DNA of 63,617 nt, counting the filler, from Stramenopiles sp. TOSAG23-6 (Eukaryota), in NCBI GenBank assembly GCA_900128565.1. It is 11 parts of 11 records of this genome, joined end to end, with 100 filler letters (N's around TTAATTAATTAA, not from the genome) between each part and the next. Parts side by side here need not be neighbours in the genome. Positions count along the whole stretch, not along the records: positions 1 to 5,703 come from LT636846.1; positions 5,804 to 11,506 come from LT636847.1; positions 11,607 to 17,309 come from LT636848.1; positions 17,410 to 23,112 come from LT636849.1; positions 23,213 to 28,913 come from LT636850.1; positions 29,014 to 34,712 come from LT636851.1; positions 34,813 to 40,508 come from LT636852.1; positions 40,609 to 46,292 come from LT636853.1; 3 more parts are not named here. The stretch is one strand, 5' to 3'. The notes beneath the pieces were generated by a model, which had not been told where the DNA came from, made no database searches, and saw only the letters and a list, made by a program, of their open reading frames with translations. Of this stretch, positions 1 through 63,617 are shown in pieces; position 1 is the first letter of the stretch, and each line of letters opens with the position of its first letter. Position numbers and translations under genes: made by a program.

Positions 1-45
1 TTTTTTGGTTTTTGGTTTTTTGGTTTTCGTACGAAATTTTGTACC

Positions 46-76
<31 letters not shown>

Positions 77-100
77 TTGAAATATTTTTCCAAAATATAT
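1..100 (+). mobile_element. Introner-family intron, 3' part (AT acceptor)
   Basis: TTTCGTACGAAATTTTGTACC core and ...AAATATTTTTCCAAAATATAT|G end; no AG before the conserved MPGYIH. Confidence 0.8.
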
Positions 101-879
101 GCCTGGATACATTCATCAAAAAGGTAAAATCGGTGTTGTGTCTCGCTCAGGGACGTTAACGTATGAAGCAGTACATCAAACAACAACAACAAATCTTGGC
201 CAATCAACTGTGGTTGGTATTGGAGGGGATCCGTTTAATGGTACTGATTTTATTGACTGCCTTGAACGATTTACGAATGATCCACAAACTGAAGTATGTT
301 TATATATATATGTTATGAAATTTTTTTTAGAAATTTTTTTTTTTAGAAATTTTTTTTTTTAGAAATTTTTTTTTTTTGAAAATTTTGTACCTAACAAAAA
401 TTATTTTTTTTTTAAATATTCTTTACACAACAGGGTATTATAATGATTGGTGAAATTGGTGGCGATGCAGAAGAAAAAGCGGCGGAATGGTTATCTGAAC
501 ATGGTGATCCAAATAAGCCTGTGGTTGGTTTTATCGCAGGTGTTACCGCTCCACCAGGACGTCGCATGGGACATGTATGTTGTTTATTCTACATTTGTGT
601 TTTTTTTTGAAAATTTTTTTTTTTGAAATTTTTTTTTTGAAATTTTTTTTTTGAAAATTTTTTTTGAAATTTTTTTTTTGAAATTTTTTTGTACCTAACT
701 TTTTTTTTTTTTTGAAATATTTTCTGAAAATAAATGCTGGGGCAATCATTGCAGGTGGAAAAGGTGGTGCTCCAGAAAAAATTGCAGCCATGAGAGCTAA
801 TGGTATTCATGTTGTGGACAGTCCTGCTATGCTTGGGGAGAAAATGTTGGAAGTGATGAAAGCAGCAGGAAAAGCTTAA
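99..879 (+). CDS. SUCLG1: Succinyl-CoA ligase alpha subunit, 5'-truncated; exons 101-293, 434-574, 736-879
   Basis: Motifs [37 protein letters not shown] and [13 protein letters not shown] (phospho-His loop); TAA at 877-879 is in frame after splicing. Confidence 0.97.
294..433 (+). mobile_element. Introner-family intron, GT-AG
   Basis: GAA|GTATGT...GTACCTAAC...ACAACAG|GGT restores DPQTE-GIIMIGE. Confidence 0.93.
575..735 (+). mobile_element. Introner-family intron, GT-AT
   Basis: CAT|GTATGT...GTACCTAAC...AAATAAAT|GCT restores RMGH-AGA; the next AG (753-754) is out of frame. Confidence 0.92.
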
Positions 880-1041
880 AAATGTTTCTGAATTTTTAAT
901 AAACATTTTTATTTATTTTATTTTTTTATTTATATGATGATTTCAAAACTGGCAGGAAATTGAAAGGTTTACATGTTTTTTCATTTATGTCAAACTTGGC
1001 AAGAATGACTTCAAAAAAAGTGATTTTTTTTTTTGAAATTT

Positions 1042-4000
1042 TTAATTTGTTTTGAAATTTTTTTTTGGTTTGGTTGCAATAAGTAGTAAATTTTCTATAG
1101 AAATACATTCATTGACATATCGATGAAATTCTACACGAAATCCATGATTTTCTAAATATTGTCCTCGGCTAAAATCAATGAGCAATTTACAATTTCGTCC
1201 AAATTTTCGTCGTGAAGCTCTATCCAGTTCAAGATAATCTGCTGCATTTGTTAACGGGATTTTTTTTTCAGAATTTTTTGCTTCAGAATTTTTTGCTTCT
1301 GAATTTTTTGCTTCACAATTTTTTGCTTCACAATTTTTTGCTTCACAATTTTTTGTTAATGATAATGTAGCCCAACTACTTGCTTTTGCTACTATAGCTA
1401 CATCGTCTTTACTGAAATTATTATCTATAAAAAATTGTTTATTAATACATTGTTTGAAGTCCAAAAGATGATGACAACATGGAGTATGAAAAATATTTCA
1501 AAAAATCTAAAAAAAATTGTTAGGTACAAAATTTACTATAAAAAAAAACAAATTTGAAATTGAAATGAAAACGTACAGGAGCCAAGAACACAATTAATTT
1601 TATCATTTGATGTTTTTGTATGTTTTGTAATTAAATGTAAAGATAAATCAAAAGCTGGACCACATAAGTGTTTACTCATAAAGACAATATTCTTATTATT
1701 ATTAGTAGTAGTAATATCATTATTATTAGTATTATTATCATTATTAGTAGTAGTATTAGTATTATTAGTAGTAGTAGTTATAATATCATTATTATTATTA
1801 TTAGTAGTAGTATTATTAGTAGTAGTAATAATATTATTATTATTATTATTAGTAGTAGTAGTAGTAGTATTATTATTAGTAGTAGTTGTTGTTGTAATAT
1901 CACTATTATTATTATTAGTAATAATATCATTATTATTATTATTATTAGTAATAATATCATTATTATGATTATTATTATCAATATCATTATTACAGTTAAA
2001 CAAAAACTCTATTTCATTATTGAGTTGATTTTCCTGTATATGTTCTATATCATTGACAATCCTTCGAACATGCCCGCCATATATTTTATATTTATTAGAA
2101 TTTAAATACAATTCTTTGTTTAATTCTTTGTTTTTTGTGTTATTTAACATTTTAAATAGATTAATTCGATTTCTATTCATATCATTTTCAACTCTGGACG
2201 TTGACCGAAATTTCATTCTATCCACTAAAAGATAATTTGGTAATGAAATTATATTTTTTATATTTTTTGTATTTTTTGTATTTTTTGTATTTTTTGTATT
2301 TTTTGTATTGGAATCAATTAGACAAGCTGTATGAGAAGCAAGAAGAGGCATTGTACTATACGTATTCGATTCACTACAAAATGTATCTTCAATATGCATT
2401 ATTGCACCATACGTATCATTTTGTATTGCATTTAATATTGATGAGACTTTTATACTATACCTATATTGTTGAACATATTTAAAAAAAAAAAAGTGAAAAA
2501 AATGTTAGGTACGAATTTTCGTACGAAAAAAAAATTTAAAAAAAAAAAAATCATGATGAAAAAATACATTTCAGAATGGAATTCATTTCCATCAATATTT
2601 CTATATCCTCCAAATATAAATAGTTTATCATTAATCAGAGAGCATGTATGCGAAAATCTACCAACGCATGAAAAATTAGTAGTATTAATTTGATGATTCG
2701 TAGTAGTATCAATTTGATGATTCGTAGTAGTATTAATTTGATGATTAGTAGTAGTATCAATTTGATGATTCGTAGTAGTATTAATTTGATGATTATGATT
2801 AGTAGTATTAATTTCATTATCATCATCATCATTGTCTTGAAGTGATGATATTTTGATTCGTTTCCAAACTACAGAAATCGATTTTTTTTTTGTAGGGTTA
2901 GGGTTTTCACAATCATCTAAACACGAAATACAAAGAATCCAAATAAATTCTTGACCCATCACTTCATCTGCATTACGACCACCATACACTATGATATGTT
3001 TACTATTTGAATTTGAATGATTCGATTCTTTAACAGGTATAAATGTTGCTGAATGACGCCATCGAGGAGGTGGATTATTTCCTATACTATTTTGTAAGAA
3101 AATATTTGAAAAAAAAAAAAAAAAAAATTGTTAGTATGATTTTTTTTTTTTTGATTTTTTTTTGATTTTTTTGATTTTTTTTTTGATTTCAAAAAAACAA
3201 AAAATAAAAAAATTAATAAATTCATTCATGTTGAGATGAGATAACGTACACATTTGGTTGAATCCATTCAAAAGCAAATTCTGTATTTTTCATTTTTGTT
3301 ATTTTTGTTGTACATAAAATATGAACATCATTAAAAGCGCCTTGATGCGATGGAGATCGACGTCCCCCAAATATCACAGTATAGTTGACATTTACATCTT
3401 TAAATGAGCCAATGGACGTTGCAGTATGAAAAATACGTGGTAAAGGTTTCAATCCATTGATATTTTTTTTTTTGGACATTGAAATTGAAATTTCATTTTT
3501 ATTTCCTAGATGATTATTTTTGTTGTTATTATTTTTGTTGTTGATGACATTTTTTAAATTCGATTCATTCCATCTTTTGTCATGTCCATCGTTCGTTGAT
3601 ACTGAAAGTACAATGACGTCATTTAATTTTTTATTTCCTGATATGGAACCTTGACCTCCAAAGATAATTACAGAATCTTCACTTATAGAAGTCATTGAAT
3701 GGCCCCAACGTTGAGTATTCTTAGCCGTTTCATTATTTTCATCATTATTTAATATGGACACAGGTAACCATGATGGACAATCAATGGTTTTGTTTTTGTT
3801 TTTGTTACAATTTACATTTGTAATTGATTTCATATCTATGTTTTTTTTGTCAATGTTTACCTTTTTAATAGAACTCGAGTCTAAATGTGTATCATCATTT
3901 GCAATTGAATCCAAATCAATTGAATTCAAATCAAATTTTCGTCGATTATTCTCTAAAGTTGTGATTCCACTAGTTGTATTATGATTACAATGTTTTACTA

Positions 4001-4589
4001 CAGCTTTGAAAAAAGCTTCTGTTCGCTCGGCATTACTACGGAAAAGATCATTAGCCAAGGTCACAGAGAATTCAAGAGCAGACCAATCACACAACAACTT
4101 CCCCGATGCAACGACAGGCATTGATAAAACATTTGCTGTAGTTCTTATAGCACACATGATTTTTTTACGGCCTAATACTAACCCAGATTCCCGGAATCCA
4201 CATTCTAATGCAACTCGGAGTAACATTTGTGCGGTGTATGCGTCCTTGCACATGACGTGCATGACAAAAGGTTCATTTTTTAAAAACACAATACCGTCCG
4301 ATGGGATAGGTGTCAGACTATCTCGGATCTGTTCCATGGTTACAGTGCTATGCTCACATAATAACCAATCATTGACACCGCCTTTTTTCTCAATTGTGTC
4401 CTTTTGGTGGTATAAAACGACACGACCACTGCAAGACGATGTAGTGACATAATCTGGTTGTTTATTTACGAAATGGATCAAGTCAACGATAGGGGCGTCA
4501 AGTGAATTCTTTGGTGACTTATCAATCGCCTCTTGAAGACCAGCCAATTTACCCTTCTTTTGAGACTCAAATGCAACAGTAGAGAACAT
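1042..4589 (-). CDS. TYW3: TYW3 methyltransferase + Kelch repeats + Trm13-like methyltransferase; exons 4589-3250, 3086-2568, 2460-1577, 1478-1042
   Basis: DKSPKNSLD, YVTTSSCSGR and GFRESG (TYW3); RWGHS...FGG Kelch repeats; SKHLCG, CCHH, GRNCKLLIDFSR and ISIENLLLIA (Trm13-like). All three junctions keep frame. Confidence 0.85.
1479..1576 (-). mobile_element. Introner-family intron, GT-AT
   Basis: TCC T|GTACGT...CTCCAT|GT TGT CAT CAT restores GSCCHH; the internal AG (1508-1507) shifts frame. Confidence 0.88.
2461..2567 (-). mobile_element. Introner-family intron, GT-AG
   Basis: AT|GTATTT...core...CAATATAG|G keeps frame. Confidence 0.85.
3087..3249 (-). other. Intron, GT-AG, degenerate family member with TACTAAC branch point
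   Basis: GT|GTACGT...AAAATAG|T ATA GGA keeps the Kelch frame. Confidence 0.8.
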
Positions 4590-4881
4590 CTACAATGCAG
4601 TTTTGTGACGAAAATGGGACGCAAACGACTAAATTATTGAAAATATTGTGTACGCAGGTGTAACATAAGCAAAAAAAAAGGACACCTCAAGGGACATTTT
4701 TTGACTGACTATAGGCTCGTTACCCGGTAACTTGCCTATATGCGTCATTATTTTTGAAAAAAATTGTTCCCACTTCAACAACTTGTTTGTTTCGGTTTGT
4801 TCTTCTCTTTGCTCCTCCTCCTGTACTGTACATAAAAAGTACGTCACTTTGTCTTCAACCCTTTTAAAAAGTTGGATAATA

Positions 4882-5587
4882 ATGACATACTTGTCCTCCT
4901 CTATACTGTATACATCATTTATTACTGTCGTTGTCATCACTGCAGCAGCATCAAATGTTATAATTACGCCTTCTTCTTCTCCACCTGCTGATTCCGAGTT
5001 GGTTAAAGCAGTCAATCAAAAGAATATTGTTACTCTACGGAATTTGGTTACAAGGAAAGGAAATGTAAATTCTGTTGAGGAATATGGACGCTCAATTTTA
5101 CATCTTGCAATTGAAAACAAATGGACAGAGGGAGTCAAACTCTTGCTAGACAATGGAGCAAATATTGAGCAAGTGACAGACCATAGAGCAGGATTTCGTG
5201 CTGGAGAAACGGCACTTCACTATGCCGCAATCGCTGATAACTCTGAAATTATTGAAATGCTTTTGGGAATGGGTGCTAAAATGAATGTTTTCAACGATCA
5301 TGGGATGACAGCCATTCATCTTGCTTCGGGATTGGGCCGAGTCAATGCAATCAAAACAATGCTAGGTACAAATCGAGACGTCAAAGTTGACGTATCAAGC
5401 AAAAATGTATTTTTTTTTTAAATGAATTTTAATTTTTTTTTTTTTATACGAAAATTTGTACCTAACAAAAAAAAATTTTTTTTTTTAATATTTCTTCACA
5501 AAATAGAAGTATGAAAGTACACCGATTCATCTTGCTGCTGCATCACTCAATGAAGCAATCCCCGTGTTACAATTATTGCTTACTCAT
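4882..5587 (+). CDS. Ankyrin-repeat protein with N-terminal hydrophobic segment, 3'-truncated
   Basis: GRSILHLA, GETALHYAA, GMTAIHLA and STPIHLAA repeats; intron at 5407-5506; a second intron from 5588 runs into the contig end. Confidence 0.9.
5407..5506 (+). mobile_element. Introner-family intron, GT-AG
   Basis: AAT|GTATTT...GTACCTAAC...CACAAAATAG|AAG TAT keeps frame. Confidence 0.88.
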
Positions 5588-5703
5588 GTACGTTTCCGAT
5601 TGTATGATTTTGATGTTTTTTTATGACTTTTTTTTATGGTTTTATCAATTTTTTTTTCGTACGAAATTTTGTACCTAACAAATTTTTTTAGATTTTTTTT
5701 GAA

Positions 5704-5803
5704 NNNNNNNNNNNNNNNNNNNNNNNNNNNNNNNNNNNNNNNNNNNNTTAATTAATTAANNNNNNNNNNNNNNNNNNNNNNNNNNNNNNNNNNNNNNNNN
5801 NNN
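5704..5803. other. Artificial contig linker N44-TTAATTAATTAA-N44; also at 11507, 17310, 23113, 28914, 34713, 40509, 46293, 52071 and 57847
   Basis: Identical 100-nt spacer with stops in all six frames, recurring at slowly decreasing intervals of about 5.8 kb (contigs sorted by length). Confidence 0.97.
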
Positions 5804-5852
5804 TGAATTATCTGTGAATGAAAATTTTGTTTCTACGTAACCTGCGTCACAG

Positions 5853-8672
5853 ATACATTTTCCATTTCCTTCATCACATGTACCATGTGATATTGTGAAA
5901 TGCGGAGTCTACGGTTTCTGTAAAAGTGGGGAATGCATTTGCACTGAAGGTTATTCTGGCTCAAAATGTGAAGTAAACCCCCCTGTGTGCTACGGTATAA
6001 ATTGTGGGACACATGGAGACTGTGTTGATAATAAATGTATATGTGGTGATCAGTATACTGGTGTCAAGTGTGAAATTCCACCCGATCCTTGTGTAGCCAT
6101 ACATTGTGGTTCTCATGGAAAATGTATTGAGTTAGATTCTTCGTCCAAGTTTTCTCTCTGGAATTGTGATTGTACTGAAGGTTATACTGGAACGTATTGC
6201 GATACTCCTCCTGTATCTTGTTCAGATATAGATTGTAACCATGGTAGTTGTTCTCAAGGTGTGTGTAATTGTAGAGATGGATTTACAGGTAAATTATGTT
6301 CTGTTGCACCTGATAATTGTTACGGTGTGTCATGTACAAAGCATGGAGTTTGCGTTGATGGAAAATGTGTTTGTCGTGGTGGTTGGAGCGGTGATAAGTG
6401 TACTATACAACCTGATGTTTGCTTTGGTATTAGCTGCGGTGATCATGGTTATTGTGATGATGGTAGATGTATTTGTATTGATGGATTCTCTGGAGAAAAA
6501 TGTGCAAATAATAAATGTGAACATGTCAGCTGTGGCAAGTTTGGTGTTTGCCAAGATAATGATGGTAGTTGTATTTGCACGGATGAGTACCATACAGGTG
6601 ACCATTGTGATATGGAAACGTGTAACAATGATAAATGTAAGAATGGAGAATGTAGGAAAGGATCTTGTGTTTGTAACATGAACTATGAAGGCACCTTTTG
6701 CGAAATTAATCAATGTGCCAATGTGAATTGTAGTGAAAATGGTATATGTTCACATGGTGCTTGTGTATGTAATAGAGGTTACCAAGGGAATCAATGTGAA
6801 ACAATGATAAAAATTGACCCAAAAGAAATCTGTAAATGTGAAGGTGCATCATCAACTATTATACCTGGTGTGTGTCGTGACGTTTTAACAAAATTTTGTA
6901 GCATTAATGTGTCGAATGAATTTGAAATTATGTGTGCTGAATGTACAGCTGCTCTATTAAGTAATGATTTTAATCGGTGTGCAATTAATATATCTCCAAA
7001 GATGATAACTTATTGTCCAAATTATAAACCTTCCATTAATTGTCAGATAAGGGATAGAGAAGATGATGACTGTGGTACACATGGTACCTGTATATCTAGT
7101 ATGTGTTCCTGTGATAGCTATTTCAGTGGAATAATTTGTGAGCAATGTGTATTGGACTCTCAGGTATATCCCGATTGTATTCCACCAGTAGTACCCGATG
7201 CAAAACGCCCTGTGTCAAAAGAGTCTCTGGAGATATATTTAGTATGGGGTTTGAAAGGCATAAGTTATAATAAAGGTAGAACACGTGATTTCCCTGGAGA
7301 AGGTGTACCTGATGTTGTATTAGATTGGGATGAGACATTTGATATGTCTAATCCAAAAACGATGAAATATCTGTATAATGTATGTGAGAAATTAATGACT
7401 GAAAATGAAATATCAGATCAAATACAAACAGAATCTATCCAGTGTCCTATTATGGAATTCGCTAAATATTTGAGAAACAACCAAAAAGAATTCCCTCCTC
7501 CGCAGGACACTGCAGTAACAACTCTTTACAGTTGGTGGGAAAATTTTGGTANAAATAAGTTTCATTGGAGATTTATTCTGTTTAATAAACAGTTCAAAAC
7601 TTTAAGAGAAGGAGAGAAATTACGCGTCAGTTTGTATTCAAATGAATTCTATACTGTAACAAACAGACATGTACGTAGCTTTGATTTGATGCCTATATTT
7701 AATAAATGGGAATCTTTCACTGAAAAGATAAATACTGAAGCACCACCCTCNGCAAATGGCGCATTTCAAACCAGTGATGATTGGAAAATGATGTTTACAG
7801 AAGTTTCTGCTGTTTCTACTACATGCATTAGTGTTATTATTATGGCACTTGTAGCTGTATTGTCGGTGTATCTTTTCACAGGTAGTATCTCAATTGCTTT
7901 TATGATATTGATATCTGTATGTTCCACAGTTGTTTTAGTTTTGGGATCTTTTCCTCTCCTTGGTTGGAGATTTGGGATTGTAGAAGCAATTTCTGTTTCA
8001 ATATTATTAGGGTCATCAATAGATTATCTTTTACATGTAGCTGTTAGCTATGTAGAGGTTGTTTCGCATGAGGCCACAAATAAATACAATATAATAGGTA
8101 GAGATAATGGTTTTTCAGAGCCTACAATTGACAATAATATGAATGTTGAACGGTCTTTGACACACTTTGATCATTCGCATATATTTCCACTAAATAATTA
8201 TGGTGATGTAAATACCACTGATGGNACCAATGTAGATGTTAATCAAGGCGTTTATCAAAGCATTAATGAAAATAATCATAACAATGATCAGCATCGTCAC
8301 GCAAGCAATCGAAATTGTAGTGAAGATGAATATGGAAAAACGACTCGTTTAGCTGTAGACTTAATTGGTGGTCCAATATTCAATGCATGTTGCACAACAT
8401 CTATATGTGTATCATTTTTATTATTTTGCGAGCTGAATATATTGAAGCAAATTGGGGTTCTAATTTTATTCAGTTCATGTGTAAGTCTTGTACTTGCAGT
8501 ATTACTTTTAGTGCCTCTTTTAGCTCTTTTTGGTCCTAAACATCATGAGAAAAACTGGTTTCGACAATTAAGCTCCGTCTTTTGTGTTATCACACTTTTC
8601 TTTTTGACATTTGTGCTTCTAGATGCATTTCGTGGTTTTAATCTCCTCGAATATCTCGGTTATAAGATATAG
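5853..8672 (+). CDS. Tenascin-type EGF-repeat protein with C-terminal Patched/Dispatched-like (RND) membrane region, 5'-truncated
   Basis: About a dozen CxxHGxCxxGxCxCxxGYxGxxC repeats, then LGWRFGIVEAISVSILLGSSIDYLLHVA and multiple transmembrane segments. Confidence 0.85.
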   Translation: MHFPFPSSHVPCDIVKCGVYGFCKSGECICTEGYSGSKCEVNPPVCYGINCGTHGDCVDNKCICGDQYTGVKCEIPPDPCVAIHCGSHGKCIELDSSSKFSLWNCDCTEGYTGTYCDTPPVSCSDIDCNHGSCSQGVCNCRDGFTGKLCSVAPDNCYGVSCTKHGVCVDGKCVCRGGWSGDKCTIQPDVCFGISCGDHGYCDDGRCICIDGFSGEKCANNKCEHVSCGKFGVCQDNDGSCICTDEYHTGDHCDMETCNNDKCKNGECRKGSCVCNMNYEGTFCEINQCANVNCSENGICSHGACVCNRGYQGNQCETMIKIDPKEICKCEGASSTIIPGVCRDVLTKFCSINVSNEFEIMCAECTAALLSNDFNRCAINISPKMITYCPNYKPSINCQIRDREDDDCGTHGTCISSMCSCDSYFSGIICEQCVLDSQVYPDCIPPVVPDAKRPVSKESLEIYLVWGLKGISYNKGRTRDFPGEGVPDVVLDWDETFDMSNPKTMKYLYNVCEKLMTENEISDQIQTESIQCPIMEFAKYLRNNQKEFPPPQDTAVTTLYSWWENFGXNKFHWRFILFNKQFKTLREGEKLRVSLYSNEFYTVTNRHVRSFDLMPIFNKWESFTEKINTEAPPXANGAFQTSDDWKMMFTEVSAVSTTCISVIIMALVAVLSVYLFTGSISIAFMILISVCSTVVLVLGSFPLLGWRFGIVEAISVSILLGSSIDYLLHVAVSYVEVVSHEATNKYNIIGRDNGFSEPTIDNNMNVERSLTHFDHSHIFPLNNYGDVNTTDXTNVDVNQGVYQSINENNHNNDQHRHASNRNCSEDEYGKTTRLAVDLIGGPIFNACCTTSICVSFLLFCELNILKQIGVLILFSSCVSLVLAVLLLVPLLALFGPKHHEKNWFRQLSSVFCVITLFFLTFVLLDAFRGFNLLEYLGYKI

Positions 8673-8703
8673 TTATATCAGACTTTGGAAGTACTTGAAG
8701 AAT

Positions 8704-8810
8704 TTGAAGGATATTTTGAAAATATTCAAAAAATATATAAATTGAAGGACATTTTGAAATATTAAATAAATATATAAATTGAAGGACATTTTAAAATATT
8801 AAATAAATAT
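8704..8810. repeat. Tandem repeat of about 38 bp, roughly 3 copies
   Basis: TTGAAGGAYATTTTRAAAT...AAATATA recurs three times downstream of the stop codon. Confidence 0.75.
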
Positions 8811-9041
8811 AATGTTGGGGTCAAAATTTTATAGTCAAAAAATATTTATAGGTANAAAATTAAAAAATTAAATTTTATTAGATTATGAAGAAATATTTAA
8901 CATTATAAAAAGTATGTAAGAAATTATTAATCAAAAAAAAATCAATCGTAAACATCGAAGAAATTCAATGTTGTTTACATTTTGAAAATTCGATTTCTTT
9001 TTTTTTTTTTCGTAGTAATTTCCGTACCTAAAAAAAACAAG

Positions 9042-10252
9042 TTACATTTTGAAAACATTTCCTTCATCGTAACCTACGTCTTTTAGTACACCACTCAATT
9101 TCCCTTGTTTCTTATCTTTTGTCTTGTCTCCACTGATTGCTTTCATCATTGGAGGTGGACCACAAACAAACATCATTAACCCTGGAGTATCTGGTTCAGG
9201 CATGAGTTGTAAAGAAATATTTCAAAAATTTGATTTTTTTTGTGAGATTTAAAAATTATGAAAAAAAAAAAATTCGAAAACAAGAAAAAAAAAGGTAAAT
9301 GATGAAAATATACATATTTCGTCGAACCATATCTTTGTCAATAAAACCATATACAGAGTACAATATGTCAAAGCTANTAAAAAAAATTAGATAAAAACAA
9401 TTTGAAATTCATGATATAAACGTAGTCAATACTCAAAAAAACAAAAGTTTTTGTTTTTTTTTGTTTAGGTACAAAATTTCGTACCAAAAAATAAATAAAT
9501 TTGAAATTCATGATATAAAATACTGTTTCACCAGTCCAATTTCCAGAAGAAGACGCAACGGTATAAACAACCTTAAATCGATCCGGAAATAACTCAGCAA
9601 GTGAATCCAATCGGTCACGCAACAAAATATCATCGACAGTATTATTTCCATATAGAAGGGTAATTTTTGTTCTGTCTTCTGGGTTGTACAAAATTTCGTG
9701 AACTATTTGCAGCATTGGCGTAAGACCGGTTCCACCAGCAACCATACCAATATTTGAGAACTTATTTGCGACATATGGAAATTTACTCCAAGGCCCTTTC
9801 ATCTGAATAGACTGGCCGACATACAGTGAATTGAGATGACGGCCCATTCCACCTGGCTTTCCGTCTTTTCTAGGTGGGTATGCTTTCACAACAAAGTCAA
9901 CGTAACCTTGTTGTGACCGCGTTGAGATTGGAGTATATGGTCTTGATACCATCTGGCCATCAATTTCAGCTTGAATAGAGAGACAACTTGCTACGTCCAT
10001 TCCCAACGTATGCTTCTCTGATGGCAATTTGAAGCGTATTACACTCGTATCTGGGGAAACTTTCTTCGTAGCACTGACACGAAAAGTTTTCCACTCACTT
10101 TTAGATAGTGACGTCAACTCACCTTCATCACACGCAGCAGTTGCAAAAGACGAAGCACTAAACCAACCTATCGAGCCGACGCCCACAGCTCCAACTGATC
10201 CCCACGCAGCACGGGACATAGTGCCATTAATTTTTCTTGCAAATCGGAACAT
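9042..10252 (-). CDS. CYB5R: NADH-cytochrome b5 reductase; exons 10252-9524, 9348-9314, 9201-9042
   Basis: RPYTP, KGP, MVAGGTGLTPMLQ, WTGET|GFIDKDM, VCGPPPMM and terminal VFKM*. Confidence 0.95.
9202..9313 (-). mobile_element. Introner-family intron, GT-AT (degenerate core)
   Basis: AAT AT|GTATAT...CAACTCAT|G CCT GAA keeps frame into VCGPPPM. Confidence 0.82.
9349..9523 (-). mobile_element. Introner-family intron, GT-AT, with internal partial duplication
   Basis: ACA|GTATTT...CTGTATAT|GGT TTT ATT restores WTGET-GFID. Confidence 0.88.
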
Positions 10253-10541
10253 ATTAATAGTTTTTGTGTTCTACAAAACTATACGTAGGCTCTGTGTTCT
10301 GTGTGTTTCTTTGGTGACAAATTTTCGTCTGACCTCATGACAAAAATTATTCTCGTTTTGTAAAATTTTCCGGATTTCGTGTGAGCCAATGCAATATATA
10401 AATGCTATATAAATAGCAAACTCGAACTCAACTCGAACAGTCACGAACTGTGACACTGTCGCCAATCAACGAATTTTTACGACACACACACGAGGTATAG
10501 TAATATCGAGTGCGCGAAATTGTAGTGTTTTAATATTCGAG

Positions 10542-11423
10542 ATGAGTGAGTTTGATTTCAAGCAGTTAATAGGAATATGGAAAGCGCAATTCGATATGCC
10601 CATCCAGTATGAATTTCTCTCAGAGAGTAGACTTCGACTCATTATTCAAAGTCTTGAACCCACCACACTTGACTTCAGTCTTGACACCAGTGGTGATCTT
10701 TGGAAACTTGATATTCAACACGCTGGTGGCCCTTTGGGTACTGGTGTAGAATGTTGTATATTTAAGTTTGAATCTGGTGGCGATGAGCTCCATATCGCGT
10801 CACCATTACCCCAGGGAACAAACTCCTTTGGTCCCCGTCCAACAGAATTCGGTGGTGTGACAACTGTGGTTTTTACCCGTCCTGGTAGTGAATCCAAAAT
10901 TCGCGAACGTGCAATGCTTGAGGTTGCACATCACTCTGAAACTGAGAGATTGATTGGTTATTTCACTGAAGCCCTGAAATTATTGGGCGATGCTCAGAAA
11001 CGCATGGAAGCTGTAATGGGAAATGACACTGGACATAATAATCCTATGGAGTTGATGTATTTTTTATTTTTTTTCAAATTCGATTTTTTTTTTTTTTGAA
11101 AATTTTGTACCTAACAAGTTTAAGTTTTTTTTTGAAATATTTTCCAAAATACATTATGATGGAACAAATGCAAATGGCTACAAAGATGCGCAAGATTGAA
11201 ATGAAATACCATTCAGTAATGACTAAAGTTGAAAGTAAATTTAAGAGTGCTAATCCATATGACTGGGAAGATTCCACAGTACGACAGAAATCGAAACAAT
11301 TCCTGGAAAAAGTTCGCGAAATGGAAGAGTTCAGTCAACAGCAAGCCATGACTCTTATGCTCAGACAAAATCAAGCTGCTTCAAAAGGAGGAGGTGCACA
11401 ATCTAATACAATTATTCCTCCAA
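10542..11423 (+). CDS. Hypothetical protein, 3'-truncated; intron 11057-11154
   Basis: Two open frames are joined in phase by a family intron; a second family intron runs into the contig end. Confidence 0.7.
11057..11154 (+). mobile_element. Introner-family intron, probably GT-AT
   Basis: TTG AT|GTATTT...CCAAAATACAT|T ATG. Two AGs within about 10 nt of the branch point are also in frame, so the acceptor is not uniquely fixed. Confidence 0.7.
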
Positions 11424-11683
11424 GTATGTATGTTTTATTTTTTTTTTTACAAAAAAATCGATTTTTTTTTCGTACGGAATTTTGTACCTAACAATTTTTT
11501 TTAGATNNNNNNNNNNNNNNNNNNNNNNNNNNNNNNNNNNNNNNNNNNNNTTAATTAATTAANNNNNNNNNNNNNNNNNNNNNNNNNNNNNNNNNNNNNN
11601 NNNNNNAAAAAAAAACTAAAATTTGTTAGGTACAAAATTTCGTATGAAAAATAAATTCGAAATTGAAAAAAGATAAAAGATAC

Positions 11684-13477
11684 ATGTAACCCTTGTACTT
11701 CTTCATGGATTTCATCCCTCATATCATTTAGATTATCTTCGATATGATTCTGTAAAAATTCTAACTGCCATCCTAATTGTACGCCTTCTTTTTTATTTCC
11801 AGCATTCAAGAGATCACAATTATTTGTGTCATTATTATTTCTATCGTTGTTTCGATTATTCAATTGTTTCGTATTTTTAACTTTGTGTTGCATTGTATTG
11901 TTTTGCAATCTATGATTTTGTGTAGCCGCATTCAATAGTGCATTAAGTTGATCATTTAATCGTATAGGTGATTTATCATTGGTTTCAGTCCTACATTCTG
12001 GAACAATATTTATTGAACTATTTGACAATTGGTGAGAATCTTTACTATTATTATTGATACCACTAATATAAGTGTTTGTTTGAAGTTCTTCATTTACCCG
12101 AGCATGCACAGCAGTTGGCTCAACCATTGGGTCAAGGAGCGCAGAAGACCTCGAAGAGTTTTGAAATCCGGATTCCACTGGTTGAACAACAGGTTTATGT
12201 GTAGTAGGGGGTTGTGGTGGCATTTTCGCGTTACGGCGATGTAATACACTTTGTGGGTTTTCTACATTCTCACTTCGCTCATTCAATACTTTATCTTGAT
12301 TTTGTGTTTTGTTATTTTGAATGTTACTCTGTACAGTATTAACACATACTTTATGTTTTGTATCTGATGTACTCTTCATATCGTATCGTCCAGATTGTCC
12401 AGCAAGGTTACTTTTTGAAGAGTTCGATGACAATTTTACATTTTGTTTACTTTTGGTAGGCAATTGACTTCTTCGCCGATCCTTTTTCAACTCTCTATCA
12501 AGTTCCAGCCAACATATCGCGTGATTAGGATGTAAGTTATGATCGCCAAGCGGAGCTTGTTTATGATTCCCGATTCGTAAATCGTAAATAAATACTCGTC
12601 CTGAAGCAGTTCCAGTGAGTAATGTAACTCCATCAGGATGAAAGGATGTTGCGGTCAGGGGCTCAGATGTTTCGTACCGTCGCACTGCTTTACTTTGTCG
12701 AACATCAAAGAATTGTATAGCTGAATCAAGAGCACATGTACATAACAAATCACGATTTCTTTTTGACCAAGATAACCCAGTGACTGGTGCAGAGTGAGGT
12801 CCATAGAAAGTTGAAACTGTTTGTCCGCTCGAAGTTTCCCAAACAACTACTGATCCATCGCTATAACCTGTCGCTAAATTGCTCACTAAAAATGGAGAAT
12901 ATTGCATCGATGTAACCTCCTTCTTTGATATGCCAGTATGAGTTGCTGTTACTGGTTTCATAACTCCTGGAAGTGTTGAACCCGTTTGCATACTGTGAAG
13001 CATTATAACACCGTTGGAATCACCAGACGCCACATGTGTGTCTTTACTACTGAAACAAACAGTGTTTATTTCAGCAGCTTGCTGAATAGGTTGTTTCCAT
13101 TTACGAATCAATATCTGTCGCTTTAAATCCCATACTTTGACTAATGTATCAGCGCCACCACTACAGAGGTAACGTGAACCTTGAGAAAATGTAATTGTGT
13201 TCATACGAGGGGGTCGATTATCAGGAGACCACAACTTTGGCAGTCTACCTAGATTATCACCATTATGATGAGTGAGACAGATCGCACCGTCATCTCCACA
13301 CGATGCAAGTACCTGGCTATTATGATTCCAACGAACACAATTAATTTGAGACTGGTGAGGACAAAACTCCGTTTGCATGGAGCACTTCGCTGAGGCAATG
13401 TCATATTTCCAAACTCGAACTACATCTGCTGATGTCACAAATCGAAACGAGGATGATGAATCGGTAATCGTATCCAT
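11684..13477 (-). CDS. NEDD1: NEDD1/GCP-WD-like WD40 protein, 3'-truncated
   Basis: N-terminal WD40 propeller (VRWNHNSQVLASCGDDG, HSAPVTG, EPLTATSF), low-complexity linker and C-terminal IEDNLNDMRDEIHEEVQGLH. Confidence 0.85.
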
Positions 13478-13857
13478 CGTATATGGGTGTACTGAGAATT
13501 ATATTTTCCCACGAAACTCCGCGAATACACAGCTGAGAGACTTCAATATTTTTAATCAAACCTCGATTGAAAATTACTAATGAATGATGAATCATCATTT
13601 TTCCGATTTCCGATTTTGCTGGAAAAATTTCGATTTAAAAAAACGATTGATATTTCGTGTTTTTTACTCCGGCGACGTCACGCGACTTTTTTCTTCGTTG
13701 AAATTTTTGATCATTTTCATTCATTTTATTGAATTCAATTGAATTTTGTGTATGACATTGACATTTTGTGCATCGCATTCCACCAATCTGAGTAGCATAG
13801 TATATTTTATAAGCTTATATCGGCTATATTTAATTGGGCATCTTTAGTTATTCGTTA

Positions 13858-14580
13858 ATGGCGGGAGAAACAGTGGGTGAAACAGTCCAAAAGGTTTATT
13901 TTGGTCCTTCTATTAGCATCCACGCAGTGACAAACTACAAATTTGGCGTCAAAAATTCCCCTCATATAGAGCCTTCACAGAGTCAAAAGCTTATAAATTT
14001 AGAGAAACGGTTCAATGCACATGGACAGCAGAGATCTGTGGCGGCTGTTCTTTTGACACACCTTCATGGACACCCACATGTTCTTCTGCTCAAAACAAAG
14101 CGTGAACACGTTGTCGACAATCATTCCCGAAATCGCTCAGGTTCTATGGGTAGTGTTCGTGGCTCCACGAGGCACGAAAATTATTTTAGACTACCTGGTG
14201 GGCTACTAGAACCTGGCGAATCTGAAGGTGAGGGTGTGCAACGTATTCTTTTTCAGGAAGTTGCTCCAAATAATGCAGTGGGATTGAGACAAGTTCAATC
14301 TTGGGAAGTTCATAGTCTTCTCTCTACTTGGTGGCGTCCGAAAGCGGAATCGTACATATATCCTTACTGTCCTGCACACATTACAAGACCTGTAGAACAA
14401 TGTAAAGTATTTCTGGTGGTTCTTTCAGAGGAAAGTGTTTTAGCTGTTGGAGACGGCTGTGAGTTGATCGCCGTGTCTTTAATGGACCTGTATCAAAGTG
14501 TCGACGAATATGGTTCCCTGATATCTTCACTCCCTACTCTTTTATCAAGATTTACATTTCATTGTATGGAAAAGGAGTGA
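13858..14580 (+). CDS. NUDT21: Cleavage factor Im 25 kDa subunit
   Basis: NYKFG, RSVAAVLLTHLHGHPHVLLL, FRLPGG, WWRP, YPYCPAHIT and YGSLISSLPTLLSRF. Confidence 0.92.
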   Translation: MAGETVGETVQKVYFGPSISIHAVTNYKFGVKNSPHIEPSQSQKLINLEKRFNAHGQQRSVAAVLLTHLHGHPHVLLLKTKREHVVDNHSRNRSGSMGSVRGSTRHENYFRLPGGLLEPGESEGEGVQRILFQEVAPNNAVGLRQVQSWEVHSLLSTWWRPKAESYIYPYCPAHITRPVEQCKVFLVVLSEESVLAVGDGCELIAVSLMDLYQSVDEYGSLISSLPTLLSRFTFHCMEKE

Positions 14581-14730
14581 AAAATGACAATGTAGTTATG
14601 TACTTTTTGTAAGGGAAGTTCATTTATTTATTTCTAAATTGACGTAAACTATTGCTTTCAATTTCGTTTCTAGGTTTTGATTTGAGAGTGTGAAGGTTGA
14701 TAGTATTAGTATCCATATTCACTAACCCCA

Positions 14731-15966
14731 TTACCAAATCGTTGACATTGTATTGTGTATTTCTGTATCTTCAACTGTTTGTTCGGACATATATCGCGTT
14801 GATGTGTTTTTCTTTTTTCTTACTTGTGCATTATTTTTGTGATTTATTTCGATAGCTTTTTGATAGTTCAACTCCCAATCAGTAATTAGCATAGAATATG
14901 CAAATGTATTCAAATTATTATTTGATGGCTTTAATGTTTTACTTTTCAAAGGAGAAACGTTTGACAAATTCGAAATTAAATGCGAATTTGTTTTCATAGA
15001 AACGTCTATTATACTACTACTACTTCTAGTTAACTCAATTGTTTGAGTATCATCTTTAGAATCTGTACTAATTTTACATTTTTTTGCCTTCATTCTCTCA
15101 CTATTACTATATTTACTATCTTCATTAGCATTCTCTATCATTTCTGTTTTTACTATAGAGTTGCTTCCTGGAGTGAAGGATTTACTAGGAAGAGGGTTAG
15201 GGTTAGGGCCACTTTTATATCCCGTCTGTCTTGCCAACAGAGCTATTCTTTTTGCAACGGTTGTATTATAATCCCGATATACTGCCCTAGCATGTCTCTT
15301 ATGTCTAATATCATCACACATCAATGTCTGCATTTCGTGTTGGTAATTTATTTCATCATGTATGTATTGTGAAAAAATATTGTAGAAAAATATTGTTAGG
15401 TACGGAATTTCGTACCAAAAAAAAAACAAATTCATCATGAAAACGTACAAAAAATGGTGGCTAACGGTATAAAATATATTCGTCGGGCGGAGAACTTTCG
15501 AGTATCTATACTGGAATTCACTTATATCTACAATTAAGTCAAAGTCGATAGCAAAAAGGAGTTGTACTTCTAAGGTATTCATTTGCTTGAGAGTTAAACC
15601 CCCAATTCTTGCAAAATCTTTGTTTGTAAAATGAACGTCGTCATTGAACTTTGCTGCAACAAGGACACTAGCAAGAATTGCAGTGTGAACATTTTCAGCT
15701 ATGATTCGATGATTGCAACTACGTTCTAAACGACTCACATAACAACTTGCGAGAATATATGATTCAAAACTACAACACGCATAAGTACAAATTCGAGAAA
15801 TGTATTTTTCCATGTTATAACCAACTATCGGCTTAACGTCTTTTTTTGTTTGGGCGTGGACAACATTATGTTTTCTTTGTGCGGCCATTTTCATCTGATG
15901 CATTCGAAGAGATATGCCACTCTCTATAGAACTCTGATATTCGTTATTAGTTATTCCCATTGGCAT
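14731..15966 (-). CDS. PHO80/cyclin-U(P)-like cyclin; in-frame intron 15362-15448
   Basis: YISRI..Y..CS, AAKFNDDVHFTNKDFARIGGL and MNTLEVQLLFAIDFDL. Confidence 0.88.
   Translation of the reverse strand: MPMGITNNEYQSSIESGISLRMHQMKMAAQRKHNVVHAQTKKDVKPIVGYNMEKYISRICTYACCSFESYILASCYVSRLERSCNHRIIAENVHTAILASVLVAAKFNDDVHFTNKDFARIGGLTLKQMNTLEVQLLFAIDFDLIVDISEFQYRYSKVLRPTNIFYTVSHHFLYVFMMNLFFFWYEIPYLTIFFYNIFSQYIHDEINYQHEMQTLMCDDIRHKRHARAVYRDYNTTVAKRIALLARQTGYKSGPNPNPLPSKSFTPGSNSIVKTEMIENANEDSKYSNSERMKAKKCKISTDSKDDTQTIELTRSSSSIIDVSMKTNSHLISNLSNVSPLKSKTLKPSNNNLNTFAYSMLITDWELNYQKAIEINHKNNAQVRKKKNTSTRYMSEQTVEDTEIHNTMSTIW
15362..15448 (-). mobile_element. Introner-family intron, GT-AT, 87 nt, stop-free
   Basis: TT|GTACGT...GTACCTAAC...CACAATACAT|A; phases match. 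Confidence 0.85.
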
Positions 15967-16176
15967 TTTAATAAGCTTATCAAGATACCTTTGCTTTCTT
16001 TCTATTGAAAACAAATCTAATCTCTTTCAGGAGATCTGATAATTAACCTACAGTAACTGCCGAAAATGACACGTGGCATTCGTGAAAGTCATTTTTTTGT
16101 TCAGTCAGAGAACAGTGGTCGAATCAAGCATAGAGCTACTAGACCAATATCGTGTAATCTTTTGGCGATTTTGACA

Positions 16177-17220
16177 ATGACAGAAAAGGAGTTCAAATTG
16201 GCTGCGAATTCAGAACTTCGTTTCGCTCTTGCTAATTATCAGCGATCAATTAGTATAACATTAGTGAAAGGGTCTGCCGAGTTATTTGGTTCAGAACTTG
16301 TAGAAGAACGCGAATATAAATTCTGTGGTCAAAAAGGGGCTATTTTCACATGGTATGGTTGCACATTAAAAGTAGCTGGTGCTATTGCCCGGGAGGTTTA
16401 CGTATCTACCGACACTCCTATGAAAGATTACGTTAATGTACATGGTCAAATTGAGAGTGCAAGAGAAGATGCAGTTGCGTTTAGTGCCGATGGTCCAAGA
16501 GTTTTAGTTGTTGGTTCTACAGATAGTGGTAAATCCTCTCTTTGCCGTTTATTATTAAATTATGCAGTTCGAATGGAACGTTCACCCATGTATGTCGATT
16601 TAGATGTAGGACAAGGCGAAATTTGCATTCCTGGTTCTGTGGCAGCGACACCATTAGATAAAGGATGTCTTACTGTTGAGGGAGGTTGTAGCATGTCAAT
16701 TCCTCTTTGTTATTTTTTAGGGCATGTTGAACCTTCGAAAAACTTATTTGCTTATAAAGCTTTAGTGGAAAAGATGGCTGATTGTATTAATAAAAGACTA
16801 GAAATAAATACGAATGAAAGAGCCGCTGGTTTAATAGTTAATACGTGTGGGTGGGTTAATGGTGAGGGATACAATTTAATTTTACACGCTTGTAAAACTC
16901 TCGCTTGCGACGTCGTGTTAGTCATTGGTCACGATAGGTTATTTAATAGTTTACAGGCTGATGTATCTGGTATAGAAGGCCTTGATCAAACAGCAGTATT
17001 GAAAGTTCCGCGTTCAGGTGGAGTAGTTGAACGTAGCGCTGCAATGAGAAAAGCGAATCGAATGCAACGAATACGACAATATTTTTATGGCAATGCAGCT
17101 CATAAGGAAGGTAACCTTCAACCAACCACTAAACATATTTCCTTTGATGATGTGAAAATATTCGAAATTGGAAAGGCACTACGTCTAGCTAAGGAAATGA
17201 CACCTGAAACATCCGTAGAT
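16177..17220 (+). CDS. CLP1: Polyribonucleotide 5'-kinase Clp1, 3'-truncated
   Basis: GSAELFGSEL, AIFTWYGC, GPRVLVVGSTDSGKSSL, DLDVGQG, NTCGW and IRQYFYG; family intron from 17221. Confidence 0.95.
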
Positions 17221-17410
17221 GTATGTTTTATTTTTTTTTCAATTTAGAATTTCTTTTCGTACGAAATTTTGTACCTAACGTTTTTTTTTTCAAATATTTT
17301 TCCAAAATANNNNNNNNNNNNNNNNNNNNNNNNNNNNNNNNNNNNNNNNNNNNTTAATTAATTAANNNNNNNNNNNNNNNNNNNNNNNNNNNNNNNNNNN
17401 NNNNNNNNNT

Positions 17411-18510
17411 GGATACCCGTTCCGTAGGAGCTTTACAGCAGATACAATCTTTTCGCCGGAAAGGCATTCCAGTCATCATTACTAATGGTTTTCAGGACTC
17501 TTTCTCGTCTTGGATAAAACAAGATGGTAGCCTCAATTTGGACTATCTATCCAAACTATTAGGGAATGAACACGTTCCTGTGAAAGTTTATCGTCAGACA
17601 AAGTATTGTGATGATTCTAGGAGTGAAAGTGCACGTTGTAGTGGCGCAAAAAAAGAAAGTATTGTACGTATGACATTTCAAGAATTTCTCAGTGGCTTTT
17701 GGATTCCAGGGAAGGAAAGTGGCTATCTACACCAATGGCAGTTTCCTTTATCAGAGACTGCAAACAAAAATATTCGGCATTTTGTTCCTAAAACTCAATT
17801 TTGTTCATGGGCGGAACCGGAACCTTCACTAATTTACATTGTGATAAGGGTGGCTTATCTATAATAATTGCTCCTATAGTTGGCACCAAAGAAGTTATTG
17901 CAGTTCATCGTAGTGATGGGAAGATCATGGGCTCTAGTCAGTCTTATAGTACATTTTCAAAATTATTTTTTTCACCTAAATGTTTTTTGTACCAAAGTTT
18001 GTACCTAATGAATATTTTTTTGAAATTTTTTTTTCACAAGTGTATGTGTACCTAGTAATCCATTAAAAACCAACTTGGTAACTCATCCACTTTTCGGTTT
18101 TGCTCGTTCCTGGAAATGCACAGTTATCCCTGGCGACATTTTGTTGATGCCTGCTGGGACTTATCATTCTGTGAAGAACAAAACGCCATGTTTCTCATAT
18201 CACCGTATGCACATTTTCATTATGAATTTCAAATTTATTTTTTTTTCATACGAAATTTTGTACCTAACAATTTTTTTTCGATTGTGTTTTTTTTTTTTCA
18301 CAATACATGCATCTGGATTCACTAAATTTGCCATGGCTATTTGATTCATACCGTCGATCTGAAGTCTGCGAAATTGATCATCCGTTGATCATATGGAATT
18401 TGACTCATGGAGTTATGAATCAAACTGATAATTGGTGTGAAAAAAATAGAAAAATAGATTTGAAACATAGAAATGACTTTCAGCAACAGCAACAAAAAAG
18501 TTTTTTTTGA
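17411..18510 (+). CDS. JmjC-domain protein, 5'-truncated, apparent frameshift near 17800; introns about 17949-18045 and 18209-18308
   Basis: GIPVIIT, YLHQW, FMGGTGTFTNLHCD (HxD) and PGDILLMPAGTYHSVKN. Confidence 0.8.
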
Positions 18511-19072
18511 CTTTGGAAGTTCGAGAAAATTAGAAATAAATGGATTACGTGNNNNNNNNNNNAGGCATCAACAAAATGTCGCCAGGGATAACTGTGCATT
18601 TCCAGGAACGAGCAAAATGTTAGTTCATATGACTGGGTGACGTTACTGAAAGACTTGCAAGAAACTGAAACTGAATTACATCAAAGTTTGGACAGGCTTA
18701 AATAATAAACAATAAAACTTTCTAAGACTATTCATATTTTCTTTTTTGATTGGAGGCTGAAAAAAAAAGGAATATTTCTTCAGTTAAACTGGATGAATCC
18801 TACTTCATCTACTCTATTTTCTCTGTAGCTAGTACTAGTATACTTAGTAGCAAGGTTGGTCATCCGTTTTGAACGTTTGAAGTCGCGCGATCCAGCTATA
18901 TATATCGATATATCGGAGATTTTTTTTCTAAAAAGGGCCGACTGGACACGGAGGGTATACGGAAGTACGCACTACGGAGGCCTCTATCGATACTTTTGGT
19001 ACCATACTTTATCCTACTACTACTGGGTGTATCCTATATATAAAAGGCAGCATTATCTTTTCAAGGCTAACA

Positions 19073-21103
19073 ATGAATCAAGAACAACAAAATAACAGTG
19101 GTAAGAATGATTCGGAAATACAAGTGAAGCAAAAAAAGGTTAAAGAACTAAAGAAATTGTATCTGCAATGGGTTGACACCATGTCTTTGACTTTGTTTTT
19201 CATTGCCATATTCTTCATATGCGGGAATATAATGTCCCATCATAATCCTGACGGTCTTCCGGGCACTGGTGACGAATACCTTGGGAATATTGAATTGTTA
19301 AACAAAACAACAAATAATGCCATTCCAGAGTTAAATCAGAGAGGCCATGATTGCCTTTCCGTTTCACCTTTTCTTGGTAAACAAAATGGAACACTCGAAG
19401 GGGAGTGGGTATGGGTTGATGGGCTTGCGACTACGACAAGACTACTTGCTGGTGATACCCAACCCACTAAAGTAAATGTAACCGGTAAAATTGCAGTTGC
19501 AAATTTTGGGGCTTCTCTTGATCATAAACCTGAATTTGTGTGTTTTCATCATGATTTTTTTAACTAAATAATTGTTTGTACCAAAATTCGTACCTAACGA
19601 ATTTCGAATTCTAAAATTTGTTTTTCACAATACATGGTGGAGGATTTTTTTACTCACACCAAGAAATGATTCAACACTTACATTCCGAAGGGGCTATCGG
19701 CGGCTTAATCTTGGCAAATGATTTTACAATTGAGGGCATAGGCCAGGGCCAGGGTTTTCATACTCCATATGAGTATCTTGAAGTTGATCAACCTGATATC
19801 TTTTTGGTTTGGATTACGGACTTTTACTTATTTCCAGGTGCACCTACCCACAATGCGCCAATTCCAAAATACTTCTATGAAGAATTAGCCAAAAAGAGAG
19901 ACAAACTTTTTGTTGGTGAGAGTAAGATAAGAATAAGTATCTTTGAAGAAGATCAGAAAACAGGAATTGTCGCCAAAAATCCATTTTTATGGTGCCAAGC
20001 CCACATTCTTTTGCCTTTGATGGGCATGTGTGTAATGAAAGTAGGTTTTAATACATTGGACGAAATGAACTTAAAATCGAATGCGATAAATGCTCCACGG
20101 GTCTCAATTTGGCTTGCAATTTTCACCTGTGTACTTCATGTCATCAAATCGCCGATGCTTGGGGTGGGACTTTCGCACAGACACCTAGGAATTTGGGGTA
20201 GCGCTTATGGTTTTGGTTATAATTTCTTTAGTCCTTCCGGTGTAGCATTTTTCAATAATATCTTGGTCGGAATTTCTGTAATGGAACTAGTCAATGCTAC
20301 TAAGAGAATGAGAAAACAAGCTCAAATTTTTAAAAAGTACAGAACTACTCTAATAATATCATTTATATTGACAGTCCCTCCTCCTTTTGTCATAACTTTC
20401 ATTATGATACTTGGATTAATACCAATATATTATTTCGTAGTCTTTAGACTCTTTGAAGATACATTTGGAGGTTTTTTATCAGGTGTATATTTTGTTGTTC
20501 AATTTATGCGACTTCTTCAAGTTATGGGTGAAAAACAGAGGAAAATGAAATTAATGAGACGATCTCGAAATAAAAACAAAAAGAATGATAAACATTCTGC
20601 ACAAATGCTAAAGCTTCAGCATATGACGTATTGGCTTGGCATCAATGCATTTTTTCTACTTATTGCAACTATATTTAATTTAGGTACCTTCCTTCTATTT
20701 ACTGGTGATGGATATACTATGGAAACGTTCTCGCATGTTTTTTGGTATATAAGATATGTATTTCGAAAATCTATCGATGTAATCCTTGCATACTCAAAGA
20801 TTAGATTGTTTGATCAAAGTGGTTTTCATCGGCGTAAGACTATGTACGTTTTCATCATTCATTCCAAAATTTTACTTAAATTTATTTTTTTTCGTACCAA
20901 AAGTTTTTGTACCTAACGATTTTTTTAAACCAAAAAAAAAAAAAAATTCACAATAAATGGATAAAGTTGCCCAAACAATTTCAGGGAAAAGTCGACAGAT
21001 GTCTCGTATGCTCAGACTGTCACAACGTAAAACTGATGAACAAATAGTTAAAGAAACTAAATTATTGCTTCAGAAATCTCAAGCAAGTGAAGAAAAGGCA
21101 TAG
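19073..21103 (+). CDS. Multi-pass membrane protein with extracellular N-terminal region; introns 19538-19635 and 20844-20958 (both GT-AT)
   Basis: Three open exons join in phase (TTT|GTGTGT...TACAT|GGT; AT|GTACGT...CAATAAAT|G); about 7 hydrophobic segments. Confidence 0.75.
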
Positions 21104-21310
21104 CTGTCTTGCTGTATATCAATCGATATTCCCTACTACCGTTAGGTTTAGTTACAAAACTTTCGTACGGAATCCAATAACAATTTATTTATTTTGAAAA
21201 AGAATAAAAAACCTGTTGACATCATAAATGTAACCGTAACGTCTTCTTTTGATGTTGACTTTTTTGCCTTACGATTTTTATATAAGATTTACAAAATTGA
21301 CCCGTCAATT

Positions 21311-22573
21311 ATGAATGACTCACAGGATAGTAAATTTACTTCAGGTCTTTCGCTTAAGCGTATGCAGAAGGAGCAACGAGCAATTATACATCATGAATTT
21401 TCGAAGATGAGAAGGAAGGCGGAGCTTTGCCGTTCTAGACAAAAGAAAACGATGAAATTAAAGAATAGGCACACTGCAGTTGGAGGAAAGAAAACAAATG
21501 ATATTAAAATTCGTGAAGAAGAAAGTGAGACTCCAGTTGATAATAAATTTGCATTTATTAAAGAACATGAAGCAAAAATTGGAGATTTACTTAGACAAGA
21601 CTTGTGTCAATGTAATTTCGAAGAGTATCAGACCTTTATTGCAAATCTCAAGGATAAAGTGAATCCAGATAGAGTTGAGTTACGCGAAATTAGAGACAGA
21701 AAGGCTTTGAAACTGAAAAATAATTGTACTAATCCCACTAAAGTAGAGTTAACAAACACTGGTCGCGATTTGGTTCTACCTTACTCAGAGATATCTGTTA
21801 AAAACTCTAGAAAGGAACGAGAACGACAAATGAGTTTTATGCTTGGAGATGCGAAGTACAAAAGAAGTTTTCAAGTTGATAACGCTCAATACAAACAAAA
21901 ATTATCACAAGGAAAAGTAATCGGAGTGAAAACATACATTAGTGACAATAGTCTTGATGTAAATTCTCTTGAATCGGAACCAGATCTAGAAGATGAAGTG
22001 AAACTGCTACAATCCAAACTTAATACAACTGAGACTAAGTGCGACCAACTTGAAAAAATGAATAATTTTCTCAATTCCAAAGCAGATGGAATATACCGTC
22101 GATGTACTCAGCTTGGTGCTAAAGAAAGCCAATGGAAAGATATGTTCAAAAAAGAAGCAGAAAATAGAATTAGAATTGACAATTTACTCAAAGAAAATGA
22201 AAGTTTAAAAAAGAGACTCACGGAGCTTAGACTTGCAGCTTCCCGAGAGCAGTCCAGTATAAAACAAAAAGATGGCTTACGGTTAGAAACTCGATACTAC
22301 GTGAAACTATTAAAACGATTAAAAAGTCAGAATAGAATGATCAATGAATTAAACCAAGAATTAGAACAAACAAAATCTGAAAATATAGAGTTGGAAAGAA
22401 CAATCCGTGTATTAAAAGCAACAGCAAGCGCTAATAGTACAGCTAAGTCTAGTGATAATAGTCAAAGAGTCATCCCCACTTCAACTATGAGTGCTGTGGA
22501 AGCGGGAGAATTTCCTAAATTACGTCGAAATCATTTCAATGAGCACCAGAGTTTCGCAAATTTATATTATTAA
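21311..22573 (+). CDS. Coiled-coil hypothetical protein
   Basis: Long intronless ORF rich in E/K/L heptads. Confidence 0.7.
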   Translation: MNDSQDSKFTSGLSLKRMQKEQRAIIHHEFSKMRRKAELCRSRQKKTMKLKNRHTAVGGKKTNDIKIREEESETPVDNKFAFIKEHEAKIGDLLRQDLCQCNFEEYQTFIANLKDKVNPDRVELREIRDRKALKLKNNCTNPTKVELTNTGRDLVLPYSEISVKNSRKERERQMSFMLGDAKYKRSFQVDNAQYKQKLSQGKVIGVKTYISDNSLDVNSLESEPDLEDEVKLLQSKLNTTETKCDQLEKMNNFLNSKADGIYRRCTQLGAKESQWKDMFKKEAENRIRIDNLLKENESLKKRLTELRLAASREQSSIKQKDGLRLETRYYVKLLKRLKSQNRMINELNQELEQTKSENIELERTIRVLKATASANSTAKSSDNSQRVIPTSTMSAVEAGEFPKLRRNHFNEHQSFANLYY

Positions 22574-22729
22574 TAAACATTTTTTTTTCTCAACTTTTCT
22601 GATGTGTATTTGAAATCATTCTATTTGTTGTGCTCCCCAATTTTTGAATTTTCGATATTCTTTTATGATTGCAATTATAGATTGTTTTTACCATTTTTTT
22701 TATCCACAGAGAAATTCTCCATCACAAAT

Positions 22730-23024
22730 TCATGATTTCCTTTTATTCACAGAGAAATTCTCCATCACAAATTCATTATTGTCGTTCCCAGTGCCTTTAG
22801 GCTGTGCCTTAAGAGCTCTATTTAACATTTTTCGTACAGCATTTACATAAAGACACCAAGCTTGGCGTGCATCTGAGTTTGTTTCTATTGTATCTAGAGA
22901 GCTGTTTTGTACAAGTGCATCAAACAATATTCCAACTTCGTCAATATCTACAACATAATCAACGCGATTAAGTCGATCTCGATTAGTCAATGACACCCAA
23001 TTATCTTTTGAGAGAATCGGATCC
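22730..23024 (-). CDS. Last exon of a hypothetical protein
   Basis: Open frame follows a family acceptor AAAATACAT|G. Confidence 0.55.
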
Positions 23025-23212
23025 ATGTATTTTAGAAAAATATTTCACACAACAAAAAAAATCGTTAGGTACAAAATTTCGTACGAAAAAAAAATCGAAT
23101 TTGAAAAAAAAANNNNNNNNNNNNNNNNNNNNNNNNNNNNNNNNNNNNNNNNNNNNTTAATTAATTAANNNNNNNNNNNNNNNNNNNNNNNNNNNNNNNN
23201 NNNNNNNNNNNN

Positions 23213-24640
23213 CAAATATAAAGATTCTAATTGCATAGACCAAAAAAAGAAACAAAATGACAAAAAAGATTTCAATATTTGATAGATTATAACTTTTTCT
23301 TTCTAAACCTTCAATTATATCCCCACCGTTACCAAGACTGTATTTTGGAAAGATATTTCAAAAAAAAAATCCAATTTTTTTTTGTTTTTTTTGTTTTTTT
23401 TGTTAGGTACAAAATTTACTATGAAAAAAAAAAACGAATTTGAATAAAAATTAAAACATACATGATTCGAAATAAAGATGTATTTTGGAAAAATATTGTA
23501 CATGTATACTATTTGATTTAATAATGAAAAGATATGTATATATAATTTTAAAATTAAAAAAAAAAAAAAAATCAATGAAAAAAAACATGTTACCATAGAC
23601 TAAACTATTTTGTTTAAAAAAAAAAAAAAAAAAAAAAAAATCACAATGAAAAAATACATGTGCTCCCATATACAAAACTACTTAGCTGAGGTGTATATTT
23701 CCCTATTATAGCGACATAACAAATAACAACAGGATATAAGACGAATAGAATGAATAGAACAACTTTTGTGAGTTGTTTCGACCCAATTGAAATACTTTGT
23801 AATAATTCACTTATTGAAGAATTTGGGAATAATTTTGTAATTATTAAACAAATCACGTAAAATAAATATAATGTAATGAGATTTTGTTCAATGAGCAAAA
23901 AACTCGAAATATCATCTTGTGCCGTTGTAAAGGCTTCATTTCCAGATGTTGAACCTGCAGGATCAATAACTGTACATATAATGGATAATATATTTCAAAT
24001 TTCAATTTTTTTTTTGTTAGTAAAAAAAAATCAAATTTCAATTTTTTTTTTTTTTTTTTNTTAGTAAAAAAAAATCAAATTTCAATTTTTTTTTTGTTAG
24101 TAAAAAAGTATTTAGTTTGCAATGACAATAGGTAGTAGAGAGGATTAGAAGTACAGAACATATTTGAAAAAAAATTAAATGTTTTTTTTTTTTCGAAAAA
24201 AGTGTTGTATGAAAACCCTAACATGTACAAACAAACAAAAACGTACAAAATTTGTTTTCAAAAGGACACCCATAAATGATCTTACTTAATGACTCTAAAC
24301 TAATATTATTTTTTATCGATTTTCGTACGGCATTTTGTTGCACGCTGAGGTATAAAAATAATACTATACAAATGACATTGACTATATTGATTACATTGTC
24401 TAGTGTTATCAATTGCACAAGTCTCAAACATCGAATTGAAAATGCTTTAGGGTTAGGGTTAGTAAAGACCTTTTTTTTATACCATAGATTTATACTTTGA
24501 TATAATTGAACACATGAAATAAAACCTGCAGATAGTACTATAAAGAGTTGTAAGAAACCATAGCTTGTTTGAGATTCGACATCCATTTATTGTTTGAAGA
24601 TATATTTTGTAAAAAAATATTAGGTACAAAATTTCGTAGT

Positions 24641-24675
<35 letters not shown>

Positions 24676-24789
24676 AAGATACATTGATGTAATTTCCATT
24701 CGTGAGATAACAGTAGCTAAGAGATGATCAAACTCAAAATAAAAATATTTTTGAAAAAGTCTACCACTGGATGGAGACACATATGCCAC
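23213..24789 (-). CDS. Polycystin-2/TRP-like cation channel fragment; exons 24789-24683, 24584-24247, 23975-23658, 23477-23462, 23337-23213
   Basis: The spliced product has successive transmembrane helices and pore-helix SSFVYGSTSLFRIILG (compare PKD2 FRIILG); all four junctions are in phase (three AT, one AG). Confidence 0.7.
24585..24682 (-). mobile_element. Introner-family intron, GT-AT
   Basis: TCA AT|GTATCT...CAATAAAT|G GAT; an in-frame TAA just upstream of the AT rules out earlier acceptors. Confidence 0.75.
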
Positions 24790-24929
24790 ATGTCTTTTGG
24801 AAAAATATTTCACAAAAAAAATTTTGAAAATTCGTTAGGTACAAAATTTCGTACGAAAACCAAAAAAAAACCAAAAAAAAAAAAATCGATTTTTTTTTAA
24901 GGCCAAAAAAAAAAAAAAAAAAAACATAC

Positions 24930-25236
24930 ATGAATAAGATTTGCATTTTCTAAATATTGAAACATTTTTGTAATGATTGGTGGTTCACATCCAACTGCCA
25001 TAACTTTTTTTTGTTTCCAATATGTTGATAAGCATGTTCCAATATTGGCTAAAGACGAATTTTTAATTGCTTCAGCACAAAGTTTTGCATTATTTTTTAG
25101 AGATTTCGTGTTTTCAACAATATCTAAATTTCTTGAATACCAACGACGTATTACATTTTGTAACAGATTTCGTGCTAAACGAGATCGACCTGTAAAAACA
25201 AGAACAATATGTTTAGCAATACTCGAATAACTATCA

Positions 25237-25276
<40 letters not shown>

Positions 25277-28200
25277 CATTATTGGTCTGAAAATTTGTAT
25301 GATTTCGTGTGTTTTGTAGTATTGGTTGTGAACATTTTTTTTCGTGTTGAGTTGTAGTACTAGGGTTGGGGTTAGGGTTAGGGTTTGTTTCTTTGTTTTG
25401 TTTATCTACAGAAATAATTTTTGGTTGGATATGTAAAGGTAATGAACCTGGTGATGCTGTTAATTTAAAACCCGGTAACAACCCACCTACTTGGTCTTGC
25501 CAACCTCCTCCACTTGTCAATAATTGTTCTAATTGAAGAACAGCCTACATTTTTTTAAAATATTTCAAAAAAAAAATTAATATTTTTTTTGTTAGGTACA
25601 AAATTGACTACGAAAAAAAAAATTTAAAAAAAAAGTAAATTCAAAAAAAAAAAATTTTTAAAAATTTAAAAAATTACGAATGATAAATAAAACTATTACA
25701 CGTGTGACATACATGAAGCAAACTATTCATATCATACTTAATATCACAAACCTGTCCAATAGCTTGTAAGACACAACCTGCTAAAATAGAACTTGTACCA
25801 AGACCACTACCAACAGGTAATTTAGACCAACACGAAATCTCCAAACCACATCCAATTTTTTCCATTAATTGTGTTGCCAAAATATTTTGATTTTCATTTT
25901 CATTTTCAGTTTGATTAAAATTATGTTTTTTTTCATTTTTGTTTATTACTATTGGAGCATTGGTTTCACTAGAAGTAAGGTTTTCACTAGGGTTAGGGTT
26001 TATATTAATCAAACCACAGCTTATTACTGCTGCTTTAAGTAGTGCTGCTGGGGCTTGAGGTGTACAATAATCATATAACTGATTTATATGTGATATATTG
26101 ACTGTTCCTTTATGAGTATGGAATATAAGAACAGGTTTGTTCAAACGACGAATAGCTGCTCCACTATACTATTAAAAAATATATATAAATAAGATGTATT
26201 GATTTATTACAATGAATTTTCAAAAAAAAAAAAAAAAAAAAAAAAATTCAAATATTTTCAGAAAAAAAAAACAATTTTTAAAACAATTTTTTAAATTTTG
26301 TTTAAATTTTGTTTTGTATGTGTACTACACATACATTGGTCGAATAAACAGGTTTGTGTTTTTTTGTTGGATAAAATGTTCATTATCCCATTTACGCATA
26401 GTAATTGCAACGTTACATGTATTATGAAAAAGTATTTCTTCAAAAAAAAAAATCATATTTTTTTGTTAGGTACAAAATTTACTACGAAAAAAAAAATTAG
26501 AAAAAAAAAATTCAATTTTTAAAAACATACATACTAATCCACCATATTCAAATGTAATTGGAGGTGTATCTGTCCAACCTCCTGCTAAATCTATACGTGC
26601 ACCTGATTTCACAATGATCCAATGTTTGGATTGTTTGGATTGATCAAATTTGGATGGATCAAATATTTTTTTTCCACTTTTTTCGTGTTTTTTTATTTTT
26701 TCAATTTTTTCAATTTTTTCAATTTTTTCAATTTTTTCAATTTTTTCAATTTTTTCGTGTTTTTCTTTAAATTTGTTTGTTATAAAAACATCACAAGTTT
26801 TTACTGCCTGTTGAATTAACATTTGAGCAGCACCTTCATAATGCCTTGATGCACGAATGTTGTGTATAAAAAAATGTAAAAAATGTGTTTTTGTTAGGTA
26901 TAAAAATTTGTATGCAAAAAATGTAAAAATGTAAAAAAAATGTAAATTTTTTTTTTCTACAATTTAAAATGTAAAAAAAAAATTTAAAAAAATTAAAAAA
27001 AAAAAAAAAAACATACATTAATGANTTCGCATTATTCATCCATGAAACACGAATTCTAGACATTTTCTGAACAGATTGACGTCTCATTTGTTGTCCCTGG
27101 CATAAACCTGTGAAAGCTTCAGCCCATTGTGTATTTCGTGCATATAGTGTGTTATAATATTTCAATATAAAAAAACTAAAAAAAATTGAAATATTTAAAA
27201 AAAAAAAAAAAAATTGCAGTGATTCAAAAAATGATATATACTGGGCCTGATCGTAAGCCACCGCAATGATCGCATGTATATACTAGATATATTTACATTT
27301 TCTATTTGTTAGGTACAAGATTTTATTGTAAAAAAAAATCCAAATGTAAAATTAAAATTAAAAATTGAATGAAATTAAAAAAGTTGAAAAAAAAAAAAAA
27401 ACATGAAATTATACAAATTATACAAATAATAAAAATAGTACATAATCATGATACAAAACATACCATAACGACGTGATACATATCCAAATCGAGCAATTGC
27501 AGATAATAAATCAGCAATTTGGGCAAATGCTCTCGCAGAAATATCAACATCCTCATGACACGAAATCTCGTCCAAAATTGGAAAAATACGAGAAAATGTG
27601 TTGTATTGAGCTGCATGTTTATATATATCGGATAATTCAATATGTTTACGATGTAGTAAAACATGTTTCATCTTTGCTATACCAATTGTAGTATAAATTT
27701 GTGTACGGTGTTTGAATATTTTTTTTAAATTTGCATTTTCAAGAATTTCGTATAATGAAGTTTTTTCACAAGATTGCCACGTGTCAAAAGATTTTTGTAT
27801 TTCATCATGACTTAATTTTTGTACTGGACGAGAAAAGTCTAAAAGCCATTGAATTGGTTCAATAGAAATATCTTGATTTTCATGAAATATTGGAAAAAGT
27901 AATGCATGAAGAAGATTTTGTTGATTTTGTTTCTTTTTTAACCCTAACCCTAGTGGCCAAATGTCATTCATGGAACAAAACTGTCCACAATACTCAAAAA
28001 ATGTTGACCATAATTTTCCCATAAATTTTCCATTGTTTTCCATTGAAATTAACCAAGAATCATTTATACCAGTACAAACCAATACTTTACAGTCATTATC
28101 AATTGGTATTTCTTGTATACATGTTTTCGAAGGAATTTCAAATTGAATAGGATGATGTAAAGATAATCCAGAAATGATGCAATGTTGTCCAATTGTTAAA

Positions 28201-28699
28201 ACATCATTGATATTTCGTGTTTTTTTTTGATCATCAATTTTTTGTATTTTTTGTATTTTTTGTATTTTTTGTATACATTGACAATGTTCAATAATTGAAT
28301 ATTCTCCTAAGCTACCAGGTATAGTTATAGTACTATTTAATAGTATAGACGTTGGACTCATTTGAAATTGAGATGATTTCGTTTCATTTTTACATTTCGT
28401 GTTAGGGTTAGGGGTTGGATTCATTTTTTTTTGATTTTTTTGATTTTTTTTTTTTTTTTGATTTTTTTGATTTGTTGAAACACACGAAAAATAGTTTTGA
28501 CTTGATTTTACAAAACTATACTCAGCTATCGATGAATTTGGTATACATGCGTTTAAAGAAATTTTGTACTTATTTCTTATAATATCCCAAAGATTTTGTT
28601 TCATTGTAATGGATGCAGTATTTGAAGATTGATTTGATGAAAACACGAAATCTTTCATTTTAACATTTTTGACAAGAGTTCCCAGAAAATCCAAATACA
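24930..28699 (-). CDS. FCSK: L-fucose kinase (GHMP family), truncated at both ends; six internal introns
   Basis: GGLRSGP|ARN, LI|RASRHYEGAAQ, ARIDLAGGWTDTPP, LPVGSGLGTSSILAG, LH|AVLQLEQLLTSGGGWQDQVGG and YWKQKKVMA. Confidence 0.93.
25545..25712 (-). mobile_element. Introner-family intron, GT-AG
   Basis: CAT|GTATGT...ATGTAG|GCT GTT restores LLHAVLQLEQ. Confidence 0.9.
26164..26334 (-). other. Intron, GT-AG (degenerate family member)
   Basis: CCA AT|GTATGT...TATAG|T GGA restores RPIGA. Confidence 0.85.
26417..26530 (-). mobile_element. Introner-family intron, GT-AT
   Basis: GTA T|GTATGT...ATAATACAT|GT AAC gives GGLVCNVAI; the only nearby AG creates TAA. Confidence 0.85.
26857..27016 (-). 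mobile_element. Introner-family intron, GT-AT
   Basis: TTA AT|GTATGT...ACAACAT|T CGT restores LIRASRHYE. Confidence 0.88.
27142..27241 (-). mobile_element. Intron, GT-AT (degenerate family member)
   Basis: CCA|GTATAT...ACTATAT|GCA restores GGLRSGPARN. Confidence 0.88.
27274..27463 (-). mobile_element. Introner-family intron, GT-AT
   Basis: TAT G|GTATGT...GTACCTAAC...TATACAT|GC keeps frame into a 32-nt exon. Confidence 0.78.
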
Positions 28700-28856
28700 A
28701 TGAAAAAAAATAGTAAATGCCATTTGTGTTTTGATGAGTTTGAAATGTTTAAAATGTTTGGAAAAAAAAAAAAAACTAATTTCAATTTTGAACATTCAAA
28801 TGGAATAAACAAATATACAAATACACAAATAAACAATTTAAAAAAAAAAAAAAATC

Positions 28857-28913
<57 letters not shown>

Positions 28914-29066
28914 NNNNNNNNNNNNNNNNNNNNNNNNNNNNNNNNNNNNNNNNNNNNTTAATTAATTAANNNNNNNNNNNNNNNNNNNNNNNNNNNNNNN
29001 NNNNNNNNNNNNNTACAAAATTTCGTACGAAAAAAAAATTCGAATTTGAAAAAAAATAAAACGTAC

Positions 29067-31186
29067 ACCGGAAGCAAATTGAGTTGTTGCATCAACATCT
29101 TTCACGGTGACAGATGTACTGCCTTTGGTAAAAGATCCATCTACTAAAACTCCAGTATTTGTTTTCGTAACACTAACATTCACTTCATCAATGGAATCGA
29201 GTAACTCTAGTGTTGTTTTTACTGTAACGGGTGTTGCATCAAAGGATATATTGGATGTAGTTTGTGAATAGTTACTACCTGTGAATGATATCGTAAATGT
29301 TCCACCCGTAGCATCACAAGTTAATGTTTGCTCTTCATTTTTCTGCCCAATGGTTATTGGATCATCCCCAGATGGACAAGTCTGAAGTTCACATTTATAA
29401 CCATAAAAATCAGAGAATTCACCTTTAAAAGGGCCATGCCACTGTCGCGTTTTGCAACTACAACCTCGTATCATATCAGCATCCCATGAATTTTGACTAT
29501 CTCCATAAGAAACACTATTTAAATTGGCTAAAGAGCGCATACTCAAACATTCACCTGAAGCAGCGGATGCATCTTTGTCAGTAACACCAGCACCAGTACA
29601 TATATGTAAATTATTGTCAGAGAAACATCGAAGTAATTCACATGCATTTCCTTCAAAAGGACCATCACATATACATTTCCCAGTTGCTCTATCACACTCT
29701 CCACGATTAGAACATTCCCATTCTCCATTTGCAGAAAATGTATGTGCTTGGTCAGACGAGGACGGTTCAGCAAACCACGGTTTACCTGTTGGACATTTTT
29801 TATGTTGACAAAACACACCTGAATAACCACCATCACAGACACATGAATATCCTGTAGTAAAATCACAGAATCCATGTCCCCAGCAGGGTAATGTGGGTCG
29901 CATGGAGAAAAGAAAAATATTTTACATTCGAAATTTCGTTAGGTACGAAATGTAGTACAAAAAAAATAAATTTGAAATTCAATTTTGAAAACGTACATCC
30001 TTTGATCATACGGAACTGGGCAATTGTCAGTTGATGCAATTTGACTCTTGTTATAATAACCACAATCACCAACAGTTCCTTCACCACCGGCACCATCCGA
30101 TGATGCAAAACCTGTAAAACATACGCACCCCCCACTGGTACAATATCCACGTATTGTGAAAAATATTTCAAAAAAAATTCGTTAGGTACGAAATTGCGTA
30201 TGAAAACCAAAAAAAAAAATTGAATTAGAAATTCATATAAAACATACACGACCACTACACATTATCCGCTCTCTAGTCCCTGTTGTATCTGGAGTTGTAT
30301 TGATTGTTGCAGAGCCTGTTAGTACTTCAGTATATAGAGGAGGATGAGTTCCAGGATTATGAGTAAATGTTATTTTTGATATAGCACCACCCGATGCGCA
30401 TATAGCGCTACCTCCTGATGTTATACTAACAGTTACTTCTGGAATATTTGCTAAATTTTCCAAGGCTGCTTTTAAATCAGACGCTGTAGCATCACCCGCT
30501 ATTCCTGAAGTTTTTTTACCTCGAAAATTAAGCGTGAAACTTGCACTTGAAGGAACTGCTGAAGTACATTCAATCTGCTGAATCTCGTTTACCTGAGACA
30601 TAGTGAACGGATCATCTCCGAAGGGACAATCTATTTGCAATGAACAGTCGTAGCCTTCTCGACCCTCATCACAAACGCAGCCATAGATCATATCAGCATC
30701 CCAGGGCGTTGAATAGTTGATCCCCAATAAATTCAAATGATTTCCATCAAATTCAGCACCAGCTTCACGCATAGAACGACACTTACCATATCCATTACAG
30801 ACTTTACCGTCCTCGTTGCGTGGACAAGAAAGGCGTTGACACGCTGAACCTTCGAAACCATTTTCACACTTGCACGTTCCAGTTGTTCTATCACAAGTAC
30901 CCATATTACTACACTCTACCCCACTTTGATGAGCGACGTTGGTTTGACTAGCAGAATCTGCCCAGCTTTTACCTGTTGGACAAGCACGTAGAGAACAATC
31001 GCTTCCATGCCAACCGTGTTCACATTCGCATGTTCTGTTCGTGGAACAGTATCCGTGACCACTGCACTTTGTAACGATGCAGTGTGCATAGGCTTTTGGA
31101 AGGGCAGTAGAAAATAAAGAAACTAGAAATATAAAGTCGATGATGCATGCAACAAACACACTTGATTTATGTGTGGATGGCGTCAT
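29067..31186 (-). CDS. Secreted EGF-repeat protein, 3'-truncated; introns 30149-30247 and 29902-29996
   Basis: Signal peptide; CSGHGYC, ECSNMGTCDRTTGTCKC, WDADMIYGCVCD and CPFGDDP modules occur twice. Confidence 0.9.
29902..29996 (-). mobile_element. Introner-family intron, GT-AT
   Basis: AGG AT|GTACGT...CTCCAT|G CGA keeps frame. Confidence 0.82.
30149..30247 (-). mobile_element. Introner-family intron, GT-GT (or GT-AC in the shifted register)
   Basis: CGT|GTATGT...CACAATACGT|GGA TAT TGT restores the EGF motif CSGRGYC. Confidence 0.85.
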
Positions 31187-31665
31187 TTATAATACTTAGT
31201 GCATGTGCCGACTGAATCAGATCAAAATCTATCAATGACTATGCAAGTAAATGTTCTTTTCAAGGGTTCCGTTAGACGTGACAGTTTCATTTTAGGAGTC
31301 GTATATATTTATTAGTAGTAGTATTTCGTGTAAAAAGTGATGTCAACAGAAAATTTGTAAAGATATTTGGGTTTTCATAGATCTGGCACCCACAAAACTG
31401 TCGGTCGAGATCTGGAGTGACTTCAGGGGGTTAGATTCCTCTTTTTGTAAACAGCAGTTGATGAACATATCGTATCATATAAAGGATAACAAAACAGAGA
31501 AGTTTTATTTTTTTTATTTTTTGAAAAAATAATCAGTATATATCAAATATTGTTTGTTCAAATGATATAAATATTGTCAAATTTCAATTTTTTATCAAAA
31601 GTCAAACGTCGAGCCGAATCTTAAGAATAATAAAACACTCAACTTGAATATCTTACTGTAACTAT

Positions 31666-33347
31666 TTACTCTTGTTTTTCAATTTGTTCTATTAATATAT
31701 CATGTCTTAATGATGAATATAACAGATTCCAAACAAGAAGTAGTATAAAAACAATATAAAATGAAGCAGGCAAAATGGCTCTGATATATTCCACATACGA
31801 CTGAACTTCTATTTCTTTTTCTGCAGCCTCATGCTCTAGTTCCTTTACAAGCTCTTCTATTTCTGATGCAAGTAAATCGTCTGAATTTTGTATTTGTTTT
31901 ATCTCATCCTTGTGCTGATTTAAAAGGAAATGAACTCGTGTCACAAGAAAAATAATCGTGAGTGAAGTTAAAAAGCATAAAATCAAAATCCAATGCATCC
32001 ACAATAATGAAGTAACTGGAGGCATTGTACCTGTATTCATACCACCAACAAAAGTCATTGTGGTAAGAAATGCAAATGATGCTGTAGCAATCTGTGCACT
32101 AAAGTGATCATGATGTGATATAAATAGTGAACCTAAAGCCATGGATAAAATAAACCAAAGAGGAACCAACGTATTGCTCACTGGACCCCAGTATTGACGT
32201 GTTACTACAATTGCACCGATCACAAAGCCATCATCTTTCCCTCCATTGAACATGGATGGTTCATTCGTATTGCGTACCGCATATTTACCAGGTGACCATG
32301 CTGTATTTTTTCTTGGTTTTCGTGTTCCTGGTGGATTGTATCCTTTGAGTGAAAGCTCATCTGGTCCATATCTAAATGAGGATAATTTTACTTGAACAAG
32401 TTGTTCATCAAATGGATACCCCCATAAATCAAAATTAACAATAACCTTGACATTCATCCTTTGAACCAACTTGAGATGCCCCTTTTCATGAAAAAGACTT
32501 TCTGTATGAATCTCGGATGGATGAGCTTTGTTACGTGCTTCGATTCCAGGAGTCCATGTACAGTGAAACATTATTTCAAAAATTTGTTTTTTTTGTTAGG
32601 TACATAATTTACTATGAAAAAATAAATTCGGAATTAAAATGATGAAAACGTACATGCAGGCCAACCCTCTTCCGTCATATGAATAAAACCTCTATACTCA
32701 ACATACTCTAAACGCGGATCAAACCATTCTGATTTAATAAGAATATCTAAATCTGCTTGTTGTATTGCCTGATTAATTCCCTGAAATTGCACGAAATCTA
32801 GTCCAACATTAATTACATCTATTTTGCCACTTTTTTTGCTTGGACGATCTTCTGGGTTATAGTGGAGAGGAAAATACATGCCTTCTTCACGAGAAAATGC
32901 CTCGGGAACCATTCCATCAGTCAAGATCTCAGTACCATTTTGATCAGCATTTTTTTGTATAGAAGACTGTTTTTTTTCAGCGGCAACTGCCAAAATATCA
33001 TCAAAATTATATGTTGGTTTTTGTGTTTTGTTTTGAACGTTTCCCTGATTGGTATTCATCACTGTTGCATTCGGTGAAGCAAATCGAAAGTTACCTTTGT
33101 TATTTTCATGTTTTCCTGTATCATGTTGTGACTTTTGTTTGTGCCCAGAATGCTCTGGACGATGTATCCCCGTAGGATTTGTAATCAAGCGCCGTTTATG
33201 TGGTTGTTTCACAAGCAAACTCTCTTCTTCTTCTTTGACCTCTAGAAAGCTCCGTAATTGTTTGGGTTCATCCGCTACAGTAGCTGACGCTGTATAATGT
33301 AAAGAGTATTGTAATAGAAGAATGAATGCGACTTTTGTGTTCAACAT
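31666..33347 (-). CDS. Pentameric ligand-gated ion channel subunit lacking the Cys-loop cysteines; intron 32556-32653
   Basis: Signal peptide, YNPEDRP, EWFDPRL, WTPGI, FDLWGYPFDEQ and four transmembrane helices. Confidence 0.85.
32556..32653 (-). mobile_element. Introner-family intron, GT-AT
   Basis: GCA T|GTACGT...CTGTACAT|GG ACT CCT restores the conserved WxP. Confidence 0.87.
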
Positions 33348-33737
33348 TATCTTTTTCAATGTTGTTATTATTTCTTGTGAATAATTAGAAGAATTACGAG
33401 AATTAATTAGGCTGTTCGATTTGAATTTTGTGTGATAGAAAATTAATCTCATTGTGCCCCTCCAAAGAAAAAATATTTTTTGAAAAAGAATTTTGAATTT
33501 CTCCTTTCAATTTTGGAACAAACCTGTCATCATTTCAGTTAAATTATTATTATTATAATTTAATTGAAATTTTAAAACAGCTCTATATTACTATGACAAA
33601 AAGATTTCACAAAGAGAAAAGTTCAATTCATCGAGACTTGATCAAATTTCAACAGGATTGATTTAAATAAGTTGTTATTCAACCAAAAAGAAAGATATAG
33701 GAAACATATTTATTTCTAGTATAAAGAGAAAAAAAAA

Positions 33738-34669
33738 TTAATTGTACCCAGAAAATGCCTCACTCTCCTCCATTAATTGTTCTTCTTGAGCCATCTGTAG
33801 CAGTAATGGATCATCAAAAAATTTGCTTTGATTCAAGGTTTCACTGAGACCTTTGCGACGACGAGTTTTGACCATAAATTCTCTGGCTAAATCTTGTACC
33901 GGACTTGGCTCTAACGGACGGAGTACAACTGATTGATCGAGAGGATCTCCAGGTACGATTGACCAGTGATCGAACACTTGCATACAGAAAGCAAGTCCTT
34001 GCGTATGTACGCGTAAATCAGTTTCAAAACCAAATGATTCAATAACTGGAATAAATGCATGTACAGTGTAAAATGGGGTACCTGGTCGAGGAACATCACG
34101 AGTGACGTGACCTCGACGTCGAGATAATACTGTATACACAGCAGGAACGGCATCAGGAGGTGCAAGAACTTCTATATAGTAGACAGGTTCCATCAACCGC
34201 GGAGCAGCTACAAGGAACGAAGAATATGCTACGCGACGTGCTGTAGGAATAATCTGAGCGCCACCTCGTAACATCGCACTTTTTGAAATTGCAGCATCTA
34301 CTACATTAAATTTTACATTTCTCATGGGCTCTTCACATAAAGGACCCTCACGGCAAGCCCATTGGAATCCTTGTACGATATGTTCACGTACATTATCCAA
34401 TAAAGTTTTATCAACTTCTCCAGAAAGCGTATCGTCAATTAATACATTTGGTCCTTTTTTTTCACTAGCACCAAAACCCCAGACATTTCGTGCAGCAAGA
34501 AGATCCCAATCATATTTTTTCTGGAAAAAGTCACCAAGACTTTTTTTATCCCAATCAGAATTTATTGCACCAGATTCAATATCTTCGGCAAGTCCTTTAT
34601 CTAACGGTTCTGCAATAAGTGTTAGTTTATTGTGTTTATTTGGTGTTTCTGAAAAACATTGAACAGTTG
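33738..34669 (-). CDS. EFTUD2: U5 snRNP GTPase Snu114, last exon
   Basis: [48 protein letters not shown] and [15 protein letters not shown]; preceded by family acceptor CACAATACAT|. Confidence 0.97.
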
Positions 34670-34865
34670 ATGTATTGTGAAAAAATATTTTTTTTTTTTA
34701 AATTTTTTTTTTNNNNNNNNNNNNNNNNNNNNNNNNNNNNNNNNNNNNNNNNNNNNTTAATTAATTAANNNNNNNNNNNNNNNNNNNNNNNNNNNNNNNN
34801 NNNNNNNNNNNNTACGAAATTTTGTACCTAACGATTTTTTTTTGAAATATTTTTCCAAAATACAT

Positions 34866-35454
34866 CGCCGGTTTCTCTTCACAAAACTTTCATATATTCT
34901 AATGGAATTTCGTCAATGACACAAATTTCTACACGATATGGCGTATCTTCAAAACATTTGCTTGTCGCCACTCATGATGGTAAGATTGCAATGATAAATA
35001 GGGATATTTTAAATCCAAGAAGACCTGAAAAAAAACCAACCAAAAATGAGGAAAAAGAGCGACTGATGCAATATCATCCTATGTTACCATTCAATTATCA
35101 GGAAGTGATAAGCCATCGCTTATTCTTGCCTCGTGTTTCGGGTGTAATTGCTACGGAAACATTTTTGGAATCGACTTCACTTGTAGCCGGGATGTACATT
35201 TTCATTATTTTTTTTTCATACGAAATTTTCATACGAAATTTTGTACCTAATAACAAAATTCTTGTAATATTTTTTCACAATACATAGGACTTGATATTTT
35301 TTGTACTAGAATGCAGCCTTCTGGTGCATTTGACCAATTGCCAAAATCTTTTAACAAGCCGATGCTAGCTCTTCTTGTTTTTGGTTTGTCTTTTGGCACA
35401 ATATGGGCAAATCAAGCTCTCAGTAAGAAAAAACTGTTTGACGCGTGGAAGTAA
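34866..35454 (+). CDS. EMC1: ER membrane complex subunit 1, C-terminal part; intron 35194-35285
   Basis: T.YGVSSKHLL, LNPRRP, LESTSLVAGI|GLDIF, PSGAFDQL...FNK and terminal WK*. Confidence 0.93.
35194..35285 (+). mobile_element. Introner-family intron, GT-AT
   Basis: GGG AT|GTACAT...CACAATACAT|A GGA; the AG 2 nt downstream is out of frame. Confidence 0.9.
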
Positions 35455-35582
35455 AAATGTATGCTTAACTTATTGTAATTTTGATATTTGGAGATTGAAT
35501 TTTTTATTTTTAATACAAAATTGCTGTACAATGTATATTATTATTTAGAGTCTTTATATTTAAATTTCACTTCATCTTAATT

Positions 35583-38381
35583 TTACTTTTTACCTTTAGA
35601 AACAACTAAGAAAGATTGTCCAGTTTCCATTTGTTTCTCTTTCATTCGAGAAACAACATTATGTGGCGTGTCCGAAATTCCCATATGCTTCAGCTGTCTT
35701 TCTTCCTCCAATTTTCGCATTAGCTTTAATTGTTTTTTTCTCCCCGGTTTTTTCCCATGAAATTTATATGATAAGTGACGATACGCTTCCTTCTGAGACA
35801 ACAAACGCCCCAAACTATCACGATACTCCAATTTAATTTTATCATCTTTGTCGGAATAATATTTTTTTTTATCATTTGCACGTCCGGTCATTATTTCTCC
35901 ACTATTTCTTAAGTCGCCACGTCTTGATAACATTGCAAGCGTCGCAGCTAAACCAGTTTTTACAAGTGGCTCGGCTTCCTGAAAAGCATTTGTTGCTGTA
36001 GAGTCTTCCTCTTTGGTCGGGGAGAGAGTGCTCTTTTCAATAGATGAATTTGGACCATTCTGTCCGGCATTATTATCATTGCTATCTATATCCATATCAT
36101 TACTTACACTATTATCATTATTTGACTCAACTAACTCATTTGAAATATTATCAACATTTTGTTTCTCAGAAGCTTCGGAGAGTAATCGTTTTTCGGCGTT
36201 TCTTTCTTCAACACTCATCTTTAAACGCTGTGAGAACTCCTCTGTACTGGAAAACAAAACTGTACCTTCCACTTTGACTTTTTTTACACTTTTTTCTTTA
36301 AGCCTAGCAACACGTTGAGCAACTGATGCAGCATGATCTCGGATACCCTCTCCTACATTTGCTTTTTTTTGTACTTTTGCTAATCTCCTCGCACGTGCAA
36401 TTGAAGCAGCTAAAAACGCATCGTCATCACCAGAATCAAATGCAGCCGCATCAGCAGCTGCAGCAGCCTCCTCTTTATATACACGTTGGTCAATTTCACC
36501 CGCTTTGCGCTGTGCTGATCGATATGAGCGGGCTCTCCGTTCTTGTTCATTTCTTGAATCTTTCTCATTCTGTTGTCTTTTTTTACTTTTACTACGCGAA
36601 CCTCGATCTACATTTTTTTTATTGTTTTTATTGTTTTGAGATCCATTGATTCCTGTCTCTAATTGATCAGCAAAACTCATTGTAGCATCTTTCTTATCCA
36701 GAGCCTTCTTACGACGTTTTTTTTTCTTTTTTCTTTTTTTCTTGAAAGTTACTTCCTGTACTGCCTGAGCTTCAACTTCACTTTTAGTATAATAATCTGA
36801 AATTTTCTGCCTCTGTTCAGATTGTTGTCGCAAGCCAACAGGCTTCTCAACACTTAACGATTCCAAAACTTCACCAGGGCGTAATTTACAATTTGCGATT
36901 CTTTTTTCTTCAGCTCTACGAATAATTTCTTCACTTGTAATTGTTTCACTTCCATCTAAAGTCATCTTAGGTCCTGACTGTTTCTGTTCATTATAATGTT
37001 GCAGGAGCTTCTTCTTCCGTGCTGCTTGGCGTTCACCTTCAGATGCTGCACGTAGGGACAAAGCCTCATCAATATCCATTTCATCATCAACAGCAGAATA
37101 TACAGGGAGAGCTGCTCTTTCACGTTGTTTCTTGAGAAATTCAGTTCTCTCATCGTCTCTTAATTCGACATTTTCTAAAATGAGTTGACCTGAGGCAGCA
37201 TCATTTCCTTCTTCCAACACAGAACTATCTTTTAGAGTGAGAACAGTTGTCCCTTCTGAAAATTGATCTACACCATGCTGAATTTTCATCCCCTTGAGAT
37301 CAGCTGCAGAGTATACGTTTCCGAAACTTTCATCCTCCTGATCAAATCGATGACTTAACTTTAATGCTTTGATTTTCTCGACTTTTTCTTGAACTTCTTT
37401 TGCAACTTTAGATTTTCGACTCTTTTCAACCCATGCTAATGCACTTTCGTCTTCATCTGATTGCTCACCTAAACCTTTTCCTTCTAATTTGGCATAATAC
37501 GCTTTTTGTCTCTTCAGTTTTGCTAATTTGGTTTCTAAATCTTTTGCTCGTTTTTCTTTAACTTTTTCATCCAAACGTTGTTTTTGCTCAGACCAAAGTT
37601 TTTTTTCGGCATTTTCATGAGCACTCCCTCCTGTACTAAGGGGTTTCATTCCAAGAAGAGCTCGAATTCGGTTAGTTTCGGCAACTGAACAAGATACTGT
37701 TCCTTCAGAATTACTAACATCAGCTTTGATTCCATCCGGGCCGAACAAATCTTCCTCAGTTTTTTGGGGAGCGGCTACTGCATCTACAGTAGAAGCGGAT
37801 TCTTCACTTTTGAACACCTTTTTATTAGAAGGAGACGCACTACTATCAGACAAATTTTCAGATGATCTATATCTGCGTCTGCGACGCGGTGGTGACCTTG
37901 ACCTTGACATAGACGAATTAGGAGGTTTTGATAAACTACTCTTTTCACGACCAAACGCATCTTTATGGTTAGCTTTATTCACAACTTCAGAATGAGCATT
38001 TGGATCATGAGAAGGGGAGTTAGAAATGTTTCGAGTACGTTTTGACGCACGCAGCTCACGAGGTGAATGTTTATCTTCAGCTGCATCAATACTGCTTTTT
38101 CTTTCACGCTTCGCTGGACGAGATCGACGACTTTGACGAGGAGAGACAGAGTTAGATTTGCTACGAGCTGGCGATTCTTTCTTTTCACTCGTACTTTTAC
38201 TGTTCCCACGAGTCGAACGAGTACGGCGGGTTGGTGAGGCAGACGTACTGCGGCCACGTTTCGCCGCACGAAGTGCTCGAGGAGATTCTTTCATCTTACT
38301 CTTAGCCGTACTAGCTCCACGCGTCGAACGAGTACGGCGCGTTGGTGAGGTAGACGTACTACGGCCACGTGTCTTTGCCAT
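35583..38381 (-). CDS. SART1: U4/U6.U5 tri-snRNP protein SART1/Snu66
   Basis: SCSVAETNRIRALLGMKPL (HIND motif), VLTLKDSSVL and LEYRDSLGRLLSQKEAYRHLSYKFHGKKPG. Confidence 0.95.
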   Translation of the reverse strand: MAKTRGRSTSTSPTRRTRSTRGASTAKSKMKESPRALRAAKRGRSTSASPTRRTRSTRGNSKSTSEKKESPARSKSNSVSPRQSRRSRPAKRERKSSIDAAEDKHSPRELRASKRTRNISNSPSHDPNAHSEVVNKANHKDAFGREKSSLSKPPNSSMSRSRSPPRRRRRYRSSENLSDSSASPSNKKVFKSEESASTVDAVAAPQKTEEDLFGPDGIKADVSNSEGTVSCSVAETNRIRALLGMKPLSTGGSAHENAEKKLWSEQKQRLDEKVKEKRAKDLETKLAKLKRQKAYYAKLEGKGLGEQSDEDESALAWVEKSRKSKVAKEVQEKVEKIKALKLSHRFDQEDESFGNVYSAADLKGMKIQHGVDQFSEGTTVLTLKDSSVLEEGNDAASGQLILENVELRDDERTEFLKKQRERAALPVYSAVDDEMDIDEALSLRAASEGERQAARKKKLLQHYNEQKQSGPKMTLDGSETITSEEIIRRAEEKRIANCKLRPGEVLESLSVEKPVGLRQQSEQRQKISDYYTKSEVEAQAVQEVTFKKKRKKKKKRRKKALDKKDATMSFADQLETGINGSQNNKNNKKNVDRGSRSKSKKRQQNEKDSRNEQERRARSYRSAQRKAGEIDQRVYKEEAAAAADAAAFDSGDDDAFLAASIARARRLAKVQKKANVGEGIRDHAASVAQRVARLKEKSVKKVKVEGTVLFSSTEEFSQRLKMSVEERNAEKRLLSEASEKQNVDNISNELVESNNDNSVSNDMDIDSNDNNAGQNGPNSSIEKSTLSPTKEEDSTATNAFQEAEPLVKTGLAATLAMLSRRGDLRNSGEIMTGRANDKKKYYSDKDDKIKLEYRDSLGRLLSQKEAYRHLSYKFHGKKPGRKKQLKLMRKLEEERQLKHMGISDTPHNVVSRMKEKQMETGQSFLVVSKGKK

Positions 38382-38657
38382 GTGTCCAAAGTCTAAGGTT
38401 TATACAATGGTTCTCAAATTGTCGCTCCGTTTATTTAATATTGCATATCACCCAACGGGAACGAAGTTGAACAATAATTTTTTTCGTATGCGACTGCGAC
38501 TGCGATTGATATTTGATTTTGATTTTTTGTTTTTGTTTCGTTTTCAGTTATTTCGTGTTTGCTATAAAGTTGTAACTGTTGACTAGTACTACCTTATCTC
38601 TTAACATCAAGGATATATTTATAATTATCCTTGGTACAGTAATAAAAGGTCATATTA

Positions 38658-40508
38658 ATGGCGAAAAAGAAGGGAGGGAAGGGAAAGGGAAAGGGAAAGA
38701 AGAAGAAGAAGAAGAAGAATAGTTCTGATAAAAATGATGTTGATTCAAAAGAAAAAGGCGATGGTGAAGAATGGAAAACCAAGGGGTTTGTACGTTTTGT
38801 TCCCGAGGAAGAAGACAAACCGAAACCAAAACCTTCTAAACCAATCAGTGAAATGAAGACACACGAACGCATACTCCATCGAAAGACTTATCTTCCTTTG
38901 CCTCGGTTCTCAATTAAATCTAGAGAAACCGCCGCAGTGACAATCAGATGGACTGAGGTTTCTCAGCATAATACTGACAAGATGGGTCAGATAAAGAGTT
39001 TAAAACGTTTAAGAAATTTAGGACTCAGTGAACGATCTGACTTGCAAGACCAACATTATGATGATGCGGCAACAGAGGTAAGAAAGAAAAGTAAGCAAAT
39101 GCACATAGGGATATCCTCTGCTTTGAGCAATGGTTCAAATAATAGGAAAATTCCCCATAGAGAAGATGGATTATTTTTATCTCCTCGGGACTCATATGTA
39201 CTTTTTAATTATGAATTTTTTTTTTTTTTTTTTGGTAGAAAATTTTGTACCTAACGATTTTTTTTTTTTGAATATTTTTTAACAATATATCTTCATAAAT
39301 GTCGTTTAGCACGGGTCGCACCCCGACCTTCGATATTTACAAAAACGTCACCAATTGCGCATAGATCGGTTCTTATGGATAAAAGTTTAAAGTACCAAAA
39401 TGCATTGCTTGGAGTGGATCAAATATCTGCACTATGTGGTGCAATTGAGGAAGTACAAGATATGCAAGTGAGAACTTTATCCTTAGCAAACAACCGCATG
39501 TACGTTTTTATTATTTTTCAAATCCGAATTTGTTTTCGTACGACATTTTGTACCTAACGATTTTTTTTGAAATATTTTTCCAAAATACATCGATCACGTT
39601 GGCTGTCGTCTTCTAAGTACTTCTCTATATCAGCATCATGCATTAATGAATATAGATCTATCTGGGAATCCAATAGGCACGAAAGGCATGGGTTATCTTG
39701 TTCATGTTTTAGAAAGTAATCATCTACATCAGATCAATTTTGCATCATGTATGTTTTCATTGTGAATTTTAAATCTATACTTTTTGTACCAAATTCCCAT
39801 ACCTAACGATTTTCAATGTAACATTTTTCTACAATACATGCTCACTCACTGACGATGCTATTGTAACGCTTTGTCAGGTACTTTTTCGAACTCACTCGGT
39901 GAGACAATTAAATTTGAGTGGTAATACATTCGGGGTACACGCCTGTTCCGCTGTTGCAAAACTAGTTGCCGCATCGACCATTTCGAGTCAATTGAGGTTA
40001 ATGGAATTAAAAATATCCGATAATAAAATTCCTCCGGTGGGTCTTTGTAAGATATTTTTAGCTCTTTCATTAAATGAAACACTACAAGTGTTGGATATTA
40101 GTTTAAATTCTCTCAGTGGTCGTGAATCACGTCACTATAAACATTTACTTCCTGTACTTGATTTGGATGCATACAAGAAGTTTCCAGTGGAAAGAGGATT
40201 TGGTCCAGTTTGGGATAAAATATCATCAGAAGATTCTGAAGTGTCTGAAGGAAAGAAATTAAAGAAAAACGATGGAAAGGATAAAGATAAAAAGAGTTCA
40301 ACAGCAGGAAAAGGGGGGAAAGGCAAAAATGGTGATGATAGTATCAAAGCTTTACGAGCAAAAAATCTAGAAAATAAGCGAATTCATGGACCATGTATGT
40401 TTAATTTTTTTTTTAATTTCAATTTTTTTTCGTACGAAATTTTGTACCTAACATTTTTTTTTTTTGGAATATTTCTCCAAAATACATAGGCGTGGAGGAT
40501 ACAATTTC
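38658..40508 (+). CDS. Leucine-rich-repeat (RI-like) protein, 3'-truncated; family introns 39198-39290, 39500-39590, 39749-39839 (GT-AT) and about 40395-40489
   Basis: Splicing restores LSLANNRI|DHVG and INFASC|SLTD; further LRRs DLSGNPIGTKG and LNLSGNTFG. Confidence 0.85.
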
Positions 40509-41315
40509 NNNNNNNNNNNNNNNNNNNNNNNNNNNNNNNNNNNNNNNNNNNNTTAATTAATTAANNNNNNNNNNNNNNNNNNNNNNNNNNNNNNNNNNNN
40601 NNNNNNNNCCCCCCCCCCCCCCCCCCCCCGCAGAATCATACTTGACAGGACATGAAAGAAGATATTCATAGCAAAAGAAGGAAAAAGAAGGCGAAAAGAA
40701 ACGACAATTGAAGTGGTACGGTTAGAATTCGTAGGAAAATTTGTACCTAAGGAATGGTACAGTTAGAATTTACAGATTTCGTGTTTTTTGGTACACTTAG
40801 AATTCCGTACCATTTTGGTACAAGACTAGACCCCTTTTATATATGGAGTAACCTGTGGCGGCTACCCCCCAGACGGGCTCTACACAAAATCCGCTATTTC
40901 AAAATGAATTTTTAATAATTTCCTTAATTTAAAGAAAAAATATTTCCATAGAGTTCTCAGAATCGCTTCATTTAGTTCAAGATAATAATACGTCATATAT
41001 TTCTGATTTTAGCTGAAAATGCCACATCATTGGTATATAATACCTTCTAAAACTGGCGCTGCAGCAGTGGATTGCAAACTTTTAGATTTTTTTGTACTTA
41101 TTTTTTTTTGGTATGAAAAAGTGGTACAGAATCCAAAGATACGCTACTACTGCTTTTAATTAATAATGGAATTCCATTCGCAAAAGGAGAACTTGTAGAA
41201 ATTCACCTATTTTTAGAGCACAAAAAAGCAGGTGATGCTCATAGACTGACTTTCACTGTTCATAACTAGTTTCAGTCTTTTTTATAATGCAAATTACAAA
41301 GATGTCAATGTTATT

Positions 41316-42341
41316 TTATAATTGTTTTAAAAGATCTTCTGAAAGTTTGTGAATTTCTGCCGAATCTGTGTCCCCACCACTACAAGTCACTGGCATTGAA
41401 ACTGCATGTTTTGCCCATGTTTTTGCTTCTGCACAATTTCCTAGAAGTTTATAAGTTCTCGCAATCATATAGCAGTTTTTTTTCCACCAATGTGTTTGAA
41501 TTTTATTATCCGTTTCACCAAAATTTTCAGACGTCAATGTTTCACTTGTTCCGTTGTCATTTGATTCATCTTTAGCTAATTTAGCAATGCCTAATCTCTC
41601 AGCTTCTAAAAAGTCAGATAGTGCCTTCTCAAATGAAGTATCTGGTAATTGACCAAAGATTGAATTTGCAATCAACCGAGCACCCCATGGAATATTTGAT
41701 ATCTCAAAACTCCATACGCCTCGCATGTATCTACACATTGGATCACATGGATCTAATCGTATAGCGTCATCGATATGTTTCTTGATGTCAAAAGAAGCTT
41801 TAATTTGTTGTCTATTTCCAAGAAATCCGGAATATTGAGTGAGTAATATTGCAAACCATTTGTGAGACACTGAAAGTTCTGGAGATTTTTCTAGAGCCGT
41901 TTCACAATAGTCCAACCCTTTTTTACTAAGAGTTTTACTTTGTAGCTTATCGGATTTTACTAAAGTTGCTGCTTGAGCATAGCAAACTCGCCCTATCCGC
42001 CAGAGACTATGACCTATTATGTTTTTTTTTTTTTTGTTTTCTATATTTTTATTGATGTTTTCTGTATATTTTTCCATATATGTTTTAAGCAATCCTCGTG
42101 CTTTTTCAAAATCATTCGCCAAGTAAGCTTCATCAGCATCTTTAAAAAATGTCTTAATCTCTTGAATATCTTCCATACGAGGGGATTCTTCTGAAAATAA
42201 ATTCGACACTGTAGATCTAGACGAATTCTTCTTCGATGTAACCTTTTTCAAAGACTTTTTCTGCTTGAAAGAGTCAAAAAGACTAGAAAATAGAATACCT
42301 AACCCAATCATTAAAAGTGGTAAAAATAGAGGGTAGTCCAT
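41316..42341 (-). CDS. Regulator of microtubule dynamics (RMDN/FAM82)-like TPR protein
   Basis: LWRIGR, HKWFAI, IKKHIDDAIRLDP.DP, GVWSFEISNIPW and FEKALSDFLEAE; the start region sits in a 33-bp tandem duplication. Confidence 0.85.
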   Translation of the reverse strand: MDYPLFLPLLMIGLGILFSSLFDSFKQKKSLKKVTSKKNSSRSTVSNLFSEESPRMEDIQEIKTFFKDADEAYLANDFEKARGLLKTYMEKYTENINKNIENKKKKNIIGHSLWRIGRVCYAQAATLVKSDKLQSKTLSKKGLDYCETALEKSPELSVSHKWFAILLTQYSGFLGNRQQIKASFDIKKHIDDAIRLDPCDPMCRYMRGVWSFEISNIPWGARLIANSIFGQLPDTSFEKALSDFLEAERLGIAKLAKDESNDNGTSETLTSENFGETDNKIQTHWWKKNCYMIARTYKLLGNCAEAKTWAKHAVSMPVTCSGGDTDSAEIHKLSEDLLKQL

Positions 42342-42757
42342 TGGAATTTTCTGTAAAAATAGAGGGTAGTCCATTGGAATTTTCTGTCGACGATGTGAAA
42401 ATAAACAAGCCACGCATAGTACTATTAAAGTTGAACATAGAGCAAATTGAGTAATTGACAAATGATGCTCTGCTACCTTTCGCTTGTGTTCCGCGGGGGG
42501 GATTCTAAAACTTAAGGTTTTCAAAGGACTTTTACCACGAAATGCTACGTTTACACCACGCCACATTGTAATGTATATTTACTGCAAATGTATGCAAGAC
42601 GATGAAAACGAAACTTATTAGATGCAGGGACACAACGCCGAAGACGTTTCGATAGTATACCAAACTACGGTTTGTCGGTATATATATGTAACTGTAATAA
42701 TTAGTATATATTTAACGGTTCTTTCTCAAAAAAAACAAAATATATTTTTTTATTTTT

Positions 42758-45083
42758 TTATTCATTCCTACCATTTTTACAAACTGCTACAGGTCCATCA
42801 CCAACATCTACAAGTTCAAAAGTTGGAAATTTCATCATTGTATCATTATGAATATTCCGATGTGCATTCTTATCTTCTTTAATATTTAAGTGGAACCGGG
42901 TATCATTTGCACATTCCTCACCTGAANTAANTTTTTTTTTTTTTTTGTTTAATTGAAAGGTCGTTCAAAGAATTCTCTACTTTTAATTTAAACCCATTTA
43001 TAATATTTTCTATAACTTTAGTACGATAATGTAAAATTACGACTAATGACATCATTGATACAGCAAGTAAAATTTTCCACGTCATTGAAAGTTTATATAA
43101 AAAAACGTCCAAGTTTTCTCCGTGCATATGTTTTATATACAGAATTTTCATACTAAAAAAATGTGGTAAAAAAATCAATTTTTGAAATCAATAATAAAAC
43201 GCAAAGAAAAATCATCAGGCACAATTTGCTTTTGAAAAAACTAAAAAAAATGATGAAAACGTACTGAACCATAGTCGACACCATTAATGATGAAAACAAC
43301 AATTAGTCTAAAGGATGTCGTTACAATGAAGATAAAATCCCATATTGTAAATGACGAAGACGCTGCGGTCAAAATCTGTGCGATTTCAAATATAACAAGA
43401 ATGTAAAATGAATTCAATATGTACTATAAGAGGATAAGAGGATAGAGCAATTGTGTGTAACTAACAAATTTAACATTTGTTTGGTACAAAATTTGGTACA
43501 ACTTACATTTCGTTTTGACATTTGAAAATAGATCAGAGTTGAGTAAAAACACGCAATAGTTTCGAATCCATCGAGAGAAAATGTAGTGTGAAAAAATACC
43601 TAATTTGAAATTTTGTTAAAAAAGAATTGTAGTGTGAAAAAATACCTAATTTGAAATTTTGTTAAAAAAAAAAATAGAAAAAATTGAAATTAGTTTGAAA
43701 TCATCAAAAAGTACATGATTCTCGGCTGAAGGCTTCGTCCCATAAATGATTATATAGTATATATTGGTATAAAAATGTGGATGTGACAGATTTGTCCTTT
43801 GAAATTATTTTGCGGTGCATGAACTGTGACAAAAATAGTTTTTTTAATTCGTTAGGTATGAAATTTTCCAAGTAAAACAAATAAATGTAAAATTTTCACA
43901 ATAAAAAGATTAAAACTTACATACCAGAACCTAATTGTTTCCAAGAACAATTAATAAATTGATGATTCCAAAGTCTTCCAGGTGCTTCACTCGCGGCATC
44001 ATCCATTGTACAGAAATTGATTTTGATGTTACAAAATTTATTTTCGGCAAGAAATGTGAAAAAATATTTTTTTTTGGACAAAAAGTTTTTTATGTACAAA
44101 ATTTTCATTATTAAAAAAAAAAATAGATGAAATATTCCATTTCGAAAACATACAATCACAGCAAAAATGGAAAAATAAAATGTTATTCCAAATACTTTTA
44201 AAACTGACTTTGTAATACTTTCAGAAATATCAAGAAGATCGATAATTTCCATTAGGTTATGGTTAGGATTAGGGTTAGGGTTAGTTCTTCCTGTTTTTCC
44301 AGGGAATTTAACTTTTCCATCGATTGATTTGTTTGTATATTTAACATTTTCTGCGCCTTTTGTAGAGTTTGTATATGCCCGAGAGTGAGCATATATGTAT
44401 TGTGAAAACATATTTTAAATTCGAAATTGTTCAAAAGGTTAACAATTTTGTATGAAAACAAAAATAAAATTTGAAATTCATGATATTTTGGAAAAATATT
44501 TTTTTTAGTGAAAAAATCATTAGGTACAAAATTTCGTACGAAAAAAAAATCGAAATTGAAAAAAGACGACGTACAGACACTGTGACTGTGTATGTAACAT
44601 AAAGTAATTAAGAAAGTATATACCAAACATAATGAGAATATGTAATACCCATAGAACTTCATCTTTTTGAGTAAATCCGTAATAATGTCCAGATTTAATA
44701 TCAACTTTTCCGGATTTTTCATACGCAGACTTATATTTTGTGTGCAATATAATTCGGTATGTCGCTAAAGGAATAAAAATAGTAAATATAGAAATTACCA
44801 GTGACATCACTTTTATCTTGTGAACTTCTAACCGAGTTTTAACAGTAACATAATCTTGATTATTTGACCAAAGGGTTGCAAAGAAAATAGATGCTGTACA
44901 GAGAATATGCAGAGTCATACCAGCTGCAATGGCTTTTTGATATCCCAAAATAAAAAAGACAATGTTGCATAACACGAGGAGAAAACTCTGTAGCAAAATG
45001 ACGCGTTGAGTAAAATTTATCAAAAGTGTTTGTCGTAAGACTATTCTATCGGATGATCCTTTGTTAAATACGACGTGTTTCAT
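42758..45083 (-). CDS. Multi-exon membrane protein of unknown function; exon structure only partly resolved
   Basis: Hydrophobic open frames separated by family introns (44395-44574 is in phase); the other junctions are uncertain. Confidence 0.5.
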
Positions 45084-45428
45084 TATTGTATCGGAGTTGA
45101 TTCAATCAAGAGATATATTAACTTTGCAAAAGGGCAAAAGTAGACACCACCCAGTTATATAATTACCGGATAGAACGAAAAAAATTTTCGAATTACTNCN
45201 AAAAAAAAAAAANTTTTTTTGAGGAGAAGCAGGTTTGTCTTTTTTTTTGACTGACTGATCGGCGCAAACATCATCATTACATTTTATTCGAAGTTCATCA
45301 TTGGACAAAAAAATCAAACATTCTAATACAGACTAGCTAGAGTCTTGCTGCTTTTATTGTTTTTATATTGGCGCGTATTGGACTTTCTTTTTATATCTCG
45401 TGTTCTTGTATAAACATTTTTCATATTT

Positions 45429-46211
45429 ATGGAAGATGAATTTCCTACGTTGCACCTGAATGTGCGTCCACAGAAGGATTCATCATCACTGGAAAGTTGT
45501 GAAAGTGTGTACAGCCTTAGTGAAGACTTAGCAGCTTCAATTTTAACTTCTGCAATCGAAGAAGTAATCCGGAAAGAGCAACAGTTGTTGTCTAAAGGTT
45601 CGTATAGCCATGTTTTATTTCGTTTCGTATGGATGCAGCAGCCTGAGTGGCCTGCGGTGGTTTTCTGTGGGTTATGTTTACTATGTGTAGGACTAATTCA
45701 AAATAATAATCATACGAGCGAAGGAATTATCTTACTACTGATATCTTTAGTTCACATTGGAATTGGTTTACGCCAACAAAAATTTGAAAGCCAAGAACTT
45801 TTGTGGCGATTGCAGCACGCTAAATCTGTGTTTGAAGAATCTGCTGCCGAGGCTTGCGTTAATTTTGGTTTTGAAAATGTAGAAAATAAAAAAGACTGTG
45901 ACAGTAGTGATGTTGAAAGCACACGTAGCAATGAAAGCAACGAAAATAGTCAAGATAATTTCTTTGATTCTTGTAATAGTGTTTCATCAACACCAAGTAC
46001 ATCACCAGTGAATCATCGCCTGTCACCTAAAAAAAAATCTCCTTTATTTTCAAGTTATAGTTGGTCTCCAAACTCATCAGGTACGAAATTTAATACGAAT
46101 ACATCATCTGAAACCTTTGAATTAAATGGAAAACTTCCCTATCCAAAACTTCAATTTACTGTAGCTGTATTTCGTGATGCTCGTTGGAGGCACTTACCTC
46201 AAGCTTTACTG
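45429..46211 (+). CDS. TMEM94/P-type ATPase-like N-terminal fragment
   Basis: Two transmembrane helices, then AVFRDARWRHLPQALL(V); family intron from 46212 runs into the contig end. Confidence 0.65.
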
Positions 46212-46396
46212 GTACGTTTTCATTATGAATTTCAAATTTGTTTTTTTCGTACGAAATTTTGTACCTAACAAATTTCGAATTTAATTTTTTTTNNNNNNNN
46301 NNNNNNNNNNNNNNNNNNNNNNNNNNNNNNNNNNNNTTAATTAATTAANNNNNNNNNNNNNNNNNNNNNNNNNNNNNNNNNNNNNNNNNNNNTGTT

Positions 46397-49300
46397 ATGA
46401 AATTTGTTATTGCTAGTAATAATGGAGTTTCATCTATTTCAGCTCGTGATTTTACTACAGTTCCAGAAATTATTTTAATTTTAGATGGCATCGCTAAAGT
46501 ATCCAAACATGCATTATTGCCTCCTCGTGGTTATGATCGAAGAAATCGTAAAGCTCGAGCACGAATGACCATTAAAGATAAAGTGAAAGCAGATAAATCA
46601 ATATTACATGCGATATTTCCTGAGTCACATCCTTATCCACGTCCAACGGCAACAGCTGCTTCAGAAGTGGAAATAGGTTGGGGTCAATTGCAAGGTTTAA
46701 TCCGTTGGGCAGATCGTTGTATTTCAACAGATGTTACGTCTGTTTTATCCAATATTTCAAGCAATACCAGTAAAGAAGTTCCACTTTCTTCTGGAAAACA
46801 TAAAACTTTATGTGGTCTTGGTGCAGCTGCTTTATATGCTGTAGCTGCATCTATGCCTCCAAGAGACAATGATACAGAAACACCTGATCCTAGTTCTAAT
46901 CCTCCACCAATGACAAAATCTGTGCTTTTACAGAGTGTTATGAAATTAGTTGAAGCTGCACTTTTACCATCTGTTCAAGTGGAAGAAAATGATGATTCAT
47001 CAGATACAAAAAGTGTAGTTACTTGTATACCAATTAATATGAAATGGACTAGAGATTTAGCTCTTTATAAAGTAAAAGCACAATGTGAGATATATTTGAA
47101 TAATTTATCGAATGCATCACAAACATTAATTGCAGCAATTAGTGCGGCACATAAGAGTGCAAATGATGATGCAGTGAAAAAAGTAAATGAATCAAAAACA
47201 AAAAGTATTCAACAAAATAAAACAATTCGTAATAGTGGAAAATCTACATCTTCTAAAAGTAAGAAAAAACGTGGTACTGCAAAAGATGATAGTGAATATT
47301 CAGATACGAGTTCATCTAATGATGATGATGATGATGAGAAGGAATTAAATGAAGATAATATTGAAATTGAATTAGATGATAGACATGAACCTGCATTACC
47401 TACTCAAATATTACGTGAGAATGAAACTACTGAAGAGAGTAATCAATTGCAAGATCTTGGTCTTATTGGTATTGCTAGATGTGTTGTTGATGAGAAACTA
47501 CATTCAACAAATTCTAATGCAATGGATATTTCAGTGTCTCTGTTGGAGAATAAAACTATTTTAGGTGATAAACATCTAAATAAAATCGAAACCTTGCAAA
47601 TTCAGGAAGCTGTAATAGTCTTAGCAAAGATATGGCAAGATTTAGGTAGACATTCTTTAGCAAAATCTCTCGCATATCGTTATGGAATTACTGTTGAAAT
47701 TCACGAAGAAGGTTCAAAAAATGAAGATGGAAAACGTCGATCTCAATCATTATCATCAATAGGATCTATGGAATCAATATCTACATCATATTCGCTTTGT
47801 TTACCAGAGACATTATTCAAAGAAAATGCAAAAGCTATTCGCAGTTCAAGTAAAAAAGGACGATTAAGTAGATTAAATAGTGAAGCTTCTTCTAAAGCAT
47901 CAATTCCACGTTCTCGTAAAAATTCATTAGAAAAAGACGTTGAAAAAGCTACATATGATTGTAGTAAACAATTTGATCAAACACAAGTTTTATATAAGAA
48001 TGTTGTACCATGTCCTTTACGATGTCAATTTAATTGTGATCTCTTTACACTTGGTTGTGTTTGTCAACATTCGTACAAAACGAGTATACAATCTGTATAT
48101 CGAACTGCTCCTACTAGTGGTGGATCACTTGCTGCTTCAGCGGCGATGCGAGATATGGCTGCAGGTGATGCAACAGCCAAAGCGGAACGATTTTTATTAC
48201 CTTCGATAGAGTTATTAAAAGATCTTTGTTATACAGTACAATTATCCTATAGAAAGTCTCCTGCAACTCTTACAATACTGGAAGGAGATATAAATGAAGC
48301 ATCTACGCAATATGATTGTTTCCTCACATCAAAACGATTAAGTACATATGGTAAAGAAACATCATTACATCCGTCAAAAGTAGTGAAACTTCTTAAACAA
48401 GTATTTCGTGTTTTACAGTTACCTGAATGTAATCCAGAAGCAAATCAAGGTCGTTTAAATGGTGCAGAGAGACATCGTGAAGGTCGTAAAGATTCTTTAC
48501 TTATTTTACAATTAATACTACGAAGTTTTTCAAGAACAAAATTAGATTCCAAAGTAGAATTAGAAATTAGAAAACTTTTAATTTCAGCTGCATTAAGTAT
48601 GGGTCGAGACGAATTAGCTTTTGCACATTTGAGAGAAACAATTTTAAATTTTGCTGTTTTCCCTGTTGATACTGAATCGAGTAACTCTTCGAAAGGAACA
48701 TTGATGCTTGATAGAAAAAGCAAACTTGAAGTATGGCAATTATTTCCAAAAGTAATGTCCGCTCTTCTTCGTCGTCCTTCTTCGGGATCTTCAAAACCTA
48801 ATTCACAACGTATTTTGAAATTTATCAAAGCTATTCTTGATGTTAGTGAGAATCATCAATTTCCAGATATTTCCATTTTAAAAAATATTCTTGGACATCA
48901 TTATGCCTATACTCATCATTATATTCTTGCTTTAGGTAATTATTTTGATTTACGGTCTCATCTAAATCAATCTGATGATATTGATACTAATGATACTGAT
49001 GATTGGTTGAGTCGTGAAAAGATGCGCCAAAATGATAAAGAATCTACTGTAAATACAAGTAGTACTACTAGTGATAGTAATCAACCGGATGATTTTAATT
49101 TGCAAACGTTTTCAGNAAATACAAAACTAGAAAAAGAGACTTTAAGAAAAAGAGCTTTAAATTCATTACTCATTTCAGTATCTATATTAGCTTTAGTGAG
49201 ACATAAAAAATTAAAATCTAGACACAAAACTGTCGTTGATACATTTGCTCATTTATCAGAATATCGTATGTTACGTTTGGGTTCAGTTGGATCATCAGAT

Positions 49301-49570
49301 GCAACTACTATTGATCCTGTTGAGCAAGAAATTATTAATATAGAAGTGGCTTATAATTGCGGACGTTCATTTCAACAATTAGGTCTTAATAATCTTGCAC
49401 AAAGTTGCTATATTAAAGCATTAAATGTAAAAGAAACTCCAAGAAAGAACAATGATACTTGTCGTTCCTCTTTAAAAAGAGAATGTGCATATAATTTATC
49501 TTTATTATATAAGCGTAGTGGTTGTAATTCTCTTGCTATTGAAGTTTTGAAGAAATATTTTAAAAACTAA
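46397..49570 (+). CDS. GTF3C3: TFIIIC TPR subunit (Tfc4/GTF3C3)-like, 5'-truncated, with long insertions
   Basis: C-terminal EVAYNCGRSFQQLGL..LA...Y.KAL and LKRECAYNLSLLYKRSG...A..VL.KY. Confidence 0.78.
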   Translation: MKFVIASNNGVSSISARDFTTVPEIILILDGIAKVSKHALLPPRGYDRRNRKARARMTIKDKVKADKSILHAIFPESHPYPRPTATAASEVEIGWGQLQGLIRWADRCISTDVTSVLSNISSNTSKEVPLSSGKHKTLCGLGAAALYAVAASMPPRDNDTETPDPSSNPPPMTKSVLLQSVMKLVEAALLPSVQVEENDDSSDTKSVVTCIPINMKWTRDLALYKVKAQCEIYLNNLSNASQTLIAAISAAHKSANDDAVKKVNESKTKSIQQNKTIRNSGKSTSSKSKKKRGTAKDDSEYSDTSSSNDDDDDEKELNEDNIEIELDDRHEPALPTQILRENETTEESNQLQDLGLIGIARCVVDEKLHSTNSNAMDISVSLLENKTILGDKHLNKIETLQIQEAVIVLAKIWQDLGRHSLAKSLAYRYGITVEIHEEGSKNEDGKRRSQSLSSIGSMESISTSYSLCLPETLFKENAKAIRSSSKKGRLSRLNSEASSKASIPRSRKNSLEKDVEKATYDCSKQFDQTQVLYKNVVPCPLRCQFNCDLFTLGCVCQHSYKTSIQSVYRTAPTSGGSLAASAAMRDMAAGDATAKAERFLLPSIELLKDLCYTVQLSYRKSPATLTILEGDINEASTQYDCFLTSKRLSTYGKETSLHPSKVVKLLKQVFRVLQLPECNPEANQGRLNGAERHREGRKDSLLILQLILRSFSRTKLDSKVELEIRKLLISAALSMGRDELAFAHLRETILNFAVFPVDTESSNSSKGTLMLDRKSKLEVWQLFPKVMSALLRRPSSGSSKPNSQRILKFIKAILDVSENHQFPDISILKNILGHHYAYTHHYILALGNYFDLRSHLNQSDDIDTNDTDDWLSREKMRQNDKESTVNTSSTTSDSNQPDDFNLQTFSXNTKLEKETLRKRALNSLLISVSILALVRHKKLKSRHKTVVDTFAHLSEYRMLRLGSVGSSDATTIDPVEQEIINIEVAYNCGRSFQQLGLNNLAQSCYIKALNVKETPRKNNDTCRSSLKRECAYNLSLLYKRSGCNSLAIEVLKKYFKN

Positions 49571-49848
49571 AATGTTTACAGTCGTTATTGAGTAATTCAT
49601 AAAATATTGTAGAGAATTTGTAGAATAAACATTTCATATCATTTTTCTTTTTGTTTCACTTTTACTGTTTAAAACGAATGGTTTATATATATACTATCTA
49701 TCTTTGAATACAATAAAGCATACACTAATGTAGATTTCAAAAAATGTTTCATTAAAAATAAAAAAAAAAAAAAAAAAAAAAAACAAAAAAATTTGTTTTA
49801 CATTTTATTAAAAATAGAATATGAGGATTGTTCTACATTGTTACATTG

Positions 49849-51033
49849 TTACTTTACAACAACAGACCAGCCGTTTGGACATTCTTCATCACCATACTGT
49901 ATGGCAGTTAACTTTTCTAGTACAAATCTTGAGAAATTTCCCATTGCACCATCGTCTCCAGTAGGGACTGAAAATACTTCATCTTTATACGTGATTGCCT
50001 TGACCGGACTAACAACAGCTGCAGTACCACAACCAAATGCTTCGATGACACGTCCATCGTTTATCGCTTCGGTTAATTCAGCCATATTAAAAATACGTTC
50101 AGTGATTTCAAATTCACCTAAAGAGTGTGCTAAATCAATGACTGAACGACGCGTTACACCAGGTAATATCGTACCATCTAATGGAGCAGTGATTAATTCT
50201 TTTCCTGATCCATCTTTTTTTTCCCATAAAACAAAAAAGTTCATGACACCTACTTCAGTCACTTGATGATCATCACCAAATAACCATAAGATTTGAGAAA
50301 ATCCTTTTGCACCTGCTTTTGTTTGGGGGCCTATTGAAGCCCCATAATTTCCTCCAATTTTTATATCACCCGTTCCACCAGGCCATGCACGGACGTGTTT
50401 TTCATCAGCTAAGAGATGGACTGGTTTAATTCCAGCTGCAAAATATGGCCCAACGGGACACATGATACAAAATAACTTTGTATGCATAGATGCACTTACA
50501 CCCAATGTATTTTGTAGAGATATTGCAGCAGGTCGAATATATAGGGAGAATCCCTTTTCATTTGGTATCCATTCTTTGTCCATGAGTAATAGTTGTTTAA
50601 TACACTCAAGAAACTCTGGTCCTTCAAATGATGGCATATGCATACGTTCCATTGATGAATTTAATCTCACCATGTTTAACTCTGGACGGAACAAGCGAAT
50701 ATCACCTGCATCATCCTTGTATGCTTTCATTCCTTCGAAACACTGAAGACCATAGTGCAAAGCACTCGCAGCTGGTGAAATGGCCATATCTCCATAAGGT
50801 TTAATACGAGGTGTGTGCCAACCATTTTCAGCATTCCATTCAACTTCTAACATATGATCCGTGAAGACTTTACCAAATTGTAAAGTTTCATTTTTTGGTC
50901 TTGCTTTTGGAGCCTGTGTTCGCCTTACTTCGAGCTTGGAACTATCAAGCGAAGCTAATTGTTGGTTCGGCGTTCTAGATGAAAATAGTCTGTGTCCTCT
51001 CAATAGTTGTCGTCCACGGAATAAAAGAGACAT
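49849..51033 (-). CDS. BCAT: Branched-chain amino acid aminotransferase, mitochondrial-type
   Basis: FGKVFTDHML, LHYGLQCFEGMKAY, RAWPGGTG..KIGGNY, ILPGVTR and FGCGTAAVV. Confidence 0.97.
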   Translation of the reverse strand: MSLLFRGRQLLRGHRLFSSRTPNQQLASLDSSKLEVRRTQAPKARPKNETLQFGKVFTDHMLEVEWNAENGWHTPRIKPYGDMAISPAASALHYGLQCFEGMKAYKDDAGDIRLFRPELNMVRLNSSMERMHMPSFEGPEFLECIKQLLLMDKEWIPNEKGFSLYIRPAAISLQNTLGVSASMHTKLFCIMCPVGPYFAAGIKPVHLLADEKHVRAWPGGTGDIKIGGNYGASIGPQTKAGAKGFSQILWLFGDDHQVTEVGVMNFFVLWEKKDGSGKELITAPLDGTILPGVTRRSVIDLAHSLGEFEITERIFNMAELTEAINDGRVIEAFGCGTAAVVSPVKAITYKDEVFSVPTGDDGAMGNFSRFVLEKLTAIQYGDEECPNGWSVVVK

Positions 51034-51312
51034 TAATCTACGCAAATGATCGAGATAATATAGCAGAAAATAAGATCTGTACTTTTCAGTATCCTTTCTA
51101 CCTTTTAGAAATTGCTCCGAGTTATTTTCAATTGTGTTTCTATTTTAAGGATTTCAATTTTCAACATGTGATTTTAACGTAACATTTTGAAAGTCAGGCA
51201 CTTTTTAAATTTTTAAAGGTGTAATAAACGATTTGACAGTGTACAAACGAATACTAGGGTTAGGGTTTATTTTATTTTCTATATTATTTTGTATATTATT
51301 TTGTTAAATAAA

Positions 51313-52070
51313 TTATGAATGTGAAACTGGGGGTGGAGGCCCCTTCATTTCTGATTCATCGACTGGTTTAATACCATGAAAACGATCATAATTAATATGA
51401 CATGCACCTTTAATTCTTTGAACACAACTGACAAAATCATGATCCCAAAAAACTTCACATTGACCTTTTTTATCGAATTTATCTTCAACGTATTGTGAAA
51501 AATTATTTAAAATTTTTTTTTGAAAATTCGTTAGGTACAAAATTTCGTATNNNNNNNNNNNNNNNNNNNNNNNNNNNNNNNNNNNNNNNNNNNNNNNNNN
51601 NNNNNNNNNNNNNNNNNNNNNNNNNNNNNNNNNNNNNNNNNNNNNNNNNNNNNNNNNNNNNNNNNNNNNNNNNNNNNNNNNNNNNNNNNNNNNNNNNNNN
51701 NNNNNNNNNNNNNNNNNNNNNNNNNNNNNNNNNNNNNNNNNNNNNNNNNNNNNAAAAAGGTCAATGTGAAGTTTTTTGGGATCATGATTTTCATCTTTTT
51801 TTTTAGAATGTACATTTAAATGTACATTTAAATGATTTATTGAAGAATGTTTCACTTGTTGATATTCGACACCACCTTGTTCACCTTCTTTTTCAATATG
51901 TCTTTGTAAACATTCTTTAGAAGGAAAAGGTTCTCCATTTGTAGTACTAATGGTTTGAACATCATGTACTGTGAAATATATTGTGTTTTTTTGTTAGGTA
52001 CAAAATTTTTCAAAAAAAATAATTCGATTTTTTTGTAAAAAAAAAAATAAAACATACATGCCCACTAATT
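51313..52070 (-). CDS. Hypothetical protein, 3' fragment; family intron 51964-52057 and a second one ending CAATACGT| near 51489
   Basis: Open frames flank the family introns; interrupted by an N gap. Confidence 0.45.
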
Positions 52071-52222
52071 NNNNNNNNNNNNNNNNNNNNNNNNNNNNNN
52101 NNNNNNNNNNNNNNTTAATTAATTAANNNNNNNNNNNNNNNNNNNNNNNNNNNNNNNNNNNNNNNNNNNNGTACAAAATTTCGTACGAAAAAAAATCGAA
52201 TTTGAAAAAAAATAAAACATAC

Positions 52223-53060
52223 ATGTTCTACTATTGCCAGTATCACAGTGAATATACAGCCGTTCGCCTGCTCGTGTATAACTGGCGAGATCACCTACAA
52301 ACGAAGCTAATTCTTTAGAATCTGGAACAGCGTCACCCGAAGGTGGAATTGGGAGAGAAAACATTTTAATTTCCGTTTGAATACCCAAACGTCTCGCAAT
52401 TTCATTAGCCTTTTCAATATAAGCACGGGTGTTTCTTGGACCAGTTGCCATATATTCTTTACGTTTAACAGATGATTTATTTGTTTTAGAAGCTCCTTCA
52501 AGCTCTTCTTCTAAACAAATGAAAACTCGTAGACCATTTTTGAGAATGTTTATAAGGTCTTCTTTCAACTGGTTCATATTTCCATTAATACCAGGGTGGG
52601 GACCTAGTAAAATGTGCCCTTTTACTAACCAATTTGTTTTTGGAAATGGTCCACGCATATTTGCGTACAAATTTCCTAGTGGAGGAAGAAGACTATTATT
52701 TTGACGTGCTCGTATATCTTCTTTCTCTACGATATTATTTCGGCTGAACAATTCTTTTTCGGCAGCTACTGCTCTTTGTTCTTGTTGCCGAAGTCTATCT
52801 TCAAGCATGAACATATCCTTACATTCCGATACTAGATGAGGATATTTTGCATATGTGAATGGTATTGATGGAGGTCTATCGGATTCTTTTCTCAAGCTTG
52901 CATTTGCAGCCTCTGTCCTAGCTTCAGCAATTTTAATTTTTTGTTGAACAATTTCACGGTTTTTTCCAAAGCTACTTTCACCACCAAAATTTTCTTTTGA
53001 TAAATGGGAAACGATATGGGGTGCTTTTGCATGATGTTGTTGTGACATCCAAACAACCAT
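52223..53060 (-). CDS. Protein tyrosine/dual-specificity phosphatase-like protein, 3'-truncated
   Basis: NWLVKGHILLGPHP, FICL and LYIHCDTGNSRT (CX5R). Confidence 0.8.
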
Positions 53061-54043
53061 TAATAGTATACGTCTTTAATGTATTCGCTAATATGGAAAA
53101 GATTCTTATAATGCAAGGATCTCAAATCTCTCTCAAATATCCCAAGATCGAAAGAGGCGTAATTTATAACGGATAATCTAAATCATTTTATTTCTATTAT
53201 TTATTTTTTTTTGCGGCCAATATAAGCAGCTTTGTGTCGAGTTTGAAAAAAAAAAACTCCAGCGGAGCTATATATAATGCCTTCTAATTCAATGAATACA
53301 GAGACGTTTTACATGCGACATCGACGAGGTTGCAAAGAGGCTGCCATTCTACTATGCCACTAAAGCATTGAAGAAACGTCGCAATAATGTAGAGGTTACA
53401 CGCACTTGAAGGCAAACCCTGGTTACCCGGTAATGCATGACCGCGCCGTTTCTGGTCAAAAAAATCTTTTTTTTGTACCGTACTATCTGAAATTTGTAAA
53501 AAAAAATTAAAGATTTAATGGTCAAAAAAATCTTTTTTTTGTACCGTATGGTATCTGACAAGATATCAAACAATTAAACAGTTGAGAAGATTGGACATCA
53601 ATCTTTCGCTATTGATCCACATAATAAAAAGTATACCCCACACAGACCGCTATTCCAACATGTTGTTTTTAGACGCAGAACATTGGCACACTAGTCGATA
53701 TACTCATGCAGCTTTCGTGGGCGTGTGTATCATTTGTTTTTGTAATTTGGTCGGTCCCATTGACGCTATCATTTCTCTCCCATTTTATATAAAGTATGTT
53801 GTTAACCATGAAAGACGTAAAAAAGAGTTGTTGGAAGGAGAAGTTGCAGGGAGAAACCCCGAATAACCAAACCCTGTTGAGAAAAACAGAATTTGCGTCC
53901 AATAACCTATTTTCAAGTACGAAATTTGTAAAAAAAAATTAAAGATTTAAGAAATTTATAAACCAGATTTCCAACAAATAAGAATGTTTCCCCAATACAC
54001 TTCAACGCAATATCTCAATTTATATAACGCAAATTAAACTTTC

Positions 54044-55390
54044 TTAGCCTTTGTGATAAATCTCAGGTTCCGAAGGACAAGCTACTGTGTATCTGCAATC
54101 ATTCCAGACCCACATGTTAGATGCCCACTTTTCACCTTTCAAGACAGGACACCCGGAATGCAGAGAACGCTCATCTAATTTCCCATTTGGTAATTGGTTA
54201 TAGAAAAGAAGAGCTGACCCTTTTTTAGGTCTCACGGAAAGAACCCCGCTATAGCATAATTCGGCAAGCGAATTTTCCCACCCTTCTTGACCTTTGTTGG
54301 CTAAATCGACTTCAGGTTTTTGTTTCATTTCGTTGTAAGATTCTCTTGCCTTTGCTGACATTCCAATTTTATCTTTCACCTCTTGTGACATTTTTGAAGT
54401 ATCCGCTTTTGGAAACATAGTTTGCCCCCCCGCACCTTCTTCGACATCACTTAGGTATAGAAAAACTGTAGCAAAACGATTCGACCCACCTGTTTGAGGG
54501 TCAAAGTTATGCGTTCCTGATGCAACAGGTGTTCCAATTGCAAAGAAATCGGTATGAACATTATATCCTTGAGTATGCTGGTAACGGAGAATCTGTAAGC
54601 CATCAGCAAGAGGTTCCTTATATGGAATCCTCAAGAGTTCGAAAGATCGTCTCTTTACTCTTCTCGCAGTCTCTGACTGAATATCAAATGCATTGTTACT
54701 GGTGCGATCAGTTGCAAAATTTTTTCTTGTCCCTTCCTTCCAATGTTCTGGACCGACAGTTGACTTTTGAAGTTTATGAGGATTTGAAGGATCTGTTGCA
54801 CGTTTAATTAGAACTTTCATTTCTTGATCAGACAAAAAGTTTTCAACAAAAAAAGTACGGGGAAATTCAGTCAGAACTTGTAATTTAATTGGTTCATTGG
54901 TAGGTGTATCAATATTAGGAACCTCAAATATATCTCCCATTTTTTTTTGGGGCCAAAAGAAATGTTCATTGCGGCCTTTAGGCGTGGTATAGAGGATGTC
55001 CTCATCTGCAAAGTCATCACAAGACGTGATCCAGAGACCAGTAGCGGTAAAATATTTTTCTGGCCAAGTACGCGTATCACATCTTAATTTTGTTAGAGAA
55101 AAGGGTTTCGCATGTGCTTCAGTTTGAGCTCCATTTGGCAGGAGTCTTACCATCTTAAACTTAGAAAAATTTGACGTTATTGAAAACAATTTCTCACGGG
55201 ACTCCTTTAACGAACGGACGAACTCAGGAATCGGATTTACGATAGGAGTAACGCAGCTACAAGCTAATCCTATAAAAAATAAGCATGTTACATATAATGG
55301 GTTTAACTGGTGTTCCTTTGACTTACCTTTATTCTTAATCTTATTTTTAATTGCGTTGTCTTCATTCTGATCTTTCATCATTAGGGTCAT
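54044..55390 (-). CDS. Prolyl 4-hydroxylase alpha-like 2OG-Fe(II) oxygenase
   Basis: NFLSDQE, RTS, LQILRY...Y..HTD, NRFATVFLYLSDV and SLHSGCPVLKGEKW. Confidence 0.93.
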   Translation of the reverse strand: MTLMMKDQNEDNAIKNKIKNKGKSKEHQLNPLYVTCLFFIGLACSCVTPIVNPIPEFVRSLKESREKLFSITSNFSKFKMVRLLPNGAQTEAHAKPFSLTKLRCDTRTWPEKYFTATGLWITSCDDFADEDILYTTPKGRNEHFFWPQKKMGDIFEVPNIDTPTNEPIKLQVLTEFPRTFFVENFLSDQEMKVLIKRATDPSNPHKLQKSTVGPEHWKEGTRKNFATDRTSNNAFDIQSETARRVKRRSFELLRIPYKEPLADGLQILRYQHTQGYNVHTDFFAIGTPVASGTHNFDPQTGGSNRFATVFLYLSDVEEGAGGQTMFPKADTSKMSQEVKDKIGMSAKARESYNEMKQKPEVDLANKGQEGWENSLAELCYSGVLSVRPKKGSALLFYNQLPNGKLDERSLHSGCPVLKGEKWASNMWVWNDCRYTVACPSEPEIYHKG

Positions 55391-55698
55391 CTACGCGCCT
55401 GGCGATTTACCGGTCCTTTCGTATATGACTCTCCGATCTCTGAAAAAAATCGAATTTCAAAATTTTCTTGCGGTTTTTGGTTGGTTGGTTCCGTGCGCGT
55501 GAACAAAATATCTTCGCTCCTCTCTTGTTTATAAAAATAATACTCTACTACTACGTCTATATAATACGAATCCTAGCTAGTACGTACATAGTAGCTTAGG
55601 TATAGGATATTAAATCTCAACCGAGAAATCTACCCATCAAGGTTTTGATCTCGTATTTTCTTTTCCATTAATCTGTATCATATAAATTATTATATATT

Positions 55699-57043
55699 AT
55701 GAGTGCAGCTCCTCCATTACCACCGGGTCTTACACAAACTATTGAACTACAAACTTCTGTGGAATCATCTGCAAGTAATTCTAAAGTTGCGTCTCTTGAA
55801 ATTCTCGTGAAGCAACTAAAGTCAGAGAATGCTAGCTTGAAACTGAAATTAAAAGCTTCACAACGAGAGATAAGTAGACTGTCTAAAACATTGTCAAGAA
55901 AAACACCCCTAAAGAAATCTTCTTCAAAAATAAAGACTCCCGTGAATGGGAAAAATTCAACCCCCGTTGGACAGAGGCTTCCTGGTTCAAAATCCAAAAA
56001 GCTCAGCCATATAAAGTCTCGTTTGTTGCAGCCAACTGCATCAACAAAAACACGAGCAATGAAAGATGCAGAGAAAAAAAAACGTGAAGACGCTGAGGCA
56101 TTGACATATGTACGTTTTCATATTTAATTTTAAATTTATTTTTTTGTACTACATCTAAAATTTTCGTGTACCTAACAAATCTCATACTGTAAAACATATT
56201 GTTTCCAACGCATGACTTCCAGCCTAAAATTTTCACAAAGAAAAAAGGTCAAAGTGTAACCAAACGTAACCCAGAGACTTTTAAACGACTCTTTGAGCAA
56301 GCCGCGATTCGAGATGAACGTCAGAAGCTAGCTCAGGCGGAAAATGAAGCAAAAAAATTGGATGGCTGTACTTTTGCGCCTACTACTTCGAGTGTGACTA
56401 AAACAAATTCTGCTGTTTTCTCTCGTTTGTATGAAAACAAAACTAAGTCCGTGCCTTTAAGTATCTCCAAAGATTTGTCTGAGTGTACATTTCAACCAAA
56501 TTTGAATAAAACTAATTCAAAACCTAACCGAGAGAATCCAGAGAAAGTTTCTTCACGTTTATATGAGGATGCAAGCGAAAAACGAAAAAGATTGACGGAA
56601 ATGAAGGCTGCAGATGATGCTAAAAAGGAGGAAGTTTTACGAGAATTGCATGTATGTTTTATTTTTTTTTTAACAAAAAAATCGATTTTTTTTCGTACGA
56701 AATTGTGTACCTAACAAATTTAGTTTTTTTTTTGAAATATTTTTCCAAAATACATACTTCCTCAGTCCATTATGGAAAAAAAATAGATACTCTAAAGCTA
56801 AGCAACAGACTTCACGAAGATGCTGCGAAAAAAACTGAGGAAAGAGAAAAAGTTACAATATCAAATATACCAAAACCTCTCAAAAATAGAACAAAAGAGG
56901 ATGTTGATGAGGTTGTGAAGAGACTCCACAATACACCCTTAATTGGGAAGCAATTACAAGAAGAAGCTGAATGGATCGGAAACACAAATGAGAAAGACAT
57001 TACAAATAGAGCTGATTCTCCTGAATTTGAGGCATTTGAGTAA
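55699..57043 (+). CDS. Coiled-coil protein with CTFxP / RLYE repeats; family introns 56110-56213 and 56652-56755
   Basis: Three exons join in phase; repeats GCTFAP, ECTFQP and SRLYE. The first intron also has an in-frame AG 9 nt downstream. Confidence 0.78.
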
Positions 57044-57322
57044 ATGCGTTGGCAGCACTCAGTAAATTCGAATTTCTTTAGATACTAAATTTGGTCCAGA
57101 TGCAATTTCGAATCGAATGGATCAAGTGAAAACCCTGTATTAAATTTGAGAAAGTGCATTTATTAAATTTGAATTTTCGTGTTTTCGTGTTTTTTTCGCC
57201 TTTTTTTTATTGATACGTAACGTAACCGCTACGGTAAAAATGTATCAATATATCTACTATAAACTCACATAGGACTAGCTAGCAGAAGTACAGTTTATTT
57301 TTAGAATAGAACAGCAGAGAAT

Positions 57323-57834
57323 ATGATGATGCAACCACAAGTTGTTCCATCTGCTCCACAATATAATGCACAAGCTTTCAATCCACAAGTTGCTCCGTAT
57401 AATCCGGCAGTTTATAATCCAAATATACACAGCAACAACACCATGCTGCAACTCAANNNNNNNNNNNNNNNNNNNNNNNNNNNNNNAATTTCGTGGTCAA
57501 CAAGCGCGTATGCAAATGAGGACGCAGTATCCAGGATATTCTATGCCAGGAAACTATGGCCAGTCAGTTGTGATGCATCAACAACAAACCCAAATGCAAA
57601 GAATGGATAGACGTCTCCCACCGGCTGCTAGAGTATCGCCAATGCAAGGACGTATGTCTCAGGCACAACATGGGTGTTGTGTTTGGTATGGGATGGAGGG
57701 TTGTCCCTGCTGCTATTGTGGCAATCTATGGAGATGCAATCAGGATATTATTTGTATGTTTCCTATTTTGTGCTGCTGTTGTATCCCGATTTGTTTTCCG
57801 TTCTATTGGAAAGCTGCGTTAGGATTTGAGTCGG
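57323..57834 (+). CDS. Gln/Pro-rich protein with Cys-rich hydrophobic C-terminal region, truncated
   Basis: QPQ/YNP-rich start and CC-rich segment; canonical GTAAGT donor near the contig end. Confidence 0.55.
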
Positions 57835-57946
57835 GTAAGTTTTATANNNNNNNNNNNNNNNNNNNNNNNNNNNNNNNNNNNNNNNNNNNNTTAATTAATT
57901 AANNNNNNNNNNNNNNNNNNNNNNNNNNNNNNNNNNNNNNNNNNNN

Positions 57947-60900
57947 GATTGTCCTGTGGCTATTGAAATTTCACCTGAAATATCATCAGATGAACCTGTA
58001 GAAAGAGTAAGTGAACCTGTCTGACCCACCAGAGAAGATTCTACCCCGTGTGTATTGGTATACACTTTTATACCAGCGCTGTGTAATGAACCACTTCCGT
58101 CCTTTATAGTAATATCACCACCAGTTGTATTTTTATTATTTGCACTACCACCATTGATAGATACAATACTCCCAACAGATCCAGCACTTTCTTCTGTTGG
58201 CTGAACACGAACATCGCCACTTGTACCATCTTTTGCAATACCCGATGCAATTTGTACGGCCCCAGATGTACTTTTAGAAGATGCTCCCGATTTTATAGAT
58301 ATTGTTCCACTCGAACTACCAGACACCGATGAAATACCTTTTGTAAACAAAGCAACATTGCCTGTTTTGGTTAGACCAGATCCAGTTTCCAAATGAAGTG
58401 AGCCTCCTAACGCATCCATACTGGTTCCAGCATTTATATACACTGTCCCACCATCTGATACACTACTTTTACCAGCTAGCATTTTCATTGAAGACCCACC
58501 ACTGGATTTAGATTGGCCAACCTTCAGCTCTANATTGCCTCCGCTGCTATCATTTCCGAATGCAGAACCAGAATGAATAGAAATATTACCGCTTTCGCCT
58601 TGTATAGAGGTCCCAGTTTGAAGTAATAGGTTGTTATTACTTTCAGTGGATCTTGTTCCTGAAACATTTATATTTACATCACCAGTCCCCTTTTCTGCAT
58701 TGGATTTGGATTTTAATATTATTTGGGATTTGTTTGAATCTGCTGATATTAATTGAATATTTTTGTTATCGAATTGAATACCTCCTCCCAAACCATGTGA
58801 GACAGTCAATTTATGATTTTGAAAAGACTCTCCGTTGATAAGAGTGATGTTGCCGGTGTTTGATAATGTGGAGCCTGTTTGAACCGACACCAATCCGCTT
58901 TGAGCATCACCTTCAGCATTTGCAGAACCCATGTTTATTGATCCACTTGAACCAGCACTTGATATGCCGCTATTAAGTTGTAAAAGTCCTCCATTATTTT
59001 CATTTAACACAGACCCACCACTGACAACAACATTTCCAGGAACACTTTCATTCCCACTACCTGCGACAACGCTGATGTTTCCTGATTTGCCTTTCAAAGC
59101 CATAGCGCTTTCTATAGTGATTGATCCAGTAGAACTATTAGCATTTTCGCTATTTACACTGATCTGTCCGCTTTTACCTGTGAACGTTTCACCTGTTTCA
59201 ACTAAAATTCCCCCAGTGTTTTCATTGTCTAACCTACCAGCACTTTTTAGAGAGATATTACCCGACATGTGGTCATCATTTTGTACACCCCCACTACTTA
59301 TCAATACATCACCACCTTCGAGTAGCGATGTCCCAGCAGCAAACGTCATATTCATAGCGTCGATTGATTCAGTGGAGTTACCAGCCGCTATTGAAATTTC
59401 CCCGGCGTTATCTTGAGACACACTCGTGGATATGATTAGAGATCCACTTGACCCTGTGGTTCCAAACGCGAATCCCGATGATAATTGTATAGAACCACTA
59501 TCCTCAGTTGTTTCGGATTGTGTCCCAAAAGATGCATTTCCACCAGATAAACTTGAACCACTCAATATGTTAACACTTCCTCCAATTACAGCATATTCAC
59601 TATTTGCATATCCTCCTGAAATACTTAAACTACTTCCATCATTTTCAGAACTACCAGAAATGATTTCAATGATCCCCGAACTTCCGACGCTACTTGACGT
59701 TGAATAAATTTTCATGTGTCCTGTATTCCTATTTTGAGCATCTCCAGTACTCAGTTCAATGCTACCAGAATCATTATGAATATTTTTATTTACCGACTGT
59801 ATTGTTAATGCGCCACTCTTATTTCCCTGCCCTGTTCCAACATCAACTCCTCCACCAATACCAAAACTTGATCTTCCAGAGCTTAAAGATATGTTGCCCC
59901 CATATGGTTTGACCGATGAAATAAACCCGTTTTTACCAGGTGTAATTATCACCGAACCTGAGGTACGACTAGATGTATTTCCTGTAGATAGCACAATAGA
60001 GCCACTCTCATCGCTAGTTCCAGTATTCAAAGCAATGTTTCCGCTTTTAATATTTTCTGATCCTTCAGTGTTAATAGAAATATCTCCACTTTTCTCTACC
60101 GAATTGGAATATATATTCAATCGCTTCTGTCGGGCTTGTAATGTTGCCAAAATATCGATGGTTACTTTATGCAAATTGATTTGTGAGCTATCCTTGGAAT
60201 TTATCGCCAAGTAATATGGGTTTTCTTTTCCAGCCTTTAGTGACAGTTCGCGTACAACACTTTCATTTTTTTTACCAATATTCAGATATTCTACTGACTG
60301 TATGTCTATATCTTGTAGGTTTTGTAGAAACCCTGTACTTTTGAAAGGACGTGCATTAGTTGTGATACGCATATCTGCAGGCGTCGACAGAGCTGGTGTT
60401 GTGAGAGAAGTATTAAATTCAATCACATTGGAATCAATAGACATTTTTGAATGCCCTTCCATTTCTATTGATGTTGACTGGTTAGTGTCAGATTTCAATA
60501 AAATGTCTTTGCTACTGTTTAGTTTCGCATCTGTTACCGCGTTGTACCGAGCATAACCTTCAGACGCAAAGTATATATTTTGAGTGCCTTTCACAGTTTC
60601 TAATTTCAGTGAATCGCCAGTAGAATTAGCAGAATGAGCACCAGGTTGAATGATAATTGAACCCCCATCATTCAATTCCGATAAACCAGAATTAACATTT
60701 ACATTTCCTGGTGAAACTCCATCTCCGGAGGAAACCTTAATATTACCGGTAATTCCTGTTCCAGTTGATGTAGCAGTCCACAAAGCGACTTCGCCACTCG
60801 AAATACCTCCATCGACCGAAAGAGAGCTTCCACTAGATATATGTATCTCGCCTCCTTTCAAACCCTTCGTTGTTTCACCACCCCCAACAATTAGATTACC

Positions 60901-63617
60901 ACCATTAAAGTCACTAAAAGATGAACCTGGTTTGAGTGAAAAAGATACGGCACCCAACGACGTGTTTAATGAATTTCCCGTATACAATTTCAATTCTCCA
61001 GATGTATGTTTAGCATGACCAGAACTTATTGTTGATACACCAGTTACATCACCGGGGGCGGTTGACGCGTGGACAATGCCACCGACACTTTGTAGCGATA
61101 AAAATCCACCATTTCCCTTACTATTTCCAGCTTTAATATACATGTTTGCGCCAATAGTTGCAGTATTTTCTATTCCAGAAGATAGTGAAATAGAACCAGC
61201 TTTATTAGAAGCATCACCAGAAATAATTTTTAAGTCTCCGGTATCATTTTTAGAACTGTTGCCAGAAGATATCAATACGTCGGCACTTTCTGTCGACTTT
61301 GAAGATGATATAGATATGCTTCCAGAATTCGAATACACAGCAGAACCACTTTTCAAAGATAATGCACCACCATGTGAATCCTCTGTGAAACCAGCACTTA
61401 TAGATATCTCTCCAGATATACTAGCATAAGATTTTCCACTAGACAATTTAATACTACCCCCAGTTGTTGCGGCAGAACCAGATACTATTTTTAATTCCCC
61501 GCTTTCCTCTTTGTTTCCTTGACCAGTTATTATAGTTAAACCGCCACTATTAACTGAGCTAGCTGAATTAATCTGAACTGGGCCACTCGCACTTTCTGAA
61601 GAAGTTGTGGTTCCACTCTGCAGCTGTAGCGACCCCCCCTGAGATACCTCACTGACGCCACCTTTTACTTGGATACTTTCACCACGATCATTAAACGCAC
61701 CAGACCCAGCAATAAGTTTTATTCCACCTGCTTTTCTGAGCGAAAATCCTGTTTGGATGCCGATGCTGCCTGAAGTATTGGTATTAACGCTTGTACCAGT
61801 CATAATGTCAAGACCGCCACTATTATTAATATCATTTGAACTTCTTACTGAAATTTCCCCGCTACTACTGGCACTTTTACCAGAAAGCACTTCAAATCTA
61901 CCACCTGAACCATCAACGGATCCTTCACCACTTTTGAAATGTACATCGCCTCCACCGTCAATCATTCCGCTGCCTGCTTTAACTCTTATTTGAGATGCAT
62001 TTCCGACGGTATCGCCTGTTTCAAAGAGGATATTTCCTGAATCAAACAATTCTGATTGACCGCTACTTATTGTTATAGAAGATGTATCAACAATATTTGC
62101 TGGTGTTTCTACAACTATACTACCGCCTAAGTCATTGGATGAGGACACTCTTCCACTTTGTAGAAAGATTTCACCACCCGTGTTGGATTTCGAAGAACCA
62201 GATTTGAGTAATAAAGAACCCGCTGAACTTTGAGACGAAGACCCTGATGTTATTTTCAATAAACCACCATTGGTTGAGTGTATATCAACATTGCCGGTTG
62301 ATTCCAAAGAAGACACACCAGAACTTACAAGTAAAGCCCCACTTTCATTGCTATCATGCGTTGTAATATTTATTTTACCACTAAACTTTGCACCAATTCC
62401 ACTGTGTAAAACAATGGGGGCCCCAGAAGTTCTCTTTCCAAACCCTCCAATAATTTCTACAGAACCACCTAAATTTACACCACCCCCTGCTAGCAGGGAA
62501 ATTTTGGCACCAACAGAGTCATGTGATTTACCCACTGATATATTGATGTTTCCTGATTTTATCTGGCTCTTACCTGAAGAGATTTCTATTTTACCTGATT
62601 TTTGTTCGGTAGATTCGTTGGAAGAAATTGAAACATTGCCACTTTTAGTTGGCGAAGTGCCAGATTTTACTGTTACTGAAGCACCAGGAAACTTTGATTG
62701 TGTGTTTCCTGGTTTGATTTCAACACTGCCATTGCCATTTCCATTTGCAAACTCGCCAATATTTTTAAGAGTGTTGCCTCCTTTTATATGTATGGCACTT
62801 GCTGCACCACCCGATCCAGTATTTATATACAACTCACCAGATGTTCCATTTTCTGCATCACCGCTTTTCATTACTGTTGTGCCGGTATTTGAACCAGATG
62901 TACTGTATATATCAATTTTTCCACTTGATGCATGATTGACGCCACTCAAAATTGAAACTGATCCCCCAATGGAAGTACTATATCCTGCATTTATCATTAA
63001 ATCGCCCCCACTTGATGTATCAGTAGAACCAGCTATCACATTAATATTACCACCCTTTGAAGATTTCAATTCTATGTCACCACTTTGACCATTACTAACA
63101 TCACCTGATACAATGGAAACTTTGTCGCTTGAAGGTGCCTCTGATGAAGTCACACTTACAAAGCCAGATTGACCAGATTTACTCTCACCACTTGAAACAA
63201 TCACATCTCCACCAGATAATGTTGATGAAGCCCCAGCGGTTATAGTAACATCGCCCCCTGCATACTGTGAGCTACCAACTTCGATATTGATATTACCAGA
63301 ACTTGAATTTTCTGACGACCCAGAAAAAAGATTAATGGATCCACTTTTATGTACACCTTTACCTGTTTTCAATAAAAAATCGCCACTATCTCCCCCATTA
63401 GCTGTGTTTAGTTGAGTTGTACCACTTGAGACTTCTCCAATTCCAGATGTTAGTTCAACACTGCCGTAAAGTTCAATAGACCCAGCATTAGATTTTGCAT
63501 CCGACACTGTAACAAGTACGGAATCACCTTGCATTTCAATATTACCAGAAGCGCCATTAGTCGCAACACCTGAAGACAAAATTATGCTACCACTTGAATC
63601 AGTGCTATTTGCAGATA
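57947..63617 (-). CDS. Very large Ser/Gly-rich repeat protein (SGxIxIxSG units), open at both ends
   Basis: More than 1880 uninterrupted codons of about 13-15-residue degenerate repeats. Confidence 0.9.

What the first reader, a model, noticed from the sequence alone, without database searches (positions are those of the whole stretch)
1..56755. Dispersed introner family that produces mostly non-canonical GT-AT introns
Seen in sequence: about 50 full or partial copies of one 90-115 nt element (GTAYRTTTT...TTTCGTACGAAATTTTGTACCTAAC...AAATATTTTYCAMAATAC-AT) on unrelated contigs, in the sense orientation of the host gene wherever they are intronic. Of 36 introns placed by frame, 28 end in AT, 1 in GT and 7 in AG. 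Essential genes are affected (SUCLG1, CYB5R, EFTUD2, EMC1, FCSK) and their exons are otherwise intact. Established: introners in Micromonas and Aureococcus give AG-ending introns, and mass non-canonical introns occur in Fritillaria, Amoebophrya and euglenids. Inference: this lineage routinely splices U2-like introns with an AU 3' end. I know of no description of a GT-AT-dominated genome but cannot search to confirm novelty.
Basis: partly seen in the sequence, partly recalled or inferred. Interest (0 to 1): 0.96.

Follow-up and report, generated by a model that had tools for sequence, protein, structure and literature searches.

The report
Introner family making GT-AT introns
A small mobile element has spread through the genes of an uncultured marine flagellate, and removing it must usually end on AT rather than the near-universal AG, which standard gene-finding software cannot model.

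Summary
The window is 11 concatenated contigs of about 5.7 kb. I curated 48 copies of one roughly 100-nt element on 10 contigs; nhmmer hits 41 of them. All 48 lie in the sense strand of coding sequence.

- **Signals:** GTAYGT donor, TACCTAAC branch-like core, and a 3' end reading YAT|G.
- **Donors:** GT in 42 of 43, GC in 1.
- **3' ends:** AT in 32 of 41, AG in 7, GT in 2.
- **Reading frame:** removal from GT to the element end restores the frame in 31 of 36 complete copies.
- **Homology:** five GT..AT junctions are gap-free against homologues or a Pfam model (SUCLG1, EMC1, FCSK, CYB5R twice). Two GT..AG copies of the same family are equally exact.
- **Public annotation:** the one public CDS model recovered forces a canonical AG and loses the conserved GHAGAII loop.

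A shifted AT..AC reading fails in many copies. The organism is a MAST-3-like stramenopile, judged by a source name and best hits.

My literature searches found no description of this. It is a new variant of a known kind: introners and transposon-derived non-canonical introns.

The parts
1..100 (+). A1, 3' part of a copy cut by the contig start; ends AT; SUCLG1
   Evidence: the exon starts with the G of a Met codon that aligns with Met in homologues
294..433 (+). A2, complete copy, GT..AG, SUCLG1
   Evidence: 24 of 25 listed homologues abut exactly across it
575..735 (+). A3, complete copy, GT..AT, SUCLG1, between His and Ala of GHAGAII
   Evidence: 24 of 25 homologues abut exactly; the public model P0002 mis-splices here
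5407..5506 (+). A4, GT..AG, ankyrin-repeat gene
   Evidence: in frame with the ankyrin reading frame
5588..5703 (+). A5, 5' part, cut by the contig end
11057..11154 (+). A6, GT..AT
   Evidence: ORF of 214 codons upstream and 112 downstream, in frame
11428..11506 (+). A7, 5' part at the contig end
17221..17309 (+). A8, nearly whole copy cut by the contig end; CLP1 gene
17949..18045 (+). A9, GT..AT, JmjC/cupin gene
   Evidence: in frame, 99 codons downstream; an AG 5 nt upstream is out of frame
18209..18308 (+). A10, GC..AT, JmjC/cupin gene
   Evidence: no canonical alternative
19538..19635 (+). A11, GT..AT; upstream exon ends TT
   Evidence: 202 and 426 codons; no canonical alternative
20844..20958 (+). 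A12, GT..AT (ends AAAT)
34813..34865 (+). A13, 3' part at the contig start, ends AT; EMC1
35194..35285 (+). A14, GT..AT, EMC1 C-terminal domain
   Evidence: EMC1_C profile: upstream exon reaches position 157 two residues before its end, split codon at 160, downstream exon starts at 161
39198..39290 (+). A15, GT..AT, LRR gene
   Evidence: no canonical alternative
39500..39590 (+). A16, GT..AT, LRR gene
39749..39839 (+). A17, GT..AT, LRR gene
40395..40487 (+). A18, GT..AT; the junction forms TAG 21 nt before the contig end
   Evidence: frame not assessable
46212..46292 (+). A19, 5' part at the contig end
56110..56213 (+). A20, GT..AT (ends GCAT)
56652..56755 (+). A21, GT..AT
1479..1576 (-). B1, GT..AT (ends CCAT), TRM13-like domain of the TYW3/Kelch gene
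   Evidence: TRM13 profile colinear within one residue; no canonical alternative
2461..2567 (-). B2, GT..AG
3087..3249 (-). B3, diverged copy, GT..AG
   Evidence: not hit by nhmmer
9202..9313 (-). B4, diverged copy, GT..AT (ends TCAT), CYB5R
   Evidence: spliced product gap-free against 6 homologues; the split codon Met aligns with Met or Leu
9349..9523 (-). B28, composite copy holding an N, GT..AT, CYB5R; upstream exon ends CA
   Evidence: junction ET|GF colinear with 6 homologues
11607..11683 (-). B5, 5' part at the contig end, WD40 gene
15362..15448 (-). B6, GT..AT, cyclin gene; upstream exon ends TT
23025..23112 (-). B7, 3' part, ends AT
23338..23461 (-). B8, GT..AG
   Evidence: in frame once joined through the 16-nt exon 23477-23462
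23478..23657 (-). B9, GT..AT
23970..24246 (-). B27, long diverged intron, GT..AG
24585..24682 (-). B10, GT..AT (ends AAAT)
24790..24929 (-). B11, GT..AT, fucokinase gene
   Evidence: tblastn alignments of 3 of 15 homologues end at 24930; the spacing His to Phe matches homologues
25545..25712 (-). B12, GT..AG, fucokinase gene
   Evidence: 4 of 15 homologues abut exactly and 3 more within 1-2 residues
26417..26530 (-). B13, GT..AT, fucokinase gene
   Evidence: GGLV|CNVA colinear with GGAVTNVA in 5 homologues
26857..27016 (-). B14, GT..AT; an N lies nearby
   Evidence: frame not assessable
27274..27463 (-). B15, GT..AT by alignment, but flanking frames differ by one base
   Evidence: unexplained
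29014..29066 (-). B16, 5' part at the contig end
29902..29996 (-). B17, GT..AT (ends CCAT), EGF-repeat gene
   Evidence: in frame with the EGF reading frame
30149..30247 (-). B18, GT..GT; upstream exon ends CGT and the intron ends CGT
   Evidence: the junction keeps the CSGxGYC spacing seen in a neighbouring EGF repeat
32556..32653 (-). B19, GT..AT, Cys-loop receptor ligand-binding domain
34670..34712 (-). B26, last bases of a copy at the contig end, ends AT; EFTUD2
43819..43924 (-). B20, the element ends AT, but the frame fits the AG at 43824
44395..44574 (-). B22, two copies in tandem, GT..AT
51488..51550 (-). B23, 3' part, ends GT
51964..52057 (-). B24, GT..AT; the upstream flank is cut by N
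   Evidence: frame not assessable
52171..52222 (-). B25, 5' part at the contig end
8994..9056 (+). copy antisense to CYB5R, just after its stop codon, outside coding sequence

Best explanation
This is an introner: a short non-autonomous mobile element that has inserted many times, in the sense strand, into the protein-coding genes of a MAST-3-like marine stramenopile.

Each copy carries a strong U2-type donor (GTAYGT followed by T's), a branch-site-like core (TACCTAAC), and a 3' end about 38 nt after the core that reads YAT followed most often by exon G. That is a canonical YAG|G acceptor with the last base changed to T.

The pre-mRNA is most likely spliced by the major spliceosome from the G of GTAYGT to the T of YAT. 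This gives GU..AU introns and restores the original mRNA exactly.

The upstream exon usually ends in AT, often CAT. This fits either a 2-3 nt target-site duplication whose downstream copy becomes the intron's last bases, or an insertion or splicing preference for that context.

**Shown:** the family, its strand bias, its constant ends, frame restoration, and exact colinearity with homologues at five GT..AT junctions.

**Inferred:** that excision happens at the RNA level, that it is done by the spliceosome, and that it cuts at exactly these phosphodiester bonds.
For: **Family.** 24 core matches against 0 expected. 48 nhmmer hits, of which 42 fall in curated sense introns.

**Signals** (42 5' ends and 40 3' ends):
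- +1 G 42/42, +2 T 41/42, +3 A 41/42, +6 T 42/42.
- -2 A 38/40, -1 T 33/40 and G 7/40, -3 pyrimidine 37/40.
- First exon base G 23/40.

**Frame.** 31 of 36 complete copies restore the frame, against one third expected by chance.

**Exact homology at GT..AT junctions:**
- A3: 24 of 25 listed SUCLG1 homologues abut at both junctions.
- A14: EMC1_C profile positions 159, 160 and 161 run across the junction.
- B13: colinear with 5 fucokinases.
- B4 and B28: gap-free against 6 CYB5R homologues.
- B1: within one residue of the TRM13 profile.

**Same family with AG.** A2 and B12 are exact from the same GTATGT donor, which fixes the donor register.

**Canonical alternatives.** 8 of 24 non-AG introns have no in-frame, stop-free GT/GC..AG alternative within 15 and 45 nt. 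Where one exists and was used by the public model (P0002), it deletes a conserved loop.

**Against the AT..AC register.**
- Positions -4 and -3 are AC in only 22 of 33 non-AG copies.
- The upstream exon does not end in AT in 13 of 42 copies.
- At B28 the exon ends CA, and the GT..AT reading gives the Thr found in 4 of 6 homologues.

**AG depletion.** Internal AG between core and 3' end is 11 observed against 20.1 expected in 26 non-AG introns, and 0 in the 7 AG introns.

**Gene under constraint.** The SUCLG1 exons are 93.7% identical to relative P0009.

**Differing intron positions.** A close relative, P0241, has GHAGAII uninterrupted in an ORF that is interrupted elsewhere.
Against: - No transcript, junction read or lariat was seen, and the read-laying run failed.
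- In 29 of 42 copies the exon ends in AT, so GT..AT and AT..AC give the same mRNA.
- One copy (B15) is off by one base. One (B20) fits an AG 5 nt upstream. Three are not assessable (A18, B14, B24).
- 16 of 24 non-AG introns do have some in-frame canonical alternative if cryptic sites and codon loss are allowed. B24 was among the 24, although its phase is not established.
- AT occurs about 108 times between core and 3' end, so AT alone cannot specify the site, and what does is unknown.
- The duplication test is weak: 2-nt matches 21/35 against 18.6 by shuffling (P 0.06), and 3-nt matches 11/35 against 7.6 (P 0.044).
- The assembly shows at least one frame change without intron signals (near 17790), so small sequence errors exist.
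- Seven curated copies are not hit by the HMM.
Confidence: 0.78

Rival explanations
1. The same elements are spliced, but the cuts lie two bases upstream at both ends. The introns are then AT..AC (a known, rare U2-compatible pair) and the GT..AT appearance comes from the AT repeat at both borders.
For: - 29 of 42 upstream exons end in AT, and 22 of 33 non-AG copies have AC at -4 and -3. For those copies the two readings give the same mRNA.
- From recall, not from a call: first and last intron bases A and C are known to be compatible in the major spliceosome.
Against: - The reading gives TT, CT, GT, TG, TA or CA starts in 13 of 42 copies, and AA, CC, TC, GC, GT or AT ends in 11 of 33.
- The homology-checked A3 and B4 would become AT..AA and AT..TC.
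- The AG-ending copies of the same family are exact only from the GTATGT register.
- The donor would read ATGTAT, with A at +5 instead of the conserved G.
Confidence: 0.07
2. The segments are removed by something other than the spliceosome. Candidates are a structure-guided excision like euglenid, diplonemid or Amoebophrya non-conventional introns, or removal at the DNA level.
For: - The ends form a short imperfect inverted repeat (ATGTAY...RTACAT).
- 11 of 35 copies pair their ends in the minimum-energy fold, and the mean end duplex is -2.8 against -1.35 kcal/mol for shuffled ends.
- Such pairing is reported for non-canonical introns elsewhere (PMC12621601, PMC7789003, passages read).
Against: - The pairing is weak and absent from 24 of 35 folds.
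- Every copy keeps a textbook donor and a CTAAC branch motif at a fixed distance, median 38 nt.
- The strict sense-strand bias (48 of 48 in coding sequence) is expected for RNA signals read on one strand, not for DNA excision.
- Spliceosome genes are present in the window (EFTUD2, SART-1).
Confidence: 0.05
3. The segments are not removed exactly. Transcripts either use nearby cryptic GT..AG sites, as the public gene model does, or retain the element, so that many of these genes are damaged or altered.
For: - 16 of 24 non-AG introns have some in-frame canonical alternative.
- The public model P0002 uses one.
- B20 fits an AG.
- B6 is 87 nt long and open in frame.
Against: - The alternative in SUCLG1 removes AGAIIAG of the conserved GHAGAII loop, whereas exact removal is gap-free against 24 of 25 homologues.
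- The same holds for EMC1, fucokinase and CYB5R.
- 8 of 24 have no alternative at all.
- The exons are strongly conserved (93.7% to P0009), which is not expected for dead genes.
Confidence: 0.07
4. The AT ends are an artefact of amplification, sequencing or assembly.
For: - Contigs are short and break inside copies.
- At least one unexplained frame change exists.
Against: - The same base would have to be wrong at 32 separate loci while 7 others read AG and 2 read GT.
- The flanking exons are intact and colinear with homologues.
Confidence: 0.02

Closest known systems
Introner elements of marine protists. Sources: Micromonas and Aureococcus, from review PMC11282704 (passages read); Chrysochromulina, Symbiodinium and Florenciella families, from PMC9860276 (passages and Fig. 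2 legend read).
   Same: Short, near-identical, non-autonomous elements that create introns on insertion, in sense orientation, and leave the mRNA unchanged after splicing. The Chrysochromulina family is described as carrying its donor and taking its acceptor from the target-site duplication, which is the layout proposed here.
   Different: Those families give AG acceptors. The two surveys start from annotated introns, and the 2025 survey lists only AG and AC as accepted 3' ends (PMC12130899, passage read). A GT..AT family would therefore not be annotated or retained. Here 32 of 41 ends are AT.
Non-canonical introns of the tunicate Fritillaria borealis. Sources: review PMC11282704 and PMC13326754 (passages read); the original 2019 paper was not read.
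   Same: Transposon-derived introns with inverted repeats and duplications. An exonic trinucleotide before the intron (TAC there, CAT here) is said to have formed the 3' splice site. AU acceptors exist there, and removal is attributed to a modified U2 spliceosome.
   Different: [quoted passage not shown] Here the donor and branch signals are textbook and a single class, GT..AT, dominates. The lineage is an animal there and a stramenopile protist here.
Introner elements and non-canonical introns of Amoebophrya (PMC7789003, passages read).
   Same: A marine protist with more than 60% non-GT-AG introns, some of them repeated elements with direct repeats of 3-5 nt over the borders and inverted repeats.
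   Different: No dominant dinucleotide pair is reported there, and the inverted repeats are 8-20 nt hairpins. Here the pair is uniform and the end pairing is weak.
AT-AC introns, U12-type and rare U2-type (recalled; PMC1557818 seen only in a search listing).
   Same: A non-GT-AG terminal pair that a spliceosome accepts. The AT..AC register is formally possible for about two thirds of the copies.
   Different: There is no U12-type donor (RTATCCTT). The branch motif lies a median 38 nt from the 3' end, not 10-26 nt. The AT..AC register also fails in many copies.
Non-conventional introns of euglenids and hemistasiid diplonemids (PMC12621601, passages read).
   Same: Mass non-canonical introns, thought to derive from MITE-like insertions.
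   Different: Those lack U1-compatible donors and rely on strong pairing of the intron ends. Here the donors are canonical and the pairing is weak.

Membership tests
Introner elements | Many introns in unrelated genes share sequence along their whole length | tested here: met
   48 nhmmer hits with an HMM of 16 copies. 41 curated introns are hit, on 10 of 11 contigs and in at least 15 different genes.
Introner elements | Element borders coincide with intron borders, so that removal restores the coding sequence | tested here: met
   31 of 36 complete copies restore the frame. Seven junctions are exact by homology: five AT and two AG.
Introner elements | Removal from RNA by splicing | not testable with these tools
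No same-species transcript-derived protein appeared in the protein searches.
Introner elements | Signs of transposition: target-site duplication, terminal repeats, presence or absence between relatives | tested here: inconclusive
   - 3-nt border matches are 11/35 against 7.6 by shuffling, P 0.044.
- Three of the six complete copies with a rare 3' trinucleotide match their upstream exon (table).
- The inverted ends are short and weak.
- A relative's ORF (P0241) is uninterrupted at the A3 site but interrupted elsewhere.
- No autonomous copy was seen.
U2-type GT-AG introns | GT (or GC) donor with extended consensus, branch motif, AG acceptor | tested here: not met
   The donor and a CTAAC motif are met. 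The acceptor is AG in only 7 of 41.
U12-type introns | RTATCCTT donor, and a TCCTTAAC branch site 10-26 nt from the 3' end (features recalled) | tested here: not met
   The donor is GTAYGT in all copies. The core lies a median 38 nt from the 3' end.
Structure-dependent non-conventional introns (euglenid type, Amoebophrya introners) | Extended pairing that brings the intron ends together, with no conserved donor | tested here: not met
   11 of 35 copies have 4 or more terminal pairs in the minimum-energy fold. The mean duplex is -2.8 kcal/mol. The donor is invariant.

The most novel reading that the evidence does not exclude
In this MAST-3 lineage a single introner burst has replaced most of the intron complement with a nearly uniform GU..AU class. 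That class keeps every other U2 signal (GUAYGU, CUAAC, Y at -3, A at -2, G at +1). The spliceosome, or its 3' splice-site readers such as U2AF1 and the second-step factors, would then have shifted or relaxed its specificity from YAG to YAU. This would be the first eukaryote in which a single non-AG acceptor is the default. It would also mean that current gene models of an abundant group of ocean grazers are systematically wrong.
Probability: 0.55. Interest if true: 0.9.

Novelty: new variant of a known kind. Interest (0 to 1): 0.8.

Why it matters
**Splicing rule.** The AG at the end of spliceosomal introns is one of the most constant signals in eukaryotic genes. A free-living protist in which about three quarters of the introns in a 57-kb sample end in AU would be a natural experiment on how the 3' splice site is chosen, because the donor and branch signals here remain ordinary.

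**A cleaner system than the known cases.** The borders of Fritillaria and Amoebophrya introns are heterogeneous. This family's borders are close to uniform.

**A blind spot in surveys.** Introner surveys start from annotated introns and accept only AG or AC acceptors (PMC9860276, PMC12130899), so they cannot find such families.

**Practical consequence.** Gene models for this organism built with canonical-only rules are likely wrong wherever a copy sits, as shown for SUCLG1. That affects functional and biogeographic studies that use these genes.

**Testability.** The claim can be tested directly with existing polyA metatranscriptomes.

Tried and rejected
**Transcript evidence**
- The look-up of sequencing runs listed two small DNA runs holding 0.70 of the sampled words, two seawater DNA metagenomes (0.20 and 0.11), and four seawater polyA or other metatranscriptomes from three studies (0.05-0.09). 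None was laid, so these shares are evidence of nothing.
- Protein searches with SUCLG1 exons, restricted to longer proteins, found no same-species transcript-derived protein. They found only the public model P0002 and relatives at 94% identity or less.

**More copies elsewhere**
- An exact 20-nt core gave 0 hits in the JGI metagenome contigs.
- It gave 1 hit in prokaryote genomes, in a Bacteroidales MAG. That hit matches only over the core and is what chance predicts.
- The search for related loci with relative P0003 was swamped by bacterial and other sucD genes at 79% identity or less, and none of the 80 loci carries the element.

**Other routes**
- No whole genome is held for this window, so snRNAs and the U2AF, Prp8 and Slu7 genes could not be examined.
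- Rfam found nothing in the window.
- PDB searches with the two short CYB5R exons found nothing.

**Ideas considered and dropped**
- Ciliate-type eliminated sequences: there are no TA borders, and the strand bias argues against them.
- U12-type introns: see the membership test.
- A pure 4-nt CATG duplication: the first exon base is G in only 23 of 40 copies.

**Left unresolved**
- The Cys-loop receptor junction (B19) is only roughly colinear with the Pfam model, with a gap of about 6 positions.
- An intron near 26338-26166 in the fucokinase gene has no in-frame AG or AT acceptor.

Full report
**What the window is.** The window is 11 contigs of about 5.7 kb joined by N runs and a 12-nt linker. 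GC content is 22-44%, and no whole genome is held. A protein identical to the SUCLG1 exons carries the source name GSMAST32.ASY1.ANO1.720.1 (eukprot). The next best hits are stramenopiles: oomycetes, Blastocystis, diatoms and Triparma. I therefore treat the organism as a MAST-3-like marine stramenopile. Pfam and homology name these genes:
- SUCLG1
- a TYW3/Kelch/TRM13-like gene
- an ankyrin gene
- EGF-repeat genes
- CYB5R
- a WD40 gene
- CPSF5-like NUDIX
- a cyclin
- CLP1
- a JmjC/cupin gene
- a fucokinase
- a Cys-loop receptor
- the EFTUD2 C-terminus
- EMC1
- SART-1
- an LRR gene
- RMD1-3
- an aminotransferase

**The observation.** The quoted 25-nt core matches 24 times at up to 3 mismatches, against none in 100 shuffles. 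An HMM of 16 clean copies finds 48 hits at E <= 0.01, all before position 56755. I curated borders by coordinates and added one more copy from homology.
- The table holds 48 copies: 36 complete, 7 with the 5' part only and 5 with the 3' part only.
- The partial copies are all cut by contig ends or N runs, so the assembly breaks in this repeat.
- 42 of the 48 hits lie in 41 curated introns on the gene's sense strand.
- Two hits are opposite-strand echoes of an internal palindrome.
- Four hits lie outside curated introns. One of these is a copy antisense to CYB5R, just after its stop codon.
- Seven curated introns are not hit by the HMM. They are assigned by the core motif, the 3' motif, or general resemblance only.
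- Median length is 104 nt (35 complete copies).

**Anatomy.** Counts are, made before the last copy was added (42 5' ends and 40 3' ends).
- *Donor:* +1 G 42/42, +2 T 41/42 (one GC), +3 A 41/42, +4 C or T, +5 G 31/42, +6 T 42/42, followed by T's.
- *Core:* TACCTAAC, preceded in many copies by a 12-nt palindrome. It lies a median 38 nt from the 3' end.
- *3' end:* -4 A 33/40, -3 C 30 or T 7 of 40, -2 A 38/40, -1 T 33 or G 7 of 40. The first exon base is G in 23/40.

The 3' signal is therefore YAT|G, which is the usual YAG|G with one base changed. With the added copy, the end dinucleotides are AT 32, AG 7 and GT 2 of 41.

**Are they introns?** Removal from the G of GTAYGT to the element end joins long open frames in 27 of 36 complete copies automatically.
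- B4 and B28 are in frame by homology.
- B8 and B9 are in frame once the 16-nt exon between them is counted. This brings the total to 31 of 36.
- B15 is off by one base.
- B20 fits an AG 5 nt upstream of the element end.
- A18 makes a stop codon at the junction, 21 nt before the contig end.
- B14 and B24 have an N in the flank and cannot be assessed.

Homology gives the stronger test:
- *SUCLG1:* the three exons abut residue-to-residue in 24 of the 25 best homologues, across one GT..AG copy (A2) and one GT..AT copy (A3). A3 sits between His and Ala of the conserved GHAGAII loop.
- *Public model:* the 25th protein is the public model P0002. It reads into the intron and then uses a canonical AG 21 nt downstream, replacing AGAIIAG with eight unrelated residues.
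- *EMC1:* the Pfam EMC1_C model runs 159, split codon 160, 161 across A14.
- *Fucokinase:* GGLV|CNVA is colinear with GGAVTNVA in five homologues across B13. The GT..AG copy B12 abuts exactly in 4 of 15 homologues and within two residues in 3 more.
- *CYB5R:* removing two consecutive GT..AT introns (B28 and B4) around a 35-nt exon gives a product that aligns without a gap to six homologues. The split Met codon aligns with Met or Leu.
- *TRM13-like domain:* B1 is colinear with the TRM13 model within one residue.
- *EGF-repeat gene:* the GT..GT copy B18 keeps the CSGxGYC spacing of a neighbouring EGF repeat.

**Could canonical sites be used instead?** I searched donors within 15 nt and AG acceptors within 45 nt. 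Of 24 non-AG introns, 8 have no in-frame, stop-free alternative and 16 have at least one. In the homology-checked cases, such alternatives delete or add conserved residues. AG between the core and the 3' end is about half as frequent as shuffling predicts (11 against 20.1 in 26 non-AG introns). It is absent from the 7 AG-ending introns.

**Which register?** Because 29 of 42 upstream exons end in AT, the borders can be slid two bases to read AT..AC without changing the mRNA. Spliced RNA could not tell the two readings apart. I reject this as the general reading for four reasons.
- It gives other starts in 13 of 42 copies and other ends in 11 of 33.
- The checked A3 and B4 would become AT..AA and AT..TC.
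- At B28 the exon ends CA, and the GT..AT reading gives the Thr found in 4 of 6 homologues.
- The AG-ending family members are exact only from the GTATGT register.

In diverged copies the last two bases stay AT while -3 and -4 drift, which is what selection on a terminal AT would leave. This argument is partly circular where the border was set by alignment and frame alone.

**Origin of the AT.** The upstream exon ends in AT, often CAT, and the intron ends in CAT. Matches between the two are only slightly above shuffled pairs: 2 nt 21/35 against 18.6, and 3 nt 11/35 against 7.6 with P 0.044. Three of the six complete copies with a rare 3' trinucleotide do match their own upstream exon (TAT, AAT, CGT). 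This fits a 2-3 nt target-site duplication whose downstream copy ends the intron. That layout is described for a Chrysochromulina introner family (PMC9860276) and, with TAC, for Fritillaria (review PMC11282704). It is not proven here, and a plain insertion or splicing preference for AT|G would look much the same. The ends form a short inverted repeat, but predicted pairing is weak.

**What defines the 3' site is open.** AT occurs about 108 times between the core and the terminal AT. Distance from the branch, the A-rich/YAT context, or pairing with the 5' end must therefore contribute.

**Transcripts.** Public runs that hold words of contig 1 exist, including seawater polyA metatranscriptomes. 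Protein searches found no same-species transcript-derived protein. Scans for the core in the metagenome and prokaryote collections gave nothing useful. Excision at the RNA level is therefore inferred from strand bias, splice signals, frame and homology.

**What is known.**
- Introners are established in marine protists. The large surveys start from annotated introns, and the 2025 survey names AG and AC as the accepted 3' ends (PMC9860276, PMC12130899; passages read, supplements closed).
- Mass non-canonical introns of transposon origin are described in three groups. [quoted passage not shown] The other two are Amoebophrya (PMC7789003) and the euglenozoans (PMC12621601).
- Passages of a paper on MAST-3 single-cell genomes mention est2genome and SNAP but nothing about splice sites (PMC5778133).
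- Seven searches found no report of a GT..AT-dominated genome or of introners in MAST-3. The queries were for introners with MAST-3, for GT-AT or GU-AU introns, and related terms.

**Verdict.** This is a real introner family that very probably yields GU..AU introns in a stramenopile. It is a new variant of a known kind. It is of high interest and directly testable with existing metatranscriptomes, but it is not yet backed by RNA.

Noticed in passing
window 575-756 (+); protein P0002: The one public CDS model recovered for this locus reads 8 codons into the intron and then uses a canonical AG. It replaces AGAIIAG of the conserved GHAGAII loop with unrelated residues. Canonical-only annotation of this assembly is likely wrong at many copies.
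   Followed up: yes
window 2893-2905, 15192-15204, 24448-24460, 25361-25385, 25988-26000, 27940-27952, 28403-28415, 44264-44282, 51255-51267: Short telomere-like (CCCTAA)2-4 tracts give 12 matches against 0.05 expected. Most lie inside coding exons on the sense strand and read as Asn-Pro repeats. Whether they are real interstitial insertions or an amplification artefact is unknown.
   Followed up: partly
window 23462-23477 (-) and 9314-9348 (-): Very small exons of 16 nt and 35 nt lie between two copies of the element. The 35-nt one is confirmed by homology.
   Followed up: partly
window about 26166-26338 (-): This fucokinase intron has a GTATGT donor but no in-frame AG or AT acceptor. The frame fits GT..TA, or AT..AT, or a weak GTGTAG donor with AG and three extra residues.
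   Followed up: partly
window 27274-27463 (-) and about 17790 (+): One copy (B15) leaves the flanking frames one base apart. The JmjC gene changes frame near an A run without any intron signal. Both may be small assembly errors.
   Followed up: no
window 8994-9056 (+): The only clear antisense copy lies directly after the CYB5R stop codon, outside coding sequence. This fits selection against antisense copies inside genes.
   Followed up: partly
window 57947-63617: The last contig has higher GC (about 0.40), no copy of the element, and one uninterrupted 1694-codon Gly/Ser-rich ORF with no Pfam match. It may come from another organism.
   Followed up: partly
proteins P0241, P0003, P0118 (relatives of SUCLG1): An ORF from a close relative (P0241) is uninterrupted at the A3 site but starts with unrelated residues 27 codons upstream. 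Several 159-residue ORFs from relatives start at the Met that follows copy A1 here. Intron positions seem to differ between close relatives.
   Followed up: partly

Follow-up and report, generated by a model that had tools for sequence, protein, structure and literature searches.

In Stramenopiles sp. TOSAG23-6, the gene for the alpha chain of succinyl-CoA ligase (SCS-alpha) is split at its active-site loop by an intron which, in the register preferred here, begins with GT and ends with AT. From its sequence features we consider it probable that this is a real major (U2)-type spliceosomal intron, and that its exact removal at 574/736 is needed for a working enzyme. The intron belongs to a family of look-alike introns. 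For the family as a whole we lean, with less assurance, toward a broader reading, in which the major spliceosome of this lineage has re-specified its 3' site. Splicing at CAT^ (the caret marks a splice border) instead of CAG^ would then be routine for about 70% of the family's copies, and the last two bases of each intron would be a copied target site.

The window, meaning the whole 63.6-kb stretch of DNA that was analysed, has the composition of AT-rich eukaryotic DNA. It is made up of 11 pieces of 5,671-5,703 bases, placed in descending size and joined by N44-TTAATTAATTAA-N44 spacers (at 5704-5803, 11507-11606, 17310-17409 and onward). The pieces are separate, so genes on different pieces are not neighbours. 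The first contig (1-5703) carries the SCS-alpha gene at its left edge. Its best protein match is the public gene model of the same locus, eukprot:GSMAST32.ASY1.ANO1.720.1, and PF00549 and PF13607 are the precomputed Pfam domains of the locus gene model. All of the nearest named homologues come from stramenopiles: Tetraparma, Triparma, Lagenidium, Chrysoparadoxa, Nitzschia and a pelagophyte. The nearest relative, P0006, is an uninterrupted single protein of 322 aa, and 149 of the 159 residues encoded by the three exons are identical to it. All three exons are open in frame. The features of the locus are as follows.

1 to 100, plus strand: 3' part of an upstream family intron, with motif TTCGTACGAAATTTTGTACC and tail GAAATATTTTTCCAAAATATAT; the contig starts inside it
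99 to 293, plus strand: SCS-alpha exon, MPGYIHQKG...NDPQTE, 61 of 65 residues identical to P0006
294 to 433, plus strand: intron 1 of SCS-alpha, a canonical family copy with GTATGT, the 9-mer at 387-395, and an ACAG end
434 to 574, plus strand: SCS-alpha exon 2, ending APPGRRMGH; its last codon, CAT (572-574), is the catalytic His
573 to 574, plus strand: exonic AT, by sequence a direct repeat of the last two intron bases, 734-735
575 to 735, plus strand: GT..AT intron (preferred register), 161 nt, 12% G+C, containing no AG
575 to 580, plus strand: 5' splice site GTATGT, directly after ATG GGA CAT (the last codon being 572-574)
609 to 690, plus strand: six tandem GAAA(A)T(7-11) units, in a copy longer than the usual 87-115 nt
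691 to 699, plus strand: branch-site-like 9-mer GTACCTAAC, with the presumed branch A698 lying 37 nt before the intron end
700 to 735, plus strand: T14 tract (700-713), then the family 3' motif GAAATATTTTCTGAAAATAAAT (714-735), ending AAAT
736 to 879, plus strand: last SCS-alpha exon (exon 3), starting GCT GGG GCA and ending KAAGKA, with stop codon TAA at 877-879
753 to 754, plus strand: first AG downstream of the 5' splice site, used as acceptor by the public gene model together with a donor at 597-598

Should the upstream intron end at 100, the first codon of the exon at 99-293 may be split as AT^G.

Exons 2 and 3 together encode the CoA-ligase domain with its phospho-histidine loop, GRRMGHAGAI, and this domain is contiguous when compared with solved structures. 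In all 16 solved SCS-alpha chains that match both exons, the two adjoin at residues n and n+1: exon 2 aligns with residues 212-260 of 6g4q_A and exon 3 from 261, while in 1jkj_A exon 2 aligns with 203-246 and exon 3 from 247. The aligned histidine (246 in E. coli numbering) we take to be the phosphorylated residue of SCS-alpha. MGH followed by AGAI and then I, V or M was present in 116 of 120 homologues. The original prediction had the intron splitting RRMGH^AGAII exactly at the phospho-histidine loop, with the motif encoded as ATG GGA CAT^GTATGT...^GCT GGG GCA. The contiguity of the 16 PDB chains bears out the placement, and the sequence at 572-580 and 736 agrees with the coding.

Apart from its end, the intron at 575-735 has the anatomy of a U2-type intron. 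It has a 5' GT with an extended consensus, and a branch A motif followed by a pyrimidine tract; in place of the 3' terminal AG it ends AAAT. The branch site was assigned by motif alone and is a prediction. The 3' motif GAAATATTTTCTGAAAATAAAT aligns with the family 3' consensus GAAATATTTTTCCAAAATACAT, so that the terminal AT (734-735) occupies the family's terminal column. The six tandem GAAA(A)T(7-11) units account for the unusual length of the intron. Tandem (A)GAAAT(n) units are seen in both complete SCS introns, four in the one at 294-433 (140 nt) and six in the one at 575-735.

No AG occurs anywhere in 575-752. To enumerate the possible canonical splices, every GT or GC donor in 520-735 was paired with every AG acceptor up to 870, and 0 of 64 in-frame, stop-free pairs kept GHAGAII. 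For the GTATGT donor the sole in-frame AG is at 839-840, and its use would cost 35 codons. Joining 574 to 755 loses 19 exon bases and shifts the frame, and this junction is not among the in-frame pairs. If the intron is retained, a stop codon follows 13 codons past the His. It had been claimed that no AG lies between the branch motif at A698 and the exon, and that the first downstream AG would delete AGAII and shift the frame; both statements proved correct, with use of that AG (753-754) removing AGAIIA. The further claim, that precise non-AG splicing is needed to keep the invariant motif, holds at the level of the sequence, where the enumeration offered no alternative.

The public model of the locus, P0003, maps to donor GT597 and acceptor AG754. 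It swaps the seven residues of the near-invariant AGAIIAG for eight intron-encoded ones, VCCLFYIC. This splice looks like the output of a predictor restricted to GT-AG borders, not like biology, and the same kind of damage is probable in other gene models of the organism. Comparison of exon 2 with longer proteins and of exon 3 with proteins of similar length turned up no transcript-derived protein that is identical over 574/736. The short protein matches are gene-caller fragments beginning at the M of RRMGH. Measured by word content alone, the share of sampled words was 0.71 for two DNA runs of one organism, 0.11-0.20 for seawater metagenomes, and 0.06-0.09 for three seawater metatranscriptomes, two of them polyA.

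The intron at 575-735 is one of many. The 9-mer occurs at 32 sites in the 11 separate contigs of the window against 0.19 expected, a count reached in 0 of 100 shuffles, and nearly all of these sites lie between open reading frames. The 5' motif ATGTAYGTTTT was found 16 times in the window (0.40 expected). The 3' motif CAMAATACAT was found 13 times (0.97 expected), and its AG version, CAMAATACAG, once (0.54 expected). An alignment of 19 copies yielded a common consensus in three blocks, with AT^GTAYGTTTT at the 5' end, TTCGTACGAAATTTTGTACCTAAC in the centre, and GAAATATTTTTC[C/A]A[A/C]AATACAT^ at the 3' end. The 5' site is yeast-like, either GTATGT or GTACGT. The branch motif is long and invariant (TTTTGTACCTAAC), and it is followed by a T tract and a conserved 3' tail which usually ends ACAT, not ACAG. 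Two further blocks, CGTACGAAA upstream of the branch motif and GAAATAT within the tail, are also conserved in the alignment, and no signal function is known for them. Within the window, 13 of 22 contig ends fall inside family elements; such breaks would be what short-read assembly does at a high-copy repeat. Three family members are in view in the SCS gene: those at 294-433 and 575-735, and the partial one at 1-100, which has no AG in 1-98 and ends in AT whether its border is placed after 97-98 or after 99-100.

Two other places in the window touch on the family. In a fucokinase-like gene, the intron at 26330-26170 (minus strand) starts AT^GTATGT, carries no 9-mer and has an apparent AATAG end; its AT flank shows that this exon flank extends beyond exact family copies. 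Two family introns are separated at 23462-23477 (minus strand) by 16 bases, CTTTATTTCGAATCAT, with the ACAT that closes the first on one side and the GTATGT that opens the second on the other; this stretch is a possible micro-exon, probably of a 5' UTR.

For 24 of the 32 copies both ends are readable; in the other 8 an end is hidden by a spacer or a run of N. The borders of the 24 were curated by hand from the family alignment and the reading frame, and they form one 63.6-kb sample. The 5' end is GT in all 24. The 3' end is AT in 17, AG in 5, GT in 1 and TG in 1, and the AT ends divide into ACAT (11), AAAT (2), CCAT (2), ATAT (1) and GCAT (1). The second copy that ends AAAT, beside the one in SCS-alpha, is at 20844-20958. 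Across the family the branch A lies 30-65 nt before the 3' end. Only the curated phase gives long open frames to either side of the junction in 12 of the 24 copies (10 AT, 2 AG). Two phases are open in 9 copies, the remaining 3 are at contig ends or in UTR, and the frame test excludes none of the 24. Taken from sequence in this way, the census suggests that the organism probably splices by a relaxed 3' rule.

Several junctions could be compared with protein structure or domain coordinates, and two copies that the frame test had left ambiguous, those at 30149-30247 and 5407-5506, were decided in this way. The intron at 30149-30247 (minus strand) has an ACGT end, and its junction restores the C-x3-G-x-C spacing of three other EGF repeats in the same protein, a spacing that shifts of +/-3 break. 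A second family intron ending ACGT is at 51510-51538 (minus strand), with its 5' part in an N run. Pfam coordinates of the open reading frames flanking the intron at 1479-1576 are continuous only to within one profile position, and those of the Cys-loop receptor exons fit an ACAT junction only by extrapolation; a comparison of the Cys-loop receptor exons with the PDB gave no match, nor did a protein search with the TRM13 exon. The intron at 5407-5506 was read as GT-AG by way of a weak Ank match of the exon at 5507-5587 (E 0.016). At 27273-27463, CATG^ and ATAC^ ends are both in frame, and for the introns at 18205-18308 and 26417-26530 another phase gives a longer downstream frame.

The exact register of these introns has to be considered together with a direct repeat at their borders. 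AT forms the last two exon bases before the intron in 17 of the 24 curated copies, and overall it precedes 20 of 40 GTAYGTT sites, against a background AT frequency of 0.10. The exon flank is identical to the intron end in 15 of 24 copies, and in 13 of those both are AT. The informative copies are few; in two of them the intron end follows a flank that departs from the consensus, with a CGT flank and an ACGT end at 30149-30247 and ATAT on both sides at 39198-39290. The repeat is not universal, because the flank is also AT in four of the five AG-ending copies, and four AT-ending copies have unmatched flanks (CC, TT, TT, CT). In the SCS-alpha intron the repeat extends by one base, with G575 equal to G736 and AT 573-574 equal to AT 734-735, and four borders therefore yield one mRNA. 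The GT-AT label of the original prediction stands as the most parsimonious register but not as the only one that fits, since AT..AA, TG..AA, GT..AT and TA..TG explain the mRNA equally; all four are non-canonical. The GT..AT register is preferred because under it all copies start GT and 22 of 24 end AT or AG, because the five GT-AG copies have the same architecture, and because AT..AC borders are impossible at CT or TT flanks.

That last point bears on a different account, in which the cuts fall two bases upstream. The family would then have AT..AC borders (ATGTAYGT...AATAC), the 575-735 copy would be AT..AA, and splicing would draw on the known compatibility of A and C as first and last intron bases. 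With AT on both borders in 13 of 24 copies either register gives the same mRNA, and the family consensus itself would read AT-AC. This shifted register nevertheless seems improbable to us. GTATGT is a textbook pairing site for U1 and U6, which fixes cleavage before its G, and the five GT-AG copies share the family architecture in the GT register. Read two bases upstream, the 5' ends would vary (AT, TT, CT, GT, CC) and so would the 3' ends (AC, AA, AT, GC, CC), and AT..AC is impossible for the intron at 1479-1576, with its CT flank, and for those at 15362-15448 and 19538-19635, with TT flanks. AT-AC, AT-AA and AT-AT borders are themselves known in other organisms, as described in PMC1557818 and in a preprint on Physarum. 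A minor-spliceosome (U12-type) intron with a non-canonical GT-AT border is the least likely reading of all: Table 2 of PMC1557818 records GT-AT as a non-canonical U12 border, with 7 cases, and ACCTAAC is similar to the U12 branch consensus, but a U12 5' site would be [AG]TATCCTT where the family has GTATGT or GTACGT, and a U12 branch motif would be expected about 10-20 nt from the 3' end, whereas the branch A of this intron lies 37 nt away. It is also very unlikely that the locus is spliced canonically from GT597 to AG754, or not at all, so that it yields a crippled protein while a functional SCS-alpha is encoded elsewhere. The public model does read through GT597-AG754, but the three exons are open and match the nearest relative closely, the residues that P0003 replaces are near-invariant among the 120 homologues, and GTGTTT at 597 lacks the family 5' consensus; moreover, unrelated genes have such non-AG ends as well, and it cannot be that all of them are dead. 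We give hardly any credence to a base error at 735, or to an element whose removal takes place in the DNA instead of the RNA. Single N's do occur in this fragmentary assembly, but 17 independent copies end AT, the T-ending 10-mer outnumbers the G-ending one by 13 to 1, and the elements carry full spliceosomal signals.

A euglenid-type nonconventional intron, which has no conserved borders and has its ends drawn together by a stable helix, was ruled out by the regular borders and the weak pairing of the ends, and an Amoebophrya-style hairpin intron was ruled out by ends that pair only through GUAU/AUAC. Rfam and tRNA scans of 900-63617 found nothing.

The origin of the family can be approached through related loci. 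A metagenome scan with P0006 kept 80 loci, the best of them 78% identical, and none is from this organism or a close relative. In the 12 related loci examined, chosen from the 80, the three SCS intron positions are interrupted in none, and 4 of the 12 have an intron elsewhere, near residue 41. As the positions are uninterrupted in all 12 relatives, the SCS introns are lineage-specific gains. The look-alike copies would suit an introner-like family derived from a transposon, and so would the border repeat, the contig breaks and the blocks conserved beyond the splice signals. Not every mark of a transposon is there: the inverted repeat is weak, some copies lack the border repeat, and no autonomous element was seen in the window. 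The terminal inverted repeat consists only of GTAT...ATAC, and in most copies internal windows have pairing energies at least as good as that of the ends; this part of the signature is thus weak. The uniformity of the family might instead reflect long and strict splice signals of the lineage, not mobile copies, with AT as the 3' consensus. We judge this unlikely, though it deserves more weight than any of the alternatives above. Its strengths are that the conserved blocks coincide with the 5' site, the branch site and the 3' tail, that the terminal inverted repeat is weak, and that no transposase or intergenic copies are shown. On the other hand, conservation reaches the two blocks that have no known signal role, the three SCS intron positions are not common to the 12 relatives, the intron end tracks the differing flanks at 30149-30247 and 39198-39290, and contigs break inside family elements. 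A strict-signal origin would leave the main point about the 3' end unchanged.

Under the preferred, introner-like reading, the family would be highly repeated and lineage-specific, and would have spread by transposition. Insertion of a small transposon-like introner would duplicate a short target site, and one of the two copies would become the 3' border, giving AT^GTAYGT...AT^, with the terminal AT as the duplicated target site. The strong signals at the 5' site and the branch would be read by U1/U6 and U2, and once the branch has formed, the second step would use the A-T that closes the conserved 3' tail, with cleavage in the GT..AT register. A final U in the intron blocks that step of splicing in model organisms. 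The 3' site recognition of this host would have to tolerate U as the last base, and its spliceosome, in the second step, would accept A-T or occasionally G-T where A-G is the rule.

Strict yeast-type introns have the form GTATGT ... TACTAAC ... YAG. The family resembles this consensus in its 5' hexamer, which is the same, in its branch motif, which is closely similar, and in its distance from branch to 3' end; it differs in the extra C of its branch motif (TACCTAAC) and in ending YAT where yeast has YAG. Transposon-derived introns with border repeats and non-canonical ends have been described in Fritillaria, Amoebophrya, Polarella and euglenids (PMC11282704, PMC7789003). In the tunicate Fritillaria borealis, introns derived from MITEs mostly escape the GT-AG rule and take their 3' border from a short exonic repeat (PMC11282704), AC and AT 3' ends are used by a modified major spliceosome (PMC11282704; PMC13326754), and divergent U2AF paralogues bind the non-canonical 3' ends (PMC13326754). 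As described there, Fritillaria has non-AG ends like the present family, which would also share with it a 3' border from an exonic repeat. Its 5' end, according to the same descriptions, is also non-canonical (AG-AC, AG-AT) and its repeat is TAC, whereas this family, in a stramenopile protist, has hyper-canonical 5' and branch sites and deviates only at the 3' end. By analogy, a change like that of the Fritillaria U2AF would be the first candidate mechanism here.

The introners of the dinoflagellate Amoebophrya are repeated elements with direct repeats that overlap the borders, terminal inverted repeats and non-canonical borders (PMC7789003). According to the available text of that source, their inverted repeats are hairpin-forming and 8-20 nt long, the border dinucleotides show no preference, and a search for U1 snRNA came up empty; in the present family, by contrast, the ends pair over about 4 bp and the borders are regular (GT, mostly AT). 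The introners of Micromonas pusilla and Aureococcus anophagefferens are short look-alike introns thought to spread as DNA transposons, in which the element brings one splice site and the target-site duplication supplies the other (PMC11282704). These are described as canonical GT/GC-AG introns, while in this family the co-opted repeat would be AT, and so is the end. GT-AT introns have been seen before: DGCR2 has a U2-type one conserved between human and mouse (PMC1557818), and GT-AT is also found among non-canonical U12-type introns (PMC1557818; Physarum preprint). In those accounts the animal and Physarum cases are isolated, in single genes or under 1% of introns, whereas AT is the majority end in this family. 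A systematic introner survey is described as having discarded families with unfamiliar splice sites unless they were confirmed by transcripts (PMC12130899). Literature searches brought up no report of AT-ending introns in marine stramenopiles, and the words 'splice' and 'canonical' are absent from the available text of PMC5778133.

The other open reading frames of the window are those of ordinary eukaryotic genes, among them SART-1, CLP1, TYW3/Kelch, a cyclin and teneurin-like EGF proteins. Open reading frames that match the TRM13 methyltransferase family and lie downstream of the TYW3/Kelch ones carry, at 1680-1980 and 1261-1345 (minus strand), long runs of in-frame ATT/AGT repeats (Asn/Thr-rich) and a 15-base tandem repeat. 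At 31666-33506 (minus strand) there are open reading frames that weakly match the ligand-binding domain of neurotransmitter-gated (Cys-loop) ion channels. The contig that begins at 40609 does so with a run of 21 C (40609-40629), probably an assembly or amplification artefact.

Few signals in eukaryotic gene expression are as strongly conserved as the terminal AG. The known wholesale AG-breakers (Fritillaria, Amoebophrya, euglenids), as far as the available descriptions of them go, scramble the 5' site as well. A lineage with perfect 5' and branch signals, in which only the last base has changed, would isolate how the second catalytic step reads the 3' end. The family would also add a stramenopile case of intron creation by transposon insertion with target-site duplication. 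The practical cost is that GT-AG-only annotation seems to have mis-built at least this one active-site loop, in P0003; other gene models of the organism and its relatives are likely also damaged, and hence the metabolic inferences drawn from them. If the preferred reading is true, GT-AT would be a standard intron class in this lineage, which would then offer a natural system where only 3' splice-site recognition has changed.

Follow-up and report, generated by a model that had tools for sequence, protein, structure and literature searches.

Does the 100-nt intron at positions 27142 to 27241 (minus strand) in a stramenopile fucokinase gene really end in AT, and if so, what kind of splicing would accept such an end? 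The 3' AG is among the most constant signals of eukaryotic gene expression, and to our knowledge it has been broken wholesale in only a few lineages. The window analyzed here is the whole stretch of 63,617 nucleotides, filler included, in which boundaries, reading frames, homology across junctions and repeat family structure were read directly. The features of the fucokinase gene are as follows, a slash marking a splice junction here and below.

27274..27463, minus strand: intron GT...TATACAT, exon end TG; its repeat 3' end aligns with the family; AT end not decisive
27242..27273, minus strand: fucokinase exon of 32 nt encoding (G)DHCGGLRSGP (tblastn and alignment)
27142..27241, minus strand: focal intron GT...AT of 100 nt, first base 27241 and last base 27142; exon end CA, no AT flank
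27017..27141, minus strand: fucokinase exon encoding ARNTQWAEAF...SL (tblastn and alignment)
26857..27016, minus strand: intron TAAT/GTATGT...CAACAT/T, AT-flanked, an AT-AC reading also being possible; SLIRASRHYEGAAQ gap-free in the alignment
26417..26530, minus strand: intron GTAT/GTATGT...AATACAT/G, AT-flanked; GGLV/CNVAI matches the homologue pattern GGxVxNxA[IV]
26335..26416, minus strand: micro-exon of 82 nt, CNVAITMRKW...FIRP (homologue alignment)
26164..26334, minus strand: intron GT...GTATAG, AG end; RP/IGA agrees with homologues
25545..25712, minus strand: repeat-copy intron GT...ATGTAG, AG end; LLH/AVLQLEQ gap-free
24790..24929, minus strand: repeat-copy intron TCAT/GTATGT...AGACAT/G, in frame; IH/VA aligns to the homologues' IHGA

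On the minus strand the focal locus reads ...GATCAGGCCCA/GTATATATCATTTTTTG...ATTATAACACACTATAT/GCACGAAAT, with the boundaries CCCA/GTATAT...CTATAT/GCA. Exact excision of 27241 to 27142 gave GGLRSGP/ARNTQW, with no gap against any of the eight fucokinase homologues in a MAFFT alignment, and the flanking exons encode GDHCGGLRSGP and ARNTQWAEAF. Tblastn placed residues 616 to 622 of homologue P0105 on 27262..27242 and residues 623 to 662 on 27141..27016, so that the numbering is unbroken across the intron, and both short exon matches were returned by 6 of 12 fucokinase queries. The first-pass annotation had proposed that CCA/GT...AT/GCA restores a conserved fucokinase RSGPA; the junction stood, being gap-free in 8/8 homologues, while the motif proved to be RSGP (8/8 homologues in the MAFFT alignment and 9/9 homologue rows in another alignment) followed by A, S or G. 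The focal site, CCA/GCA, lies within the invariant Pro-Ala and offers no AT to duplicate. On this sequence evidence, 27241..27142 is confirmed as a real intron, predicted to be excised precisely, starting with its initial GT and ending with its final AT. Beyond it, the gap-free junctions of the gene comprise three with AT ends (27016, 26530 and 24929) and two with AG ends.

Almost all of the window's introns belong to a single introner-like repeat family of about 90 to 115 nt, with 36 copies on 11 contigs, in which the focal intron is, by sequence and alignment, a diverged copy. The remaining introns that enter the analysis are listed below.

294..433, plus strand: repeat-like intron, AG end CACAACAG/
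575..735, plus strand: intron ACAT/GTATGT...ATAAAT/G, in frame (53 + 47 codons)
1479..1576, minus strand: TRM13 intron CCT/GTACGT...CTCCAT/G, in frame (309 + 144 codons)
2461..2567, minus strand: repeat-copy intron, AG end CAATATAG/
3087..3249, minus strand: repeat-like intron, AG end CAAAATAG/
5407..5506, plus strand: repeat-copy intron, AG end CAAAATAG/
9202..9313, minus strand: cytochrome-b5-reductase intron ATAT/GTATAT...ACTCAT/G; RRNM/PEPD gap-free (9 homologues)
9349..9523, minus strand: cytochrome-b5-reductase intron ACA/GTATTT...GTATAT/GGT, no AT flank; GET/GFIDKDMV gap-free against 9 homologues
11057..11154, plus strand: repeat-copy intron GT...AT, AT-flanked, in frame (214 + 111 codons)
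15362..15448, minus strand: cyclin-gene intron TTT/GTACGT...AATACAT/A, in frame (192 + 209 codons)
17949..18045, plus strand: cupin/JmjC-like gene intron ATA/GTACAT...GTGTAT/G, by reading frame only; register -2 gives a stop
18209..18308, plus strand: repeat-copy intron GC...AT with a GC donor, in frame (61 + 66 codons); in the 20-copy alignment
19538..19635, plus strand: intron TTT/GTGTGT...AATACAT/G, in frame (202 + 426 codons)
20844..20958, plus strand: repeat-copy intron CTAT/GTACGT...ATAAAT/G, in frame
23976..24246, minus strand: intron TTT/GTACGT...TTATAT/G, or with an AG acceptor 6 nt further downstream; ambiguous
29902..29996, minus strand: repeat-copy intron GGAT/GTACGT...CTCCAT/G, chain in frame into an EGF ORF
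30149..30247, minus strand: repeat-copy intron CGT/GTATGT...AATACGT/GG, reading GT...GT or equally GT...AC; exon chain in frame
32556..32653, minus strand: Cys-loop channel gene, repeat-copy intron GCAT/GTACGT...GTACAT/GG, in frame (284 + 295 codons)
35194..35285, plus strand: EMC1 gene, repeat-copy intron GGAT/GTACAT...AATACAT/A; EMC1_C profile continuous
39198..39290, plus strand: repeat-copy intron GT...AT, in frame (184 + 88 codons)
39500..39590, plus strand: repeat-copy intron GT...AT near the family consensus, in frame
39749..39839, plus strand: repeat-copy intron GT...AT, in frame (59 + 215 codons)
43581..43714, minus strand: intron GT...AT, in frame (60 + 54 codons)
44395..44574, minus strand: intron TCT/GTACGT...AATACAT/A, in frame (175 + 158 codons)
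56110..56213, plus strand: repeat-copy intron, ambiguous end
56652..56755, plus strand: repeat-copy intron GT...AT, in frame (153 + 95 codons)

The consensus of the repeat is (AT)GTAYGTTTTCAT ... GTACCTAAC ... T-run ... CACAATACAT: each copy opens with a yeast-like donor GTAYGT followed by TTTCAT, carries the branch-like GTACCTAAC about 33 to 49 nt from its 3' end and then a T-rich tract, and closes with a conserved CACAATACA followed by T or G. In an alignment of 20 copies, the G of the AG-ended copies shares a column with the T of the AT-ended copies. The copies lie in unrelated genes, including those for fucokinase, b5 reductase, TRM13, a cyclin, EMC1, a Cys-loop channel and EGF proteins. 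The family shows the hallmark of introners: many similar elements spread over unrelated genes, each matching the extent of one intron. Where ORFs of at least 39 codons were present on both sides, splicing at the aligned GT...AT boundary brought the longest ORFs on the two sides into one frame for 10 of 12 copies, against an expectation of 1 in 3 (binomial probability of ~5e-4 by our own arithmetic), and an eleventh (26530) is in frame via the homology-supported micro-exon. The EMC1_C Pfam profile runs over positions 50 to 157 on the upstream exon and 161 to 214 on the next, the TRM13 profile is continuous at 1576 to within 1 or 2 positions (up to ~136-137 on the upstream exon and then from 139), the 30247 junction CSGR/GYC agrees with a paralogous CSGHGYC repeat, and, where the ORF downstream of the 32653 intron begins, the end of that intron is the sole AT or AG in phase. 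As a candidate target-site duplication, the two flanking nucleotides are identical in 17/31 introns and the exon ends in AT in 20/31, versus a background of 0.095, with no excess of matches at the third flanking base (10/31); the only terminal inverted repeat in the consensus is ATGTAY...RTACAT, which measures 6 nt when the flank is counted. To some extent, the youth of the copies, instead of selection, could account for the conserved 3' end. Some contig ends fall within repeat copies. A conserved inner hairpin GGTAC...GTACC, considered by eye, is not claimed, its 5' arm changing without compensation.

The census of intron ends comprised 31 curated introns from ~62 kb of one assembly; it was not blind, because the semiautomatic boundary search considered only ends A[T/G], and the independent part of the evidence consists of about 11 junctions backed by homologues or profiles. 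With that scope, 24 introns ended in AT, six in AG and one in GT. Donors had G at +1 in 31/31, T (30) or C (1) at +2, A at +3 in 30/31, Y at +4 in 31/31, G at +5 in 20/31 and T at +6 in 31/31, giving the consensus GTAYGTTTT, while acceptors had A at -2 in 30/31 and T (25) or G (6) at -1; the final dinucleotide is not strictly constant, since 30247 ends in GT. A CTAAY motif lies 33 to 49 nt from the 3' end in 25/31 introns, with a T-run at -18 to -11; the focal intron is without CTAAY and has only TTATAAC, ~12 nt from its 3' end. Measured against canonical U2-type introns, the donors are GTRNGT-like and compatible with U1 and U6, and the branch motif, followed by a pyrimidine tract, falls within the expected 18 to 50 nt upstream of the 3' end, the departure being the 3' AG, as the focal intron ends in AT. 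In most copies an internal TAT ~15 nt from the end is passed over, as is an internal TAG in four AT-ended introns (1576, 9523, 27463 and 56652). These skipped upstream sites led to the rejection of a rule of taking the earliest YAT or YAG downstream of the branch site.

Nine donors (1576, 9523, 15448, 17949, 19538, 24246, 27241, 27463 and 44574) had been singled out in the first-pass annotation as lacking the upstream AT and still closing on AT. All nine exist, are preceded by exon ends other than AT (in the order listed, CT, CA, TT, TA, TT, TT, CA, TG and CT) and can be closed in frame on AT, but at two of them the AT end is not decisive: at 27463 because an in-phase ATCTAG/ lies 9 nt upstream, within a 10-residue insertion relative to homologues that also contains the junction, and at 24246 because an in-phase GTACAG/ lies 6 nt downstream. 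The other seven are without a plausible canonical alternative. Support comes from homologues at 27241 and 9523, from a Pfam profile at 1576 and from the frame only at 15448, 17949, 19538 and 44574. PDB and Pfam searches with the exon that precedes 17949 returned nothing above chance level.

These introns bear directly on the register of the cut. As claimed earlier, introns with a duplicated AT give the same mRNA in either register, which applies to 16 of the 24 AT-ended introns. It is improbable that registers are mixed, the AT-flanked majority being cut as AT-AC introns, from the exon-side AT to ...ATAC, and only the few introns without the flank using GT-AT. Such cuts would conform to the known coupling of an initial A to a final C in the intron, AT-AC termini are described as an established intron class in the available text of PMC1557818, 11 of the 16 shiftable introns would become AT-AC, and the GT-ended 30247 would become GT...AC. 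However, the other five would become AT-TC, AT-AA (twice), AT-CC and AT-AT, eight AT-ended introns cannot be shifted without a protein change or a stop, the junction of the AG-ended copies falls in the GT-AT column, and the conserved GTAYGT would move from +1 to +6 to +3 to +8. Register -2 would make the focal intron CA...AT, which neither starts with AT nor ends with AC, and would replace the invariant SGP of the homologues with SGH, a Pro-to-His change that the first-pass annotation had correctly foreseen. At 9523 it yields GEN, where the homologues have T (5/9), V or R (4/9) and never N (0/9), and in-frame stops arise at 17949 and 27463, two of the nine. GT-AT is therefore favored over AT-AC, as had been argued, by four independent lines of evidence: the residues at the junctions, the register -2 stops, the fit of GT(GC)-AT to 24/24 AT-ended introns versus 11/24 for AT-AC, and the shared G/T column. 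The suggestion that AT is itself the maintained acceptor likewise fits the A at -2 (30/31) and the T or G at -1 (31/31), diverged copies such as the focal intron included.

U12-type GT-AT introns share the terminal dinucleotides of the window introns and differ from them in donor and branch spacing, and this subtype is a rare minority in known genomes, versus about three-quarters of the introns here. The U12 consensus has the donor RTATCCTT and the branch TCCTTAAC ~10 to 20 nt from the 3' end. The idea that the window holds minor-spliceosome introns of this subtype, expanded as in Physarum, is very improbable: the branch-like ACCTAAC loosely resembles TCCTTAAC, but it lies 33 to 49 nt from the end in 25/31 introns, and the donor is GTAYGTTTT rather than RTATCCTT, with +5 G in 20/31 and +6 T in 31/31. 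An Rfam scan of the window found no snRNA, which is uninformative for this idea. GT-AT is nevertheless a documented minor-intron subtype, making up 17% of the non-canonical U12-type introns of Physarum according to the accessible text of 10.1101/2020.10.12.336362 and being listed for animals in that of 10.1101/2022.09.24.509304.

Hardly credible, too, is the view that these are ordinary GT-AG introns whose AT ends arose from mis-set boundaries, missed micro-exons or wrong frames. One precedent is 26534..26172, which looked like a single GT-AG intron and was rejected as such once it proved to hold two introns, one with an AT end and one with an AG end, on either side of a micro-exon; moreover, in-phase AG alternatives occur within 9 nt at 27463, 24246 and 56110, the last being ambiguous because AT at 56213 and AG at 56222 are each in phase. 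Against this, the sole in-phase AG for the focal donor, at 27097, would remove 45 nt, i.e., 15 aligned residues. No in-phase AG occurs within 60 nt at 9523, 19538 or 44574, the only one at 17949 runs into a stop, the only open one at 1576 lies 54 nt downstream and would lose 18 codons, and the only one at 15448 would delete 57 nt (19 codons). Homologues or Pfam profiles run without a gap across eight AT junctions, and the public gene model P0001, which forces GT-AG, is visibly wrong, with ~20 junk residues in place of the gap-free AT junctions of the cytochrome b5 reductase. A broad canonical-rescue scan, which allowed any GT or GC within 45 nt, was discounted since it used wrong phases beside short exons (9523, 9313, 24246, 27016, 27241 and 27463).

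Least credible of all is the absence of RNA splicing, with the copies as gene-breaking recent transposons, assembly or amplification artefacts, or targets of programmed DNA excision like the TA-bounded eliminated sequences of ciliates: a direct repeat of 2 nt at the flanks and brief inverted repeats at the termini (ATGTA...TACAT) are transposon-like, contig ends lie inside copies and removal is predicted here from genomic sequence, but donor, branch-like and T-tract signals are in sense orientation in 31/31 curated introns, copies in many unrelated conserved genes leave the reading frame intact, and eight AT-ended introns are without the flanking repeat that precise DNA excision requires.

Each of two seawater metatranscriptome runs, both from one study, held 0.07 of the sampled words. 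A 23-mer from exon 2 of the b5 reductase had 0 matches in metagenome contigs, and a 22-mer from the repeat core had 0 matches in metagenome contigs, viral contigs and prokaryote-genome contigs. Protein searches aimed at transcript-derived fragments recovered none, either with the b5-reductase exon against shorter proteins (E <= 1e-10) or with the exon of an LRR gene at 39842-40393 (E <= 1e-5).

The reading that best accounts for the window, with a probability of about 0.78, is that a U2-like spliceosome takes either U or G as the last base of these introner-borne introns; spliceosomal removal, the identity of the spliceosome and the way in which the site is chosen are what we infer from the boundaries and signals. 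A U2-type spliceosome would pair with the donor (GTAYGT) and the branch site (UACCUAAC for U2) as usual, the last base of the 3' site could be U (about three-quarters of introns) or G (about one-fifth), and the T-tract and conserved surroundings, in place of a scan for the earliest YAG or YAU, would probably mark this site. Choosing the 3' site despite the TAT and TAG that are passed over needs a specificity that the sequence does not explain. Yeast genetics and spliceosome structures indicate that an intron beginning with G normally also ends with G. On balance, we lean toward the broader proposal that a free-living marine stramenopile has a major spliceosome with a relaxed last-base rule, in which U ends about three-quarters of introns, and that one introner with a 3' CAT spread this usage genome-wide.

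If this is true, a mobile element has turned acceptors other than AG into the standard of a genome whose donor and branch signals have stayed canonical, and the relaxed rule together with the introner spread would leave the published protein sets of the lineage, an abundant group of ocean grazers, systematically mis-spliced. The element seems to supply its own non-AG acceptor during its spread, rather than to take an AG from the target site. Because a single base is changed, from AG to AU, while donor and branch site stay textbook, the system is a clean test case, provided by nature, of how the last intron base is read in the second catalytic step and by U2AF-type factors. Gene finders restricted to GT-AG yield wrong proteins here, as in P0001, and reference proteomes, phylogenomic matrices and metatranscriptome mappings are therefore likely corrupted wherever such introns occur.

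Introners are transposon-derived intron families, known, for example, from Micromonas and Aureococcus and covered by the available parts of two surveys (10.1101/2022.06.06.494994 and PMC12130899). The window's family resembles them in its many near-identical short elements, each a whole intron with its own splice signals, in unrelated genes of an aquatic organism, and perhaps in the short inverted repeats at its ends and the direct repeat at its flanks. However, described introners use canonical motifs, as reported for Aureococcus in the accessible text of PMC7789003, whereas the element here has its own 3' end, CAT, in most copies. In its available text, the 2025 survey names no familiar 3' sites other than AG and AC and dropped mainly non-canonical families unless they were confirmed by transcripts (PMC12130899). 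GT-AT introner introns would add a new form to the non-canonical, introner-borne introns, for which we found no report in print.

Closer in several respects are the non-canonical introner elements of Amoebophrya, likewise a marine protist, which according to the accessible text of PMC7789003 are repeated introns with non-GT-AG termini, inverted repeats between their ends and a direct repeat overlapping the boundaries; in both systems this overlap makes the exact cut ambiguous. The same text describes no favored terminal dinucleotide, inverted repeats of 8 to 20 nt and direct repeats of 3 to 5 nt in Amoebophrya, while the window introns have a strict GTAYGT donor, an A[T/G] end, a 2-nt repeat and end complementarity of at most 6 nt. 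In the tunicate Fritillaria borealis, 95% of introns escape GT/AG and both intron ends are non-canonical, as stated in the available part of 10.1101/2025.08.15.670264. There, as is proposed here, introns without a 3' AG are the majority and are handled by the major spliceosome; unlike these, the window introns keep a canonical 5' end and alter only the last base. The abstract of that study draws no link to a single repeat family, in contrast to the introns described here. It does point to divergent U2AF subunits as involved in recognition of the new 3' signal (10.1101/2025.08.15.670264), and, by analogy, a U2AF-type change is the kind that we would expect in the organism of this window.

The window is AT-rich (26 to 40% G+C), with densely packed long open reading frames (ORFs) broken by short, very AT-rich stretches. 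Ten spacers interrupt it about 5.8 kb apart at a slowly shrinking interval, each composed of 44 N, 12 bases and 44 N, the 12-base core reading TTAATTAATTAA in all five spacers examined:

5704-5803, 11507-11606, 17310-17409, 23113-23212, 28914-29013, 34713-34812, 40509-40608, 46293-46392, 52071-52170, 57847-57946: spacers

This regularity indicates about 11 contigs of 5.7 to 5.8 kb, arranged by descending size and derived from several molecules; intron-repeat copies are cut by contig ends, so genes do not continue over the spacers. Pfam assigned eukaryotic genes of an ordinary kind, including TRM13, TYW3-Kelch, EGF-rich proteins, cytochrome-b5 reductase, a PHO80-like cyclin, CLP1, a GHMP kinase, a Cys-loop channel, SART-1, EMC1, and a NUDT21-like protein, and a PDB search added the C-terminal part of Snu114. 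One exon of the b5 reductase was 100% identical to a single database protein with a EukProt label beginning GSMAST32, which we take to denote an uncultured marine stramenopile assembly, and every RNA run that had words in common with the window was a seawater metatranscriptome. Two encoded spliceosome proteins looked ordinary at the level of their matches. The cyclin and fucokinase genes contained telomere-like (CCCTAA)n runs within their coding exons, where these encode NPNPNP, with three exact CCTAACCCTAAC matches observed against 0.01 expected and shorter versions in other exons, and some conserved genes carried long in-frame low-complexity inserts (Asn/Asp runs and EKI repeats):

33741-34697, minus strand: C-terminal part of Snu114/EFTUD2 (E of 1e-140 to 3jcr_B)
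35586-38399, minus strand: SART-1 (Pfam)
15196-15207, 25371-25382, 28401-28412, minus strand: telomere-like runs inside coding exons
1638-2050, 25230-25290, 26690-26760: low-complexity inserts

A repeat finder and a core-motif scan revealed one repeat family. The scan gave 41 hits, of which 6765, 9394, 16661, 34597, and 44590 were dropped for want of surrounding family sequence, leaving 36 copies on both strands and in all contigs. The consensus of A1, an alignment of 20 copies, was ATGTATGTTTTCAT..ATGAATTT..T-run..CGTAC.AAATTTTGTACCTAACAA..T-run..AAATATTTTTTCACAATACAT. Copies found by this consensus were removed from GT to A[T/G], and the longest flanking ORFs were checked. The resulting 27 rows included four alternative donors for introns also listed under another donor (19540, 26534, 39496, and 56648), rows lacking the core motif, and one copy truncated at the edge of its contig (40395); the test set was reduced to 12 separate introns that bear the core and are flanked on each side by an ORF of 39 codons or more, and 10 of these 12 were in frame. 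The intron at 26530 failed the automatic test yet was in frame with an 82-nt micro-exon matching the homologue block GGxVxNxA[IV], while the AG-ended copy at 23461 was out of frame and outside clear coding sequence. Judged from their sequence, the copies would form an introner family through which most acceptors in this DNA are AT, a broader finding than that of the first-pass annotation.

The 100-nt fucokinase intron from 27241 to 27142 (minus strand) belongs to this family in diverged form, and its 3' portion, GAAATATTATAACACACTATAT, aligns with GAAATATTTTTCACAATACAT. Its junction reads ...GATCAGGCCCA/GTATATATCA...CACACTATAT/GCACGAAAT (slashes mark splice sites). Homologues were gathered with the large upstream exon as the query (33 hits), and in tblastn consecutive residues of one of them, P0105, flanked the gap (616-622 on 27262..27242 and 623-662 on 27141..27016); both short matches were returned by 6 of 12 fucokinase queries. 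Aligned with eight homologues, the spliced model showed no gap here, and RSGP was present in all eight; shifting the intron 2 nt upstream (register -2) changes Pro to His, giving SGH. Three registers derived by hand (AG...TA, GT...AT, and TA...TG) keep Pro-Ala at the protein level, and the donor consensus is found in GT...AT alone. From this donor, the sole AG in phase is 45 nt into the next exon, and its use would remove 15 aligned residues. The last exon of the gene (24670-24789, minus strand) has SPSSGR in place of the GHMP motif GAGGGG, which is present in seven of the eight homologues, the eighth being truncated ahead of it; the encoded protein may be divergent or inactive as a kinase. 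A repeat copy (24587-24681, minus strand) fills the gap from the fucokinase stop codon to the ATG that opens the following ORF, which encodes a membrane protein with the N-terminus MDVESQ. By eye, splicing at AT/GTATCT...AATAAAT/G would fuse both ORFs in frame and rebuild the Met codon; the copy may be intergenic, lie within a fusion gene, or be alternatively spliced.

Nine AT-ended introns had been listed as lacking an upstream AT. All nine were present without that flank, and all could be closed in frame on AT with phases taken from the flanking ORFs, two of them not decisively:

27241, 9523: homologue alignment
1576: Pfam continuity (TRM13 profile to ~136-137 on the upstream exon, from 139 on the next)
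15448, 17949, 19538, 44574: reading frame only
27463: not decisive; in-phase ATCTAG 9 nt upstream, well spaced from the branch motif, junction in a 10-residue insertion
24246: not decisive; in-phase GTACAG 6 nt downstream

At 9523, the junction (GET, then GFIDKDMV) was gap-free against nine homologues, five of which share its T and none the N of register -2. The public model of this b5-reductase gene (P0001; 9044-10270, minus strand) uses GT-AG sites only and reads through ~20 residues of junk, VFYIMNFKFIYFLIWFDEIW, at a place for which the GT-AT model and the homologues both give GFIDKDMVRRNMPEPDTPG. Register -2 would create a stop codon at 17949 and at 27463.

A census covered 31 curated introns plus two ambiguous ones; it was not blind, since for many introns only A[T/G] was considered as the 3' end. 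Intron ends were AT in 24 of 31 (23 GT-AT and 1 GC-AT), AG in 6, and GT in 1, with A at position -2 in 30, T at -1 in 25 and G in 6, and C, T, and A at -3 in 20, 9, and 2, respectively. The next exon opened with G in 19, and donor counts were G31, T30, A30, Y31, G20, and T31, followed by TTT. The upstream exon ended in AT in 20 of 31, compared with a background dinucleotide frequency of 0.095 in long ORFs. The independent part of the census consists of junctions set by homology or profiles, listed here with the GC-AT intron:

Fucokinase: six junctions (four AT, two AG)
b5 reductase: two junctions
EMC1: one junction
TRM13: one junction
30247: one junction, paralogue supported
18209-18308, plus strand: GC-AT intron, a repeat copy with donor TAT/GCACAT and AT end, in frame

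Copies at 30149-30247 and ~51490 (both minus strand) end in ...AATACGT rather than ...AATACAT. At 30247, the intron ends in ACGT and the exon in CGT, making GT...GT and GT...AC both readable; its exons join in a single frame and give CSGR and then GYC, a match to the paralogous CSGHGYC, so A at -2 is not absolute.

The principal alternative is AT-AC. An AT flank occurs at 16 of the 24 AT-ended introns, and their mRNA is identical in register -2; there, 11 would be AT-AC and the others AT-TC, AT-AA (twice), AT-CC, and AT-AT. GT(GC)-AT fits all 24, and AG-ended copies (5407 and 2567) place G in the A1 column holding the T of AT-ended copies. One register thus accounts for all of this, while the alternative needs two or more. 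Together with the losses in register -2, this argues for AT itself as the maintained acceptor, as the first-pass annotation suggested: the observation is confirmed, and the GT-AT interpretation is supported.

Both the 2-nt repeat and the terminal sequences ATGTAY...RTACAT resemble those of a small DNA transposon with AT target duplication. This is doubtful as the whole story, because the focal CCA/GCA falls in an invariant Pro-Ala with no AT to duplicate, exon-side AT also accompanies AG-ended copies (4/6), and the flank match stops before the third base (10/31, about chance). The element may instead bring its own terminal AT and favor landing after AT.

In 25 of 31 introns, an ACCTAAC motif lay 33 to 49 nt before the 3' end; this motif and the donor look like U2-type signals, and they do not fit the U12 consensus. 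A rule of the first YAT or YAG past the branch motif was ruled out by skipped sites: a TAT ~15 nt before the end was passed over in most copies, as was TAG in 1576, 9523, 27463, and 56652. The 3' site follows a T-tract and a conserved CACAATACA context, and given the skipped nearer sites, we infer that U2AF-like reading of the tract could place it, with a second splicing step that would tolerate U as the last intron base.

The phrase "GT-AT introns" did not occur in the literature searched, which left ~1.7 million PubMed Central articles beyond its reach, and further searches there found no paper combining introners with marine stramenopile single-cell genomes. By term search of the available text of PMC5778133 (with text supplements), 10.64898/2026.04.17.719054, PMC12614181, and PMC8163842, "splice" and "canonical" were absent in the splicing sense; "intron" was absent from two of these texts and confined to methods or genome-architecture passages in the others. 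In the accessible portions of the respective sources, GT-AT is documented solely as a rare subtype of U12 introns (10.1101/2022.09.24.509304; 10.1101/2020.10.12.336362), and introners are described with canonical splice sites (PMC7789003; PMC12130899). Among systems departing from these sites, as far as the same kind of partial text extends, Fritillaria has mostly non-GT/AG introns and a divergent U2AF (10.1101/2025.08.15.670264), while Amoebophrya carries non-canonical repeat-borne introns with no termini preferred (PMC7789003), in contrast to the AT majority described here.

Follow-up and report, generated by a model that had tools for sequence, protein, structure and literature searches.

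The window analysed here, a stretch of 63,617 nucleotides from Stramenopiles sp. TOSAG23-6, carries on its minus strand a gene for an EGF-repeat protein, which is interrupted by an intron that begins with GT and also ends with GT. The features concerned are the following, with the evidence in brackets (splice-site and target boundaries are marked ^).

30149-30247, minus strand: 99-nt GT...GT intron, phase 0, member of a repeated family (reading frame, RNA joint, homologs)
30248-30249, minus strand: upstream copy of a two-nucleotide repeat, the GT closing the exon (sequence)
30149-30150, minus strand: downstream copy of this repeat, the GT closing the intron and its putative acceptor (sequence, family statistics)
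30225-30247, minus strand: donor GTATGT and 5' tag of a subfamily in which GT ends are enriched (the tag has 193 matches in the assembly)
30181-30189, minus strand: conserved box GTACCTAAC; its A at 30182, which lies 34 nt before the intron's 3' end, is the predicted branch point
30151-30163, minus strand: conserved 3' box TTTTTCACAATAC, directly before the variable dinucleotide (family profile, counts of exact boxes)
30248-31186, minus strand: exon 1 of the gene for a tenascin/teneurin-like EGF-repeat protein (stramenopile homologs)
29997-30148, minus strand: exon 2 of the EGF-repeat gene (reading frame, RNA)
29902-29996, minus strand: neighbouring 95-nt GT...AT intron (reading frame; also skipped in RNA)
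29067-29901, minus strand: exon 3 of the EGF-repeat gene (reading frame)
29066, minus strand: third family donor, GT^GTACGT, after exon 3 and cut by the contig end
51488-51550, minus strand: 3' half of a second family intron with a TAC-GT end

On the minus strand the exon/intron junction reads ...TGT AGT GGT CGT^GTATGTTTTATATG..., and the 3' part of the 99-nt intron reads GTACCTAAC ... TTTTTCACAATAC GT^GGA TAT TGT, with the tail CACAATAC before the terminal GT. When this intron and the 95-nt intron at 29902-29996 are taken out, a stop-free frame of 642 amino acids is obtained, containing six EGF-type C-x-x-x-G-x-C motifs. One of these, CSGRGYC, spans the junction of the 99-nt intron; its restoration by removal of 30149-30247 was noted in the original prediction and was borne out both by this frame and by RNA contigs that skip exactly 99 nt. 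Among the best 120 of 334 homologs, of which those bearing organism names are mostly stramenopiles, the motif is present at the junction in 119 and the alignment runs ungapped across it in all 120. The intron ends with GT and thus lacks the 3' YAG of canonical GT-AG introns, and between 30090 and 30185 no acceptor that keeps the frame is an AG. AG acceptors at 30135 and 30112 were considered and rejected, since they are out of frame and the RNA skips 99 nt instead. As is expected of introners, removal of the intron leaves the mRNA length unchanged, as judged from frame, RNA and homologs. We conclude that the 99-nt GT-GT intron is real.

Four of 14 sea-water RNA runs (X1, X2, X3 and X5) were compared, as assembled contigs, with positions 29014-34712. 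Two of the four, from two studies, contain the 99-nt joint: contigs of X1 (study P1, depth 3.9, shorter side 67 letters) and X5 (study P3, depth 2, shorter side 64 letters) skip exactly 99 nt, 30147 being joined to 30247, and the neighbouring 95-nt GT-AT intron is likewise missing from them. No joint at the 99-nt intron was seen among the contigs of X3, and in X2 an unspliced contig extends over 29969-30198 and keeps the 3' half of the intron. The intron near 32560-32650 was not bridged by contigs of the four runs. In X2 and X3 hundreds of contigs from other genes pile up on the intron copies at 29014-29066, 30158-30200 and 32580-32630, which we read as many unspliced or DNA-derived family sequences in those libraries. 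The 99-nt intron is apparently spliced in sea-water RNA. Owing to the local repeat in the flanks, a cut in any of five registers (-1 to +3) yields the same mRNA; the RNA therefore fixes the length of the intron and not its register.

The joined RNA might instead come from a strain without the insertion, the GT-ended copy being harmful or poorly spliced; the RNA does stem from sea-water communities, and at two nearby sites it differs from the window. These same variants, at 30074 and 30089, are nevertheless common to the spliced contigs and to the intron-bearing X2 contig, which makes an intron-less allele unlikely, and the joint in these contigs, of depth 2 to 3.9 and from another strain, probably represents splicing of one haplotype rather than an empty allele. 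The frame around the intron is also intact, 116 exact GT-ended boxes are present in the assembly, and the sampled copies with GT at both places lie in long frames. Absence of splicing is accordingly improbable, and even then an empty site would confirm the insertion of 99 nt with one extra GT.

The 99-nt intron belongs to a family of similar introns of about 100 nt, which, as in introners, occupy many unrelated gene sites. In the assembly, of 21.1 Mb and 6236 contigs, the exact 12-mer box TTCGTACCTAAC occurs 1535 times, and exact TTTTTCACAATAC ends followed by A, G or T and then by G or T occur 1382 times, 116 of them with GT (duplicated contigs included). Family members were sampled from 920 kb of the assembly plus the window (983 kb), and their ends were placed by three profiles blind to the flanking dinucleotides. 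A first pass retained 192 of 412 box candidates, and a larger one yielded 228 non-redundant introns. This survey covers the repeated family, ordinary introns of the genome lying outside it, and its filter is strict: the RNA-confirmed 95-nt intron at 29902-29996 fails it. Two pairs of introns are identical after shortening of homopolymer runs, yet lie at different sites. Outside this genome, none of 182 loci passed the three profiles (among the matches listed for one metagenome and one viral scan); these scans may omit records of TOSAG23-6, and the 182 loci double as a negative control for the filter.

The donors of the 228 introns are GT (212), AT (8), GC (4), GA (3) and GG (1), with the profile GTAYGTTTT; a GC...AT copy lies at 18209-18308 of the window (plus strand). 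Conserved CTAAC is found mostly 33-47 nt from the intron end, and the distance from the predicted branch A to the 3' end has two peaks, at about 34-36 and 43-45 nt. TAC is well conserved before the terminal dinucleotide, which is AT in 176 introns, TT in 14, AG in 11, GT in 8, AA in 6, AC in 5 and another in 8; in 159 strong 3' ends the last base is T in 141 and the base at -2 is A in 139. The proposal that the acceptor tolerates RT was therefore right in that GT ends occur, but too narrow, TT (14) being more frequent than GT (8) and AG, AA, AC and GG occurring as well. The second TAC-GT acceptor anticipated near 51489 is present at 51488-51489, the donor of that intron being lost in the N gap at 51551-51753.

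Several irregular arrangements were noted. Two family copies lie back to back, in tandem or nested, at L105:113 and at L001:7541-7590 (both plus strand). Two 118-nt copies, in L164 and L171, have the same upstream flank and different downstream flanks, possibly as a result of a misjoin or of recombination through the repeated intron. On either side of the N gap, about 37 bases are present as an inverted repeat (window 51436-51472 and 51754-51790); this, together with palindromic or duplicated contigs (C13/C14, C1699-C1706), suggests amplification or assembly artefacts.

The last two bases of the upstream exon were compared with the last two bases of the intron, and the genome-wide correlation on which the original prediction was to be judged is present in the 228 introns and in a second sample. 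Both dinucleotides are AT in 128 of the 228 (AT/AT). Matches other than AT were found in 30 introns, against 3.07 expected and a maximum of 13 in 20,000 shuffles, which treat the family copies as independent although they are related. They comprise TT/TT (13), GT/GT (6), AG/AG (4), AA/AA (3), AC/AC (2), GG/GG (1) and a doubtful TG/TG (1). The 3' end is GT in 6 of 27 introns with an upstream GT versus 2 of 201 without (p = 4e-5), and the TT match alone has p = 1e-13. Position by position, the bases agree in 176 introns at -2 (139.7 expected) and in 194 at -1 (173.3 expected), values reached in 0 of 5000 shuffles, and no excess was seen at -4, -3, +1, +2 or +3. A duplication of 3 or 4 nt was ruled out, as there is no excess of matches at -3 or +1. 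For the second sample, 60 places of the subfamily to which the 99-nt intron belongs gave 49 usable copies (10 were cut short or boxless and one was a duplicate), of which 32 match (14.9 expected), 19 of them with a dinucleotide other than AT (7.5 expected); the main classes are GT/GT (13, one of them already present in the first sample), AT/AT (13) and TT/TT (6). The two-nucleotide repeat at the ends of the family introns is solid, and the locus-specific match of 5' and 3' flanks sought in the target-site duplication test of Gozashti et al. is thereby found. AT-ended copies with mismatched ends have diverged further from the copy nearest to them than AT/AT copies have (median 0.62 versus 0.73, p = 6e-5). 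In the flanks of the 128 AT/AT introns, position -3 is C in 49 and A in 26, and position +1 is G in 71 and T in 19.

In ordinary introns the likeness seen in AG^GT...AG results from two independent preferences. The match in the present family could similarly result from two independent preferences for AT, that of U1 at the donor and that of the acceptor at the 3' end, and be no footprint of a mobile element. Positions A9-U10-G11 of the U1 RNA described below do account for the CAT before the donor, and 128 of the 228 introns are AT/AT. Such preferences cannot, however, yield the TT/TT, GT/GT, AA/AA, AC/AC and GG/GG introns counted above, and the 26 matches that are neither AT nor AG, against 2.8 expected, contradict them unless these are assembly artefacts, so that we find this account scarcely credible.

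The U5, U2, U1 and U4 snRNA genes follow one another head to tail, separated by a few bases, in a cluster that fits within 640 bases (L084:9-645, G000:C1146), and a U6 gene was also found. The U2 branch box, the U5 loop and the U6 ACAGAGA agree with the Rfam consensus. U1, which scores 54 bits, below the gathering score, starts with AAACGUACAUGG where the Rfam consensus has AUACUUACCUGG, its 5' end being altered at positions 2, 5 and 9. This 5' end, AAACGUACAUG, complements CAU^GUACGUUU without a mismatch. Over the 228 donors its mean pairing is 9.54 of 11 positions in the GT register; two bases upstream the mean falls to 4.63, and the Rfam-consensus end reaches 7.06. Its A9, which replaces C9 (L084:349-360), suits the 197 of 228 donors that have T at exon position -1. 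The family thus has GT donors complementary to U1, as U2-type introns do. A search with the Rfam model for a second, canonical U1, in which 41 of 253 candidates were scored, gave the variant alone, on two identical contigs, and the canonical U1 12-mer has 3 matches in the genome versus 2 in the control. The strength of U1 pairing was rejected as the cause of the link between GT and GTAT, as upstream GT goes with the weaker GTAT (15 of 17 versus 7 of 21).

The register was further assessed in introns whose two dinucleotide copies differ, frames being called with the junction bases masked. In 65 such introns with a confident frame, the GT register gives one stop, at a doubtful 3' call, and the register shifted by two bases gives six. 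Introns with a changed upstream -2 base and an AT end are in phase 1, which places the change at the third codon position, in 17 of 29 cases versus 18 of 116 AT/AT introns (p = 7e-6). In four conserved motifs, hand-picked from 46 listed cases and compared with solved homologs, the right residue is kept by the GT register alone in all four: GKST rather than GKSN in the ABC Walker A, NH rather than NQ in SET (a GT-AG member), F rather than Y in the EF-hand, and V (I in the homolog) rather than D in XPC. An MCM exon gave no PDB match. Because U1 pairing, stops, codon phase and these motifs all favour the GT register, the family is cut as GT...NN, and by family membership the 99-nt intron would be cut as GT-GT.

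The original prediction had also raised a GT-AC register, in which the invariant TAC would be the acceptor and the 5' cut would fall two bases before GTATGT, family introns being NN-AC. The good conservation of TAC speaks for it, it gives the same mRNA at the 99-nt intron, and AT-AC introns exist, U2-type ones included (available part of PMC5029451). The AC end that it requires was not borne out on other family members, where it is disfavoured by U1 pairing, by stop codons, by codon phase and by the GKSN, NQ, Y and D that it would place in the four motifs. The family donors GTAYGTTTT are also unlike the U12-type ATATCCTT, the consensus as quoted in the available part of PMC5029451. To this may be added, as a weak argument, that no U12 snRNA was found in the incomplete assembly, where the search control was silent too. 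A GT-AC register at the 99-nt intron is thus unlikely, and as an account of the family we hold it to be very improbable.

AT seems to be the preferred acceptor of the family: where a motif requires CT, TT or TC on the exon side (Walker A, EF-hand, XPC), the intron nevertheless closes with AT. Few rules of splicing are as conserved as that of the 3' AG. Pairing of U1 at the 3' splice site has reportedly been found in fission yeast and denied in budding yeast; in TOSAG23-6, A9-U10-G11 of U1 would fit CAU at the acceptor as well as at the donor, which may serve as a lead. A changed Prp8 was rejected as the source of the loose 3' ends, since residues 1309-1733 (human numbering), a segment presumably around the 3'-site pocket, are near-identical to human, the TNAQRSGLNQIPNRRF stretch being identical. 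The Prp8 gene itself (L086, G000:C84) is a 2021-aa open frame without any intron. In the incomplete assembly U2AF35 was not found with two motifs or among 17 zf-CCCH matches, the one motif match being due to chance, and all matches to the U2AF65 model fell below the cut-off.

The end dinucleotides are not distributed evenly within the family. Five of the six GT/GT introns of the first sample fall into the 10-member subfamily of the 99-nt intron (p = 3e-7). The tag of this subfamily has 193 matches in the assembly. Counted by hand and with duplicates left in, the upstream dinucleotide in the first 100 of these is GT in 32, TT in 13 and AT in 43. Of 38 matched subfamily copies, 23 have the same dinucleotide as their nearest neighbour, where 13.4 would be expected (p = 0.003); with the first four bases masked, the count is 20 against 13.5 (p = 0.023). 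A tree of the subfamily has 12 dinucleotide changes against 16.9 expected (2 of 200 shuffles) and no well-supported branch, and a test of similarity within minus between dinucleotides gives p = 0.076. Inheritance thus accounts in part for the end dinucleotides on the subfamily tree (p about 0.003). No such signal is expected of a sequence-blind duplication; it reflects either a target preference drifting between element lineages or a dinucleotide borne by the element and meeting a matching target. Moreover, the ends are mismatched in 15 of 53 young subfamily copies, so that a clean duplication explains them poorly, although some may be assembly chimeras of the L164/L171 kind. The predicted two-nucleotide target duplication therefore holds as far as the direct repeat is concerned, and is called into question as to its origin by these mismatches and by the inheritance.

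The second of these alternatives, with splicing unchanged, is an element that carries its terminal dinucleotide and joins targets sharing it, either through a 2-bp core or by microhomology-primed insertion; the repeat would then be no sequence-blind duplication, and lineages would keep their dinucleotide. The neighbour sharing, the tree and the gathering of GT/GT introns in one subfamily agree with this, as do the motifs with CT, TT or TC upstream and yet AT at the 3' end; an identical 2-bp core has a precedent in IS607 (available part of PMC6188088). On the other hand, near-identical copies can end differently (AA/AA beside TT/TT and GG/GG beside AT/AT, both at 0.87), in the sparse sample the nearest neighbour has the same dinucleotide in only 3 of 26 non-AT matches, the tree and the within-minus-between test are as weak as stated above, no resolvase or tyrosine integrase domain was found in the incomplete genome, and the same pattern would arise if the target preference of a transposase drifted. 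We consider a carried dinucleotide possible, though doubtful.

Terminal inverted repeats of at least 6 nt were not found in the family, GTA facing TAC alone; C at +4 faces A at -4 in 94 of 228 introns, without covariation. A folded intron joining its own ends was rejected (fold z = -0.74). The genome contains two distinct intact DDE_Tnp_4 (Harbinger-like) frames, L365:389-1651 (G000:C4153) and G000:C2432:2196-2693, of 420 and 508 aa; no family ends were seen near the one of the two frames that was read.

From the observed length of the RNA skip, the family, the two-base match and the sequence of U1, we infer the following course of events, which as a whole we regard as fairly probable. The 99-nt intron would be a young copy of a mobile, introner-like intron, moved by a presumed mobilising enzyme, that inserted after an exonic GT and ended up with GT on either side. 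It would be cut by the major spliceosome, presumably in the ordinary register. The altered U1 would pair with the family donor CAU^GUAYGUUU, and at the 99-nt intron with CGU^GUAUGUUU, through two G-U wobbles, and U2 would pair with the GTACCTAAC (CTAAC) box at the putative branch point. The 3' cut would fall two bases beyond the conserved CAATAC box. The last two intron bases, of which the final one is the better conserved, would be loosely read, AT being preferred and GT and TT accepted. Such loose reading would make possible a GT-GT intron whose acceptor is supplied by the insertion site, with unchanged mRNA length. A bolder version, which is speculative and rather unlikely, would have the major spliceosome swap AG^G for AT^G through a rewired U1 that reads both ends (GT by G-U wobble), combined with a mobile intron that inserts through its own matching two-base core and whose lineages breed AT, GT or TT acceptors.

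The closest parallel in splicing is that of the transposon-derived introns of Fritillaria borealis, which, according to the available parts of PMC13326754 and PMC11282704, mostly lack a 3' AG, often end with AT and repeat at their 3' end the exon end before the donor, as is the case here. In Fritillaria, however, the repeat is a YAY triplet, the donors are mostly non-GT (AG/AC, AG/AT), the U2AF subunits are duplicated and U1 divergence is not used, whereas the TOSAG23-6 family has a two-nucleotide repeat, GT donors in 212 of 228 introns and an altered U1; it thus shows neither the YAY triplet at both ends nor the mostly non-GT donors of the Fritillaria type. Family 5 introners of Chrysochromulina sp., in the available part of 10.1101/2022.06.06.494994, bring their own donor and obtain the acceptor from a 4-bp target duplication. 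The TOSAG23-6 family resembles them in its many copies, its own 5' site, a 3' site from the duplicated target, the lack of a clear terminal inverted repeat and the unchanged mRNA length, and differs in a duplication of 2 bp with ends AT, TT, GT, AA, AC or GG. It appears to work like a donor-carrying introner, with the duplication for which that study tests and without a clear terminal inverted repeat.

In Entamoeba and Mastigamoeba the pairing end of U1 has co-evolved with the donor (available part of 10.1101/2022.06.08.495308), and the Mastigamoeba U1 has the same ACGUAC core as that of TOSAG23-6. As far as that part of the source goes, their changes concern intron positions, whereas the TOSAG23-6 U1 is also changed at position 9 (C to A), facing the exonic T at -1, and the family breaks the 3' AG rule besides. 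Two mobile systems offer analogies only. ISL2EU DNA transposons make a 2-bp AT target duplication in the context A^AT^T (available part of PMC4482050); the 2-bp AT duplication and the two DDE_Tnp_4 frames recall them, whereas C before and G after are commonest in the TOSAG23-6 family. IS607-family elements have no terminal inverted repeats, a shared 2-bp core, which is an invariant GG, and a serine recombinase (available part of PMC6188088); the likeness to them, relevant to the carried dinucleotide, lies in the missing inverted repeats and the 2-bp junction core, and the invariant GG and the recombinase differ. In the literature covered, judged mostly by titles and the starts of abstracts, with supplements and most subscription journals outside, no protist with mainly GT-AT or GT-GT introns was found.

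Gene models that demand AG are wrong for Stramenopiles sp. TOSAG23-6. Its at least about 1,400 near-identical intron ends, which differ almost only in their last two bases, constitute a natural allelic series that bears on how the spliceosome picks the 3' end and on whether U1 takes part in this choice, and in this family intron gain through mobile elements is linked with an altered core snRNA.

What the first reader, a model, noticed from the sequence alone, without database searches (positions are those of the whole stretch)
39500..39590. MITE-like architecture: GTA...TAC terminal inverted repeats with a 2-nt AT duplication
Well-preserved copies read AT-[GTAYRTTTT...AAAATAC]-AT, and ATGTATTTT is the reverse complement of AAAATACAT. 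AT precedes the donor in 19 of 28 AT-ending and 5 of 7 AG-ending introns. Inference: a non-autonomous DNA transposon inserts at AT. Its left end supplies the GT donor and the downstream duplicate serves as acceptor, so splicing restores the coding sequence exactly. This parallels known introners that co-opt a splice site from the target duplication, but with AT instead of AG. The paired ends might also help bring the splice sites together.
Basis: partly seen in the sequence, partly recalled or inferred. Interest (0 to 1): 0.85.

Follow-up and report, generated by a model that had tools for sequence, protein, structure and literature searches.

The report
Intron-making repeat spliced GT to AT
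A marine protist's genes are peppered with copies of one ~95-base repeat that must be cut out as an intron ending in AT instead of the near-universal AG, a rare kind of splicing so far documented at scale only in a few tunicates.

Summary
Window 39500-39590 is a 91-nt copy of a high-copy repeat reading xAT|GTAYGTTTT..TACGAAATTTTGTACCTAAC..CAAAATACAT|. I catalogued 36 introns. 29 end in AT, 6 in AG and 1 in GT. AT precedes the donor in 21/29 AT-ending and 5/6 AG-ending introns, against 10% of exonic GT sites.

Removing exactly GT..AT gives gapless alignments to homologues at six AT-ending junctions, including the target intron. The database gene model for one of these genes is mis-spliced.

The host is a protist, not a tunicate. 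Three relatives' genomic contigs have ordinary GT-AG introns elsewhere and none at two of these sites.

The transposon reading is only partly supported:
- The repeat is clearly amplified: thousands-fold depth in metagenomes, and sequence blocks break inside it.
- The inverted termini are only about 5-7 nt.
- The AT (really YAT|G) direct repeat shows no co-variation beyond the family consensus.
- No empty site, transposase or spliced RNA read was found.

Best reading: an introner family that carries its GT donor and branch site and uses a non-canonical AT acceptor. It is a new variant of a known kind, closest to Fritillaria non-canonical introns and to Micromonas-type introners.

The parts
39500..39590 (+). 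The finding: 91-nt family copy, intron CAT|GT..CAT|C, phase 2, in an LRR gene
   Evidence: Sequence. The spliced model aligns without a gap to orthologue P0221 across the junction (NNR-I-DH). A GT..AC cut gives a stop at residue 259.
39198..39290 (+). Family intron TAT|GT..TAT|C, phase 0, same gene
   Evidence: Gapless against P0221 (DSY|LH). Register test.
39749..39839 (+). Family intron CAT|GT..CAT|G, phase 1, same gene
   Evidence: Gapless against P0221 (FAS-C-SLT).
40395..40487 (+). Family copy CAT|GT..CAT|A near a block end; unresolved
   Evidence: A GT..AT cut makes a T|AG stop at the junction, and an AG lies 2 nt further on. An RNA-library contig of run X6 (40313-40450) runs into it (table 8).
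575..735 (+). Family intron CAT|GT..AAT|G in succinyl-CoA ligase alpha
   Evidence: The flanking exons match PDB 9swj_C residues 210-258 and 259-295, so they abut (MGH|AGA).
294..433 (+). Family-like intron GAA|GT..CAG|G (AG-ending), same gene
   Evidence: The flanking exons match PDB 9swj_C residues 144-209 and 210-258.
9202..9313 (-). Diverged family intron TAT|GT..CAT|G in cytochrome-b5 reductase
   Evidence: Gapless alignment to P0002-4, P0007, P0033 and P0039. The database model P0001 is mis-spliced here.
9349..9523 (-). Family intron ACA|GT..TAT|G (no AT upstream), same gene
   Evidence: Gapless alignment (GET|GF).
32556..32653 (-). Family intron CAT|GT..CAT|G splitting a Trp codon (T|GG) in a Cys-loop receptor domain
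   Evidence: Pfam Neur_chan_LBD coordinates of the two exons run on from one to the other. Register test. PDB searches found nothing.
30149..30247 (-). Family intron CGT|GT..CGT|G (ends in GT; the border triplets co-vary)
   Evidence: The register was chosen from the Cys spacing of the EGF-like exons, which is my reading. EGF Pfam hits in the flanking ORFs.
29902..29996 (-). Family intron GAT|GT..CAT|G
   Evidence: Phase 2 joins a 61-codon frame to a 293-codon frame.
1479..1576 (-). Family intron CCT|GT..CAT|G
   Evidence: Register test, (144 codons).
2461..2567 (-). Family intron AAT|GT..TAG|G; an AT end 9 nt further on is in the same register
3084..3249 (-). Family-like intron TGT|GT..TAT|A; a TAG 3 nt upstream is in the same register
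5407..5506 (+). Family intron AAT|GT..TAG|A (AG-ending)
   Evidence: There is a weak Ank match only in the AG register (E 0.016).
11057..11154 (+). Family intron GAT|GT..CAT|T
   Evidence: 111 codons.
15362..15448 (-). Family intron TTT|GT..CAT|A (no AT upstream, no G downstream: the GT..AT borders are unambiguous)
   Evidence: 192 codons.
17949..18045 (+). Family intron ATA|GT..TAT|G
18209..18308 (+). Family intron with a GC donor, TAT|GC..CAT|G
19538..19635 (+). Family intron TTT|GT..CAT|G
   Evidence: 202 codons.
20844..20958 (+). Family intron TAT|GT..AAT|G
23338..23461 (-). Family intron CAT|GT..CAG|T (AG variant of the usual ACAT end)
   Evidence: Consistent only with the 16-nt micro-exon upstream.
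23478..23657 (-). Two family units in tandem, removed as 180 nt, CAT|GT..CAT|C
24585..24682 (-). Family intron AAT|GT..AAT|G
   Evidence: 121 codons.
24790..24929 (-). Family intron CAT|GT..CAT|G
25545..25712 (-). Family intron CAT|GT..TAG|G (AG-ending)
   Evidence: 215 codons.
26164..26334 (-). Intron without the core, AAT|GT..TAG|T (AG-ending)
26417..26530 (-). Family intron TAT|GT..CAT|G
   Evidence: 29 codons, just under the cut-off.
26857..27016 (-). Family-like intron AAT|GT..CAT|T, found late and not in the counts
   Evidence: The upstream frame is cut by a single N.
35194..35285 (+). Family intron GAT|GT..CAT|A
43161..43264 (-). Family-like intron TCA|GT..CAT|T
   Evidence: The nearby AG is out of register.
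43581..43714 (-). Family-like intron CAT|GT..CAT|T with an internal duplication
43819..43920 (-). Family intron TAT|GT..CAT|G
44395..44574 (-). Composite of two family units, TCT|GT..CAT|A
   Evidence: joins a 175-codon frame to a 158-codon frame.
51964..52057 (-). Family intron CAT|GT..CAT|G between two N runs
   Evidence: Too little flank to test the frame.
56110..56213 (+). Family intron TAT|GT..CAT|G
   Evidence: joins a 146-codon frame to a 166-codon frame.
56652..56755 (+). Family intron CAT|GT..CAT|A
5588..5703 (+). 5' part of a copy (CAT|GT..) cut by a block end
11428..11506 (+). 5' part of a copy (TAT|GT..) cut by a block end
11607..11683 (-). 5' part of a copy (CAT|GT..) cut by a block end
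17221..17309 (+). Copy (GAT|GT..) cut by a block end
23025..23112 (-). 3' part of a copy (..CAT|G) at a block end
34813..34865 (+). 3' part of a copy (..CAT|C) at a block end
46212..46292 (+). 5' part of a copy (CTG|GT..) cut by a block end
51488..51550 (-). 3' part of a copy (..CGT|T) at an N run
52171..52222 (-). 5' part of a copy at a block end
8970..9047 (+). Diverged copy (AAT|GT..CAT|T) between two convergent genes. Its last 6 nt are the last codon and the stop of the minus-strand reductase gene.

Best explanation
The window samples a marine protist whose genes are invaded by one family of short (87-180 nt, median about 100), AT-rich, non-coding elements that behave as introners.

What each copy looks like:
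- It sits in the sense orientation in a gene.
- It brings its own 5' splice site (GTAYGTTTT).
- It brings an extended branch site (TTTTGTACCTAAC) about 33-45 nt from its end.
- It ends in A-Y-A-T.

How it works: the spliceosome removes the stretch from the G of GT to the final AT, and in a few copies to AG or GT. This restores the reading frame exactly. The host's splicing machinery must therefore accept U as the last intron base.

What is shown:
- A repeated and amplified family.
- Exact GT..AT excision required by protein homology.
- The same YAT|G at both borders.
- Absence of these introns at the same sites in relatives.

What is inferred:
- The elements spread as DNA, inserting at (Y)AT|G sites with duplication of AT (2-4 nt). 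The donor then comes from the element and the acceptor from the downstream duplicate.
- Removal is spliceosomal.
For: Family and copy number:
- 34 core hits against 2.6 expected.
- The alignment of 25 copies shares non-signal blocks such as YRTACGAAATTTT and GAAATATTTTT.
- In a seawater DNA metagenome (X3), summed contig depth is 6,900-36,700 over the elements against about 7.5 over unique sequence. 1448 pieces are at least 99% alike.
- 14/24 sequence-block ends lie within 120 nt of a family motif, against 739/3000 random places.

Exact junctions:
- Succinyl-CoA ligase exons abut on PDB 9swj_C at 209|210 and 258|259.
- Cytochrome-b5 reductase is gapless against 6 homologues over two introns.
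- The LRR gene is gapless against P0221 over three introns, including 39500-39590. The GT..AC alternative gives a stop.

Register test: with 3' ends set by similarity alone (23 pairs), shifts of 0, -3 and +3 join frames of at least 30 codons in 16, 17 and 16 pairs. Other shifts do so in 4-7.

Borders:
- AT lies upstream in 26/36, against 10.2% background.
- YAT lies upstream in 19/36, against 3.7%.
- G follows the intron in 21/36, against 20%.
- 8 of 29 AT-ending introns lack an upstream AT, which fixes the borders as GT..AT.

Lineage-specific: 0 of 3 intron-bearing genomic contigs of relatives (L002, L015, L016) has an intron at either reductase site. Their introns elsewhere are GT..AG.

DNA state: DNA contigs of X3 and X4 hold the elements in place, for example 39566-40319.
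Against: - No spliced RNA read or contig was obtained for any of these introns. The one read-laying run showed only repeat-driven joints.
- One RNA-library contig (X6, 40313-40450) runs from exon into the copy at 40395.
- At 40395-40487 the GT..AT rule makes a TAG at the junction.
- For the transposon/TSD step, border matches are not more frequent within introns than between random pairs. Observed against expected: k=2, 22 against 21.0; k=3, 12 against 8.5 (P 0.05); k=4, 2 against 1.9. Per-position ratios are 0.7-1.2.
- The inverted termini are about 5-7 nt.
- No empty-site allele appeared among the 15 joints that one search listed for X3/X4 over 34813-40508. A further 182 joints were not shown.
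- None of the 36 ORF translations scanned matched a transposase family.
- Exact scans of metagenome contigs and viral contigs for a 20-mer of the element found nothing.
- The catalogue is hand-curated. Several 3' ends rest on frame length and family likeness only.
Confidence: 0.62

Rival explanations
1. The same introner family and the same GT..AT splicing, but no target-site duplication. Copies spread by a route that adds exactly the intron, such as reverse splicing with reverse transcription or another 'direct insertion'. They enter sites that fit the organism's exon-junction preference, YAT|G. On this view the likeness of the two borders is a consensus, as AG|G is at both borders of ordinary introns.
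For: - There is no co-variation between the two borders beyond the family consensus.
- All 23 whole and 8 cut copies that carry the core lie in the sense of the flanking reading frames.
- AG-ending copies still have AT upstream (5/6).
- The inverted termini are very short.
- Introner families without TSD or TIR are on record (passages of PMC9860276).
Against: - No single splicing factor is known (recalled) that would impose the same AT on both the exon end and the intron end. A duplication explains this simply.
- The ends are palindromic (CATGTA..TACATG).
- One rare variant co-varies (CGT/CGT at 30149-30247), and the k=3 match count is borderline (P 0.05).
- Tandem units share a single AT (23478-23657).
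- A copy lies between convergent genes (8970-9047).
Confidence: 0.22
2. The true cuts lie 2 nt to the left, so these are AT..AC introns (|ATGTAYG...ATAC|) and not GT..AT. The mRNA is the same wherever AT is repeated.
For: For the 21 AT-ending introns with AT upstream, the two readings give identical mRNA. AT-AC is a known terminal pair (introduction of PMC13326754).
Against: - 8 of 29 AT-ending introns have no AT upstream, so the shift is impossible there without changing frame or protein.
- GTAYGT is the best-conserved 5' block.
- There is no U12-type /ATATCCTT and no branch site close to the 3' end.
Confidence: 0.05
3. These are not mobile elements. They are old introns that look alike because this organism demands long, uniform splicing signals.
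For: The best-conserved blocks are the 5' site, the branch site and the 3' end. Every intron found in the window looks like the family.
Against: - Copies share sequence outside any known signal.
- Metagenome contigs hold over a thousand pieces at least 99% alike.
- Sequence blocks break at the copies.
- Subfamilies, tandem units and composite units exist.
- The sites are empty in relatives.
Confidence: 0.04
4. The elements are removed from DNA, like the TA-bounded internal eliminated sequences of ciliates (recalled), and not from RNA.
For: They are short, AT-rich, bounded by a dinucleotide direct repeat with short inverted ends, and they interrupt coding sequence.
Against: - DNA contigs from two seawater metagenomes carry the elements inside the genes, and no excised DNA form appeared among the joints that one search listed (182 more were not shown).
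- The copies carry a textbook 5' splice site and branch site.
- The genes use the standard genetic code, unlike many ciliates.
Confidence: 0.02

Closest known systems
Non-canonical introns of the larvacean tunicates Fritillaria borealis and F. pellucida (Henriet et al. 2019; Soo et al. 2026, PMC13326754)
   Same: - A YAY triplet often lies just upstream of the 5' site, and a YAY triplet forms the last three intron bases.
- 3' AT is the commonest end (44% in F. pellucida, 34% in F. borealis).
- A uridine-rich tract is kept.
- The introns are at species-specific positions and are attributed to MITE-like or introner transposons.
- They are removed by the major spliceosome.
(Section 21 and passages of PMC13326754; passages of PMC11282704.)
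   Different: - The host here is a protist. The window's Snu114 fragment (33741-34697) is about 70% identical to plant, green-algal and unnamed marine sequences. The one identical database protein bears a protist-style label.
- The 5' end here is a strong GTAYGT, not the AG of the main F. borealis classes.
- Here one family accounts for nearly all introns seen.
- The 2019 paper is not held, and Supplementary Fig. S1 with the YAY rule could not be seen.
Introners of Micromonas pusilla (IE1) and Chrysochromulina sp.
   Same: - They are short, non-autonomous elements in thousands of copies.
- The element carries the 5' splice site and the 3' site is taken from the target duplication, so splicing restores the mRNA.
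(Section 5 and the Fig. 2 legend of PMC11282704; Fig. 2 legend of PMC9860276.)
   Different: - There the co-opted site is the canonical AG, and the TSD is 3-4 bp and demonstrable.
- Here the end is AT and the duplication is not separable from a consensus.
- Huff et al. 2016 is not held.
Introner elements of the parasitic dinoflagellate Amoebophrya (PMC7789003)
   Same: - They are non-canonical, repeated introns.
- They have direct repeats of 3-5 nt over the borders and inverted repeats at the ends.
- No transposase is inside.
- The host is a marine protist.
(Passages.)
   Different: - There the inverted repeats are 8-20 nt and form hairpins, the terminal dinucleotides are highly diverse, and there is no clear 5' consensus.
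- Here the borders are uniform (GT..AT), the inverted ends are 5-7 nt, and the fold is weak.
Aureococcus anophagefferens introners (a stramenopile)
   Same: An introner family with direct repeats and TIRs (passages of PMC7789003; PMC9860276). The host is a stramenopile, as the window's own host may be if my unverified reading of the database label is right.
   Different: - They have canonical splice sites.
- They carry both sites and add 12 nt to the transcript.
- Here nothing is added, and the acceptor is AT.

Membership tests
Introner / introner element | Many introns of near-identical sequence at unrelated loci in one genome | tested here: met
   34 core hits against 2.6 expected. 25-copy alignment. 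Thousands-fold depth and over 1000 pieces at least 99% alike in metagenome X3.
Introner / introner element | Copies interrupt coding sequence, and their removal restores the protein | tested here: met
   Seven junctions are exact by homology, six AT-ending and one AG-ending. Register test: 16/23 in register against 4-7/23 out of register.
Introner / introner element | Removal from RNA by splicing, seen in transcripts | tested here: inconclusive
   One search listed 15 joints, none a clean spliced joint; a further 182 were not shown. One RNA-library contig runs into a copy. No transcript-derived identical proteins were found.
Introner / introner element | Positions specific to the lineage (recent gain) | tested here: met
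   For two sites only: 0 of 3 intron-bearing relatives' contigs has an intron there. The relatives are distant (47-57% identity).
MITE (non-autonomous TIR DNA transposon) | Terminal inverted repeats of roughly 10 bp or more, specific to the family | tested here: not met
   Only ATGTA/TACAT plus a T-run/A-run with a 1-nt offset. Part of it is the splice signals themselves (consensus).
MITE (non-autonomous TIR DNA transposon) | Target-site duplication of fixed length flanking each copy | tested here: inconclusive
   AT occurs at both borders in 22/36, but random pairing gives 21.0. For k=3 the figures are 12 against 8.5 (P 0.05). Per-position relative match is about 1.
MITE (non-autonomous TIR DNA transposon) | Small size and no coding capacity | tested here: met
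   87-180 nt, GC 0.12-0.25.
MITE (non-autonomous TIR DNA transposon) | A longer autonomous element with the same termini and a transposase | not testable with these tools
   No whole genome is held. None of the 36 ORF translations in the window matches a transposase family.
MITE (non-autonomous TIR DNA transposon) | Insertion polymorphism (filled and empty alleles) | tested here: inconclusive
   No empty allele appeared among the 15 joints that one search listed for the two DNA metagenomes over 34813-40508. A further 182 joints were not shown.
Fritillaria-type non-canonical introns | A YAY triplet upstream of the 5' site and as the last three intron bases | tested here: met
   Upstream YAT in 19/36. 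The last three bases are CAT or TAT in 26/36.
Fritillaria-type non-canonical introns | The host is a fritillariid tunicate | tested here: not met
   Best relatives of conserved proteins are unnamed marine, plant and green-algal sequences. The identical database protein bears a protist-style label.
U12-type (minor) AT-AC introns | A 5' /ATATCCTT and a branch site about 10-15 nt from the 3' end (recalled definition) | tested here: not met
   The 5' block is (AT)GTAYGTTTT. CTAAC lies 30-49 nt from the end in 29 of 36 introns; in the other 7 the last such match lies 54-125 nt away or none was found.
Ciliate-type internal eliminated sequences | Precise excision from somatic DNA | tested here: not met
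   DNA contigs of X3 and X4 keep the elements in the genes.

The most novel reading that the evidence does not exclude
A unicellular marine eukaryote has independently arrived at what was known only from Fritillaria. Nearly its whole intron complement descends from one introner family, and its major spliceosome routinely uses AU (YAU) as the 3' splice site alongside AG. If so, current gene models for this genome, and probably for its uncultured relatives, are systematically mis-spliced. Surveys that keep only canonical or RNA-verified introns would have missed the family.
Probability: 0.5. Interest if true: 0.85.

Novelty: new variant of a known kind. Interest (0 to 1): 0.72.

Why it matters
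- **Splicing.** The GT/AG rule holds almost everywhere. A second, unrelated lineage with mass use of an AT acceptor would show that such a shift can follow an introner invasion repeatedly. It would also offer a small-genome protist in which to ask which splicing factor changed (U2AF, U1 or U6), as was done for Fritillaria.
- **Annotation.** The one database model checked (P0001) reads into the intron and replaces about 20 conserved residues. Protein sets from this and similar single-cell or metagenome assemblies may be widely corrupted.
- **Intron gain.** The family is a clear case where the donor and branch site come with the element and the acceptor sits at the repeated AT. This makes the question of splice sites borrowed from a duplication directly testable once sister genomes are compared.

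Tried and rejected
1. **Fritillaria origin.** My first idea was that the window is a Fritillaria tunicate, because the YAY/3'AT pattern fits PMC13326754. I rejected it. The identical database protein has a protist-style label. The window's Snu114 fragment is closest to unnamed marine, plant and green-algal sequences.
2. **RNA proof of splicing.**
   - The one read-laying run (runs X3, X4, X6, X8) listed 15 joints, all repeat-driven, with 182 more not shown.
   - RNA cover of the LRR gene was thin.
   - Protein searches for transcript-derived copies found only the mis-spliced model or nothing.
3. **More copies or a carrier.** Exact 20-mer scans of metagenome contigs and viral contigs found 0.
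4. **Whole genome.** None is held, so no search for an autonomous element was possible.
5. **PDB check of the Cys-loop junction.** No hits. Only the Pfam coordinates bear on it.
6. **Automatic choice of phase by the longest open frame.** This misled me at 5407, 23461, 29996 and 30247. I corrected these using the micro-exon, ankyrin and EGF context. A candidate at 27463 was dropped.
7. **End-pairing in RNA.** Six folds gave z-scores from -2.14 to +0.09. A 3-4 bp terminal helix appeared in 4 of 6. This is not convincing.
8. **Rfam.** No match in the window, so no snRNA to inspect.
10. **Empty-site test with relatives.** L001, L002, L003, L015 and L016 are too diverged (47-57% identity, GC 0.5-0.63) to say whether a single AT stood at the insertion points.
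11. **Papers not held.** Henriet 2019 and Huff 2016.
Full report
**What is at the coordinates.** Window 39500-39590 reads cgcAT|GTACGTTTTT...TCGTACGACATTTTGTACCTAACGATTTT...GAAATATTTTTCCAAAATACAT|cgat. It is one copy of a repeat.
- The 15-nt core GTACCTAACGATTTT occurs 34 times at up to 3 mismatches, against 2.63 expected from shuffles.
- ATGTAYRTTTT occurs 18 times against 0.82 expected.
- An alignment of 25 copies (A1) gives the consensus xxxAT|GTATGTTTTCATTATTATTTT..TTTTTTTTTCnTACnAAATTTTGTACCTAACAAA..TTTTTTTnAAATATTTTTTCACAATACAT|G.
- The copies share blocks that are not known splice signals, such as YRTACGAAATTTT and GAAATATTTTT. The likeness is therefore common descent and not only shared constraint.

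**The window itself.**
- It is a chain of blocks of about 5.7 kb, in order of falling length, joined by N44-TTAATTAATTAA-N44. Genes on different blocks are not neighbours.
- 14 of 24 block ends lie within 120 nt of a family motif, against 739 of 3000 random internal places (p 4e-4). This is what an assembler does at a high-copy repeat.
- In an independent seawater DNA metagenome (X3), summed contig depth over the copies in 34813-40508 is 6,900-36,700 against about 7.5 over unique sequence. 1448 laid pieces are at least 99% alike.
- These depths sum all contigs and are not a copy number. They do show very many near-identical copies.

**Which organism.** I first took it for a Fritillaria tunicate, because the pattern matches what is published for that group. 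That is wrong.
- The window encodes succinyl-CoA ligase alpha, cytochrome-b5 reductase, CLP1, SART-1, a Snu114 C-terminus, ankyrin, kelch, WD40, EGF-rich proteins and a Cys-loop receptor domain.
- The one 100%-identical database protein (P0001) carries the source name 'GSMAST32...assembled CDS'. The next hits are unnamed marine sequences at 55-64% identity.
- The window's Snu114 fragment (33741-34697) is about 70% identical to plant, green-algal and unnamed marine proteins.
- I read the label as pointing to a MAST-3-type marine stramenopile. That is my reading of a name and is not a phylogeny.

**Are they introns, and where are the cuts.** Three genes give exact answers.
1. *Succinyl-CoA ligase alpha.* Exons 81-293, 434-574 and 736-876 match PDB chain 9swj_C at residues 144-209, 210-258 and 259-295. 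Intron 294-433 (GT..AG) and intron 575-735 (CAT|GT..AAT|G) are therefore cut exactly there. The second cut falls inside the MGH|AGA active-site loop.
2. *Cytochrome-b5 reductase.* Removing 9523..9349 and 9313..9202 (minus strand) gives a protein that aligns without a gap to six homologues (GET|GF and RRN-M-PEP). The database model P0001 carries about 20 unrelated residues and an insertion there. The first of these introns has ACA, not AT, upstream.
3. *The LRR gene of the finding.* Removing 39198-39290, 39500-39590 and 39749-39839 gives a model that aligns gaplessly to P0221 across all three joints. P0221 is a 2270-residue EukProt gene model. Ending the target intron at AC instead gives a stop at residue 259.

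A fourth case is consistent on Pfam coordinates only. Intron 32653..32556 splits a Trp codon (T|GG) of the Cys-loop domain (PDB searches were empty).

**Register test.** This test does not use my curation. I set 3' ends purely by likeness to the two family end-motifs, which gave 23 donor-end pairs.
- Excision with shift 0, -3 or +3 joins open frames of at least 30 codons in 16, 17 and 16 pairs. Other shifts do so in 4-7 pairs.
- Seven pairs fail at shift 0. Two are spurious long pairs, two sit at block ends, one scores 29 codons, one had a wrongly set end, and one is the AG variant next to a 16-nt micro-exon.

From the ORF-continuity scans I curated 36 introns.
- 29 end in AT, 6 in AG and 1 in GT (CGT). 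30 carry the core.
- AT precedes the donor in 21/29 and 5/6.
- Overall this is 26/36, against 143/1408 exonic GT sites. YAT is 19/36 against 3.7%. The base after the intron is G in 21/36 against 20% G. The last three intron bases are CAT or TAT in 26/36.
- The last CT[AG]A[CT] match lies 30-49 nt from the 3' end in 29 of 36. In the other 7 it is further away or absent.
- The catalogue is hand-made. Two introns have two in-register ends. Automatic phase choice misled me four times before I corrected it.
- Because 8 AT-ending introns lack an upstream AT and 15 of 36 lack a G downstream, the only single rule that fits all copies is GT..AT.

**Is the AT a target-site duplication.** The borders look alike (YAT|G at both), and with the element ends they form a palindrome, CATGTA..TACATG.
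- The likeness is a family-wide consensus. The two borders of one intron match no more often than borders of different introns. For k=2 the counts are 22 against 21.0. For k=3 they are 12 against 8.5 (P 0.05). For k=4 they are 2 against 1.9.
- Per-position ratios are 0.7-1.2. This is the same kind of test as in PMC9860276.
- Hints for a true duplication: the rare CGT/CGT and TAT/TAT pairs, tandem units sharing one AT (23478-23657), and the lack of any known reason for splicing to want the same AT at an exon end and at an intron end.
- Against it: AG-ending copies keep AT upstream, and the inverted termini are only 5-7 nt.
- Missing: no empty allele among the joints that one search listed, no transposase (36 ORF translations), and no whole genome to search.

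I therefore rate 'introner spliced GT..AT' as well supported. I rate 'DNA transposon with an AT duplication' as the likelier of two open mechanisms.

**Are the positions old.**
- For the two reductase sites, three relatives' contigs that are plainly genomic (L002, L015, L016) are uninterrupted there. Each has GT..AG introns elsewhere.
- Two further contigs (L001, L003) are also uninterrupted.
- The relatives are distant (47-57% identity, GC 0.50-0.63). This speaks for lineage-specific gain but cannot show a single AT at the empty site.

**What is missing.**
- There is no direct RNA evidence. The one read-laying run showed only repeat-driven joints. One RNA-library contig (X6, 40313-40450) runs from exon into the copy at 40395, which could be pre-mRNA or DNA.
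- At that copy the GT..AT rule makes a TAG at the joint, which I cannot resolve.
- RNA folds give only a weak 3-4 bp end helix.
- Rfam found nothing in the window.

**Comparison with print.**
- *Fritillaria.* I saw the abstract, Introduction, section 21 and passages of PMC13326754, and passages of the review PMC11282704. The same YAY-flanked, 3'AT-rich, transposon-derived introns are described there, but in tunicates and mostly with AG at the 5' end.
- *Micromonas and Chrysochromulina introners.* These carry the donor and take a canonical AG from the duplication (section 5 of PMC11282704; passages of PMC9860276).
- *Amoebophrya introners.* These are non-canonical, with longer inverted repeats (passages of PMC7789003).
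- *Searches.* Four full-text searches and term look-ups for 'intron' or 'splice' in three papers on MAST genomics (PMC5778133, PMC8163842, PMC12614181) turned up no account of GT-AT introners in such protists.
- *Why surveys could miss it.* The 2025 introner survey says it discarded families with mainly non-canonical sites unless RNA data confirmed them (passage of PMC12130899). That would hide a family like this one.
- *Not seen.* Supplements were closed, and Henriet 2019 and Huff 2016 are not held. Details there may bear on novelty.

**Verdict.** This is a new variant of a known kind.

Noticed in passing
window 1-63617 (N runs listed): The window is a chain of blocks of about 5.7 kb in order of falling length, joined by N44-TTAATTAATTAA-N44 spacers. 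Gene order across spacers is therefore not real.
   Followed up: partly
window 9040-10270 (-) and protein P0001: The database's own gene model for cytochrome-b5 reductase reads into the introns. It carries about 20 unrelated residues where homologues are conserved. A GT..AT model repairs it.
   Followed up: yes
window 8970-9047 (+) and 9042-9047: A diverged family copy lies between two convergent genes. Its last six bases, read on the other strand, are the final Met codon and the TAA stop of the reductase. Homologues end in Phe. The copy may have reshaped the gene's end.
   Followed up: partly
window 23462-23477 (-): A 16-nt micro-exon lies between two family introns. The frames are consistent only if the first intron ends in ACAT and the second in ACAG.
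   Followed up: partly
window 40395-40487 (+): Cutting this copy GT..AT creates a TAG at the joint, yet the orthologue P0221 runs on for about 1,700 more residues. An AG lies 2 nt downstream, and the block ends 21 nt later.
   Followed up: partly
window 38168 (inside the SART-1 family gene, 35586-38399 -): Contigs of two seawater DNA metagenomes carry a 24-nt in-frame insertion here relative to the window, in a repetitive Arg/Ser-rich part (table 4).
   Followed up: no
window 18209-18308 (+): One family copy has GC in place of GT at the donor (GCACAT). It still sits in register between open frames.
   Followed up: no
window 575-735 (+): This copy is lengthened by a tandem run of GAAA(T)n units inside the intron.
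   Followed up: no
window 57949-63615 (-), 46394-49570 (+): Very long open frames of 1,889 and 1,058 residues have no Pfam match at E <= 0.001.
   Followed up: no
window 33741-34697 (-), 35586-38399 (-): Two spliceosome proteins lie in the window: the Snu114 C-terminus and a SART-1 family protein. The parts seen are uninterrupted by introns and well conserved.
   Followed up: no
loci L002, L015, L016: Relatives' reductase genes from metagenome contigs have ordinary GT..AG, GC-rich introns at other positions.
   Followed up: partly
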